The notes under the pieces are model-generated. The model saw only the letters and a program-made list of their open reading frames with translations. It was not told the origin of the DNA and did not search any database. This document shows positions 1 through 64,000 of a stretch of 64,000 nucleotides of DNA, in pieces; within the stretch, counting starts at the first letter, position 1; each line of letters opens with the position of its first letter. The stretch lies in assembly GCF_963921235.1 (NCBI RefSeq), contig NC_086107.1, positions 113,152,001 through 113,216,000 on the forward strand. Direction: 5' to 3'. Position numbers and translations under genes: made by a program. Source of the stretch: Mobula hypostoma (Eukaryota).

Positions 1-3000
1 GAAACTGGACCTGTCTTGAGAATTACTCGGTATTTGGCTGACCGGCTGATTTTCGCTCAGCTCCCTTGAAACTCATATTCCTCCATTTTGCAAATTCCCT
101 TTAGGTTCGCCAGGTTCACTAGAAAATCTGTTACCACATCTAAACAAGAAGTGAATCGGGATTCCTCTTCCTCTTTTCGGGCCCTGAGCCCCTAGTGTAC
201 AATAGGCCATTGATGACTTCTGTCTGTCTCCATCATCCAAAGTCGATGTTACGGTTGTGAAGTTCATCAACATTTCTGTGGTCAGTTGTGTGCACTGTAC
301 AAGGGGTTGGCCAATACAGAGAATCAGGTCTGTATTGTGTGTTAATAGATCCCATTATCCGGAAAATCCACCAGCTATCATCAGGATGCTACAACTCCCA
401 TCTGTCCAACAACCTCCATGACCTCCCCCCCCCCACACCTTAATATCAGGTTTGAGGTACCACAGCATTAGGAAAAGGACTGTTATGATGGCATCTCCCA
501 CCAGGCTGTGAGATTACTAAACCCTCATCACCAGCCATGTCTCATCACGTATGAAGCACCAGCAGTGTTATACTGTGTACTTTTTAACTTGTATATGGAC
601 CTTATTCTAAATGTCAGTCTTCCAGAATATATTTTATAAGTTGTTAATTTATTTGTGGTCACATTACTTTTGGGTGGCAGGGTGGAGATACGTCTCTACC
701 AAAGGAGGTGTAAGGTGCTCCTTCCCTCCTCTAGCCTGCAGGTCACCTTCGGGCAAGGTGTAGCACCTGCTTAGCCCCCGGAACAGGGCCATGTGAAGCA
801 ATGGGAGCTGGTCATGCGACCACTGACATCAGACAGACAATCTCTGAAGAGTATTGATAATAGCTGAGGTCACCTACTTGTAATGACACTGCCCAGAAGA
901 AGACCATAAAACCATAAGATATAGGAGCAGGATTTGGTCATTTTGCCCATTGAGTCTGCTCTACCATTTCATCATGGCTGATCCATTTTCCCTCTCAACC
1001 CCAATCTCTTGCCTTCTCCCCGTATCCTTCATACACTGACTAATCAAGAATCTACCAACCTCTGCCTTAAGTACACCCAATGACTTGACCTCCACAGCTA
1101 CCTGTGCAACAAATTCCACAGATTCACCACTCTCTGGCTGAAGAAATTGCTGCTCATCTCTGTTCTAAATGGACGTCCCTCTATTCTGAGGCTGTGCCCT
1201 TTGGTCTAAGACTTCCTGCACCTTAGGAAACATCCGCTCCACATCCACTCTATCAAGACCTTTCAACATGTGATAGAAGAAGGCAATGGCAAACCACTTC
1301 TGTAGAAATGTTTTCCAAGAACAATCATGGTCGTGGAAAGACCATGATCGCCCTTGTCATATGACATGTCACATGAAGAACATACAAATATTACTTTATG
1401 CGTTGTGTGTGTGTTATACTTACTGTGTTGTGCACCTTTGTCCGGAGGAATGTTGTTTCTTTTGGTGGTATACATGTGTATGGTTGGATGACAATAGACT
1501 TGAATTTAATGTTGCTTTGCCTATCAATAAACAGAATCTAATTTTAAACATCAATGGATTGATTTCACCCGGAATATGACAGCACCCCCTCATAGGGCTC
1601 AAACTCCACCCTACCACCGGAGATCACAAAAGGGGAACACTGCGCTGTCTGAGGTTCAGCCAGCTATTAAACGTCCCACCCTCCTCTTTCAGATGGATGG
1701 CAATGATCTCCTGGGAAAATAAGAAGCAAAAGAAAAAAAACACCGAGAAATATCTTGTCGGTCGACAACCCCTAACAAATAGTCTGGTGACCCGGTTCGA
1801 TCCTGATCTCCAGTGCTGTCTTTACGGAGTTTGCACGCTCTCCCTGCAACCATATGAGTCCCTTCAGGTGCTCCAATCTCCTCTCACATCCTAAAGGCAA
1901 GCATTAATTGTCTGCTGTGAATTACCAGTTAGTGCCAATGGGTGTTTGATAATCAGCATTAACCCGATGGACCGAAGGGCCTGTATTATTCTGTGACTCT
2001 AAGCGCAATTTAATGGTCCATTGCCATTGGTGTAATCATTCTATACACAAATGTTTATCCATTGTAAACATTAGAAGTGAAGCCCTTTGGGTATATATGT
2101 CAAAACATCAACTCTTTTCATGTAAGTTAGACATCAAACAGCACCTGAAGTAAATATCTCCACTGTTTGTAGAGTCTTAAATAATATCTCAAAGTGACTG
2201 TTGGCTCAAAGCCTGTTGAGTAGGTGACGTCACAAGGCATCAATAGGGTCCTTTGAAAAGGTAACTTCAAGATGAACACTTGGCAGATTTCTCCAAATAA
2301 GCAACGGGCCACTTACTGAGGAACGTGGAAGACGGTTGGCAAAGGGATTTGACTTGAAGAAAGTCCATTTAGAATCTTGGCAAAGAGACAGGGTTATCAG
2401 TGGAAAGAGTCTCTGGCTATTGAAAATCAGTTAAACCTCCAGTGCAATCCTCCCCCCACATCACTTCCCAATAATACAACTGCATGCCTCTCCCTCCAAC
2501 TTGCCTCGACAGAACTTCTACATTTACAATATTTACATCATAAATAACGTCTTTTGTAATATGCCTGCCTCGGAGAGACATTTGCTGATGGTGACAGTTA
2601 CAGTTCCAAAGCAGAAACTTGTTGAGAGATGAAAGTCCTGTTTTTGTTGACCTAGTCCTCGAGAAGTGGAGATTTCTTTCATCAGAAGACACACAAGATC
2701 GGAGGGAGGAAACAACACAGCCACTCCCATCTGAGAAATATTGGACCAAGCAACTTGAAGACCTGAAAAATAAAAAAAAAGAAATTATTATTGCAGCCCA
2801 ACGAGCCAACTCCACCCATGTGACCAGTTCGGTTACTAACCCGTACGTCTTTGGAATTTTGGAGGAAAGCAGAGTACTTTAGTCACAGGGAGAACGTGCA
2901 AATCCTAACAGACAACAGCAGAATTGAGCCCGGGCCACTGGCGCTATAATAATGCTATGCTACCTTGGTACACTCATCTACTCCTCAGCACCGGGAACAA

Positions 3001-4837
3001 TAATAAACCAATAACAATATTAGTAATAAGGAACCTGGAGACTTGGCGCGAGTCCATGATTGACTCCATCTCTCGCTGATCTCACCGATTAAAGTGTCGA
3101 GGGAGATTGAAATCGTTGAGGAGTGAGCGAAAGGTGAGCGGGTGTTCAGCGCCATCTACCAGCCTATCTTCTGCTGCTGTCAGAGGAAGGTGTCTGCGTG
3201 TGACGGTCTACCTCTCCCTCTCGCTCACTGCTCCCGGAGGTAAGTCCCGGTATTCTTATCGTCTCTCTTTACCCCCGGCGCTGTCCAAAGATGGTGCTGG
3301 AGTTCTGGGCCTTGGGCAAGGTTTAATTGATGTGGTTTGTGAATTGGACTCTGTAGTTCACATTACGTTGTGTTTCTGGTTTCTATGGCTATATTGGGTG
3401 AATTTGAATCGGGACGGCCTGCAGGTAATGAACACCGCGGTAGCTGAACTGAACGTGCCTAGACTCTTTCGATTTTGCGGTTTATATTCTGCGTTTTTTT
3501 GCTCGTATTTCTGTTCCTGTTTGTGCAATTTATTTTTGATGTTTTTCTTTGAATGGGTTCCATGGTGTTTCTGTGCTTCGTGGCTGTCTGTGAGGAAGAT
3601 GAATCTCAGGGTTGTATACTGCATATGTACTTCAATAATAAATGTACTTTGAACCTTGAAAACCAATATCCATTTCTTTCCTGACCTTCTCTCATTCTCC
3701 TTACCATTCTGTTCCTCCTACAATCCACAGTGCTAAAGTTTCAAAGTTCGAAGTATGTATACATTAAACAACCCTGAAATTTGTCTCCTTACAGGTGGCC
3801 ATGAAACAAAAAAAACCCAAAAGAACCCATTAAAGAAAGACCGTCGAACACTCAGTGTGCAGAGAGAAGAAACATATTCCACCCCCCCCATTGCTCCTCA
3901 AACATCTCCCTTGCTCTTCCTCTTGGACCCTCACCCTTCCACCCTAACCTTCTGAGCTTTGGTTGGGTGGACAATGCTCCTCATGACACCTCAGTGCACC
4001 GAGCCACTGAACGCATTTGCACGGCCAGTAAAATCCCAATAATCTGCCACCCTTGGGTCCTTGGTGCAACTGAGCCAACAGACTTCCCAGACAATTCAAT
4101 ATTATTCCTACTATAATAGTTACAGGCATCCGTTAGTCTCATGAGACCATGGATTTGCGCCTTGGAAGGTTTCCAGGGCGCAGGCCTGGACAAGGTTGTA
4201 TGGAAGACCAGCAGTTGCCCATGCTGCAAGTCTCCCCTCTCCACACCACTGATGTTGTCCAAGGGAAGGGCACTAGGGCCGATACAGCTTGGCACCGGTG
4301 TCGTCACAGAGCACTGTATGATTAAGTGCCTTGCTCAAGGACACACACGCTGCCTCAGCCAAGGCTCAAACTAGCGACCTTCAAATCACTAGATGAACGC
4401 TTTAACCACTTGGCCACATACCTTAATAATTCCTATTAAGGGTAGGAATATTGAGGATAGGTGGAGTGAGCTAGGGCTTTTCTCTCTGGAGCAAAGGAGG
4501 ATAAGAGGTGAGGTGAGACCATAAGACATAGGAACAGATTTAGGCCATTCAGCCCATCAAGTCCGCTCTGCCATTCTACCATGGCTGATTTATTTTCCCT
4601 CTCAACCATATTCTCCTGCCTTCTGCCCATAACCTTTTATGCCCTGACTAATTAGGAATCGATCAACCTCCGCCTTAGATATACGTAATGGCTTGGCATG
4701 CACAGACGTCTGCGGCAATGAATTCCACAGATTCACCACTCTCCAGCTAAAGAAATTCATCCTTGTCTCTGTTCTAAATGGCTGTCCCTCTATTCTAAGG
4801 CCGTGCCCTCTACGATAGAGATGTAGAAGATGATAAG

Positions 4838-5095
4838 CCACGGTAACATAGCAGTCAATGTGACGCGATTACAGCTCGGGGTGTTGGAGTTCGGAGTTCA
4901 ATCCCGGCCCCATCCATAAGGAGATGGTATGTCCTCCACGTGGAATGCGTGGGCTTTCTCCGGGTGCTCCGGTTCCCCCCACAGCCCAAAGACACACTGG
5001 TCAGGAGGTTAGTAGGCCATTGTAAATTGTCCTGTGATTAAGCTGGGGTTACTGGGTGGTGTGGTTCGAAAGGCCGGTAGAACCTGTTCCAATCT
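4838..5095 (+). mobile_element. V-SINE (HE1-like) tRNA-derived SINE (other copies ~26410, ~31940, ~39650, ~46310)
   Basis: B box GAGTTCAATCC and V-domain-like GCGTGGG..TTTCTCCGGGTGCTCCGGTT...CCCAAAGAC. Confidence 0.7.
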
Positions 5096-5585
5096 CAAAT
5101 CTCAATCTCATGGCCGAGAAAGCTTACTGATGCATCTACTTCATCAGGAGGCATGCCCTCCTTGACCCTCACCAAATTTCCTGCACCACAGACAGAATCC
5201 TAGCCAGATGCATCCACTGCGGTTGGGTGGGACTACAATGAGGGGTCATGGGTTAAGGTTGAAAGGTGAAACTTCTTCACTCAGCCTGTGGAACGAGCTG
5301 CCAGCACAAGTGGTGGATGTGATTTCACTTTCAATGTTTAGGGGAAGCTTGGATAGGTACATGGATGGGAAGGGTAAGGAGGGGGGTATGGGTGCAAGGC
5401 AATGGGACGAGGCAATTTAAACCATTCAGCATGGACTAGATGGGCCAAAGGGTCTGTTCCTGTGCTGGAGTGTTCTAGGACTCTATAAGTTGGCATGGCA
5501 ACCACTCTGCCTGGGACGACAAGAAACCCTATGTTGGTAATATCGTAATTTTAAGGTAATTGGAGGAAAGTATAAAGGAATATAG

Positions 5586-6155
5586 ATGTACTGTGGACAG
5601 CATTTGACAGGCTGCATCACTGTCTGGTATGGAGGGGCTACTGCACAGGACCGAAAGAAGCCGCAGAAGGTTGTAAATCTAGTCAGCTCCATCTTGGGTA
5701 CTAGCCTACAAAGTACCCAGGACATGTTCAAGGAGCGGTATCTCAGAAAGGCAGCTTCCATTATTAAGGACCTCCAGCACCCAGGGCATGCCCTTTTCTC
5801 ACTGTTACCATCAGGGAGGAGGTACAGAAGCCTGAAGGCACACACTCAGCGACTCAGGAACAGCTCCTTCCCCTCTGCCATCCGATTCCTAAATGGACAT
5901 TGAAGCTTTGGACACTATCTCACTTTTTAAAAAATATACAGTATTTATGTTTTTGCCCATTTTTAATCCATTCAATATACATATTCTGTTATTTATTTAT
6001 TTATCTATTAATTAATTAATTAATTAATTACTTAATTATTATCTTAACCTATTTATTGTTTTCTCTTCTAGATTACTTATTGCATTGAACTGCTGCTACT
6101 AAGTTAACAAATTTCACATCACATGCCGGTGGTTATAAACCTGATTCTGATTCTG
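5586..6155 (+). mobile_element. Rex1/Babar-like LINE 3' fragment
   Basis: LTGCITVWYGGATAQDRKKPQKVV...HPGHALFSLLPSGRRYRSLKAHTQRLRNS; (gattct)n tail; nested in a CR1 fragment. Confidence 0.8.
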
Positions 6156-7147
6156 ATATCAGAGGTAGGTTTACTTTACACAGAGAGTGGTGGGTGCGTG
6201 GAACACCCTGCCAGGGATGGTGGTAGAGGCAGATACATTAGGGAGATTTAAGACTCTCGGATAGGCACAAGGATGAAAGAAAAATGGAGTGCTATCTGGG
6301 AGATTGATTGATTTTAGATCAGGTTAAAGGGCCAGCACAATATTGTGGGCAGAAGGGCCGGCACTGTGCTGTAATGTTCTATGTTATATGGTCTAAGCTG
6401 TGGACATAGCCCATCACATCATGGAAACTAGCTTCCCCTCCATGAACTCTGTCTACAGCAGAGTCAACGTAACGAAGGGTCCCATTTATCATGGGCACTA
6501 TCTCTTCTCCCCTCCTTCCCACCAGGCAGAAGATACAAAACCTGAAAGCACTCACCAACGGGCTCAAGGACAGCTCCTACCCTGTTGATATAAGACCATT
6601 TTACAGACCCCTTTTACAATGAGATGGACTCTTGACCTTATAGTCCACCCGCACTGCAGTTTCTCTGTAACTGCAACACCTTACCCTGCATTCTCAAGTT
6701 CAAGGTAAATTTTATTATCAAAGAACATACGTCACCATATACAACCCTGAGATTCTTTTTCCTGTGGGCACACTCAGCAAATCTATAGAATAGTAACTAT
6801 AACAGGATCAATGAAAGATCAACCAGAGTGCAGAAGACAACAAACTGTGCAAATGCAAATATAAATAAATAGCAATAAATATTGAAAATAAATAAGAATA
6901 AAGAATCCTTAAAGTGAGATCATTGGTTGTGGGAACATCTCAATGGATGAGCAAGTGACTGTAGTTGTCCTCTTTTGTTCGAGAGCCTGATGGTTGAGGG
7001 GTAGTAACTGTTCTTGAACCTGGTGGTGTGAGTCCTGAGGCTCTTGTACCTTCTACCTGATGGCAGCAGCGAGAAGAGAGCATGGTCTGGGTGGTGAGGA
7101 TCTTTGATGACGGATGCTGCTTTTCTATGACAGTGCTTCATGCTCTA

Positions 7148-7825
7148 CATAGAACATAGAAGAGTACAGCACAGGAAAGGCCATTCAGCCCACAATGTTG
7201 TGCTGAACCAGCTACAAAACAGATCAATAACAGCCAAACACTAATCCCTCCTACCTACACCATGTCCATATTCCTCCATCTTCCTCACATCCATGTGCCT
7301 GTCTAAACGTCTCTTAAAAGCCTCTATTGTATTTGCCTCTACCACCAGCACATTCCAGGCATCCACCACTCTCTGAGTAAAAAGCTTACCCCTCACATTC
7401 CACTTGAACCTATCCACTCTCACTTGCAACGCATGGCTACTAGTATTAGACATTTCTACCCTGGGAAAACAATACTCCCTGTCTACTCTATCTATGCCTC
7501 TCAATCTTATAAACCTCTATCAGATCTGCCTCGATCCTCCGCTGCTCCAGAGAAAACAACCCAAGTTTATCCAGCCTCTCATGACAGCGCATGCCCTCTA
7601 AACCAGACAGCATCCTGGTAAACCACTTCTGCGCCCTCTCCAAAGCCTCAACATCTTTCCTATAAGAGGGCAACCACGACTGTACAGAATACTCCAGACG
7701 TGGCTTAACCAGAGTCTATGAAGTTGCAACATAATCTCGTGACTTTTGAACTCAATGTCTTGACTAATAAAGCAAGCATTCCATAAGCCTTCTTAGCCAC
7801 CCTATCGACCTGTGTGAGCCACTTT
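7148..7825 (-). mobile_element. CR1-type LINE 3' fragment
   Basis: YRKDVEALERAQKWFTRML...FTQRVVDAWN; (ttctatg)n tail. Confidence 0.85.
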
Positions 7826-9249
7826 CATGTCCTACTTGTTCCTTTCCCTTTTATACTATCTCAGTGGACTGACGTGACGGAATGCACGCGAAACACGGAC
7901 GACAATAATACCAGCTGCACACTGGAATTGTATTCCAAGCCACCAACTCAGGGTCTGGATTAATGAGTGAGCCAGATGCCAAACCATCGGTGTCTCTGAG
8001 CAACCGGTTGCCAGATTATCTGCGTTTTATTCTAATTTGTTGCTTCTTAGCCTCACATTTGTTGGATCTTGCCTTCTTCTCAGCTGTGAGACCAATTGTG
8101 CAACAGGGTATTTTCATGTGGTTTCATTTTGAAGCGTGCAAGAGGTTTCCTGAAATCATTACTGCATGGCGCAAATCCAACCCACAAGCTCGTTCTTGCA
8201 GTTTTGAAGCCAGTGGGTTTGAATGGTTTTACAGTATGAAACTCCAGCTTTCAGCTTAATTGGTGAGAGTTCCCCTTAACCCTTGAGAATTAGGTTTTCA
8301 GCAGCACACAATGTGCTGGAGGAACTCAGCATCGGTGGTGAGAAATGGAAGGCTCCCTAGACCAGAGAAAGAGCTCCCACCTTCCTTCGCTCCAAAATGT
8401 CCACTCTCAGCTCTCTGAGAGATGAGGAAGATGACGCTTTGGAGTAAAAGAAGATGAGAGGTGACTTGATAGAAGTGTATAAGATGATAAGAGTTATAGA
8501 AAAAGTGATGGGTGGCAGGGTGGAGATATGTCTCCACCAAAGGAGGGGTCAGGTGCTCCTTCCCTCCTCTAGCCTGCAGGTCACCTTCAGGCAAGGCGTA
8601 GCACCCGCTTAGCCCCCAGTCTCCTGCCTTCCCCCCCCACCCATATCCCTTCATGCCCTGACTAATCAAGAATCTATCAACCACTGCCTTAAAATGACTT
8701 GGCCTCCACAGCCACCTGTGGCAAAGAATTCCCCAGATTCACCACCCTCTGGCTAAAGAAATTCCTCCTCATCTCCGTTCTAAAAGGACGCCTCTCTATT
8801 CTGAGGCTGCGTCCTCCGGTCTCAGACTCCCCCACCAGAGGAGACACCCTCTCAGCATCCACTCCATCGAGGCCTTTCAACATCCGATAGGTTTCATTGA
8901 GGTCACCCGTCTTGTAAAGACACTGCCCAGAAGAAGGCGATGGCAAACCACTTCCGTAGAAAGATTTGCCAAGAACAATAGTGGTCATTGACCGTGATTG
9001 CCCACGTTGTATGGCATGGCACGGCACATAAATTGGTGATTTAGAGGGTACAGCCATCACCTTTATCCCTGGGTGGCGATAACTAATACCTGACGACATT
9101 GGTGAGCGGAGGAAATTTTAAGGGAGATGTCAGAGGTAGGTTTTTTTACACAGACTCAGAATCAGATTTAATATCACCAGCATAAGTTGTGAAATTTGGT
9201 ATTGCAATACAGAGTAATAAAAAACTATAAATCACAATAAGAACAAAGG

Positions 9250-9790
9250 TAGGAGATTCTGCTGTTGCTAGAAATCCTGAACAACTCTCTCAAAACGCCA
9301 GAGGAACTCCACAGGTCAGGCAGCATCTAAGGAGAGGAATAAAGAGTGAATGTTTTGGGCCAAGACCCTTCTTCAGCACTGAGAAGGAAGGGGGAAGCAG
9401 CCAGAATAAAAAGCTGGGGGCAGGGGAAGGAGGCTAGCTGGATAGGTGAAGACAGATGGGTGGGAAAGGTCAAGGGCTGGAGAAGAAAGGACTGACAGGA
9501 GAGGAGAGTGGAGTATAGGAGAAAGGGAAGGAGGAGGAGGCCCAGGGGGAAGTAATAGGCAGGTGAGAAGAAGTGAAAGGTCGGAGTGAGGGGTTTATTG
9601 TTTACTGGAGGGAGAAATCGATATTCATGCCATCAGGTGGGAGGCTACCCAGACGGAATATAAGGTTTTGCTCCTCCACCCTGAGGGTTGCCTCATCTTG
9701 GCACAAGAGGAGGCCATAGATCGACATGTCGGAATGGGAATGGGAATTGGAATTAAAATGTTTGGCCACCAGGAGGTCCTGCTTGTGGAA
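9250..9790 (-). mobile_element. Penelope-like element 3' fragment (older)
   Basis: KQDLLVAKHFNSNSHSHSDMSIYGLLLCQDEATLRVEEQNLIFRLGSLPPDGMNIDF plus degenerate pLTR. Confidence 0.8.
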
Positions 9791-10009
9791 GTAACAATGG
9801 CTGTGACTGTCCATTTCAGCTGCAGTGGTCCGAAATGGGAATATTTGATGATTCCCATCGGAACTGCACACAACAGTCGCCACTTAATGGCTTATCCTAC
9901 CAAGAAGAGCTTGGAATGCACTGCCAGAGTTGGTGGCAGAGGGTAGGCACATGGATGAAAGAAAAATGGAGGCTTATCAGCTGCACAGGGAGGAAGGGTT
10001 AGATCAGAA

Positions 10010-11010
10010 ACGGAGCGAGGGAGCAATTTCAAGTTGCTGGGCATCAATGTCTCTGAAGATCGATTCTGGACCCAACATATCGATGCAGCTACAAAGAAGG
10101 CACAACAGTGGCTGTTTTTCATTAGCAGCTTGAGAAGATTTGGTATGTGCCCAAAAACACTCGAAAATCCCTACAATTATACCGTGGAGAGCACTTTTTC
10201 CTGGCTGCAACACCGTCTGGTATGGGGGTGAGAGGAGTCTACTGCACAGGATCGAAGTAAGCCGCAGAGAGTTGTAAACTTAGTCTGCTCCATCACGGTG
10301 GGCACTAGCCTCTGTGGTATCCAGGACATCTTCAAGGAGTCATGCCTCAAAAGGGCGGCGTCCATCGTTAAGGACCCTCATCACCCAGGTCATGCCTGGT
10401 TCTCATTGTTACCATCAGGAAGGAGGTACAGAAGCCTGAAGGCACACACTCAATGATTCAGGAACAGTTTCTTCCCTGCTGTCATCTGATTTCTGAATGG
10501 ACATTGAACCCATGAACACTACCTCACTACTTTTTTGTTTCTATTTTGCACTACTTATTTAATGTAACTATATACTACTCACTGGGTGTCGGCGCGTGGC
10601 CAAGTGGTTAAGGCGTTCGTCTAGTGATCTGAAGGTCATGAGTTCGAGCCTTGGCTGAGGCAGCGTGTTGTGTCCTTGAGCAAGGCACTTAACCACACAT
10701 TGCTCTGCGACGACACTGGTGCCAAGCTGTATGGGTCCTAGTGCCCTTCCCTTGGACAACATCAGTGGCGTGGAGAGGGGAGACTTGCAGCATGGGCAAC
10801 TGCCGGTCTTCCATACAACCTTGTCTAGGCCTACGCCCTGGAGACCTTCCAAGGCGCAAATCCATGGTCTCACGAGGCTAATGGATGCCTATATACTTAC
10901 TGCATTCATGTTTTTCTCTCTATTACCATGTAGCATTGTACTGCTGCCATAAAGTTAACAAATATCATGACGTGTGCCAGTGATATTAACCCTGATTCAG
11001 ATTCTGATTG
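10010..11010 (+). mobile_element. Rex1/Babar-like LINE fragment interrupted by a CORE-SINE
   Basis: LGINVSEDRFWTQHIDAATKKAQQWLFF...; same 3' end as other copies. Confidence 0.8.
10583..10893 (+). mobile_element. tRNA-derived CORE-type SINE (further copies ~4123-4419 -, ~56415-56702 -, ~59941-60250 +)
   Basis: A box TGGCCAAGTGG, B box AGTTCGAGCC, CORE-like GTGTCCTTGAGCAAGGCACTTAAC; four highly similar ~300-bp copies. Confidence 0.85.
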
Positions 11011-11390
11011 ATCTTGGCGTAGACTTACATCGATTGGCACAACCTCATGAGCTGAAGGGCCCATGTTTCTGAAGTGCCCACTGTTTGTTTCCCTCCATGG
11101 ATCAGTCTGATCTGCTGAGCTCCCCCGGACCGTTGTGTGTCGCTCCACATTCCAGCATCTACAACCACTGGGATAGTATCATCTTTGGATCCCTTGAGTA
11201 CAAGACTGAAATGAAGGTAGACAACCACGGGATCATCTTTGCCTGGTGGTTATTTTGGAAGGAACCATTTTATCCGCAGCCCACGTTCAAAGGGGGTGTG
11301 CAATGAACGTAGGACCAGCCCGAGGAGAATCATACGCACTGCTGCATTCTAAGACCATAGAGGGATATAGACTCAATCAGCTCCATCATC

Positions 11391-11700
11391 CTCCAAGAGG
11401 ACAACAACTGGGTTTGGGGGCTTGCGTACCTCAATGACCCAGAGAGCTACGCTGGCTGGAGTCAGGGCTTTATGATTTGGCTCTTGGTGGGGTCACCCAT
11501 GCCAGACAGGTCAGAGGGTAGAGGCCAGACTAAGAGTGGTCCGCTGGTCCTCCAGGTTCCAGGGTTCAGCTCAGGGCTGACAACCCCGACTGATCAAACA
11601 GAACTGTTCCAGAAACAGCAATGAAGATTCCTCTTGCATCTGAGTACGACAGGACTTGCATGGCTGGCAGTAAACCGTGAGGAAGCTACTGGCATGATGG
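11391..11700 (+). mobile_element. RTE-clade (Rex3/Expander-like) 5'-UTR-derived element (minus copies ~21890-22120, ~25295-25615, ~36630-37085)
   Basis: Shared AATGACCCAGAGAGCTA...GGGTCACCCATGCCAGACAGGTC...CCAGACTAAGAG motif resembling the Rex3 5' UTR. Confidence 0.6.
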
Positions 11701-12440
11701 AGGAAGCTGTGAACGCCGCCAGAGATGGAGGAGCTTCGTTGTTGCCCGAAACGCCAGCGGCGTGAGGGGCAGAAGAAGAAGAAGCCCCATCATGGGCACA
11801 GCCCTCCCCACCATTGAGGACATCAGATTCAAAAGGCAGTGTCTCAGAAGATGCCATCCGTCAGTAAGGACCCTCAGCAGCTGGGACACACACGCAACAT
11901 TCTTCCCCTCCGGCTTCAGATTCCTGAGCGGTCTACGAACCCACGAACACGATCTCACTACGCTGCTTTCAATTGATTTATTGGGTCATTTATCAGAATC
12001 AGGTTTAATATCACCGGCATATGTCATGAAATTTGTTATTTTGTGGCAGCAGTGCATTGCAATGCATAATAATAAAAACTATAAATTACAATATGGAATA
12101 TATATCATTTGTCATTCCTCTCTGCGCCTTGAGGAGTATTGGGCAGCATTCCTCGCTGTTTCTTTAGCATTTGTCTGTTTTCTACGAGGCCGAGTTGCCG
12201 GCTCGACGCTCAACCCAGCACGGATGGGAAGCGTGCAAGGATCCGGCCGGACTCGAACCCGCGACCACTTGCTTCAAAGTCCAGTGTGGATGCCACTACA
12301 GCACCGGCCAGCTAGAAATATTTATAATATATATATAATTCATACATTAAACTAAACAAGTAGTACAGGAAGAGAGTAAAAAATAAGGAGAAGTATGCCG
12401 ATGTAATGTTCATGGGTTCATTGTCCATTCCGAAATCGGA

Positions 12441-12570
12441 TGGCGGAGGGGAAGAAGCTGTTCCTGAATCGCTGAGTGTGTGTCTTCAGGCTCCTGTACC
12501 TCCTCCCTGATGGCAGAGGGGAAGAAGCTGTTCCTGAATCGCTGAGTGTGTGTCTTCAGGCTCCTGTACC
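12441..12570 (+). repeat. 70-bp tandem duplication inside a Rex1-like fragment
   Basis: TGGC(G/A)GAGGGGAAGAAGCTGTTCCTGAATCGCTGAGTGTGTGTCTTCAGGCTCCTGTACC repeated at 12441 and 12511. Confidence 0.85.
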
Positions 12571-13069
12571 TTGATGGCAGCAATCAGAAGAGGGCATGTT
12601 CTCTTCTCATGTCTGTTCACTTGTCTATCTATTTATCCATTAATTAATTAATTTATTTACTTCAACGCACACAAAATGCTGGAGGAACTCAGCAGGTTAG
12701 GCAGCATCTATGGAAATGAATAAATTAAGTAATGTTAACTTTTATTTATTTATTACTGTAACTGATCGGTAATTTTTAAAATAAATTTTACCACATATGT
12801 CTATGATAATTAACTTGATTGTGACTCTGTCCTGATAGGCCACAGATCCAGAACTAGCGGCTGTAAATAAGAGAGCACCAGGAATAATATCCAGTGCAGG
12901 ATTCAGAAGGAATGCCTTCAGCAAGAAAATGGGGAGAAGATATTCCTCCTGGGAATATTTGAGACTAATAACAGAGCGGGATTCAATGAAGGTATAAGAG
13001 CGACCAGGAGAGAAGGGTATATTGATGGGGTGAGATGTTCAGTGGTGGACGAAAGTTTGTAGATGGCTA

Positions 13070-13348
13070 CACACATAAAAGTTGCTGGTGAACGCAGCAG
13101 GCCAGGCTGCATCTCTAGGAAGAGGTACAGTCGACGTTTCGGGCCGAGACCCTTCGTCAGGACTAACTGAAAGAAGAACTAGTAAATCTCTTACTAGCTC
13201 TTCTTTCAGTTAGTCCTGACGAAGGGTCTCGGCCCGAAACGTCCACTGTACATCTACCTAGAGATGCAGCCTGGCCTGCTGCGTTCACCAGTAACTTTTA
13301 TGTATGTTGCTTGAAATTCCAGCATCTGCAGATTTCCTCATGTTTGCA
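13070..13348. mobile_element. Fold-back (inverted) Penelope-like pLTR insertion with 14-bp target-site duplication
   Basis: Arms of ~110 bp are near-perfect reverse complements around ctagtaa-atctc-ttactag. Flanked by TTTGTAGATGGCTA at 13056-13069 and 13349-13362. Confidence 0.85.
13128..13165 (-). ncRNA. Minimal type I hammerhead ribozyme motif (Penelope pLTR)
   Basis: Minus strand tagtc-CTGACGA-agggtctcggccc-GAAAC-GTC-gactg: intact catalytic core, stem II GGG/CCC, stem I agtc/gact, palindromic short stem III. Similar intact copies near 23440, 27912 and 45236 (all minus). Confidence 0.75.
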
Positions 13349-13594
13349 TTTGTAGATGGCTATTGGTTTAACGTTGCCAGGTGCACCAAGATACAGGGAA
13401 AAACTTTGCCTGTATAACACCCCCGACAGATCATTTTGTTCCGGAGCAGAGTGAGGTAATAGAAAAGAGGAAAAACCCAGAACGCAGAATATAGAGTTAC
13501 CATTCAGAGAAAGTGTAGTGCAGGTCACAGAGTCATGGAGCACTACAGCACAGAAACAGGCCCTTCAGCCCATCTAGTCCATGCCAAACTGTTC

Positions 13595-14170
13595 AGAACC
13601 AGGTTTAATGTCACTGGCACGTCATGAAATTCGTTAACTTTGTGCCAGCAGTGCAATGCAATACATGATAATACAGACAAAAATAGTTAAGTCAATTACA
13701 TCAATTACAGCAAGTATATGTATGTATATTAAATAGTTAAATTAAAAATAGTGCAAAAAGAGAGAAAAAATACCGAGATAGTGTTCATGGGTTCAATGTC
13801 CGTTCAGAAATCAGATGGCAGAGAGGAAGAAGCTGTTCCTGAATCACTGAGTGTGTGCCTTCAGGCTCCTGTACCTCCTTCCTGACTGTAACAACGAGAA
13901 GAGGGCATGTCCTGGGTGATGGGGGTCCTTAATAATGACGCTGTCTTTCTGAGGCACCGCTCCTCGAAGATGTCTTGGATACTACGGAGACTAGTACCCA
14001 TGATGGAACTGACAAATTTTACAACTTTCTGTAGCTTCTTTCGGACCTGTGCAGTAGCCCCCTCCCCACCCACCATACCAGACAGCGATGCAACCTGTCA
14101 GAATGCTCTCCACGCTACATTTTGAGTGCTTTAGGTGATAAACCAAATCCTAATGAAATAATGAAACTAT
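13595..14170 (-). mobile_element. Rex1/Babar-like LINE 3' fragment
   Basis: ATAQVRKKLQKVVKFVSSIMGTSL motif and shared 3' UTR. Confidence 0.8.
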
Positions 14171-14269
14171 TATTCTGCCTAATCCCGTCGATCTGCATCG
14201 GGACCACAACAGAGTCACAGAACACCACAGCACTACAACATAGAAACCTAAATATCTCCTCCCATTGGC

Positions 14270-14790
14270 GAGGCCTAATTTGGAGCATTGTGTGCAGTTT
14301 CGGTCAGCTGTCAAGGTGTAAATAAGGTTGAAAGAGTACAGAGAAAATTTACAAAGACTTTGCCAGGTCTGGAAGACCTGAATTATATGGAAAGATTGAA
14401 TACTTCATTCCTTGAAACATAGAAGATCGGGAGATTTGACAGAGGTGTACAAAATTGTGATGGGTATAGACAGGGTGAATACAGGCAGGCTTTTTCCACT
14501 GAGCTTGGGTGGGACTACAACCAGAGGTCATGGGTTAAGGGTGAAAGGTGAAAAGTTTAGGGGGAACATGAGGGGAAACCTTTTCACTCAGAGGGTCTTG
14601 AGAGTGTGGAACGAGCTGCCAGTTCACATGGTGCATGTGAGCTTGATTTCAATGTTTAAGAGAAGTTTGGATAGTTACATGGATGGTAGGGGTATGGAGG
14701 GCTATGGTCCCGGTGCAGGTTGATGGGGGTAGGCATGGACTAGATGGGCTGACAGGCCTGTTTCTGTGCTGTACTTTTCTATGACTCTAT
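14270..14790 (+). mobile_element. CR1-type LINE 3' fragment
   Basis: GDLTEVYKIV...TTRGHGLRVKG...FTQRVLRVWNELP. Confidence 0.85.
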
Positions 14791-15689
14791 CTCGTCTTAG
14801 GAGGCGATTCTATGTCTGTGAAAAGCAGGCGTGCTGCAGAACAGGTTCTGAAGCGTGAAAAGACCAGTTGAGGCATCACAAAGTCATCCAGAGAGGAGGT
14901 AAGTTCACCGTGACTTGGACTATTTTCCCACACTGATGGTCCATTTATAACTATAAATCCATTGCTCACTGTAGTCATACAACGTAGAATATGAAATCTT
15001 GAAAGTACAGCATGGAGCTAAGACATCAGGCCCAGCATGGGCGTACAGTCCAGTCAATGCTGCTGCCTCGTTTCTCCAAAGGTCTGGGTATGACATTGAC
15101 CAACAGTAGCACGCACACAATTCTGGAAGAACTCAGCAGGTCAGGCGGCTTATATGGAGGGAAATGATCAGTCGACATTTCAGGCTGAGATCCTTCGTCC
15201 TGCATCTGCAGTCTCTCCTGTGTCTCCCTGACCTCCCGGGCTGTCTGTGTGGAGTTTGAACGTTCTCCTTCTCTACATGTGGGTTTCCCCTGGGTGCTCT
15301 GGTCTCCCCACACAACCCAGTGCCTTGTGGTTTGATAGCTTAGCGGACCACCATGAATTATTCCTGTGTAAGCATCAGAGGAGGATGCTGCTGGGAAGGT
15401 ACGTGGGGGCAAATGAGGTGAGTGGAATGGGGAGTGATGGGGCTCATCTGTTCGGAGCAGGCATTCATATGATGGGCCCAATGGTCTCATCCTGTGTTGT
15501 AATAAATTCACCCAGTAGCCACTTTATTAGGTACACCTGTACACCTGCTCGTTAATGCAAATATCTAATCAGCCAGTCTCGTGGTAGCAACTCAATGCAT
15601 AAAAGCATGTGGACATGGTCAAGAGGTTCAGTTGCTGTTCAGACCAAACATCAGAATGAGGAAGTCACGAGATCCAAGAAATTCGATCT

Positions 15690-17135
15690 TTGGGGTAGAT
15701 ACGTCCTGAAGATGAAGAAATATTCTAAAGGGGGGACAGTGGCTGACAAGGGAAGTCAAGGACAGCAGAAAAGCAAAAGACAGGTCATATAATAGAGCAA
15801 AAATTAGTGGGAAGGTAGAAGATTGGGAAGCTCTTAAAAACCAGCAGAAGGCAACTAAAAAGCCATGAGAGAAAAGATGAAATATGAAGGTAACCTAGGA
15901 CAATCGTATAAAAGAGGGTACCAAAAGTTTTTCAGATACATGAAGAGTAAAAGATAGTCAAGAATAGATATCAGACCGCTGTAAAACGTTGTTGCAGAGG
16001 TAGTAATGGGGGACAATGAAATAGCAGTCAAACTTAATAAGTATTTTGCTTCAGATGCGAGAGTGTTAGGGGGCAGAAGAGAGTGTCATTGCTATTACTA
16101 AGGAGAAGATGCTTGGGAAGTTGAAAGGTCTGAAGGTAGACACAGTAAGTAACCTGGACCAGATGGACTACACCCCAGGGTGCTGAAAGAGGTAACTGAA
16201 GAGACTGTGGAGGCATGGTAATGATCTTTCGACTATCGCTAGATTCTGGAATGGTTCTGGAGGGCCTGTTGTTGGTTGCTGGTGAATAGCGGCGTTACGC
16301 AGGGGCTGGTGTTGGCACCACTTCCTTTCGTGTTCTATGTCAAAGGATGATGGAATTGATGGCTTTGTGGCCAAATTTGCAGATGATACGAAGGTAGGTG
16401 GAGGGGAAAGTAGTGTTGAGGAAGCAAGGAGTCTGCAGAAGGACTTGGATTTGGAGAATGGGCAAAAATTTAGCAGATGGAATTTAGTGTATGGTAGTGA
16501 TGGTCATGCACTTTGGTAGAAGGAATAAAGGCATAGACTATGTTTGAAAAGGGGAGAAATTCAGAAATCAAAGTGTAAAGGGACTTAGCAGTCCTCATGC
16601 AGGATTTCCTAAAGGTTAGCTTGCAGGTTGAGTTGGTAAGGAAGGCAAATGCAATGTTAGTATTCATTTTGAGAGGACTAGAACACAAAAGCAAGGATGA
16701 GTCCTAATGAAGGGTCTTGGTCCAAAACGTCGACAGTTTACTCTTTTCCATAGATTCCGCCTGGTCTGCAGAGTACCTCCAGCTTTTTGTGTGTGTTGCA
16801 AAGCAAAGGTGTAACGTTGAGGCTTTATAAGACATTGGTCAGACCGCACTTGGAGTATTGAGAGCAGTTTTGGGCCACTTAACTATAAAGAGATGTGCAG
16901 GAATTGGAGAGGATCCAGAGGAGGTTTATGAGAATAATCCCAGGGATGAAACGGTTAACACATGAGGTGCGTTTGATGACTGGAGTTTAAAGAATGGGCG
17001 GGGGGGAGTCTCACTGGAACCTATTGAATATTGAAAGGCCTACATAGAGTGGATGTGGAGAGGATGTTCTCTATAGTGGGGGAATCAAGCACCAGAGGGC
17101 ACAGCCACAGTATAGACGGACGTCCATTTACAACA
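15690..17135 (+). mobile_element. Degraded CR1-type LINE (RT with KFADDTK), interrupted by a pLTR fragment
   Basis: GFVAKFADDTKVGG and downstream CR1 motifs with many stops and frameshifts. Confidence 0.8.
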
Positions 17136-19047
17136 GAAACCCGGAGGAGAGGTCTCTGTTGTAAAGAGGTGAGAGGACAGGGGCGGAGCAAGAGCTGGCA
17201 GGTGGTTGGTGGATCTAGGCAAGGCGGGGTGACAGGCAGATGGATGGGGGGGAGAGTGGAAACAGTGACAGAGGCTGGATTACCTGGATCCACCCATCAC
17301 CTGCCTGCTCTTGCCCTGCCCCCTCCCCTCCACCTTTATATACTGTTCCTACTATCTTACTCCTGTCCTTCAGTCCACACGAGGGGTCTCGACCGGAAAA
17401 GTCAGCTGTCCATTTCCCTCCATAAACACTGCCCGGCCCACTTGAGTTCCCCAGCAGTTTGCACGTTGCTCCAGATTCCAGCATCTGAAAGCCTTATGTC
17501 AACAATTCTAAAGACCATTCGCAGCTTCTCTTTTCAAGAAAACTAACCCAACCTGTTTAAAGTTTGGAACCTTGCATTTCAGGTTCTTTCACGGTGAATC
17601 ACTTATTTGCATAGGCTTCAGTTCCTTTAAATGTTTTCCTCAAGGTGATTGCAGAAGTTTTGAACTCTGCGCCTGATGAAAGCTTAGCTAAAACCTTTCT
17701 CTATATTTTCACGTCTACCCTCTTGGCAATGAAATCTGAAAACTTCATGTGAACCATAATCTGCATGAATACATTTAGAGATTTTGTGTATTCACACTCT
17801 CAGATCCCTCTGCTACCCAATCTCATTCTAATTAATGAAATACACTCTGTGGTCACTTTACTCAATGCTTCCTGTACCTAATAAAGTGGCCCTTGCTTGT
17901 ATGTTCATGGTCTGCTGCTGTAGCCCGTTCACTTCAAGGATTGATGTGTTGTCAAGTTTATTCGAGTCAAGTTTATTGTCATTTAATTATATACATGTAT
18001 ACTGCCAAATGAGACAACGTTTCTCCGGACTAGGGTATAGTACACATAACACACAACAATTTAGGAAAGTAAGAATTAAACCTACAAATGAATTATCCAT
18101 AGGTAAACAAAGTAAATTGCACAAATTAAATGTTGTAAGGTACAGTACAGATTAACCAGTTACACTTTGAATGCGATGCGGCAGGGAGTTCAGAAGCCCA
18201 GTGGCCTGAGGGAAGAAACTGTTCCCCATCCTGGCCGTTCTTGTCTTTATGCATCGGAGTCTCCTGCCTGATGGTAGAAAGTCAAAGAGGATGCTGGATG
18301 GATGGGTGGGGTCCTTGATAACACTAAGGGCCCTGCGTACACAGCGCTTCTGATAAATGTCCCCAATGCATTCAGAGATGCTCTTCTGCACACCGCCGTT
18401 GTAACACATAGCTTTCTGAGGTGCTGTCACCTTCCTGTCAGCTTGAACCAGTCTGACCACTCTCCTCTGGCCTCTCTCATAGTTCCCCACAGAGCTGCTG
18501 CTCAATGTATTTTTTTTTTTGTTTCTCGCACCATTCTCTGTAAACTCTAGGGACTGTTGTGCGTGAAAATCCCAGGAGATCAGCAGCTTCTGAGATACTC
18601 AAACCACCCTGCCTGGCACCAACAACCAACTTCACTTAGGTCACATTTCTTCCCCATTCTAATGTTTGGTCTGAACAACAGCTGAACCTCTTGACCGAGT
18701 CTGCATGCTTTTATGCATTGAGCTGCTGCCATGATTGTCTGATTAGATAATTGAAATAGTGAGAAGGTGTACAGGTGGTGAGTGTATTCCCTTCAGACTA
18801 TATTTCATTAGGAGCTTTGAGAGATTGGACTGTCTCTAAAGACTCTCGGAAATTTCTACAGAGGTCACCAGATATAACTGTATCTGGTGACGTCCTTCAA
18901 CCTTTTTTCCTCCTGGTTCCTAGGGGTTCTTGGGTATGATTACACAAATTGGAGAAAGCATCCAAGAACGTTCCGGGCACCTTAAAGATCCACATTGAGA
19001 GCACAAGAAAGCAATGAGAAATATCAGAAGGATATTTCTCTGTCCGT

Positions 19048-19155
19048 TTCCTTTCTTCTTTCTTTCTTTCTTTCTTTCTTTCTCTCTCTCTCTCTCTCTC
19101 CTTGTCTCTGTTTCTGTCCTCTGTCCCTGCCTCTGTCTCTGTTTCTGTCTCTCTT
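19048..19155 (+). repeat. (TTTC)n/(TC)n pyrimidine-rich microsatellite
   Basis: Directly visible; a second pyrimidine tract lies at ~19450-19660. Confidence 0.9.
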
Positions 19156-19904
19156 AGCACAACATCCCAGCCACCCCCCGATCGGTCCCGTCAAACACCG
19201 CTGGCCCCGGCTGTGGGAGGGGCTGGGAGTCCCGCGCGGGGACTCGACAACTACCTCAGCACCCACAGAGCTGCAGTGGAAGCAGGTCCTGAGCCTTGAG
19301 AGTCTGCCCAAGAAAAAGTGAAACACCCACACAACAATAAAACCAAATCTACGTCGCCCCGATGTTCACAGTACGAAACCAGAAGCCTTCATTGGCACTT
19401 TGAGTTGATGCAGCCATAAAGGGCACAACAGAGACGCAATCATTTTTATTCTTTCTTTCTATCCTTTCTTTATGATCACCCTCTTGTTCTTCCTTTCATT
19501 TTCTTTCTCTCTCCCTTTATACTCATTTTTTTATTCCTTCTTTGTCTCTTTTTTTCTCACATTTCATGTTCTTCCTCTCTCCCTCTCATCATTCTTCCTT
19601 TTCCTCTTTCGTTTCTCTTTTGTCCTTTATTCTCTCTGTCTCGTTCCTTTGTTGTTCTCCTGCCTGCAATCTCAGAGAGTTATACAGGACAGAGACAGGC
19701 CCTGCAGCCCATCGAGCCGGTGCTGAACATCAACCCACACATTCGCACTTATTCCCACAAATATCCCATTTTATCCTCCCTTCATTCCCCATCAACTCCC
19801 TTCGGATTCTTGCCCCTCTTCCACAAACTAGGGGCGATGTGCAGCTGAGCAATCAACCTGCACGCCTTAGGGATGTGGGATGAAAGGGGGGCATCCCGGG
19901 GAAA

Positions 19905-20460
19905 AGCAAAGATGTAATGCTGAGGCTTTATAAGGCATTGGTCAGAACACATCTGGAGTATGGTGAGCAGTTCCAGGCCCGTTATCCAGGAATGGATGTG
20001 CTGTCTCTGGAGACAGTTCAGAGGAGGTTCACAAGAAAGATCCCAGGAATGAAAGGGTTAATGTATGAGGAGCATTTGATGGTTCTGGTCCTGTACTCAC
20101 TGAAATTCAGAAGAACGGAGAAGAGGAGTGAATCTCATTAAAACATATTGAATATTGAAAGAGCTAGATAGAGTTGACATGGAGAGGAAGTGTAGGATCT
20201 CAGAATACTAGGACATCCCTTTAGAACAGAGCTGAGGAAGAATTTCTTTATCCAGAGGGAGATGAATCTGTGGAATTCGTTGCCACAGACAGCTGTGGGG
20301 GCCAAGTCATTAGGTATGCCTAAAGAGGCCGTTGATAGGTTCTTGATCGGTTTCAAAGATTACAGGGAGAAGGCAAGACTATGGGATAATGTCAGCCACG
20401 ATGGAATGGCATGGCAGACTTGATGGGCCGATTGGCCTAAAATGCTCACATGGCCTTAGG
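19905..20460 (+). mobile_element. CR1-type LINE 3' fragment
   Basis: MLRLYKALVRTHLEYGEQF...QRRFTRKIPGMKGL. Confidence 0.85.
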
Positions 20461-20975
20461 GTCACATGGTCACAATGGGGGCATGCAAATTCAGCTGCAA
20501 AGGTCAGCATCAAACCAGCACAGTGGTAAAGCTGTTACCTCAGATCTGAAGAGTTTAAATCCTTAATAAATTAACCATAGTCCCAATCCAATATCTATCC
20601 CTATATCTAACGGATAACTCAAACGTTGCTCTTCATGGGACCTTTGCTGAATCCTTGATAACAACAGGTTAACCCAGTACCAAAGCCAACAAATAACTCA
20701 GTCATTATCAGATTGCTGTTCGTGAGATCTTGCTAAAGATCTTGCTGACATTGGACCTTGCCATCCAAAAGGGCTCCTTTGCCCATGCAACACCCATGGT
20801 CAAAGGGATGAGAAAGTTGCTACAGCAACGCATGTAGTTTAGCCCTTGAGCCTTGAGGTGGAAAGGAAGAGCAAGGGTTTGGTTTGGAGAACTGGTGGGG
20901 TGAGGTGAGTTTTAACCTTTTGCCTCTGAGTTTGCATCTCCTTGGGAGAAGGGGAGAGAAGGAGAGAAAGAGAGA

Positions 20976-20982
20976 GCTTACC
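20976..20982 (-). other. 5' splice donor of a 3'-UTR intron of the ASCL gene
   Basis: Minus strand reads TGA TGA G|GTAAGC, a consensus donor 4 nt after the stop. Mammalian ASCL1/ASCL2 also have an intron just after the stop codon. Confidence 0.65.
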
Positions 20983-20985
20983 TCA

Positions 20986-21390
20986 TCATTCTATGCCCAA
21001 CCACGCCTTGCAGGCTTCAAAGTCCTGCTCGGAGCAGATGGAGTCCCAAGAGGCATCTTCGGAGGAGCAGGTGGAGTTGGGGGAGCCAGTGGTGGAGCCC
21101 CCGTCGGCCGAGGGATCCTGGTCCTGCAGGAGCACCTCCAGCTTGCGGATGTAGTCGACGGCAGAGCGCAGAGTGTCCACCTTGCTCATCCGCTTGCCCG
21201 CCCCGCACTGGGGCACGTACCGTCGCAGGTTGCTGAAGCCCAGGTTGACCAGCTTCACCCGGTTCCGCTCCCGCTCATTGCGCCGCGAGTTTGTGCCCGC
21301 TGCCTCGGCGGGTCCCTGGCGCTGCCCCCGCCGGCCATGGGCGCCGGCTCTCCCCTTCACCCCGCCCGGGGTCGCTCGCGGGTGCTCCAT
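20986..21390 (-). CDS. Achaete-scute family bHLH transcription factor, ASCL1/ASCL2 class (divergent, 134 aa from first in-frame ATG)
   Basis: bHLH RRNERERNRVKLVNLGFSNLRRYVPQCGAGKRMSKVDTLRSAVDYIRKLEVLL and an ASCL1/2-type acidic tail SPNSTCSSEDASWDSICSEQDFEACKAWLGIE. An in-frame TGA at 21457-21459 makes ATG 21390 the first usable Met. CpG-rich. Paralog identity unresolved. Confidence 0.93.
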   Translation of the reverse strand: MEHPRATPGGVKGRAGAHGRRGQRQGPAEAAGTNSRRNERERNRVKLVNLGFSNLRRYVPQCGAGKRMSKVDTLRSAVDYIRKLEVLLQDQDPSADGGSTTGSPNSTCSSEDASWDSICSEQDFEACKAWLGIE

Positions 21391-21780
21391 GTGGGGGCCC
21401 CCCCCCTCCCCGCAGGCCGCCGACACCACCACCTCAGCCGGTGAGAGGCTGCCTCCTCACCGACCGTCCTCGCCGCGCAGGCAGCTCCCTGCCGAGCGCT
21501 TCCTGGGTTGAGCTGGTGACTGATTCCACGCCCGCCTTGAGGCCAGTCAGGACCTGCCCGACTCATTCAGCTCTCCTCCTTCCCTTGCTCTTTCCCCGAA
21601 GCCCGGCAAGCACAGGTCGATTAATCAGCAACACCTCTCCCTGCAGGTACAGCCCTTCTGTTAACCCTCGCCCTGCCGCCCCTCTCTGCCTTGCTGCCGA
21701 CCGCGCTGCTCCCTCTGGGTGTGCCAGTCGTGATCGCAAACGCGCATTGCACTGTGTGTTTCGCTGCAGCCGTGATAAAA
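21000..21780. promoter_or_regulatory. CpG island covering the ASCL coding exon and its 5' region/promoter
   Basis: Very GC-rich, with many CpG dinucleotides against a CpG-depleted repeat background; extends about 400 bp upstream of the ATG on the minus strand. Confidence 0.7.
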
Positions 21781-22587
21781 TGCAACCGACCCTAAATCTC
21801 ATGAGCAGCTGCAGAAGAACAAAAGGGTCGGTTCAGTCCCCACTCTGCACACAAGTGATATCAGGAATTGTCATATGTAGTCTGGCCTCTACCCTTTGAC
21901 CTGTTTGGCATGGGTGACCCCTACCAAGGACCAAAGCACAAAGCCCTGACTCCAGCCAACATTCAGCTCAGGGTTAACAACCCTGACCGGTCAAGCAAAA
22001 CTGTTACGGAAGTAGCGATGGAGGATTGGCAGTATCCCTGAGTCTCCACCTGGAACTCGCGTGACTGCCCGAGCGACTGACGTGATGAATGGAGCTCTGA
22101 ACGCCGCCAGAGAGGGAGGGCCTTCTTGGCTGTCCTAAACGTTGGCGGCATAATGGTCAGCGGGTCCATCCAGGGGTTATATAGCAGAGGCACAGAAGCT
22201 GTCCTAGGACGTGGTGACACGCGTAGTCAAGCTTTCGTGCTTCTGCCTGGTGGGAAGGGGAGAGCGGAGGGAAGGTCCGGGCTGGAAAATGGCTGCTTTG
22301 CCTTGGTGGTGAGAAGTTCATGGAGGGGAGACTGGTTTCTGTGACGTGCTGAGCTGCGTCCGAAACTCTGCCGCTTCTTACAGTCTTGGGCAAAGCCGTG
22401 GCCATGCTCTGCGATGCACCTGGAGAGACACAGGAGGTTCTGTAGAAGCTGGAGAGGGTGTTTTCTGTGGCGCGTCTATAGGACTGGTGAGGTTCAAAGA
22501 GGACCTGCTATATTTCCCCAGCTTTCTGTGGGAGGGCACTGGTGTGTGGTGTGAACGTGAAATGAGTTGCTGTGGAAGTGGTCAAGA

Positions 22588-24302
22588 GTCAGAATCAGGT
22601 TTAATATCACTGGCGTATCTTGTGAAAGTTGTAGTCTTTGCAGCAGCAGTACAATTCAATAGAAAAAACCTGTGAATTGCGGTGAGTATATAGTGTATAC
22701 ATTACTAGTTAAATTAAATGAAAATAGAAATAAAGTAGTGAGGTAGTGTTCATGGGTTCAATGTCCATTCAGAAATCGGACGGCAGAGGGGAAGAAGCTG
22801 TTCCTGAATCACTGAGTGTGTGCCTTCAGGCTTCTGTACCTCCTTCCTGATGTAGCAGTGAGAAGAGGGCATGTTCTGGGTGATGGGGTTCCTGGAAGAT
22901 GTCCTGGATACTATGGAGGCTATATTTTTTTATTTATTCATTTACGGGATGTGGGCATCGCCAGCTGAGCCTGCATTTATTGCCTATTTTTATTAAGGGT
23001 CAATCACTGGGACATTCGACAATCGACACGGTTTCATGGTAATCAGATATTTTTGATATTGAATTCAAGTTCATCATCTGTCATGGTGGGATTCGAACTC
23101 ATGTCCCCAGCGTATAACTGTCTCTCTGGATTACTGATCCAATGGTGATTACCATTACGCCAGATCTCCCTAGTGCCCATGATGGAGCTGGCTGACAGAG
23201 TTTACAACTCTCTACAGCCTATTTCGATCCTGTGTAGTAGCCAGCACTACCCCCCACCCCTATATCAGATGGTGATGCAGCCAGTTGGAAAGCTCTCCAC
23301 ATTACATCTGTAGAAATTGGTGAGTGCCTTATAGACCAAATCTCCTCAAGCTCTTAATGAAATATAGCCACTGTCATGCAACACACATCAAAACTGCTGG
23401 TGAACGCAGCAGGCCAGGCAGCATCTCTAGGAAGAGGTACAGTCGACGTTTCGGGCCGAGACCCTTCGTCAGGACTAACCGAAGGAAGAGTTAGTAAGAG
23501 ATTTGAAAGTGGGAGGGGGAGGGGGAGATCCAAAATGATAGGAGAAGACAGGAGGGGGAGGGATGGAGCCAAGGGGAGGGACAGGTGATCGGCAAAGGGG
23601 ATATGAGAGGATCATGGGACAGGAGGCCCAGGGAGAAAGACAGTGGGAGGGGGGAAACCCAGAGGGTGGGCAAGGGGTATAGTCAGAGGGACAGAGGGAG
23701 AAAAAGGAGAGAGAGAAAAAGAATGTGTGTAAAATAAATAATGGATGGGGTACGAGGGGGAGGTGGGGCATTAGTGGAAGTTCGAGAAGTCAATGTTCAT
23801 GCCATCAGGTTGGAGGCTACCCAGACGGAATATAAGGTGTTGTTCCTCCAACCTGAGTGTGGCTTCATCTTTACAGTAGAGGAGGCCGCGGATAGACATG
23901 TCAGAATGGGAATGGGATGTGGAATTAAAATGTGTGGCCACTGGGAGATCCTGCTTTCTCTGGCGGACAGAGCGTCTGTCACTGTCATGTCTTCTTTGTA
24001 GCTGCGTCAATAGGTTAGATCCTCAGAGATATTGAGACCCAGGGACATGAAGTTACTCACTCTCTCCACTTCTGATCCCTCTATGAGGACGGGTGTGTGT
24101 TCCCTTCTCTGACCCTCTCCGAAGTCCACAATCGGTTCTTTGGTCTCACTGACGCTGCCAGGTTGTTGCGTAAGACCACTCAACCAGCTGATCTGTCTTG
24201 CTCCTGTACGCCCTCTCAACACCGTCTGAAATTCTGCCAACAATAGTTGTGCCATCGGCAAATTTATAGATGCCATTTGAGCTGTGCCTAGCCACACAGT
24301 CA
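22588..24302 (-). mobile_element. Rex1/Babar-like LINE fragment with nested Penelope and SINE pieces
   Basis: VLIEGSEVERVSNFMSLGLNISEDL near 24010-24100; 3' end near 22590. Confidence 0.75.
23378..23975 (-). mobile_element. Penelope-like element 3' fragment (EN C-terminus plus pLTR with hammerhead) nested in a Rex1-like LINE
   Basis: RSVRQRKQDLPVATHFNSTSHSHSDMSIRGLLYCKDEATLRLEEQHLIFRLGSLQPDGMNIDF; near-identical to the 27851 copy. Confidence 0.85.
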
Positions 24303-26741
24303 CAGTTCAATTGTAACAAGTGAAAATCAAAGAAATGACAGATGCTGGCAACCTGTTTCTCTCTCCACAGATGCTGGCTGGCCTGCTGAATGCTTCTCCT
24401 TTCATTTTAGTTGAGCATCGAAGCAGAATTATTTTTATTTATTTTATTTATTTAAAGATACAGTGCAAAATAGATCCTTCCCATTCAATGAGCTGCACCA
24501 CTCAGCTACCCACTTAGCCTGATTACAGGGTATATTATCACTGATGTATGTCGAGAAATTTGTTGTATCTGGCAGCAGTACAGTGGAAGACGTAAAGAAG
24601 GTGACTATAAAGAAAGAAAATAAACAAATTGTTCCAAAAAAGGGGTTCAGGATGAAGTTACTGCAAAAACATTGAGTAAATGTCTTCAGGCTCCTGTACC
24701 TCCTCCCTGATAGTAGCATTATATGCAAACATACAAGATCCTAAGGGCGTACAACAGCGTAGATGTCAAGATGTTTCCACAAGTGGGAGAGACTTGTAAT
24801 TATAAGATTAAGAGGTGTTAATGTAAACTAAGAGGCATGGGAGCTTCTTCTTGCAAAGAATGAAGAATCTCTGGAATTCTTTATCTCAGGGCGGGGTGGA
24901 GCACGACCTTGGCCACCAACCCGATTTTAGGTAACTCACTCCCCCTCTGTCCCTTTTCTCCCTCCCCGTGATCTACTCCGGTCCTCTTACGCTCCCCACC
25001 CAACCACCACCACCCTGTTTCTTTCCCCTCCTCCACTTACCACCTGCCCGTCACCCACAAACTCCTCCCACTGGGTCGCCTCCAGCTACTCTTCGCAACT
25101 GCCCAACATCCCTCTAAACCGCGAAGAGCAATGTCACTGAGCAAAGAGTGCATGGAGCATTTCCTTTAAAACCTTTCTAGCCATCTAAAGGAAAATGGAG
25201 GACTACGTAGGAAAAAAGAGTCAGATTGATCTTGAGTTGGCACAACATCGTGGTTTTATGTCAAAGTAAATTTATTATCAAAGTTCATATTACTTACTTA
25301 CCTCCTGATAACCCGCTGGCATTCTGGGCAGCAATGTAGGTCCTCCATCTCCAACTGTATAGAAGGATTCTTCGTTGTTGTTTCTGTAACAGTTTTGTTT
25401 GATCACGCGGGGTTGTCAGCCCTGAGCTGAACCCCCGAACCTGGAGGACTGGTAGACCACTCTTAGTCTGGCCTCTACCCTTTGATCTGTTTGCTATGGG
25501 TGACCCTACCAAGAGCCAAAGCACAAAGCCCTGACTCCAGCCAGCATAGCTCTCCGGGTCATTGAAGCACACAGGCCTCCAAACCCTACAACGAGTTTGT
25601 GGTCCACTTGGAGGAAAGTACCTATCTGTCACCAGATACTACCTTGAGACGCATTTCCTTGCAGGCATTTACAAGAAAATAAAGGAATACAACAGAATTC
25701 ATGAAAAACTATACATAAACAAAGACTGATAAACAACCAGTGTGCAAAAGAAGATAAATAGTGCAAATAATTAAAAATAAACAATATTGAGAACATGAGT
25801 TGTAGAGTCCTTGAAAGTGAGTCTATAGGCTGTGGAATCAGTTCAGCGTTGTGGTGAGTGAAGTTATTGACTTCCAGTTCAGGAGCCTGATGGCTGAGGG
25901 GTAACATCTGCTCCTGAACCTCCTGCCCCCAGAGCGGCTATGTACCTGTCTAAATGTTTCTGAAAAACTGTTATTGTACCCACCTCTACAGCCTCCTCGG
26001 CACCTCATTCTATACACCCACTGTCCTCTGTGTGAAAAAGTTGCCGCTAAAGATCCTTTAAAGCTCTCCCCTCTCACCTTAAACTTGACTGAGATTTTCG
26101 AGGAGGTGACGAAGGTGATGACTGAAAGAAAAGGTGAGGACATTGAGGCAGTTTAATAATGTGTTTGACAAGGTCCTTTGTGGTAGACTCACCCAGAAGA
26201 TTAAGATGTTTGGGGTCCACAGTGACTTGGCTGAATGGATTCAAAATCCAACCTCCTTTATTTGGTTCCTTGCTCCACTTTCCTTTCCTAACGGTTTCCA
26301 TCACCAACAGCTCATTGTTGGCTTCACCTACCACCTCCCGGCCTCTGTCACCAGTCTCACTCTCCCCTTATCCATTTGTTCATCACCCTTCTTCAACCAG
26401 AACCACACAACGGGAGTGATTAGTGTAACGCTTTAACAACACCAGCAACCCGGGTTCAATTCTGCCGCTTTCTGTAAGAAATCTGAATGTTCTCCCCTTG
26501 ACTGTGTCCTTTGGATCCCCCCCCCCCACATTCCAAAGACGTATGGGTTAGGAGGTTAATGGTCGCATGGGTGTAATTGGACGCCACCGGCTCATTGAGC
26601 TGGAAGGACCTGTTACCGTGCTGTATCTCTAAACAGGTAAATGGCTTGCCACCTCCGACACCACCCCTTCCCCCTACCTCTTTCTACTGGCTGACTCCCC
26701 TCTATCTTTAGGTCTAGTCGACGAAGGGTCCCAAAATATCA

Positions 26742-27545
26742 CACTGGACAAGTTTTTTCCAAAGTGTTGCTTTCTCAGAATTTTTTTTTGTTTATGATAG
26801 ACGGCTTGAAAATGAACACAAATATAATTCCAGACGACTTGTATCATGAGGGAATTTGGAGAAACAAGAAATTAACTTTTATTGAATATAACTTTTATTG
26901 AATATAATGTGTTAAATTGCATAACGGTGCTGACACTTTGCAAAAGTTCAACTAAGCTAAAAATGTTTTGTTGATGATTTTCATTTGTACTCAGTGTCTG
27001 AGGCTTCTCGTCTAAGTGTCCAACAATAGTCAGCCAGCATTGATGGATTCCAGTTGCCCTGATACCGTTTCTCCATGACCGCAATGTCCCGGTGAAACCT
27101 TTCACCATGCTCGGCACTAACAGCGCCAAGATTTTCAGGGAAGAAGTCTAAATGCGAATGCAGAAAATGAATCTTTAGTGACATGTTGCACTTCATGGCT
27201 TTGCTTACTTGAAGCACGTTGTCGTAGTTGCACGCAGTTTGGTGCTCTGTAGTTGCCAAGAAAATTTTCAGCAACATCCTTGAATGCCCTTGTACAATTT
27301 TCTTTGGTCCCACTAGAAGTTCTTCGAATTACCTGTCATTTATTACCTTTGTGAACCAACAAAAATGCCTTCCTTGACCTTGGCATCAGTTACTCTGACT
27401 TGAATTATGAATTGAGATAAATATAAACGATTTTTAGAAATGGTGCATGATAGGGAAATTTCATGATGAGTTTCATGATCGGCAGCCCAAAATCCATAAG
27501 GTAGACGCGGAAGTATTCGGGAGGCTACATCTTTGTTGTCCAGTG
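26742..27545 (-). mobile_element. Internally deleted DNA transposon, probably Chapaev3-like (second fragment ~43676-43919)
   Basis: TIRs CACTGGACAA/TTGTCCAGTG; transposase C-terminus MSLKIHFLHSHLDFFPENLGAVSAEHGERFHRDIAVMEKRYQGNWNPSMLADYCW. Confidence 0.7.
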
Positions 27546-27850
27546 ACACTTGTCCATTTCCCTGGTGCGCTGGGTCCCTGCAGTATCTTGGCTGTCACCG
27601 TGCACACTCATCCTGCTCAAGGACTGAGGCATGGTGACACCTGGTGGTCGGCAGAGGGAGTGCGGCAGCATTGCAGCAAGCTGAACCTTTGCAATCATAC
27701 ATCAAAGGTTCAAAGGTTTTAAGTAAATTTATTATCAAAGTAAATATATATCACCATATACTATCCCGAGATTCATTTTCTTGCAGGCATTCACAGTAGA
27801 ACAAAGAAATGCAACAGAATGTATGAAAAACTACACAAAGACTGACAAGC

Positions 27851-29416
27851 AACACACATAAAAGTTGCTGGTGAACGCAGCAGGCCAGGCAGCATCTCCA
27901 GGAAGAGGTACAGTCGACGTTTCGGGCCGAGACCCTTCGTCAGGACTAACTGAAGGAAGAGTGAGTAAGGGATTTGAAAGTTGGAGGGGGAGGGGGAGAT
28001 CCAAAATGATAGAAGACAGGAGGGGGAGGGATGGAGCCAAGAGCTGGACAGGTGATAGGCAAAAGGGATAAGAGAGGATCATGGGACAGGAGGTCCGGGA
28101 AGAAAGACGGGGCGGGGGGGACCCAGAGGATGGGCAAGGGGTATATTCAGAGGGACAGAGGGAGAAAAAAGGAGAGTGAGAGAAAGAATGCATGTATAAA
28201 AATAAGTAACAGATGGGGTACGAGGGGGAGGTGGGGCATTAGCAGAAGTTCGAGAAGTCAATGTTCATGCCATCAGGTTGGAGGCTACCCAGACGGAATA
28301 TAAGGTGTTGTTCTTCCAACCTGAGTGTGGCTTCATCTTTACAGTAGAGGAGGCCGTGGATAGTCATGTCAGAATGGGAATGGGATGTGGAATTAAAATA
28401 TGTGGCCACTGGGAGATCCTGCTTTCTCTGGCGGACAGAGCGTAGGTGTACAGCAAAGCGGTCTCCCAGTCTGCGTCGGGTCTCGCCAATATATAGAAGG
28501 CTACATCGGGAGCACCGGACGCAGTATATCACCCCAGCCGACTCACAGGTGAAGTGTTGCCTCACCTGGAAGGACTGTTTGGGGCCCTGAATGGTGGTAA
28601 GGGAGGAAGTGTAAGGGCATGTGTAGCACTTGTTCCGCTTACATGTAATAAGTACTTATCCGTGTAAGCGGAACAAGTGCTACACGTGCCCTTACATGCG
28701 TCCGGTGCTCCCGATGTGGCCTTTTATATATTGGCGAGACCCGACGCAGACTGGGAGACCGTCTTGCTGAACACCTACGCTCTGTCCGCCAGAGAAAGCA
28801 GGATCTCCCAGTGGCCACACATTTTAATTCCACATCCCATTCCCATTCTGACATGTCTATCCACGGTCTCCTCTATTGTAAAGATGAAGCCACACTCAGG
28901 TTGGAGGAACAACACCTTATATTCCGTCTGGGTAGCCTCCAACCTGATGGCATGAACATCGACTTCTCTAACTTCCGCTAATGCCCCACCTCCCCCTCGT
29001 ACCCCATCTGTTACTTATTTTTATACACACATTCTTTCTCTCGCTCTCCTTTTTCTCCCTCTGTCCCTCTGAATATACCTCTTGCCCATCCTCTGGGTCG
29101 CACCCCCCCCCCCTTGTCTTTCTTCCCGGACCTCCTGTCCCATGATCCTCTCGTATCCCCTTTTGCCTATCACCTGTCCAGCTCTTGGCTCCATCCCTCC
29201 CCCTCCTGTCTTCTCCGATCATTTTGGATCTCCCCCTCCCCCTCCCATTTTCAAATCTCTTACTAACTCTTCCTTCAGTTAGTCCTGACGCAGGGTCTCG
29301 GCCTGAAACGTCGACTGTACCTCTTCCTAGAGATGCTGCCTGGCCTGCTGCGTTCACCAGCAACTTTGATGTGTGTCGCTTGAATTTCCAGCATCTGCAG
29401 AATTCCTGTTGTTTGC
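27851..29416. mobile_element. Penelope-like element, head-to-head inverted duplication of GIY-YIG endonuclease region plus pLTR
   Basis: ORF 28239-28565(-) has GIY-YIG VIYCVRCSRCSLLYIGETRRRLGDRF...LQPDGMNIDF, mirrored on the plus strand from ~28663. 16-bp TSD ACAAAGACTGACAAGC at 27835-27850 and 29425-29440. Confidence 0.9.
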
Positions 29417-29644
29417 TTTTTTAAACAAAGACTGACAAGCTGCCAATGTGCAATGTGTGGGCTTGTTATCATGTTGAATCTCTAACAAAAAGAAAGACCA
29501 CCCTCTGTATGAAAATCTGCCTCTCAGGTTAAGTCATAGAGTTATAGAGCAAGGACAAAGGCCCTTCAGCCCAACTTGTCCCTGCTGACCAAGATTTCTG
29601 TCCAAGCTAGTACAGTATTTGACGCACACCCTTCTAAACCATTT

Positions 29645-31593
29645 CAGAATCGGAATCAGGTTTATTATCACCGGCATGTGATGTGAAATTTGTTAACTTA
29701 GCAGCAGCAGTTCAATGTAATACATAATCTAGAGCAGAAAAAAAATTAATAATAAATAAAATAATAATAATAAATAAATGGGTAGTGCTGAGAAAACGGA
29801 GAGTCTGCAGAGAGACGGATAGATTGGAAGAATGGGCAGAGAAGTGGCAAATGAAGTACAATGTTGGAAAGTGTATGGTTATGCACTTTGGCAGAAAAAA
29901 ATAAACAGGCAGACTATTATTTAAATGGAGAAAGAATTCTAAGTACTGAGATGCAACGGGACTTGGGAGTCCTCATACAGGATTCCCTTAAGGTTAACCT
30001 CCAGGTTGAGTCAGTAGTGAAGAAGGCGAATGCAATGTTGGCATTCATTTCTAGAGGGATAGAGTATAGGAGCAGGGATGTGATGTTGAGGCTCTATAAG
30101 GCGCTGGTGAGACCTCACTTGGAGTACTGTGGGCAGTTTTGGTCTCCTTATTTAAGAAAGGATATGCTGACGTTGGAAAGGGTACAGAGAAGATTCACTA
30201 GAATGATTCTGGGAATGAGAGGGTTAACATATGAGGAACGTTTGTCTGCTCTTGGACTGTATTCCTTGGAGTTTAGAAGAATGAGGGGAGACTTCATAGA
30301 AACATTTCGAATGTTAAAAGGCATGGACAGAGTGGATGTGGCAAAGTTGTTTCCCATGATGGGGGAGTCTAGTACGAGAGGGCATGACTTCAGGATTGAA
30401 GGGCGCCCTTTCAGAACAGAAATGCGAAAAAATTTTTTTAGTCAGACGGTGGTGAATCTATGGAATTTGTTGCCACGGGCAGCAGTGGAGGCCAAGTCAT
30501 TGGGTGTATTTAAGGCAGAGATTTATAGGTATCTGAGTAGCCAGGGCATCAAAGGTTATGGTGAGAAGGCGGGGCAGTGGGACTAAATAGGATAAAATGG
30601 ATCAGCTCATGATAAAATGGTGGAGCAGACTCGATGGGCTGAATGGCCTACTTCTGCTCCTTTGTCTTATGGTCTTATGGTCTAAATCAATTACATATAT
30701 TGAATAGAATAAAAACATGCAAAAACAGAAATACTGTATATTTAAAAAAAAGTAAGGTAGTGTCCAAAGATTCAATGTCCATTTAGGAATCAGATGGCGG
30801 AGAGGAAGAAGCTGTTCCTGAATCACTGAGTGTGTGCCTTCAGGCTTCTGTACCTCCTCCCTGATAGTAACAGTGAGAAAAGGGCATGCCCTGGGTGCTG
30901 GAGGCCCTTAATAATGGACGCTGCCTTTCTGAGACACCGCTCCTTGAAGATGTCCTGGGTACTTTGTAGGCTAGTACCCAAGATGGAGCTGACGAGATTT
31001 ACAACCTTCTGCGGCTTCTTTCGGTCCTGTGCAGTAGCCCCTCCATACCAGACAGTGATGCAGCCTGTCAGAATGCTCTCCACAGTACAACTATAGAAAT
31101 TTTTGAGTGTATTTGTTGACATGCCAAATCGCTTCAAACTCCTAACAAAGTTATAGCCACTGTCTTGCCTTCTTTATGACTACGTCAATATGTTGGGACC
31201 AAGTTAGATCCTCAGAGATCTTGACACCCACGAACTTGAAGCTGCTCACTCTCTCCACTTCTGATCCCTCTATGAGGATTGGTATGTGTTCCTTTGTCCC
31301 CTTCCTGAAGTCCACAATCAGCTCTTTTGTCTTACTGACGTTGGGTGCCAGGTTGTTGCTTTGGCACCATTCCACTACTTGGCATATCTCACTCCTGTCC
31401 ACCCTCTTGTCACCACCTGAGATTCTACCAACAATGGTTGTATCATCAGCAAATTTATAGATGGTACTTGAGCTATGCCTAGCCACACAGTCATGTGTAT
31501 ATAGAGAGTGTAGAGCAGTGGGCTAAGTACACGCCCCTGGGGTGTGCCTGTGTTGATCGTCAACGAGGAGGAGATGTTATCACCAATCCACAC
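29645..31593 (-). mobile_element. Rex1/Babar-like LINE (RT: GTPQGRVLSPLLY, YKFADDTT) with nested CR1
   Basis: ORFs 31151-31486 and 30823-31137 on the minus strand; (gattcc/gattct) tail near 29650. Confidence 0.85.
29780..30682 (+). mobile_element. Young 5'-truncated CR1-type LINE nested in a Rex1-like LINE tail
   Basis: 241-aa ORF with CR1 RT C-terminus (LYKALVRPHLEYCGQFWSPYLRKD...RRMRGDFIETF...TRGH) and a (tcttatgg)n tail. Confidence 0.9.
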
Positions 31594-32210
31594 AGATCTA
31601 TGTATCTGTTTAAATGTTTTTTTAAAAACATCCCAGTTGTACTTACCTCTGCAGTTTGCTCTGGCAGGTCGTTCCAGAGGGGTTAACATAATACTATTGC
31701 AGTGTCTTCTTGGAAGTAGGTACAGGGGTAAGTTTTTTACGCAGAGCGTGGTGAGTGCGTGGAATGGGCTGCTGGCAACGATGGTGGAGGTGGATACGAT
31801 AGGGTCTTTTAAGGGACTGGACAGGTACATGGAGCTCAGAAAAATAGAGGGCTATGGGTAACCCGAGGTAATTTCTAAGGTAAGGACATGTTCGGCACAG
31901 CTTGTATGTGCTGTAGGTTTTCTATGTTTCTGTGTGTCAGCTGACCCAGGTTCAGTGAGGAGCTCCCACCACTGTCAGTAAGGAGTTTGTACGTCCTCCC
32001 TGTGACTGCCTGGGTTTCCTCCGGGTGCTCCAGTTTTCTCCCACATTCCAAAGACATACCGGTTAGTAGGTTAATTGGTCAATTGGAATAATCGGACAAC
32101 GTGGAATCATTGGTCTAGAAGGGCCTGTTACCGCATCTATCCATGACCCTCTGTGTGAAAAAGTTGCCCTTCAGATCCACTTTTAAATCCTTCCCATCTC
32201 ACCTTCTTTA

Positions 32211-32860
32211 TGTAAGGGTTTTTTCCCCACTGACCCCCACCCCCCCACGTTGCCTAGGGTGAATTGCTGTCAACTCCACCAACAGTGCAATTGCTTTGGT
32301 GCGGATAAGGTGTGAGTTAGCCAATGATCAGCCAAGACACAAATATGAAACTATATACAAAGTGCGAGTAAAGAATCATACTTTATAGCAAATTTTTGGT
32401 GATGGGTTAGTAGAAACAACTACAAGAAAAGGCGCCACATAAGTAACTTATCAAACTTGTGCACATAATATTTTAATACATTGGAGCTCACGCCTCCGAT
32501 TCCATCCACAACATCCTTCCGAGACTCCGGCCACCCTCCGAACCCCCGAGGTCCGGTATCTGCCGCCCAGGAACTCCGTCCGTTCTCACACGTTCGTCCT
32601 CTCCGCTCGCCTCCTGAAAAAGCCCACGCTCCTCAACTCAGCACACATATACAAGATAACAGAACATGACTTCCATTGGCTAACAAATAAATACAATTTC
32701 CATTATCTTCCTCTATAACCCAAACATTGCTGTTACAGAGAACCCCTTGCTCAGCAGTTAACAGTATGAGAAGCCATTTTAATATAACACCTTAGAGAAG
32801 CCATTTTGGTAATAAGCAATCAACAGTTAACAGTCCATCTAGTATACTGAGAGCCTTACA
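32211..32860. mobile_element. Probable solo LTR
   Basis: 650 bp bounded by inverted termini TGTAAGG...CCTTACA; imperfect 4-bp TSD (TTTA/TTTC). Confidence 0.55.
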
Positions 32861-33764
32861 TTTCTGTCCTACATGTTTCACAACCACCAGCTCTGCTGTG
32901 GGATCTACACAGCCCCGCAGGCGGGTGGCACAGCACATTCGGCAATTGCGCTCGTGAATATTCATGTTCCGGCTAATTACTGTCTTATTCTGGCGGTATT
33001 TAATCCCTCCTTTTCATTTTAGTCTTGTCAACACTTGACCAAAAGCACAGCAACATTTACGGTCCCTGCTTATCCTTGTCCTTGCCCAAGGAAAGAGGAC
33101 TGTGGTTTTGATTGACGCTGGAAAGGAGTGGCGTTTGTTCAGTATTCAGATATTGCATTCAGCTGCAGTTTTGGGTTTAACTTACAGTTTGAGAGGTTTA
33201 GTTAATGGCCCTGTTGTTAGTTGCTGCCTGTTAAGCAGCTGGCGTTTAGGGCAGTAACGGGCCTGTTGGCCTAGTGTTTATTGTTTTCCTTTCCCTTTAA
33301 GTTTTGCAACAGTTCTCATTAAGGTCAGTGAACAGTCAACCTGCTTCAGTGCCCCCTCTCTCTCTCTCTCTCTCTCTACTCTTGGGCCATGTCCAAATGC
33401 TCTGACAACATAGTTGGGAATTCACCCTTCTATATTGCTGCCAGCTGTCAATAATGCCGTCAAAATCTGATGTATGAATGATTGTCTTTGATAGCTAGCA
33501 CTGTCCATGCAGGGAGAGATTCAGGGAAGCAAGATCTTCAGCCCATCTACTCTGTGCTGACCCTAAACCACCCACTTTATTCTCCCCGCGCTCTCGTCAC
33601 TTCGCCCCTGGGTTCTGCCACTCACCCACTGACTCAGAGGGTCTGCTTCCCTGCTGAGTGATTTTTTCATCTGTTCCCTTACAGTTAGTTCCCAGTCACT
33701 GGAAGATGGGTTCACATCTGTTCCCTGCCATGGTCTGGGTCAGTCCTAGTGAAATCATCCTGTC

Positions 33765-35395
33765 TAAGGGTGAATATAGAAGGTAGTAAGTTTGCAGATG
33801 ATACCAAGATTGGTGGAATTGTGGATGGTGTAGAAGGCTGGCAAAGAATACATAATGATATAGCTCAGTTGCCGATATGGGCAGAGAAATGGCAGATGCA
33901 GTTTAACCCAGTATTGTGTCTTGGTAGGGCAATTGCAAAGAGACAGTACAATGTTAATGACAAGAGTGTCGTTGAGCAGAGAGATCTTGGGATTCAAGTT
34001 CATAGCTCCTACAAAGTGGCTACACAGGTCGATAGGGTGGTTAAGATCCCTTATGGGATGCTTGCATCATTAGTCACAACATTGAGCTCAGCGTCAGTGG
34101 CTCCACAGTGGAGAGAGTGGAAAACATCAAGTTCCTTGGGGTGAAGATCTCGGACAATCTCACCTGGTCCAGGAACACCACTGGGATTGTGAAATGGGCC
34201 CAGCAGAGATTGCACTTTCTGAGGAAGCTTAAACAAGCATCACTCCCCACCAACATCTTAACTACATTCTACAGAGATGTGGTTGAGAGTGTGCTGACCT
34301 TTTGCATCACAACCTGGTACTCCAGCTGCAGTGCTGTCGACAAAAAAGCCTTGCAGAGGGTGGTTAGGGGAGCAGAGAAGGTTATTGGGGTCTCCCTACC
34401 TTCTGTCCAAGACCTCTTTCAGAGTCGATGCCTCCAGAAGACACGGTGCATCATTAAAGACCCCTCACACCCTCTCCATGAACTGTTTGTTCTTCTGCCA
34501 TCAGGCAAACGTTACAGGAGCATCAAAACTAAAACCACAAGGCTACTAAACAGCTTCCTCCCACAGGCAGTCAGACTGCTAAATAGCTGCTCTACCTGAC
34601 TCTGCTTTGGACACTTTTAACTTGCACTGGACACTTATAACTTGATTTTAACTGACATGTGGCTGTTGTGTTTTACTATTTGTTGTTATGTTTATTATTT
34701 AGTGTTGCGTTTGTTATGTTATGATTGAACTGCTCCTGGGAAACACTCTCATTCTGCCCTGCAGAGCTGATGTATGGTTAGAATGACAATAAAGTTTGTT
34801 TGAATCTTGAATCTTGAAAAAAAAAGTCAAGGGGTTATGTTGCAACTCTGTAGAACTCTAGTCAGGACCCATCTGAAGTACTGCATCCAGTTCTGGTTGC
34901 CCCACTGTAGGAAGGGTGTTGAGGCTTTGGGGAGGGTGCAGAAGAGGTTTACCAGGGTGCTGCCTGGGTTAGAGGGTATTTACTATCGTGAGAGGCTGGA
35001 CAAACTTGGGCTGTTTTCTCTGGAGCATTGGAGGCTGAGGGGAGATCTGATAGAGGTTTATACGATTATGAGAGGCAAAGTTAGAGTAGACAGACTATCT
35101 GTTTCCCAGGGTAGAAATGTAATACCAGAGGGTAGGTTCAAGGGGGATGTGAGGGGTTAGTTTTCCACTCAGAGTGCTGGCTGCCCAGAATGTACTGCCT
35201 GGTCTGGTGGTAGAGGCAAATACGTTAGAGATTTGAAAGAGGTGTTTAGATAGGCACATGGATGTGAGGAGGATGGAGGGATATGGACATTGTGTAGGAA
35301 GGAGGGATTCGTTTTTGGGTTCTTTTTGATTTAGCAAGTTTGGTACAACATTGAGGGCCGAAGGGCCTGTTTCTGTGCTGTACTCCTCTATGTTC
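33765..35395 (+). mobile_element. CR1-type LINE fragment interrupted by a younger Rex1-like LINE (~34091-34815)
   Basis: SKFADDTKIGG before the insert and LVRTHLKYCIQFW after it. The insert has an intact 163-aa ORF (KFLGVKISDNLTW...ESVLTFCITTWY...LLPSGKRYRS) and a (ttgaatc)n tail. Confidence 0.85.
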
Positions 35396-37938
35396 TTTGC
35401 TCTGTGTTCTATTTTCTATGTCTCGTGCTGGAATGAAGTAAATTCAAGTGTGAATACATTCTCTACCCGGAGAGGGGTGGGAATGTGGGGCTTCCTCCCA
35501 CAGGAGAAGGAAAAGGGACTGCTGGAACAAGGTGGGAAGTGGCTCACGTGCAGCAGATATCCTGGAACAGATGGGCTGAATGACTTGTTGCGGGGGGGGG
35601 CATCCAAATTAGATCATGTGCCAGTTGCCAGCAGTGAAGTCTGATCACACCCAGCTTCCCCTCCTCTGTGTGAATGCACGCGCGTGCCATCTGCATGTGT
35701 ACATACTAGATTAGATTAGATTATGAGGACACGTCTTCTTTTATTGTCATTTAGTAATGCATGCATTAAGAAATGATACATTATTCCTCTGGTGTGATAT
35801 CACAAAAACACAGGACAGATCAAGACTGAAAAACTAACAAAACCACATAATTATAACATATAGTTACAACAGTGCAACAATACCATAACTTGATGAAGAA
35901 CAGGCCATGAGCACAGTAAAAAAGTTCAAAGTCTCTCGAATGTCCCACATCTCACGCAGACGGGAGAAGGAAGAAAAACTCTCCCTGCCATGCCGACCAC
36001 AATCCGACTCTGAGTCGTCCGAAAACTTCGAGCCTCCAATCAGCCCTCTGACACCGAGTACTGAGCGCCATCTCTATCTGAACGATTCGACCTCAGCCTC
36101 GGTCGCCAGCAGCAGGCAAAGCCGGGGATTTTGGGGCCTTCCCTCCGGAAGATTCTCGATCGCCCAGTAACAGCGGCAGTGAACCGGTGTTTCAGAAATT
36201 TCTCTTTCACGTCTGTCTCCATCAAATCAGAATTGTACACGGCCCCTATTTAACAGAGACGATATAATTTTCACCAGAGAGCTGTGTGCGTGCATCGCGT
36301 AGCCATCTTCTCCTCCCACCCTTTTACAGTGTGTATATACATGTAATACCCACATATTCAGACACATACATACGTGTGCCTGCACATACACACACACACA
36401 CACACACACAGACATAAATACACACACTTTTGCACACACATATATTAATATGTGTACCTTACACGTATGTATTAACAGGCATATAGACTCACAAGCCACA
36501 CACATGCTATACATAGACTGAAACACATATGTACACACACATAAACACACATACACATAAGATACATAATATATTGTATATATGAACACGGGGGCTCAGA
36601 ATGTAAGAGCAGCAAAGTTGTACTCACTCACCGACTGCCCATTGCCGTCGCTGGTATTTAGGACAGCAGTGAAGGTCCTCAATCTCTGTCTGTCCTTGAC
36701 CACCTTATGGTCATGGTCTTGGCCGTGGTCAGGGCTTCCTTCGTCGTGTCAGTAGCCTCCTCTCGGTTTTCACTACTGTCAGTAATGCAAGTCCCGGGTG
36801 GAGACTCAGGAATACCGTCACACTCAGATGTAGAAGGATTCTTCATTGTTGTTTCTGTAACAGTTTTGTTTTGCCCATCAGGGTTGTTGGCCCTGAGCTG
36901 AGCCCCCGAACCTGGTGGACTGGTGGGCCACTCTTAGTCTGTCCTCTACCCTCTGACTTGTTTGCTATGGGTGACCCTTCCAAGAGCCAAAGCATAACGT
37001 CCTGACTCCAGCCAACATAGCTCTCCAGGTCACAGAGGCATGCAAGCCTCCCATCCATGACAAAGTGGTGGTCCTCCTGGAAGAGTGAAGTTGTGGGACA
37101 TCTTTATTAACCCCTAGTTAGACTGCGGCTGGAGCACTGGGGTCCAGTTGTAGCCACGCTGTAGGACAGACCCAATATGCAGTGCAGATGAGGCAGAGAA
37201 GGTTCACTATCACGGTGGACTGTTTGAGTTACAGGGTGAGACTGGAGAAACGGACTTCATTTTTCCCGGCAGTGGTAGACCCGAGGGTACGGCTGGGTGT
37301 ACGCTGTCCCAAGGCCGGCCATGGAAGGAGGTGGGGGCTGGACGTGGGGCTAGCAGCCACCTCCAGTGTGACAGAAACACCAAAGGAAGGTCCAAAGACC
37401 TCATCCCTGGGAGAGGAAGGAGAAGGTGGCTTACACCTGGGATAACATGAATGACTGGCCCAGGAGAGAGGACTCTGGTGAGCTGCTGTTGGTGGCCTTT
37501 GCCCCAGCAAGGGTGAGCGGCCAAGGTATAGATAGGGCAGATTGTAGGAAACTTTAAGAGGCAAAACGTGAGAAGCTACCTGAGGAAGATTCTTTTCACC
37601 GGGAAGTGACAGAGTACATTTGAACTGTTCTTGTACCTCCCCCTCCCCCCCAAAAAACGTCTTAATCTGGCTTCTTCCCCCTTTCCTTTCTAATCCTGAT
37701 GAAGGGCTTCGGCCTGAAATGTCAACTGTTTGTCCACTTCCATAGATGCTGGCTGACCCCCTGCGTTCCTCCAGCACTTTGAGTGTGTTGCTCTGGATTT
37801 CCAGAGTCTTCAAAAACTCTTGTGTTCAAGGTATGATAGGGTATGACTCTGATAAGCTGGGAGCAAAGGCACAAAAATGCGCGTATATTTGCAAAAAGGC
37901 ACATGCATATGCATGAACCACCGATATACATACACACA

Positions 37939-37940
<2 letters not shown>

Positions 37941-37988
<48 letters not shown>
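37941..37988 (+). repeat. (CA)24 microsatellite
   Basis: Pure CA run directly visible. Confidence 0.95.
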
Positions 37989-37991
<3 letters not shown>

Positions 37992-38119
37992 ACACACTAG
38001 AACAAAGTCCTCTAGTTAAGCTTTGATAACCCTGGCTGCAGTCACCAGCCGGGTCACTCTGGGCTGGCTGCTGTCGGAATTTTCCCTGGCTCGTGCCTGC
38101 TCCGGGATCCTGCTCGGTA

Positions 38120-38194
38120 ATGGGAAGGTGTTATGCACTGAGCTCCGCTGGGGACTGCCAGGACTCTCCCTTCACACGGATGAACCCTTTCCAG
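38120..38194 (+). CDS. igf2: IGF gene candidate coding exon 1 (leader MGRCYALSSAGDCQDSPFTRMNPFQ)
   Basis: gtaATGG Kozak context, 75 nt open, ends CAG|GTAATA in phase 0, matching the phase-0 acceptor of the next exon. Length resembles the ~21-25 aa leader exons of vertebrate IGF1 and fish IGF2. Non-repetitive sequence. Confidence 0.55.
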
Positions 38195-40385
38195 GTAATA
38201 TTAGAGCATTCCACGTAATCTATCTGCACCACGCCGTCAATGCAGTGATTTCTACGTCTTTCAACCTTTACAACAAAAATACTCCCACAGCTTTTCTGAA
38301 TCTGAATCATGTTTGATTTCACTGATGTATGTTGTGAGATCTGTGGTTTTGCAGCAGCAGTACGGTGCACTCATAAAGAAATGCTACAAATTACAGTAAT
38401 ATATGTATATTTAAATTGAATTAAATTAAATTAGTGGTTAAAAAAAGAAAGGGTTGGTGGGTTCATGGGCTGATTCATTGCCTGTTCAGGAATCTGATGG
38501 CAGAGGGGAAGACGCTGTTCCTGAATCGTTGAGTGTGTGCCTTCAGGCTCCTGTATCTCCTGATGGTAGTGGAGAGAAGAGGGCATGTCCTGGGTGATGG
38601 GGGTCCGTACCGATGGATGCCGCCTTCATGATGCATTGCCCTTTGAAGACGTCCTCGATGTGGGGGAGACTTGTGCCCGTGACAGGGCTGGCTGAGTTTT
38701 ATCCCAAGTGCACCGCAAAGTTTATCAGATCTTATAGCACAAAGGAGGCTATCTGGCCCACCCTGTCCACTCTGGCTCACTGAGGGTTCTGTACGATTAA
38801 TCCCACTCCTCCGAGCCTTCCTCAACTCCCTGCAAACTGCAAGCAATTTGTCCTTTTAAACAATCCTTTCATATCTGCTTCCACTGCCACTACAGGTACG
38901 ACAATATCATGTCAATACCTAGCTCCTCTCTTCCTCTCTCTCTCTATGTGGCTTCTTCTCAACAGCAAACAAATTGCAAGGTTTGTGCACGGAAAGACCT
39001 TGGCCTCGGCCCGAAACATCAGCTATTAATTCCCATCCATAAGTGCTGCCGGACTTGCCAAGCCCCTCCCAGCACGTTTTAAATTTTATTTAGAAATACA
39101 GTGTGCTAACAGGCTAACAAGTACACCCACGTGACTGATTAACTAATTGTTTTAAAAATACTGTTACTGTACCCACCTCTACAGCTTCCCCCGGCCGCTC
39201 ATTCTACACACCCGCCACTCTCTGTGTGAAAAAGTTGCCCCCTGTAAATCTTTCCCCTCTCACCTTAAACTTGACCGAGTTTTTTGAGGAGGTGACGATG
39301 GTGATGACTGAAAGAAAGGGTGGGGATGTTGAGGAACTGTGCATCTTAATAAGGTGTTTGACACGGTCCCTTGTGGTGGACTCACCCAGAAGATTAAGAC
39401 ACTTGCACTGTGGGAGGAAACCAGATCACCCTGAGGAAACCTACACCACACAGTAAGAATGTACTAAATCCTAACCGATGGCGATGGAAATTGAATCTGG
39501 GTCGCTGGCACTGTAGAGAGTTACACAATCCGCTACCGACGTCTGGTTTCACTTGAGGAAGGGTGATAGGCAAATGGAGGATGGGAGAACGGGAATCGCA
39601 ATAGAGGCTGGAAGGGTAGTAGCCGAAGGCAACAAAGGGCTGCTGGCGATGTTAGCGCGATTGCTTCACTGCATCGGTGATCGCCGATCGGGCTCCGATT
39701 TCCGCTGCTGTCTGTAAGGACTTTGTACGTTCTCCCTGTGACCGCATAGATTTGCTCCGGGTGCTCTGGTTTCCTCCCACACTCTGAAGACGTACGGTTT
39801 AGGGTTAGTGAGTCGTGGGCATGCTATGTGGGCACCGGAAGCATTAGTGACACTTGCGGGCGGTCCCACAGCACATCCTCAGACTGCGTTGGTCATTGAA
39901 ACATAAACGACGCGTTTCCCTGCATGTTTCAATGCACAGAGGGCAAAGAAAGTTAATCTTTCAGGATTTGTAATTTGCTGGGATAGCTCGGAAGTTCGGT
40001 ATATTTTGGCATTGGATATTTTGGGCTGATACGTTAGGGAGTTGGGTATTTTGAGGTTCATATTACTTTTGCATTGGACATTTTGGGCTGAGGTGTTTGG
40101 GAGTTGGGTATTTTGAGGTTTATAGTATTTTTGTGTTGGATATTTTGCATTGGGTAGCTTATTTCTTTCAGCCTTGATTTCGGGTTGAGATTGATGAGAT
40201 TGAAGGACACTGAGAAATGACCTGTTGAATTGTCTGATCACAATAACCCTTCGACACTGCTGTTTCTCACCTTTCCAGTATAAGAATCTTGACGTTCGGG
40301 TGAAACGGAAGGAAGGCATTGGGCAAATAAAAAGGTGGAAATTGGAAATTGAAACAGACAAAATGTCTTTAAATTCCCACAAATA

Positions 40386-40934
40386 CACTCAGAGACCACT
40401 TTATTTTCTATCTCCGGTACCTAGTAAGGTGGCCTCTGAGTGTATGTTTGCTGTCTTCTGGTACTGTAACCCATCCACTTCACAATTCGAAATTTTGTGC
40501 ATTCAGAGTTGCTCTTCTGCACACCACTGTTGTAACGTGTGGTTATTTGAGTTACTGTTGCCTTCCTGTCAGCTTGTACCAGTCTGGCCATTCTCCTTTG
40601 ACCTCTCTCATTAACCTCATAGAATCTGCTGCTCACTGGATGTTTTTGGTTTTTTGCACCATTCTTTGTAAACTCTAGAGACTGTTGTGCATGAAAATCT
40701 CAAAAAATCAGCAGTTTCAGAGATACTCAAACCACCCCATCTGGCACCAACAATCATCCCATGGTCAAAGTCACTTAAATCATATTTCTTCCCCATTTTG
40801 ATATCTGGTCTGAACAACAACTAAATCTCTTGACCATGTCTGCATGCTTTTATGCATTGTGTTGCTGCCACATGATTGGCTGATTTGCATCAGTGAGCAA
40901 ATACAGGTGTACCTAATAAATTGGCCTCTGAGTG
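40386..40934 (-). mobile_element. Tc1/mariner-derived MITE (other copies ~17843-18785, ~45740-46225, ~59365-59917, partial ~15512-15660)
   Basis: TA-flanked TIRs of the CACTCAGTGGCCACTTTATTAGG type. Internal remnant MGKKYDLSDFDHGMIVGARWGGLSISETADFLRFSCTTVSRVYKEW (Tc1 N-terminal HTH). Confidence 0.85.
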
Positions 40935-42910
40935 TATATCTCAACGTATACGACAGGCAATTAATTTCTCTGACGTGTGGTCATGGCTGTAAAATAGGTG
41001 TCTCCTGCACATTCCATGGTGAGGCCAGTGTGGCACCAGGGGCCTGATTGGCAGGGGTTACCTGACGGGACAAGCGAGTGGGTAGTTTGGGAGCTGGTGA
41101 ATCCTGTCAGGCCTGCACAAGCAGCCTCCTCCCAGTCTCCACCCAGCTAACAGGAGACACCGCCACTCGTTTCCAACTCATCACCTGCAGCCTATTTAAA
41201 CCCAGCTCTCATCCACAGTCCCTCCGTTCACTCATCAAACCAACCAGCCTCAACCCAAGGCTCCTGGCCTTCAGTTACCTTGTTGCCTGTTGTGTTTAGT
41301 ATCTGTTCTCTCCTGTTTTGTGTCACCTCGTGGCTCATTATTTTACGGTCCATTCTCCAAGTTATCGCTCATCGCTGAATTGTCTCCATTGCTCTGCTTC
41401 TGGGCCAACTCTCCTCCACACTTCCTGACCCATCCCTTCCACAGCTCATTCTGGGATTTCATATGTTTCCAACGTACAGTCTCAGGACCACCCCAAATGC
41501 TCTTTACCACCATCCTAATAAACATCCCAGTCCCCAACTTTTAACTATCCCAGTGTGTGCTGGCAATATCGGAGCCTATCGGAGGAAAGACAGACTCTGG
41601 TGTAGAGACGGTGAGAGTTTATTCATAAGAATTCCAACAGAACATCGGTTGCTCAGCTGAGCGACACTGTGAGACGTAACATTCTCAAAACTAGGACCCT
41701 GCAATTAGTGCTAGTCAGGTGTCCACTTAACCAATACAAGTAAAACAGAATCCCTGAGTCTATCAAAATAAACTTAACAAGTTTAAACAGAAGGGACCAG
41801 GAGACCACATTACAAAGAGCGAGTCGCTGCAGAAAAACACGAGGAACTCTAAACGATTAATGACTCTCGTTATACAACAATTAACCAATTCTGGTGCTCT
41901 GAAAACCGGAGCTCAGTGCTCTCCAGTGCCCCACACAGGCCTGAAGAACTCATTACAATAGCTTTCCCTGTTGTTGACCAATCTGACTGGAGGCCTTGGT
42001 AGAACCATAAAGAGGGCCTTTTTTGCTTGGTTGTCGGTGACTAGTGGTCGGTATGAGGACGGATTCTTTCCACTTTATATGTCAATAATTAGGCTGATGG
42101 AATCGATGCAAAGGTAGGTGGAGGGGCAGGTAGTGTTGAGAAAGCAGGGAGTTTGCAGAAGGACTTGGGCAGTTTAGGAGAACGGGCAAAGAAGAGGCCA
42201 ATAGAATACAGTATTGGGAAGTGTGTGATCATGCTCTTTGGTGGAAGGAATAAAGGTGTGGACTATTTGCTAAATGGACCAAATTCAGAAAGGCAGGATC
42301 AGAATCAGGTTTGTAATATCACTGGCACATGTCGTGAAATTTGTTGTTTTACAGCAGCAATACAATGCAATGTATAATAGAAAAACTGCAAGAACTACAA
42401 ATTACAATAAGATATATAAATAAGAAATGCAAAAAGAGCAAAAAGTTGTAAGATAGTGTTCATGCATTTAAAGTCTGTTCAGAAATCAAATGGCGGAGGG
42501 GAAGAAGCTGTTCCTGAATCGTTGAGTGTGTGTCTTCAGGCACCTGTACCTCCTCCCTGACGGTAGCAATGAGAAGAGGGTGTGACCTGGGTGATGGGTG
42601 TCCTTCATGATGGACGCTTCCCATTTGAGGCATCGCTGTTTGAAGATGTCCTCGATGCTGGGGAGGCTATTCCCCTTGACGGAGCTGGTGACTGAGTTTA
42701 CAATATTCTGCAGCTTCTTCCGACCCTGTGCAGCGGCCTCTCCATACCATTCTTGGTTTGTTGTGGGAATAAATATGAAACAGTATTTAGCAAGCAACCC
42801 CACCCCCTCCATCACCCCTTCCGCCCTTCACCCTGCATATTGACTTTGTGGAGCCCTTTACACCATGCTGAGGGAGAAAGCGGCTTCATTTATACCTCAC
42901 CTGAATGATC

Positions 42911-42937
42911 AGAGAGAAAACGAGAGAGAAGGGAGAG

Positions 42938-43010
<73 letters not shown>

Positions 43011-43195
43011 GAGAGAAACAGAGAGAAACAGAGAGAGAGACAGCGTAACAGAAAGTGAGACAGACAGAGAGAGAGATAAAGAGAGAGACAGCAGGAGAAA
43101 GAGACAGAGAGATAAAGAGCAAGACAGAGAGAGAGAGAGAAAGAGAGTCAGAGAGAGAGATAAAGAGCGAGACAGAGAGAGAGAGAAGGGGGAGA
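42911..43195 (+). repeat. Compound (GA)n/(GACA) purine-rich microsatellite
   Basis: Directly visible; source of the spurious ER/SL-repeat ORFs. Confidence 0.95.
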
Positions 43196-43488
43196 AAGCT
43201 GGAGAATGGGCCATGGTTGAGTGGGCCGAATGGCATTATTCTGTTCCTATGTCTTACGGGGCATGGGATTTTTGGTGGTTGAACAAGCATAGGGGACAGT
43301 ATTAGGGTTTTAAAGGGATTGGAGTTTTTAGAATTAGGTTTGAGATATAGTTGTTGGTACAAAGATGTTGGGAAAGGAGCTGTTTAAAAGCCAAAGCAAT
43401 GGAAGATCAAAAGGAACAGGGATTGGTGGGCTGGTAAACCATGTTCAGCTGGAGTGGTCGGAGGTAATTCTCCAATTTCCGTCCCTAG

Positions 43489-43636
43489 GCACCCGGTTCC
43501 ATGAAGCCATTGTGCGTCTTGTTGGTCCTCACTGCGTGCTTGAGGGTTTCGAGCTCCCGGACAGCGGAGACCCTGTGTGGGGGAGACCTGGTGGATACTC
43601 TGCAGTTCATCTGTGCGGACAGAGGCTTTTACTTTG
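43489..43636 (+). CDS. igf2: IGF coding exon 2: signal peptide plus B domain
   Basis: ttccgtccctag|GCA acceptor; [49 protein letters not shown]; phase-1 donor G|GTGAGA. Missing from the ORF track. Confidence 0.95.
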
Positions 43637-44194
43637 GTGAGAACCCTTCCCCTCCCTCCCTGTGTTTTTAACTATCCCAAGTTCTTTGAATTACCAGTCA
43701 TTGATGACCTGTTCAATTTGTGGAGCAACAAAAAATGCCTTCCTTAATCTTGGCACCAGTTATTCTGACTTGATTTATGAATTGAAATAACAAATGTAGG
43801 CAATTTCAAAAACAGGCCTTGTGATAGGGAAATTTCATGGTGATTTTCATGACCAGCAGCCCAAAATCAGTAAGATACACACATAAGTACCCAGGAAGCA
43901 AAATCCTTATCATCCAGTGTTAATGAAGAGTGTACCACTCTGGTGGGGATGGGGGTGGGGGGAGTCACGTGAGTTCCTATTGGTTTTATGGAACTCAATG
44001 GGACGCTCCCTAACGGATTGATTATGGAAGGAAGAATGAAAGGCATTTCATGGCTTATTCTGGTCATTTTTTTTTACTTTGCATAATGTTTATTTTGATA
44101 AATAAAAGGATCCAAAATACTAGGAGAAACATCCCTCTTTGTCCCCTTAGCCTCACATCATTTCTCTGCAAGTCAAAACATTTCTCTTCCCTAA

Positions 44195-45490
44195 ACACAA
44201 GAGGTTCTGCAGGTGCCGGAAATCCAGAGCAACACACTAACAAAATGCTGGAGGAACTCAACAGGCCAGGCAGCTTCTGTGGAGAGGGGAAAAAGAGTTG
44301 TTGTCTCAGGTCGTGATCCTTTTTCAGGATTGGAAAGGAAAACACCAGAATAAAAAGGTGGGAGAAGGGGAAGGAGGTTAGTTGTAAGGTGATAGGTGAT
44401 TTGTGGCTGTGCTAACGGGTCAGGGTGAGTACATGCTTGAAGATTCAGGGGGCAGCAGAGATCATAGAGGGGCAGGGTCTCACTGAACTTCTGTCAAGGA
44501 GAAGATTTAAACTTCTCCAGGGTAGGCATCCCTCGAAGAGACTTTGCAGTGGAGCAACAAATCATAGGCACAAGAGATTCTGCAGATGCTGGAAATCCAA
44601 AGCAACCCACACACAGTGCTGGAGGAACTCAGTAGGCCGGAAGCATCCATGGAGAGGAATAAGGAATCAATATTTTGGGCTGAGTCCCTTTACCAGGACT
44701 GGAATAGAAGCCAGAATAAGAAGGTGAGGGGTACAACATGGATAGGTGAAGCCAGTGAGAGGGGAGATGGGTGGGGGAAGGGAAGATGAAGTAAGAAGCT
44801 GGGAGGTGATAGGTGGAAAAGGAAAAGGGCTGAAGAAGAAGGAATCTGATAGGAGAGGAGAGCGGACCACCGGGGAATGGGAAGGAGAAGGGGCACCAGG
44901 AGGAGGTGATGGGCAGATGAGGAGAAGAGGCCAGAGTGGGGAATGGAGAAGGAGAGGAAAAGGAGGGGTTAAAATTGGAGAAATCGATGTATTGGAGGCT
45001 ATCCAGACAGAATATGAGGTGTTGCTCCTCCAACCAGAGGGTGGCCTCATTGAGGCAACAGAGGAAGCAATGGATCCGCGTGTTGGAATGGGAATGGGGA
45101 ATGAATTTAAATGATTGGCCACCAGATAGAGCAAAGATGTTCAACATAAAATAATCTGCAGATGCTGTTGTCAAAGGAACACTCACAATGTGCTGGAGGA
45201 ACTCAGCAGGTCAGTCAGCATCAGTTGAAAAGATTAGTTGACGTTTCGGGCCGAAACCCTTCGTCAGGACTGAAGGAAGAACTTTGGGGAGGGTTTGAAG
45301 AATGCTGGTAGTTGAAAAAAACAGTAATTTTAAAGACAAAGGGGTGGGCAAGAGGAAGCAGGGAGGTGATTGGCAGGCGAACAATGCGCAGTAGTAGAAG
45401 GAGGCGGAACTATGAGGGAGGTGATGTGAAATAGGGATAGAGGAAGGGAGGGGGAGGGAATTACCGGAAGTTGCGGAATTCTATGTTCAT
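44195..45490 (-). mobile_element. Cluster of Penelope-like fragments in IGF intron 2
   Basis: EATLWLEEQHLIFCL remnant and several pLTR copies, including a hammerhead motif at ~45236-45272. Confidence 0.75.
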
Positions 45491-47924
45491 AGATGTTCAA
45501 CCCTGGAAGTTCATCAACCTGAAATGGAAGCTGGCTATCTCTCACAGCAGATGCTGCCCGGCCTGCTGAGTGTTCTCTGTTTTTATTTTGGATTTCCAGC
45601 ATGTGCAGTATTTTGCTTTATATTTTATCTTGCTCTGTACTTTTGCATGCCATCATTATATCGGCTTGCAGAGAAGAACGTTCATGTACAGCCCATTTCT
45701 GGGACATCCTGATCCCTCATTCAAATAATGACTGAGCGTACGGCATGTTCCTGGTCTTCTGCCACTGTAGTCCACATTGTTCTGATGTATTGCGTATTCA
45801 GAAATGCTCTTCTGCACCCCACTGTTGTAACACACAGTTACTTGAGTTACTGTCGCCTTCCTGTCAGCTTAAACCAGTCTGGCCTTTCTCCTTGGACCTC
45901 TCCCATTAAAACAAGGTGTTTTCGCCCACAGACCTGCCCCTCGCTGGATTTTTTTTTTTTTGTTTTTCACACCATTCTCTGTAATCTCTAGAGACTGTTG
46001 TGTGTGAAAATCCCAGGAGATCAGCAGTTTCTGAGATGCTCAAACCACCCCATCTGGCGCCAACAATCATTCCGTGGTCAAAGTCACATAGATCACATTT
46101 CGTCCTCATTTTGATGTTGGTTTGAACAACTGAACCTCTTGACCATGTCTGCATGCTTTTATGCACTGAGTTGCTGCCACATGATTGGTTGATTAGACAA
46201 TTGTATTAATGGGCAGGTGCACAGGTGGGAGTCCTGACTGGGTGTTTTTAACCTGGTGTCAATCCAAGAGGGCTTTGTGTACGTTTTACCATGTAGGGTA
46301 CCATGAGGTTGTCATGGTGATGTAGTGATTAGCACAACACTATTACAGTTTGGGCCATTGGAGTTTGGAGTTCAATTCCAGCATCCTCTGGAGGAAAGTT
46401 CGTGCATTCTTCCCGTGTACATTGGGTTTCCTCCAGTTTCCAAAGATGTACCGGTTAGTAGGTTAATTGGTCATTGTAAATTGTCCCATGATTAGGCTAG
46501 GGTTAAATAGGTGGGTTGTTGAGTGGCACTCTAAGGGCCTGTTTCGTGCCGGATCTCTAAATTAAAAAAGAATAAGAGGACTGAAGTTCAAGGCGAGAGT
46601 CAGAAGTTTTAAAGGAGATTTGTGGGGTAAGTTTTTTTTATAACAGAGAGGGTTGTTAATATTTGAAAATCACTTCCAGAGGATGAAGTGGAATTATCTA
46701 CAATCACAATGTTTAAGAAGTATTTAGATAGACATTTGAAAAAGAATTACATAGGAAGATAAATATACCCAATGACTTGACCTCCACAGAGAGCTGTGGA
46801 GACCTGAGTCATTGGATAAATTGAAAGTGGAGGTTGATAGGTTCTTGATTAGTAAGGGCTTCAAAGCTTATGGGGAGAAGGTAGGAGAATGGGGTTGAGG
46901 GGGAAAATGAATCAGCCATGATGGAACGATGGGGCAGACAAAGTGGTCTGACTCCTGCTCCTATGTCTTATAGCCCTTATATGGAGCTAAGGAGAGCAAT
47001 TGGATTTGCGCTGATGGGCAAAAAAGGTCAGCCTGGACCTGGGGACCATTTCTGTGCCTATGGCTCTAGTCTCCTTCCAGCTGACCAATTTGCTAACCAA
47101 TCTCTAACCTCGGCCATGTCTTTAGTACTCACGGAGAATGACGTCCCGTAGCATCCTGCGGCCCGCGGACTAAAGCCCCTGTTCTGTCGTATCTTACAAG
47201 ATCTCACAAAGCAGCAGTATGTTAACGATCGGATCAATTGATAAATATTGAGCTGAGTCTCTGGGGAGAGCTCCCTTTCTTTGGGTCATATTTACATTTG
47301 TTAGGTGATGTTTACACACGGTGTGGCAGGGGGTGGGAGTGCTGACTGGGTGTATTTAACCTGATGTCAGTTCAAGAGGGCATGTTTGCCTGGCTTTGCT
47401 CATGGTCAACAGGTCCTGAAGCTTCATGGAAAGCTAGACGATAGATTAATTAAAGTATTCGCAATGTTTTGGGACAACCTCCATTCAGTATTTCATCTGC
47501 TCTCTGTCTGATTGCCAGCAGCAAGTATGACATATTAGGGAAAATTTTGGTGGCCCTCTATCTTTTAAAAACTAATTTCTCTAAATTGCCCAACACACAG
47601 AAAATACCAGCGGAACGCGACCACTTTCAGATTCAGATTCGGCCGATGTTTCACGCTTACAGTGAAAGTCAGGCAGCATCAATGGAGGGGAATAAACAGT
47701 CGATGCTTTGGCCAAGACTCTTCATCGGGACCGGAGAAAAAAGAGGGCAGAAACCAGAGTAACAAGGCTTGGGGGAGAGAGGACAGAGTACTAGCTGGTA
47801 GGTGATAGGTGAGACCAGGTGAGGGGGAAGATACCCTTTCCTTTCCAGACCTGGTGAAGGGTCTCAGGCCGAAACATCGATTGCTTATCTCCCTCCACAC
47901 ATACTCCCTGTCCTGCTGAGTCCT

Positions 47925-48690
47925 CGGAATCAGGCTTATTATCATCGGCATGTGACGTGAAATTTGTGAACTTAGCAGCAGCAGTTCAATGCAATACCTA
48001 ATCTAGCAGAGACAGAGAGAGAAAAAATAACAATAAATAAAATAAAACATAATAAATAAGTAAATCAATTGCATATATTGAATTGATTATTAAAAATGTG
48101 CAAAGAGAGACATGCTGTATATTAAAGTAAGTGAGGTAGTGTCCAAAGCTTCAAAGTCCATCTAGGAATCGTTTGGCAGAGGGGAAGAAGCTGTTCCTGA
48201 ATCACTGAGTGTGCGTCTTCAGGCTGCACTGTCTGAGTCAGTGGTGGAGGCAGATACACTAGTGAAGTTTAAGAGACTACTAGACAGGTATATGGAGGAA
48301 TTTAAGGTGGGGGCTTATATGGGAGGCAGGGTTTGAGGGTCGGCACAACATTGTGGGCCGAAGGGCCTGTACTGTGCTGTACTATTCTATGTTTCTGTAC
48401 CTCCTACCTGATGGTAACAGTGAGAAAAGGGCATGCCCTGGGTGCTGGCGGTCTTTAATAATGGACGCTGCCTTTCTGAGACACAGCTCCCTGAAGATGT
48501 CCTGGGTACTTTGTAGGCTAGTACCCAAGATGGAGCCGACTGGATTTACTGCAGCTTCTTTCGGTCCTGTGCAGCAGCCCCTCCATACCAGATGGTGATA
48601 CAGCCTGTCAGAATGCTCTCCACAGTACAGCTATAGAAGTATTTGAGCGTATTTGTTGAAATGCCAAATTGCTTCAAACTCCTAATAAAG
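47925..48690 (-). mobile_element. Rex1/Babar-like LINE 3' fragment with nested CR1 tail
   Basis: Near-identical to the 29645-31140 copy. Confidence 0.8.
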
Positions 48691-50446
48691 TGTGGTTGAG
48701 ATTATCTGGGCAGTGGGCGAGCCAGCCCTCTTGTTTTTTTTGATTTTGTCATTTGAGATTCAGTGTCATGCAACCCTACCACTTTGATCTGGCCCACGCC
48801 TTCACTAACCAGGTCCAACACTTGCCTTTATTAGATCTTGCCCCTCCTTCCACAAGTTATCGGGATTGTGGGGGTGTGGCCAGGGTTAATCGTGGTGTGC
48901 CTAGGGTTAGTGGGGGTATGTGCCCATTTGGACTTTAGGGTTAGGTTTGAGGGTAGGAATGACGGGTTTATCTCTAGGGCCAGGAGAGGTAAAGTTGTGG
49001 TGTTTTGTGTGGTGAGGTTTGAGGTGCTATGGCAGATAGGGCAGTGTAGTGGAGCCAGTTTATCCAGCATCTGCAGGATCTCTTGTGATTATAAATCGCC
49101 CTCCCACTCTCATCGCCATTACACTTTATTCTCCATTGTTATTGTTTTACCTTGTTCTACCTCAATGCACTGTGTAATGATCTGATCTGTTTGAACAGTA
49201 TGGTCCTGCTGAAGGGCCTCAGCCTGAAACATTAACTATTTATTCCTTTTCATAAATGCTGCCTTCCCTGTCGAGTTTTAATTTTAATTTTATTTAGAGA
49301 ATTGGCCCTTCTGGCAAATAAGCCACACCTCCCAGCAGCCCACCGATTTAACTCTAGCCCAATCACACAGTTTACAGTGACCAGTTAACCTACCAACCGT
49401 TAGGTCTTTGGACTGGAATAAACAAGAGTTTGATCTTTCCTACGGTGGGGGAGTCTAAGACCAGAGGACACAGACTCAGAATAGAGGGACGTCTATTACA
49501 ACAGAGATGAGGAGGAATTTCTTTAGCCAGAGGGTAGTGAATCTGTGGAATTCTTTGCCTCAGGCAACTGTGGTGGCCAAGTCTTTATGGATATTTAAGG
49601 CAGAGGTTGATAGATTATTGATTGGTCAGGGCATGAGGGATACGGGGAGAAGGCAGGAGACTGGGGTTGAGGGGGTAAATGGATCAGCCATGATGAAATG
49701 ATGGAGAAGACTTGATGGGCCAAATGGCCTAATTCTTCTCCTATATCTTTTGGCCTTATGATCTTATAGTCCCCCAGAAGAAACCTACGTGGTCGTGAGG
49801 AGAACATACAAACTTCTTACCGATGGTGCTGGAATTGAACTCCAAACTCTGGCGATCCGGCTGTGATAGCATCGCACTAACCACTACACTACCATTCCTC
49901 CAGCACTTTGTGTGCTTAGCAAGACAAGCTTTTCACTCTTCCTTGATGCAAGGCTGAGCATCCGAGTTGCAAGAAAAAATTGGATAGCTTAGGACTTTAT
50001 CCCCTGGAGCGTAGAAGATTGAGGGGAGATTTGATAGAGGTATACAAAATTATAAGGAGTATAGATTGGGTAAATGCAGGCAGGCTTTTTCCATGAGGTT
50101 GAGTGGGACGACAACCAGAGGTCATGGGTTAAGGGTGAAAGGTGAAAAGTTTAAGGGGAACATGAGGGAAAACTAGTTCACACAGTACTTTTCTATGACT
50201 CTGTGACTCTACGTGTGAAAATAATAAATGATGTGATATTTACTCAGCTCTGCACAGAACTGAGGCTGAGGCTGCGGCCTACACCGGCTGCTCCGGGTTT
50301 GTGTCTGTGGGCTCACTTTCATTCTGAATGCTACTTGCTTACTTTTATTGTTTGAATGATTTGGGTATTTGATGGTATACTTTTTTACGGGTTCTATGTT
50401 TTGTGACTGCCTGTAAGGAGACAAATTTCAAGGTTGTATTATATAT

Positions 50447-51765
50447 AAGACCATAAGACATAGGAGCAGAAGTAGGCCATTCAGCCCATCGAGGCAGCTC
50501 CACTGTTCCATCATGGCTGATCCCGGATCCCACTCAACCCCATACACCCGCCTTCTCGCCATACCCCGACCAATCAGGAAACGATTAACTTCCACCTTAA
50601 ATGGCCTCCACCGCAGTCTGTGGCAGAGCATTCCACAGATTCACTACTCTCGGGCTAAAAAAAATCCTCCTTATCTCTGTTCTAAAGGGTTGTCCCACCA
50701 GAGGAAACATCCCCTCCACATCCACCTTTCAACATTCGGTAGATTTCAATGAGATTCTCCCACCCGCATTCTTCTAAATTCCAGTGAGTAAAGGCTGCCA
50801 AAAGCTCCCCATATGTTAACCCCTTCATTCCCGGATTCATCCTCGTGAACCTCCTTTGGTTTCTCCCCAATAACAACACATCCTTTCTGAGATAAGGGGC
50901 CCAAAACTGTTGACAATACTACAAATGTGGTCTGACTAATGTCTTATAAAAGCTCAGCATTATCTCTTCGCTTTTATATTCTATTCCCCTTGAAATTAAT
51001 GGCAACACTGCATTTGCCTTCTTTACCACAGACTCAACCTGTAAATTAACCTTCTGGGAATCCTGCACAAAAACTCTTAAATCCCTCTGCACCTCTAATG
51101 TTTGAACTTTCTCCCCATTTAGATAATAGTCTGCACTATTGTTCCTTTTACCAAAATGCATTACCATACATTTCCCAATACTGTATTCCATCTGCCACTT
51201 TTTTGCCCATTCCTCATTCTTCCTGCTGCAATCACACTGCTTCCTCAGCACTACCTAGCCCTCTACCTATCTTTGTATCATCTGCAAACTTTGCCACACA
51301 GCCATCAATTCCATATCTAAATCATTGACAAACAATGTGAAAAGTAGCAGTCCCAGTACCTACCCCTGAGTCACTGGCAGTCAACCAGAAAAACCCTTTT
51401 ATTCCCACTCACTTCCTCCTGCCTGTCAGCCATTCCTCAATGCATGCCAGTATCTTTCCTGTAATGCCACAGGATTTTATCTTGTTAAGCTGCCCCATGT
51501 GTGGCACCTTATCAAATGCCTTCTGAAAATCCAAGTAAATGACTTCCACTGCCTCTCCTTTGTCCACCCTGCTTGTTACTAACTCTAAGAGATTTGTCAG
51601 GAAAGATTTCCCTTTACAGAAACCATGCTGACTTTGACTTATTTTATCATTAGTCCCCAAGCACCTCGAAACCCCATCCTTAATAATAGACTCCACTTTC
51701 CCAACCAATGAGGTTAGACTAATTAGCCTATAATTTCCTTTCTTTTGCTTTTCTCCCTTCTTAAA
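50447..51765 (-). mobile_element. CR1-type LINE fragment
   Basis: GNYRLISLTSLVGK...SQHGFCKGKSFLTNL...YLDFQKAFDKVPH and WAKKWQMEYSIGKC motifs. Confidence 0.88.
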
Positions 51766-53092
51766 AAGTATACCTTGAACTTTGAACCTAAGATATCGGA
51801 ACAGAATCAGGCTATTCATCCCATCCGATCCTGCCTGATTCATTATCTCTCTAGGCTGTGTGGAGAGGGGGAACCGGCTACATGGGCAACAACTTGCTCT
51901 CCATATCGTACTGCCCTGGTTTGCGTACTGGTTTGTGTATCATGTAGACAACTGAGACGCAACAACCATGGTCAACCCCGATCGAAGGAGGGTCTGAACA
52001 GCCACACCTTAAAATCTCTCTCCCTTTAAAAAAAGCTAAATCAGTGATCCTGACTCAATGTCATCATGTATTTCTCACAACACACACAGAAAATGCTGGT
52101 GAACGCAGCAGGCCTTCTATAGGAAGATGCTGCCTGGCCTGCTGTGTTCACCAGCATTTTTTGTGTGTGTTGCTTGAATTTCCAGAATCTGCAAATTTCC
52201 TCGTGTTTATGTATTTCTCACGATCAATCACTGGCAATTTAATTTTTTTTAATCCAAATTTCCACATCTCATCCACACAAGGCACACTCTCAACGATTCA
52301 GGAACAGCTCCTTCCCCTCTGCCATTTGATTTCTGAATGGTCATTGAACCCATGAACACTACCTCACTACTTTCTTATTTCTATTTTTGCACTAATTTAA
52401 CTATGTTATATATATAATACTTACTGTAATTCACAGTTTTTTCAATTATGATGTATTGTATTGTACTGCTGCTGGAAAGACAACAATTTCACAATATATA
52501 CCGGTGATATTAAACCTGATTCTGATTCTGACTCTAAATAATTCTGAATTCTGATACCAATAATCCAGCCTTTTGAGCCAAGTTGGAAAATAAACACATT
52601 TTTGAATCTTGAACTACTGAGTATACAAAGACTTCTGTAACAATGAAGCAAAGGGATACTGAGTACAATGCTAGGTGTGGGATAATAATACTTTCAAAGA
52701 GCTAGTACAGGAACGATGAGCTGAATGGCCTCACATTCTGTTGTATTCCAAGATTCCGGAAATGAAAAAAATTCTCCTTCAGCCTATTTGTTCATAGTGA
52801 TTAAATAGAGCACGTTACAAGCTCTAGGTCTGTGCTGGATTAGGATACATGCAGAGTAAAGCTTCCATTACACTTACACACTGAATGCTCCCAGGACAGG
52901 GCTGGTGTTAGATACAGAGTGAAGCTTATATACACAAGAGATTCTGCAGATGCTAGAAATCCAGAGCAACACACACATGCAAAATGCTGGAAGAATTCAA
53001 TAGGTCAGGCAGCATCTGTGGAAGGGAATACCCCCTCCATAGGTGCAGCACGATCTGCTCAGTTTCTCCAGCATTCTGGGTCTGTGGCTCCA

Positions 53093-54030
53093 TATAACCA
53101 TATAACAATTACAGCACGGAAACAGGCCATCTCAGCCCTTCTAGTCCATGCCGAACTCTTACTCTCACCTAGTCCCACCCACCTGCACTCAGCCCATAAC
53201 CCTCCATTCCCTTCCTGTCCATCTATCTATCCAATTTAACTGTAAATGACAACATCGAACCTGCCTCAACCACTTCTGCTGGAAGCTCGTTCCACACAGC
53301 TACCACTCTCTGAGTAAAGAAGTTCCCCCTCATGTTACCTCTGAACTTTTGTCCTTTAACTCTCAACTCATGTCCTCTTGTTTGAATCTCCCCCACTCTC
53401 AATGGAAAAAGCCTATCCACGTCAACTCTATCTATCCCCCTCATAATTTTAAATACCTCTATCAAGTCCCCCCTCAATTTCTACGCTCCAAAGAATAAAG
53501 ACCCAACGTGTTCAACCTTTCTCTGTAACCTAGGAGATGAAACCCAGGTAACATTCTAGTAAATCTTCTCTGTACTCTCTCAATTTTGTTGACATTTTTC
53601 CTATAATTCAGTGACCAGACCTGTACACAATACTCCAAATTTGGCTTTACCAGTGCCTTGTACAATTTTAACATTACATCCCAACTCCTCTACTCAATGC
53701 TCTGATTAATAAAGGCCAGTATACCAAAAGCTTTCTCATCACCCTATCCACATGAGATTCCACCTTCAAGGAACTATGCACTATTATTCCTAGATCCCTT
53801 TGTTCTACTGCATTCTTCAATGCCCTACCATTTACCATGTATGTCCTACTTTGCTTAGTCCTACCAAAATGTAGTACCTCACATTTATCAGCATTAAACT
53901 CCATCTGCCATCTTTCAGCCCACTCTTCTAACTGGCCTAAATCTCTCTGCAAGCTTTGAAAACCTACTTCATTATCCACAACTCCACCTATCTCAGTATC
54001 ATCTGCATATTTACTAATCCAATTTACCAT
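53093..54030 (-). mobile_element. CR1-type LINE 3' fragment
   Basis: WISKYADDTEIGG...LYKALVKPNLEYCVQVW...MRGDLIEVFKIM...TRGH; (ttatatgg)n tail. Confidence 0.9.
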
Positions 54031-54067
54031 CTCCATCCCTCTACACTGTTCCATTGAATGCAGAGTC

Positions 54068-54960
54068 TGAATGGATCAGTAAATATGCAGATGACACTGA
54101 GGTTAGGGGCGAGGAAGACTATCATGGCTTGCAGCAGGATCTGGACCTGTTGGATAAATGGCAGATGAAATTTAATGCCGACAGACGCAAGGTCTTGCAC
54201 TTTGGTGGGACCAGCCAGGGTAAGTCTTATACAGTGAGTGGTGGGGCACTGAGAAGTGCGGTAGATCAAAGGGAACTGGGAATACAGGTTTATAATTCAT
54301 TGAAAGTGGTGTCACAGGTAGATAGGGCCATTGAGAAAGCTTTTGGCATGTTGGCCTTCATAAATCAATATATTGAGTACAGGAGATGGGATATTATGTT
54401 GAATTGTGTGAGACATTGGTGAGGCCGAGTTTGCAGTATTGTGTGTGTCTTTGGTCACCTACCTACAGGAAAGATGTAAATAAGGTTGAAAGAGTTCAGA
54501 GAAAATCTACAAGGATGTTGATGCATCTGTATGACCTGGGTTACATGGAAAGATTGAATAGGTTAGGAATTTATTCCTTGGGATGTAGAGATTGAGAGAT
54601 TTGATAGAGGTATACAAAATTATGAGGGGTATAGATGGGGTAAATGCAAGCAGGCTTTTTCCACTGAGGTTGGGTGGGATGACAATGAGAGGTCATGGGT
54701 TAAGAGTGAAAGGTGAAAGTTTTAAGCGGAACGTGAGGGGAAACTTCTTCGCTCAGAGGGTCATGAGCTGCCGGTGCAGGTGGTGCAGGCGAGCTCTATT
54801 TCAATGTTTAAGAGAAGTTTGGGTAGGTACATGGGTGGTTGAGGTAGGGAGGACCATGGTCCCAGTGCAGGTCAATGGGAGTAGGCAGTTTAAATGGTTT
54901 GGCATTGACTAGATGGCCCAAAGGGCCTGATTCTGTGCTGTAGTTTTCTATGACTCTATA
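54068..54960 (+). mobile_element. CR1-type LINE 3' fragment, inverted relative to its neighbour
   Basis: WISKYADDTEV...LVRPSLQYCV...DLIEVYKIMRG; (tatgactc)n tail. Confidence 0.88.
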
Positions 54961-55187
54961 CTTTAGAGAACAGGGACATTGTTAGATACCGAGCTAGGCA
55001 GCAGGGATTATATTTATTATTATCACTGATATACTGGTATGCCATGAAATTTGTTGTTTTGCTGCATCAGTACAGTGCAATACCAGAATATACTGTAAGT
55101 GATCGGGAACATACTCAAGGCAGGGAGGCCGCGCGTCCTGCCACGTACTTCTCTGCTGCTTAACGCCTCCGATTTCCTGGTTGCCAG

Positions 55188-55348
55188 TCAGCAAGATGGG
55201 CCGCCGGAGCCGGCAGAACCGAGGCATTGTGGAGGAGTGCTGCTTCCGTAGCTGTGACCTCCTGATCCTGGAGACCTACTGCGCCACCCCGCAAGATGGC
55301 GCCCACACCCCGCCACCCACAGCACCGCACCGACCACTGCTGCACCGG
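55188..55348 (+). CDS. igf2: IGF coding exon 3: C, A, D domains and start of E peptide
   Basis: ttgccag|TC phase-1 acceptor; (V)[53 protein letters not shown]; donor CGG|GTAAGG in phase 0. From memory this is very close to the published spiny dogfish IGF-II C/A domains. Confidence 0.95.
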
Positions 55349-55477
55349 GTAAGGCTCGTGTCGTCCCCTCCTCCCGCGTCGGTGGAGACGTCTCCTTCCT
55401 CGTTGGCGCTGAACGATAACTCTGACGTAGGACGGGTGAGATCACCTCTGCTCCATCCGCTAAGAGTTGGGTTTCCC

Positions 55478-56017
55478 TAAGTGGCCAACCATCCTAATTC
55501 CTACCCGCATTTCTGTTCTGACATGTCGATCCACGGCCTCCTCTTGTGCCACCATGGGGCCACCCTCAGGGTCGAGGAGCGACACCTTATGCTCCATCTG
55601 GGTACCCTCCAAACTGATGGCATAAATATTGACTTCTCCTTCCGGTGAACAAATCTCCCCCCCTTCCCACTCGGACCTTTCACTTCCTCTGTCCTGCCAA
55701 TTACTTTCTGCTGGATTCCCTCCTCCTTCCCTTACTCCCACGGTCCACTCTCCTCTCCTCTCAGATTCTTTCTTCTCCGGCCCTTGACCTTTCCTGCCCA
55801 CCTTGCTTCACCCATCACCTTCCAGCTAGTCTCCTTCCCCTCCCCCCTCCTTTATATTCTGGCATCTTCCCTCTTACTTCTCAGTCCTGAAGAAGGTCTC
55901 GGCCCGAGACATCGACTGTTTACTCTTTTCTATAGACGCTGCCTGATCTGCTGAGTTCCTCCAGCATTTTGTGCGTGTTGCTTTGCATTTCCAGCATCTG
56001 CAGACTTTCTTGTGTGT
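55478..56017 (+). mobile_element. Penelope-like 3' fragment in IGF intron 3
   Basis: Degenerate EN C-terminus followed by pyrimidine-rich pLTR with a mutated hammerhead (GAGAC for GAAAC). Confidence 0.75.
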
Positions 56018-56821
56018 ATGATATTTACTGCCCATAACTAACCACACTTGAGAAGCCAACGGCGAACAACTTTTCCACACATAATTAGGTCTGGTGCATA
56101 AAACCGTAAGACGCAGGAGCAGAATTAGGCCATTCGGCCCATCGAGTGTGTTCTGTCATTCCATCATGGCTGATTTATTATCCCTCTCAACCCCATCTCC
56201 TGCCTCCTCCCCGTAACCTTGGACACCCTTACTAATCAAGATCCCATTAACCTCTGCTTTAAATATTCTCAATGACTTGGTCTCCACAGCCATCTGTGGC
56301 AATGAATTCCACAGATTCACCATCCTTTGGCTAAACAAAATTCCTACTAATCAACATGCACAAAATGCTGGAGGAACTCAGCAGCCAGGCAGCACCTATG
56401 GAAAAGAGTCTTGTGACACCATGGATCTGCGCCTGGAAAGTCTTCACTCTCCAGGGCGCAGGCCTGGGCAAGGTTGTATGGAAGACCAGCAGTTGCCCAT
56501 GCTGCAAGTCTCCCCTCTCCATGACACCGATGTTGTCCAAGGGAAGGGCATTAGGATCCATACAGCTTGGCACCAGTGTCGTCGCAGAGCAATGTGTGAT
56601 TAAGTGCCTTGCTCAAGGACACAACATGCTGCCTCGGCTGGGGCTCGAACTCACGAACTTCAGGTTGCTAGTCCAATGCCTTAACCACTTGGCCACGTGC
56701 CCACGCTAAGAATAAACAGTCAACATTTTGGGCCGAGACCCTTTATCAGGACTGGAAAGGAGGAGCAGAAGTCAGAGTACACTCGATGGGCCAAATGGAC
56801 TAATTGTGGTCCTATATATTA

Positions 56822-57190
56822 TGGGCGGCAGGGTGGAGAAACGTCTCTACCAAAGGAGGTGTAAGGTGCTCCTTCCCCCCGCTAGCCGGTAGGTCACCCT
56901 GGGGCGAGGTGTAGCACCTGCTTTTCCATGTCCTCCCGATCAGGGTCATGTGAAGCCAAAGGGAGCAGGTGGTGGATGGTCACATGAGCAGATGGTGCAG
57001 ATCACAAGTCCTGGTTATGCGACCCACTGACACCGGGCAGACAGTCTTTGAAAGGTATTGATAATGGCTGGGGTCACCCGTCTAGTAAAGACACTGCCCA
57101 GAAGAAGGCAATGGCAAACCACTTCAGTAGAAAAATTTGCCAAGAACAATCATAGTCATGGGAAGACCAACATTATATGACACGACACTT
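56822..57190 (+). mobile_element. Non-autonomous ~370-bp retroposon with RTE/BovA-like tail (interrupted copies at ~671-1375 and ~8508-9028)
   Basis: Three copies share the head GGGYGGCAGGGTGGAGA...TCTC(T/C)ACCAAAGGAGG and the tail GAAGAAGGC(A/G)ATGGCAAACCACTTC. Confidence 0.65.
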
Positions 57191-57438
57191 AATGAACTAA
57201 CATATATCTTCTATACATAGAGTGATTGTACGTAAACACTAGGCTGTACGTAAGGTGAGTTTGTGGGTGGAGGTGTTGATCAGCCTTACTGTTTTTGAGT
57301 CTGGTGGTCCTGGCCTGGATGCTACATAGCTGGTGTTTACGCCACACATCCCAAAGTTTGAGTGTCTGAAGGGTAAACTCAATGCCCAGCCTCCAGAATT
57401 AACAGTGCATCCGTTCTGTTTCTCCCCTTGTCAAACAG

Positions 57439-57675
57439 ATCATGGGGAAGCGGTCTCTCGACGTTGAACGGGAGGATTCGCCGGGTCAGCCCGAGAACCG
57501 CTGGAGCCACACCAGTCTCGTCTCCGGAGCCCAGCACAACGTCCGCGATGGCCAGAGAGGGGAGAAGGCGCGGCCGTCCCAGTCCTCGCCCCAGCGCTGG
57601 ATGCGGTCAGGCAGAGTGCTGCACCCTTTGCGCAGCGACCTGCTCTCCCCCCTCCGACAGACTAAGCCATTCTGA
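57439..57675 (+). CDS. igf2: IGF candidate terminal coding exon (E peptide)
   Basis: Pyrimidine tract tctgtttctccccttgtcaaacag|ATC, phase 0; IMGKRSLDVERED...LRQTKPF*; CpG-rich unique sequence. Exons total 75+148+161+237 = 621 nt, 206 aa plus stop. Confidence 0.65.
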   Translation: MMGKRSLDVEREDSPGQPENRWSHTSLVSGAQHNVRDGQRGEKARPSQSSPQRWMRSGRVLHPLRSDLLSPLRQTKPF

Positions 57676-57971
57676 CCTGGACAGTGGGGGTTGGAGCAGA
57701 TGGAGGCTACCTTTGAGGAGGACTCTGCAGTGTGGCCAGTCCGCAAAGCTGTTCGCCCCGACAGAGTCAATGTGAGGGACAGTTGGAAACATCGAATTCT
57801 CAGGGGACATCTGTGGAGAACCCCTCCCTCTGCTCCACAAAGAAACCTTTTGAGTTCCCGGCGTTCAAGGAGTTGGCTGTTTTAACTGATGGTGTTGGGT
57901 GGAGGGGGTGACTGAAGGCCCCTCTGCCTTCTGTCCTCGCCTTCATTTGGTCTGACTGCTTGGGAGGCATT

Positions 57972-58095
57972 GATATACGCAGGAATTGTGAGCAGGTCGG
58001 GTGATATACGCAGGAATTGTGAGCAGGTCGGGTGATGTATGCAGGAATTGTGAGCAGGTCGGGTGATATACGCAGGAATTGTGAGCAGGTCGGGT
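57972..58095 (+). repeat. 31-bp minisatellite x4
   Basis: GATATACGCAGGAATTGTGAGCAGGTCGGGT, four copies; the third has two substitutions. Confidence 0.95.
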
Positions 58096-61000
58096 GGGGC
58101 TGGGCAGAAGCAGAGATAAAATCCTAAACCCCCCCTTCCTGTGACCAATTACACATCGGTTCATTGTTTATTTATTTATTGAGATTTATTGAGATGTGGA
58201 ACAGGCCCAGCAACCCCCCCTCCCCCCCCCGCCGATTTAACCCCAGCCTAATCACAGGACAATCCACAGTGACCAAATCACCTACTAGCCAGTACGTCTT
58301 TAGACTGTGGGAGGAAACCAGGGTGCTCGGGGAAAACCCACGCACTCCACGGGGAGGGCGTACGGACTCCTTACAGATGATATCGCAATTGAACTGAGCT
58401 GTAATAGCGCCGCGCTACCACGGCACCCTTCTGGCGGCACGGTCTCGCCCGTGTCCTCTGGTCCCAGCCCCGGCAAACCCGACCCTCTCACTCGCCACGT
58501 GTGTGCAATACGAGACCAGCCTACAAGCCTAGCAGATCCTAGACTCGTTCCCTCCAAATGAACAGTAGATCCTGAAGTTCAAGGGCGTGTGCCTGGCTGT
58601 TGGTCGCATTTCTGTAACCAACCTATGGAGGGCACATTTCCAGTGTAGCTTTTGTTTTTATAAAATGATCTTAACCTGAGATTTTTCTTAAGCATTTCTG
58701 CTCACCTCTTCCGAGGCAAAACTGCCACCAAGTTTAGATGCACAGTCACCAACTTGACATATATAGCACATCTTGTGTATCGCAGACTTATTTATAACAT
58801 TACTTCAAAGTTCAAAGTAGATTTATTATCAAAGTACAATATACGTCACCATATACAACCGTGAGATTCATTTTCTTGCGGGCATACCCAGTATATCCAA
58901 TAACCATGATAGAATCAATGAAAAATGCAGCCAATAGGGCATCAACTAAAAAATAACAAACTGTGCAAATACAAAAATATTAGTAGTAATAATAATAATA
59001 ATAAATAATAAATATCAAGATATGAGATGAAGAGTCCTTTAAAGTGAGCCCATAGGTTGTGGGAACAGTTCAGTGATGGGATGAGTGAAGTTATCCCCTC
59101 TGGTTTGAGAGCCTGGTGGTTGAGGTTCCTGAACCTGATGGTACTTATAGATAATATACTGTATCTTGTGTATAATGTATTATTTATGACATGTGTATAA
59201 TATGCCTTCTGCACCATGTCTTGCATACAATATGCTCTCTGTATATAAAACTCTCTGCACGTAACAGATTCTGTGTATAATGTGCCCAGTAAGCGATACT
59301 GTGTACAGTACAAACGTCTCAAAGAACACACCTGCCAAATATACAGTATATTGCATTTAATATACAATCAGTGGCCACGTTATTCAGCACCTCCAGTACC
59401 TAATAAAGTGGCCACTGAGTGTATGTTTGTGGTCTTCCGCTTCTGTAGCCCATCTGCTTCAAGGTTCGATGTGCTGTGCATTCAGAGATGCTCTTCTGCA
59501 CACCACTGTTGTAACTCGTGTTTATTTGAGTTACTGTCGCCTTCCTGTCGGCTTGAACCAGTCTGACCATTCTCCTCTGACCTCTCTCATTAACAAAGTT
59601 TTTTTGCCCACAGAACTGCCCCTCACTGGATGTTTTTTGTTTCTCACACCATTCTCTGTAAGCCTTATGTGTAAAAATCTCAGATCAGCAGTTTCTGATA
59701 CTCAAACCACCCCATCTGGCACCAACAATTATTCCACGGTCAAGGTCACTTAGATCACATTCGTTCCCCATTCTGAAGTTTGGTCTGAACAACAACTGAG
59801 CCTCTTGACCATGTCTGTATGCTTTTATACATTGAGTTGCTGCCACATGATTGGCTGTTTAGATATTTGCATTAACGGGCTGATGTACCAGTAAACCTAA
59901 TAACGTGGCCACTGAGTTAATATTACATTCAATATATAATTGTGTTGGCGCGTGGCCAAGTGGTTAAGGCGTCGGTCTAGTGATCTGAAGGTCGCTATCT
60001 CGAGCCTCAGCTTAGGCAGCCTGTTGTGTCCTTGAGCAAGGCACTTAATCACACATTGCTCTGCGACGTCACTGGTGCCAAGCTGTATCGGCCCTAGTGC
60101 CCTTCCCTTGGACAACATCGGTGGCGTGGAGAGGGGAGACTTGCAGCATGGGCTACTGCCGGTCTTCCATACAACCTTGCCCAGGCCTGCATCCTGGAAA
60201 CCTTCCAAGGCGCAAATCCATAGTCTCACAAGACTAACGGATGCCTATATATATATATATAAATATATAATGCACATCTCACACCTCCTTTGCATCTGAG
60301 ACTGAATGTATAACAGAATTAATTCTCTGTATACTGATCCATCATCGGGTACATTGATGGCTTGGCCACCAATACATTCTTCCATCACAGTGTCAGCACA
60401 CATTCTCCACATTCCACACCTAGCTGTGTCTTAGGAGAATGAGCGGTGCTTTTTTAGAACTGTCTAAGATCATAAGGGCCATATACAGGGCAGACTCAAT
60501 GGGCCGAATGGCCTCACTCTGCTCCTTTGGCTTTTGGTCTGAAATGCACACAAGACAGGAGGGTCCTGGCGAAGGGTTTTAGTCCGAAACGTCGACTGTT
60601 TATTCCCCCCCCCTTAAATATCGCCTGGCTTTCTGAGTCCCTTCAGCACTTTGTGTACGTTCCTCAAGATCTTCAGCATCTGCAGAACCTCATGTGTTTA
60701 TGCCTTGTATAATTGTGTATTCCTCTGCCAGATCCCTCTTCAACCTCCTATGCCCCAAAGAAAACAAATACAACTTACCCAGTCTCTCCTCACAGACAAG
60801 TTGCTTTGTCTCACAAGGCAACTGGTAAATCTCCCCTTCAGGGTAATTCAAAGATTCAAAATACATTTATTACCAAAGAATGTATCCAGCATACAACCCT
60901 GAGGTTCGCCTTCCCGTAGACAGCCAGAAACAAAGAAAACCATGAAACCCGTTAAAAAATATCAACCCCCCACTACGCGCAAAAAAAAAACAAATCATGC

Positions 61001-61825
61001 GAACAGCAGAAAGAAAGGGAATGTAAAACACAGAATTGAAAGAGTCCAGGCGTATTTAGTTCTGCTCATTTCTAGTTCAATCTCACACTGCGTCATTCGA
61101 TATCCACAGGCTGTCCTGATCAAAATCGCACAAAACAACAACAAGAAAGAAACCAGAAGCACGTCATAACGTGAACGACAGAGTCCAATCCACAAACCGC
61201 GCCAATTAAACCTTGCCCAACCCCCGGGTCTCCGGCACCATCCTCCGATGGCATCGGGGGTGGGGGTGGGGGCGGAGAGAGACTACTTGAACGCAGGGAC
61301 CACCCTCCGGGAGCAGTGAGTGAGAGGGTCACACCCTCCCTATAGGGTTCACCATAGGACAATAAGATACGTATGAGGCCATTTGGCCCATCAAGTCTGC
61401 TACACCATTCAATCCTGGTTGAACTTTTTTCTCAACCTCTTTCTCCTGTCTTCTCCCCATAACCCTTTAAACACAGCCACCCCCTTGCTAATCAAGAACC
61501 TATCAATGCCTACTTTAAATACACCCACAGCTCCCTGTGGCGACAAATTCTACACTTTCTGGCTGAGGAAATTCCTCCTCATCTCGGATCTAAAGGGACA
61601 TCTCGTTATCGTAAGGCTGTGCTCTCAGATCCTAGACTTTCCTACTAATGAATTCATTCTCTCCACGTCCACTCTACGCAGTACTTTGGTGTAACAATAC
61701 TCCAGCTGTGGCCTAACCAACGTTATAGCATAACCCTCTTGCTTTTATATTCTATATTCCAGCTAATGATGGCAAATATCCTCTAGCTCGTTAAATGAGA
61801 GTCAAAGAACTTGCAGTGGTGGAGA

Positions 61826-62300
61826 GCATAGAAACATAGAAAACCTACAGCACAATACAGGTCTTTCAGCCCACAAAGCTGTGCTGAACATGTCCTTACC
61901 TTAGAAATTACTTAGGGTTACCCATAGCTCTCTATTTTTATGAGCTCTAAGTACGTTTGTACCTGTCCAGGAGTGTCTTAAAAGACCCTATCGTATCCAC
62001 CTCAAACACAATTGCTGGCAGCCCATTCTGCGTACTCACCACTCTCTACGTAAAAAAAATACCCCTGACATCTCCTCTGTTCCTACATCCAAGCACCTTA
62101 AAACTGAGCCCTCTTGTGCTAGCCATTTCAGCCCTGGGAAAAAGCCTCTGGCTATCCACATGATCAATGCCTCTCATCATCTTATACACCTCTATCAGGT
62201 CACCTCTCATCCTCTGTTGCTCCAAGGAGAAAAGGCTGAGTTCACTCAACCTGTTCTCATAAGGCATGCTCCCCCCAATCCAGGCAACATCCTTGTAAAT
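61826..62300 (-). mobile_element. CR1-type LINE 3' fragment
   Basis: YENRLSELSLFSLEQQRMRGDLIEVYKMMRG. Confidence 0.85.
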
Positions 62301-62792
62301 CTGTTTGGAGGAGCATTGAGGAGCCAGAGCTACAAATGCTTCCGATTGAAGAGTTCTTGGTCACCACCCAGTGCTCTGGAAGTTATGTGGACAATGAATC
62401 CAGAATTAGATGAAGTTTACTCAACGGGTGAACTTCTCAGAATTGGATATCTGGTCACAACTCATTGTCTTGGCTCTTTTTTTTTGGTGAGTGCGAGTTT
62501 ATGCATGTGCGTCTGAGTGCGTGATGATGTCTTTTTCATGGCTTTTTACAAGGCGTGGAGCGAGAGAGAGACTGTGTGGCGCACCACTCCTCACACAGAT
62601 ATTTTTGCAGTATTTTCCCTTTATTTTACGAGGTCGAGTTGCGATCTCGACACTCAACCCGGCATGGAAGGAAAGTGCACTTGGGGGCAGACCCGACTGG
62701 CTTCAAACCCGGGTACCTCCGTTCCCGGGTCCGGCGCCGATACCATTGCGCCACCAGCCGGCCCTTATCTTGGCTCTTCTTCTGAAGAAGGA

Positions 62793-63503
62793 ATAGATTG
62801 GCTGGTTGAGTGGAGTTGCAACTGCGACTTTGCACTCACTGTCAGTAAGACCAAGAAAGTGATTGTGGACTTCAGGAAATGCCAGTCAGAAGAACACACT
62901 CCGTTCCTCATCAAGGGGTCAGTGGTGGAAGGAGTGAGCAGCTTCAATCTCCTGAGCACCGACGTTTCAGAGGCTCTATCCTGGGCCTAACATTATGCAG
63001 CTATAAAGAAGGCACGACAGCAGGCTATATTTCGTTAGGAGAGTGAGGAGATTTGGTACGTCACCAAAGACTCTAGCAAATCTCCGTGGAGAACATTCTG
63101 ACTGGTTGCATCACCTCACAAAGGGTAACAAACTCAGCCAACTCTATCCTGGCCACTAGCTTCCTCATCATTGAGGACATCTGCCAAAGGCGATAACTCA
63201 AGAAGGTGAAGAAGGACCCTCACCATTCAGGACACGCCCTCTTCTCATTACCACCATCAGGGAGGAGGTACAAGTGCACACTCAACATTTTAGGAACAGG
63301 TTCTTCCCCTCAACCATTAGATTTTTGAATGGTCCATGAACCCATGAACACTACCTCATTATTTAGCCCTCTTTTTGTACTACTAATTATTTAATATATT
63401 CTTTTTGTAATTTACAGTTTTTTAATGTATTGCACTGCACTGCTGTCACAAAACAACCAATTTCATGACATTTGTCAGTGATAACAAACCAGATTCTGAT
63501 TCT
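62793..63503 (+). mobile_element. Rex1/Babar-like LINE fragment
   Basis: LTVSKTKKVIVDFRK...EGVSSFNLL; (gattct)n tail. Confidence 0.8.
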
Positions 63504-64000
63504 AAAGATGGTCCAGATCAAGTTCCAGTGCAGATGAACCCTGGAGATCATGGCAATATTAGGCTTTAAAGGAAAAGTATCAAGACATCCTCTCTCATCA
63601 AAACAACTTTAATAGCACATTAGTCAACCCAAAACACTTCAAAAAGCTTTAAAGGAAGGGAAATATATAGAGGTGCTCAGAGATTTCAAAGTTCAAAGTA
63701 AATTTATTATCAAAGTACATATATGTCACCATATACAACCCCGAGATTCATTTTCTTGTGGGCATACTTAACACATCCAGAATAGAATAATAACTATAAT
63801 GGAGTCTATGAAATGCCACACCAACTTGGGTGTGCAGAAGACACCAAACAGCTCAAATACAAAATAATAAATAAACAAATAAATAAATAACTATTTAATT
63901 GTGAGCTAAAATATCAAGGAGATTAGGAGGAGATGATGGTAGGGAGTGAGAAAATAGGAGGATTCAATTGTGATTAGAAAACTCAGGGCATTGGGAGTAA

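Follow-up and report, generated by a model that had tools for sequence, protein, structure and literature searches.

A divergent ASCL–IGF gene pair in Mobula hypostoma, probably a fourth 2R copy of the ancestral ASCL-hydroxylase-insulin-IGF block

In the human genome, ASCL2, TH, INS, and IGF2 are co-oriented, and ASCL1 is divergent from PAH and IGF1, with PAH in the middle. PMC6591164 describes cartilaginous fishes as keeping a single insulin within the usual th-ins-igf2 neighbourhood. Four shark IGFs are already in print: Table S3 of a 2025 paper (PMC11925022) names four IGFs for M. hypostoma and the whale shark, and the protein studied here is the 'IGFII-like' entry. A shark 'IGF-2' record has also been used as IGF-2 (PMC2738950). 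In a different gene family, Kiss3, a 2R copy of the human 1/11/12/19 tetra-paralogon, persists in a chondrichthyan, the coelacanth, and Xenopus, whereas amniotes and ray-finned fishes have lost it (PMC3530029). Here we describe an ASCL–IGF pair that is very probably distinct from IGF1, IGF2, teleost-type igf3, ASCL1, and ASCL2, and likely the fourth 2R copy (from the two rounds of genome duplication in early vertebrates) of an ancestral block comprising ASCL, hydroxylase, insulin, and IGF genes, the likely sister of ASCL2-TH-INS-IGF2 on a putative chromosome-19-type paralogon.

The window, meaning the whole 64,000-nucleotide stretch of the M. hypostoma genome that was analysed, contains an intact ASCL gene on the minus strand and an IGF gene on the plus strand (Table 1). 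They point apart with start codons separated by 16,730 bp, confirming the layout and the distance of about 16.7 kb reported in a first-pass annotation made from the sequence alone. Its description of the interval as transposon fragments and short unique patches in which no hydroxylase or insulin exon could be recognised was also borne out. Of the interval (21391-38120), 51% is multi-copy within the window, and its Pfam matches are to retroelement-type GIY-YIG, RVT_1, and ALKBH8_N domains, which we interpret as transposon pieces. Of 454 stop-to-stop frames of at least 25 aa that overlap the interval, the scan covered the 245 containing 60 or more single-copy bases; none matched Biopterin_H or Insulin, in a search that detected IGF exons 2 and 3 as controls and had no exon-sized hydroxylase control. 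TH or INS exons, named beforehand as the finding that would speak against missing genes, went undetected in the scanned frames. Nor did any of the window's six reading frames show hydroxylase motifs or a further cysteine pattern of the insulin type. The 248 flank frames scanned (of 585) gave no credible Pfam match and none to Insulin or Biopterin_H, and no flanking gene was found within the window. Weak Pfam matches to Calcipressin, SCRG1, DUF3915, and YidD fell under the curated cut-offs and were taken as chance.

Table 1 Features of the ASCL–IGF locus (positions are those of the window)
Feature	Position	Strand	Remarks
GC-/CpG-rich single-copy stretch around ASCL	20472..21877		57% GC, 69 CpG
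Short class-A achaete-scute (ASCL) gene, one coding exon, 134 aa	20986..21390	minus	frame runs 21390 to 20986; third ASCL1/2-type paralogue (HLH match, orthologues, trees)
bHLH of ASCL	about 21136-21285	minus	Pfam HLH, E 8e-17
Intergenic interval, about half multi-copy repeat	21391..38119		without detected hydroxylase/insulin exon
IGF coding exon 1, leader start	38120-38194	plus	3' end joined to exon 2 in X5 contig
IGF exon 2, predicted signal peptide and B domain	43489-43636	plus	Insulin, E 1.3e-5; X5 contig
IGF exon 3, C, A, and D domains, E peptide start	55188-55348	plus	Insulin, E 3.2e-8; X5 contig
IGF exon 4 coding part, E peptide opening with conserved G-K-R site	57439-57675	plus	

The ASCL frame has an in-frame stop close upstream of its ATG, with no Met in between, and the GC- and CpG-rich stretch around it is likely the ASCL promoter island. 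Class-A membership is indicated by the RRNERERNR basic region of the bHLH and by a C-terminal acidic-Trp motif, the latter degenerate. With its basic region and both helices kept, the protein would work as an E-box factor partnered by an E-protein, likely in early neural tissue. Orthologues (protein rows P0002-P0009 and P0304) belong to a group of short ASCL forms, all 19 of which lack the SPELLRC and EHDA motifs found in all seven ASCL1/2 rows. The basking shark, Cetorhinus, has three class-A ASCL proteins, each on a separate sequence and one of them ASCL2-type. If the reading as a third proneural gene is true, database labels of the 'ASCL1-like / ASCL2-like' kind would need correcting.

The IGF gene (38120-57675, plus strand) is an intact spliced gene. 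Its four coding exons are separated by introns that are all GT..AG and encode a 206-aa precursor with a signal-B-C-A-D-E layout and the six conserved cysteines; no IGF2_C domain was found in exon 4 by Pfam. Exon 3 is a 100% match to the 206-aa M. hypostoma RefSeq model XP_062919477.1 (P0121). One 1279-nt public contig, from run X5, covers exon 2 exactly, preceded by the last part of exon 1 and followed by the first part of exon 3, picks up again, with the offset expected, at the acceptor of exon 4, and extends to at least 58029. All three splice junctions, and with them transcription and splicing, are backed by this one contig from one sample, from a run whose RNA nature is the tool's guess, no run being recorded as RNA. 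DNA run X4 reads straight through an IGF intron. The X5 contig also carries about 100 further unmapped letters upstream of its exon 1 part. Runs X13, X14, and X15 gave no exon cover, which says nothing on expression.

Elasmobranchs hold four IGF classes: IGF1, IGF2, igf3-type, and window-type. In Narcine, a canonical IGF2 with IGF2_C (494 Mb), an igf3-type gene (258 Mb), and a window-type gene (95 Mb) lie on three sequences. IGF1 and ascl1a of Cetorhinus lie on an equal-sized 80.6 Mb sequence and the window-type gene on one of 26.2 Mb; identity of the window gene with IGF1 was rejected on the strength of this separate IGF1. The first-pass annotation had proposed a distinct copy, born of whole-genome duplication, that retained a third class-A ASCL. 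The four IGF classes, the three class-A ASCL proteins of the basking shark, and linkage of the pair across elasmobranchs (below) support that proposal. It had also offered an IGF2 locus uncoupled from INS and TH. Such a true IGF2 moved away from TH and INS would suit the usual database label, since several orthologue records carry the name IGF-II and the mature peptide has high identity to IGF2. However, the Narcine IGF2 (P0415) has IGF2_C and the xERD and QRLRR E-peptide motifs that window-type proteins lack, a separate IGFII is listed for M. hypostoma in the table of PMC11925022, and Cetorhinus has its separate ASCL2-type protein, so that we regard this explanation as highly improbable.

Identity with teleost gonadal igf3 (igf1b), also a non-mammalian IGF paralogue, receives almost no credence from us. 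An approximately unbiased (AU) test leaves the window-type IGF with igf3-type unrejected (p 0.27), but a separate elasmobranch gene joins gar and teleost igf3. That igf3-type clade, spanning chondrichthyans, coelacanth, lungfish, bichir, gar, and teleosts, has support of 99/95 and 98/92 in two trees. Its shark and ray members have an 18-residue C domain and lie on a different sequence from the window-type gene in 7/7 elasmobranch species with sizes for both. Coexistence of the two types in one genome contradicts the teleost-igf3 identity. The proposed 'igf3-type locus' needs correction: the window gene is a fourth IGF, to which the name igf3 would apply only in its amphibian use. A possible link of igf3 to sex chromosomes was dropped, as igf3 appears in PMC12318234 only among the references.

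One close known relative is Squalus acanthias 'IGF-II' (UniProt Q91443; P0132), which we presume to be the shark 'IGF-2' record used in published work. It falls in the same clade as the window IGF, has 42/45 B and A residues in common with it, and has the same C domain and E-peptide start. On the present analysis, this protein is an orthologue of the window gene and is not an orthologue of IGF2. The first-pass annotation had noted a resemblance to shark IGF-II and an ASCL1/IGF1-like orientation; the window IGF seems nearer to IGF2 than IGF1, which makes the orientation a poor guide to identity.

IGF2 is the closest named paralogue in the mature peptide, and the human peptide has the same C-domain length; the window IGF differs in lacking IGF2_C and any detected TH or INS next to it, and true IGF2 is elsewhere in rays. 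This closeness bears on the possibility that the pair stems not from whole-genome duplication but from a segmental duplication that copied the region of ASCL2 and IGF2 in the first cartilaginous fishes, followed by loss of TH and INS and divergence. The window IGF matches orang-utan IGF2 at 39/45 B and A residues and mammal-type IGF1 at 35, its best PDB match is human IGF-II, and 10/15 window-type orthologues share with IGF2 an Arg following the last Cys. No chimaera orthologue was retrieved, and the AU test leaves the window-type IGF with IGF2 unrejected (p 0.36), as it does the placement with IGF1 (p 0.24). Likeness to IGF2 is, however, also expected of a 2R sister, placement of the elasmobranch short ASCL with ASCL2 is rejected (AU, p 0.0005), as is placement with ASCL1 (p 0.024), and a matching linked ASCL–IGF pair is present in amphibians. 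We consider a segmental duplication very unlikely.

Short ASCL and window-type IGF lie on an equal-sized sequence in 8/8 other elasmobranchs matching both, and amphibian IGF-III and short ASCL do so in 8/9 species, equal size being a proxy for the same chromosome among large chromosomes of related species. The exception is Ascaphus (92 Mb versus 141 Mb), possibly owing to different assemblies. In Pleurodeles the pair is NDU88_010215 and NDU88_010219, four locus tags apart; these tags alone were usable as a measure of distance, RefSeq accession adjacency being uninformative with gaps of hundreds to thousands. The amphibian short 'ASCL1-like / ASCL2-like' proteins, which we take to be Xash3, lack SPELLRC and EHDA, have a VPQ loop, and form one clade with the window ASCL, and differ from it in their C-terminal tails. 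The literature searched yielded no study of Xash3/Cash4 orthology.

Besides a quick 50-row tree, ASCL trees were built from 31 and 21 rows. The 31-row tree joins the elasmobranch and amphibian short forms (100/98), both of which are long branches for which the tree tool warned of false joins; with 21 rows, the elasmobranch short forms alone show no well-supported attachment. In the IGF trees, from an alignment of only about 100 columns, window-type IGF joins IGF-III at 93/89 and, under a mixture model retaining 33/46 rows, at 83/88, neither node being starred. The mixture-model tree puts this group beside IGF2 (82/92). Amphibian (Xenopus NP_001082137) and coelacanth (XP_005991005) IGF-III, the sister group in both trees, are likely orthologues of the window IGF, a relationship not found stated for shark and ray genes in the literature searched. 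They resemble it in their short C domain and in two Ile residues absent from all 26 IGF1, IGF2, and igf3-type rows: that of QFIC (13/15 window-type, 12/15 IGF-III) and that of xILE (14/15 and 12/15). They are far more diverged, with 29-33/45 B and A residues matching the window IGF, an extra A-domain Cys, no G-K-R site, and, in most, an E peptide that is nearly gone.

On a rival view, only the shark and ray pair is the fourth 2R copy, and amphibian IGF-III and short ASCL represent the teleost igf3 paralogon, joined to the others in trees only by fast evolution. The AU test leaves amphibian IGF-III with igf3-type unrejected (p 0.38), the long-branch warnings on IGF and ASCL trees touch the amphibian grouping, no igf3-type amphibian sequence was among the 120 matches listed, and a published NJ tree puts Xenopus igf3 with teleost igf3 (PMC5176323). 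Yet coelacanth has an IGF III, grouping with the amphibian genes (94/90), alongside its igf3-type gene. The Ile residues and 12-residue C domain that window-type IGF and amphibian IGF-III have in common, and the linkage of both to the same kind of short ASCL, also argue against this split, which we think unlikely. IGFI and IGFII are listed for coelacanth as well (PMC11925022, Table S3); no coelacanth short ASCL was among the 120 matches listed.

On the preferred reading, a fourth 2R copy, the genes between ASCL and IGF were likely lost by deletion once the block had been duplicated. Amphibians likely retain the pair as IGF-III beside short ASCL, and coelacanth IGF III is likely a surviving copy of the window-type IGF, the same retention pattern as that of Kiss3. 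With somewhat more reserve, we favour a fuller account in which all four IGF 2R copies survive in sharks, rays, and coelacanth. The locus described here would then be the fourth, a sister of ASCL2-TH-INS-IGF2 stripped of the genes in the middle, its IGF remaining coupled to a third proneural ASCL (Xash3 in frogs), and 'shark IGF-II' would be this IGF gene. Xenopus igf3 would be orthologous to it instead of to teleost igf3, which would be an ancient gnathostome gene rather than a teleost igf1 duplicate, and stingrays and devil rays would yield a C-terminally extended, amidated IGF. If true, the origin of the IGF family would be settled as four whole-genome-duplication copies with differing losses, not two plus a teleost extra. 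The classic 'shark IGF-II' would be misnamed, 'igf3' would cover two different genes in frog and fish, and results on the two could no longer be pooled. Linkage of ASCL and IGF from sharks to newts, without the original intervening genes, makes regulation common to both testable in embryos of catshark, skate, or Xenopus.

After secretion, the window IGF precursor would be trimmed to a peptide resembling IGF2. Since it retains all six cysteines and the residues that contact the receptor, this peptide is predicted to signal via IGF1R or the insulin receptor. The retained contact residues include those of the A domain named in PMC12796670, and binding to IGF1R is a prediction from these residues. 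Stingrays and devil rays have lost the usual cleavage site that follows the D domain, so that processing would likely shift to the conserved G-K-R site and yield an extended, possibly amidated peptide. The Arg found behind the D domain in Squalus 'IGF-II' is missing from the window protein.

Two divergent genes, a single-exon achaete-scute (ASCL) gene and a four-exon insulin-like growth factor (IGF) gene, lie in the window with 16,730 bp between their starts, the orientation and ~16.7 kb spacing described in a first-pass annotation. RefSeq protein XP_062919477.1 (206 aa, 'insulin-like growth factor I [Mobula hypostoma]') matches IGF exon 3 at 100%. A 1279-nt contig from public read run X5, taken as RNA on the tool's guess, matches the limits of exon 2 precisely, is flanked there by exon 1 and exon 3 sequence, and picks up again at the exon 4 acceptor. 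In at least one sample, then, splicing of the IGF follows the model; the pair is real, with both genes intact. Half of the interval between them is multi-copy. Among its 454 frames of at least 25 aa, the 245 with single-copy sequence were searched against Pfam and none matched Biopterin_H or Insulin (IGF exons 2 and 3 were detected as controls; a hydroxylase-exon control was lacking), consistent with the earlier observation that no hydroxylase or insulin exon intervenes. No recognisable gene was found among the 248 of 585 flanking frames searched against Pfam.

Features of the ASCL-IGF locus (window coordinates)
Feature	Position	Strand	Remarks
Achaete-scute ORF, single exon, 134 aa	21390-20986	minus	HLH E 8e-17
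IGF, four coding exons, 206 aa	38120-38194, 43489-43636, 55188-55348, 57439-57675	plus	canonical splice sites
DNA-transposon-like frame (by eye) and two near-identical adjacent GIY-YIG (Penelope-type) fragments	26981-27328 and 28239-28981		ASCL-IGF interval
Read-through frame past IGF exon 2 donor	43637-43670		closed after 11 codons
D-domain end without Arg	55280-55348
G-K-R-S	57439-57460		start of IGF exon 4
31-base unit, tandemly repeated about four times	57970-58095		3' of IGF stop; partly under X5 contig

Orthologues of the window IGF (window-type genes) occur in both sharks and rays, Squalus 'IGF-II' (Q91443) among them, in line with the resemblance to shark IGF-II noted in the first reading. 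Identity with IGF1 was ruled out, as basking-shark IGF1 shares its sequence size with ascl1a. IGF2 was also rejected, and the proposal of an IGF2 locus uncoupled from INS/TH is not supported, since the canonical Narcine IGF2, with IGF2_C, is on a 494 Mb sequence and the window-type gene on one of 95 Mb. PMC6591164 reports insulin retained between th and igf2 in cartilaginous fishes. Teleost-type igf3 was rejected because a different elasmobranch gene occupies the igf3 clade, together with chimaera, coelacanth, lungfish, bichir, gar igf3 and teleost-type sequences, the teleost labels being inferred from unnamed sequences (node supports 99/95, and 98/92 in a second tree). The igf3-type and window-type genes are on different contigs in all seven species with sizes for both (Leucoraja, Narcine, Heterodontus, Heptranchias, Mustelus, Rhinoraja, and Pristis). 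Of the suggested igf3-type separate copy, the separate paralogue therefore stands and the teleost-type identity does not. The igf3-type elasmobranch gene usually carries the label IGF-I; proteins labelled IGF-I/IGF-II from shark, skate, chimaera, coelacanth, lungfish, and bichir (retrieved as P0286, P0285, P0173, P0176, and P0197) are orthologues of gar/teleost igf3, indicating that igf3 is not teleost-specific. The window IGF is a fourth IGF paralogue. In the portions of PMC11925022 available, table S3 credits both M. hypostoma and whale shark with four IGFs, the window protein appearing as 'IGFII-like'; the authors take most bony vertebrates to have lost two of the four and teleost IGFIII to have arisen by duplication of IGFI, and synteny is not mentioned there.

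Elasmobranchs have three class-A ASCL types alongside their four IGF types. Leaving aside its own protein, the eight best matches of the window ASCL all come from elasmobranchs and are likewise short, with 52-70% identity. In basking shark, three sequences of 26, 81, and 145 Mb each carry a class-A protein; tree and motifs mark the one on 81 Mb as ASCL1-type and the one on 145 Mb as ASCL2-type. Neither SPELLRC nor EHDA is present in any of the 19 short forms examined, whereas 7/7 ASCL1/2 rows have these motifs. The AU tree-topology test rejected placement of the elasmobranch short ASCL with ASCL2 (p 0.0005) and with ASCL1 (p 0.024), so that, as the first-pass annotation had proposed, the window ASCL classifies as a third class-A paralogue, apart from both. 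Elasmobranch and amphibian short forms, the latter presumably Xash3, unite at 100/98, and a mixture-model tree without the spider outgroup gave the same split (99/98); both groups are long branches, so their union could be inflated. With its intact bHLH, the protein would be predicted to bind E-boxes together with an E protein, and family membership suggests a neural role. The Hemitrygon ASCL model (P0304) starts 70 residues farther upstream, where the corresponding window frame is closed by a stop.

The pair is conserved, with linkage judged by equal sequence size, a proxy for one chromosome in related, non-independent species. Short ASCL and window-type IGF are on sequences of identical size in all eight other elasmobranchs with both matches (Hemitrygon, Pristis, Leucoraja, Rhinoraja, Narcine, Cetorhinus, Mustelus, and Heptranchias); among the matches listed, Carcharodon has the ASCL only, and Chiloscyllium, Heterodontus, Squalus, and Pristiophorus the IGF only. 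Amphibian short ASCL and IGF-III share a sequence size in 8/9 species (Lissotriton, Pleurodeles, Bombina, Hyla, Anomaloglossus, Eleutherodactylus, Dendrobates, and Phyllobates), with locus tags four apart in Pleurodeles; the sizes differ in the ninth, Ascaphus, possibly reflecting two assemblies.

The window-type gene is likely, though not proven, to be orthologous to amphibian IGF-III. Trees of both families had been called for in the first-pass annotation; beside the ASCL grouping, window-type and amphibian/coelacanth IGF-III unite at 93/89, and at 83/88 in a second tree, adjoining IGF2 at 82/92, but AU tests rejected none of four alternative IGF groupings (p 0.24-0.38). Common to both are two Ile residues that none of the 26 other rows has, along with a C domain that is short. 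Coelacanth carries an igf3-type gene and IGF III, and thus also has four IGFs. Against the orthology, neighbour joining in PMC5176323 placed Xenopus igf3 with teleost igf3. Amphibian and coelacanth IGF-III proteins (P0178, P0333, and others) have an extra A-domain cysteine (CCFCxC), and in most the E peptide is nearly missing.

The pair would stem from the two vertebrate genome duplications, within the 1/11/12/19 tetra-paralogon, as a putative sister of ASCL2-TH-INS-IGF2 from which TH and INS were later deleted; the locus would represent the 19q13-type copy. Kiss3 of this tetra-paralogon has the same retention pattern, according to PMC3530029. That chondrichthyans have four IGFs is already published, as is the paralogon. 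In the non-subscription literature searched, nothing was found on the third-ASCL link, on orthology with amphibian and coelacanth IGF-III, or on 'igf3' being two genes; a 2021 Biol Reprod Igf3 review may cover part, and the PMC6591164 supplement may bear on neighbourhoods. These three points are not mentioned in the available portions of PMC12702675, PMC12318234, PMC4992253, PMC9010856, PMC2738950, PMC4760308, PMC4362833, and PMC12796670.

An Arg after the D domain, at the position of the human IGF2 processing site, is kept in 10/15 orthologues, whereas the four proteins from Mobula, Hemitrygon, and Hypanus have His there. Farther on, by 17 residues, 13 of the 15 carry G-K-R-S. For these rays, loss of the Arg with retention of G-K-R-S predicts a longer product that may be amidated; the precursor may be processed differently or give an amidated peptide derived from the E region. 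Human IGF-II is the best PDB match of the mature window peptide (E 1e-30), which retains the A-domain receptor contacts named in PMC12796670 and is therefore predicted to signal via IGF1R or the insulin receptor. In Pristis isoform X1 and Narcine isoform X3 models, read-through of the exon 2 donor adds 26-33 related residues to the C domain.
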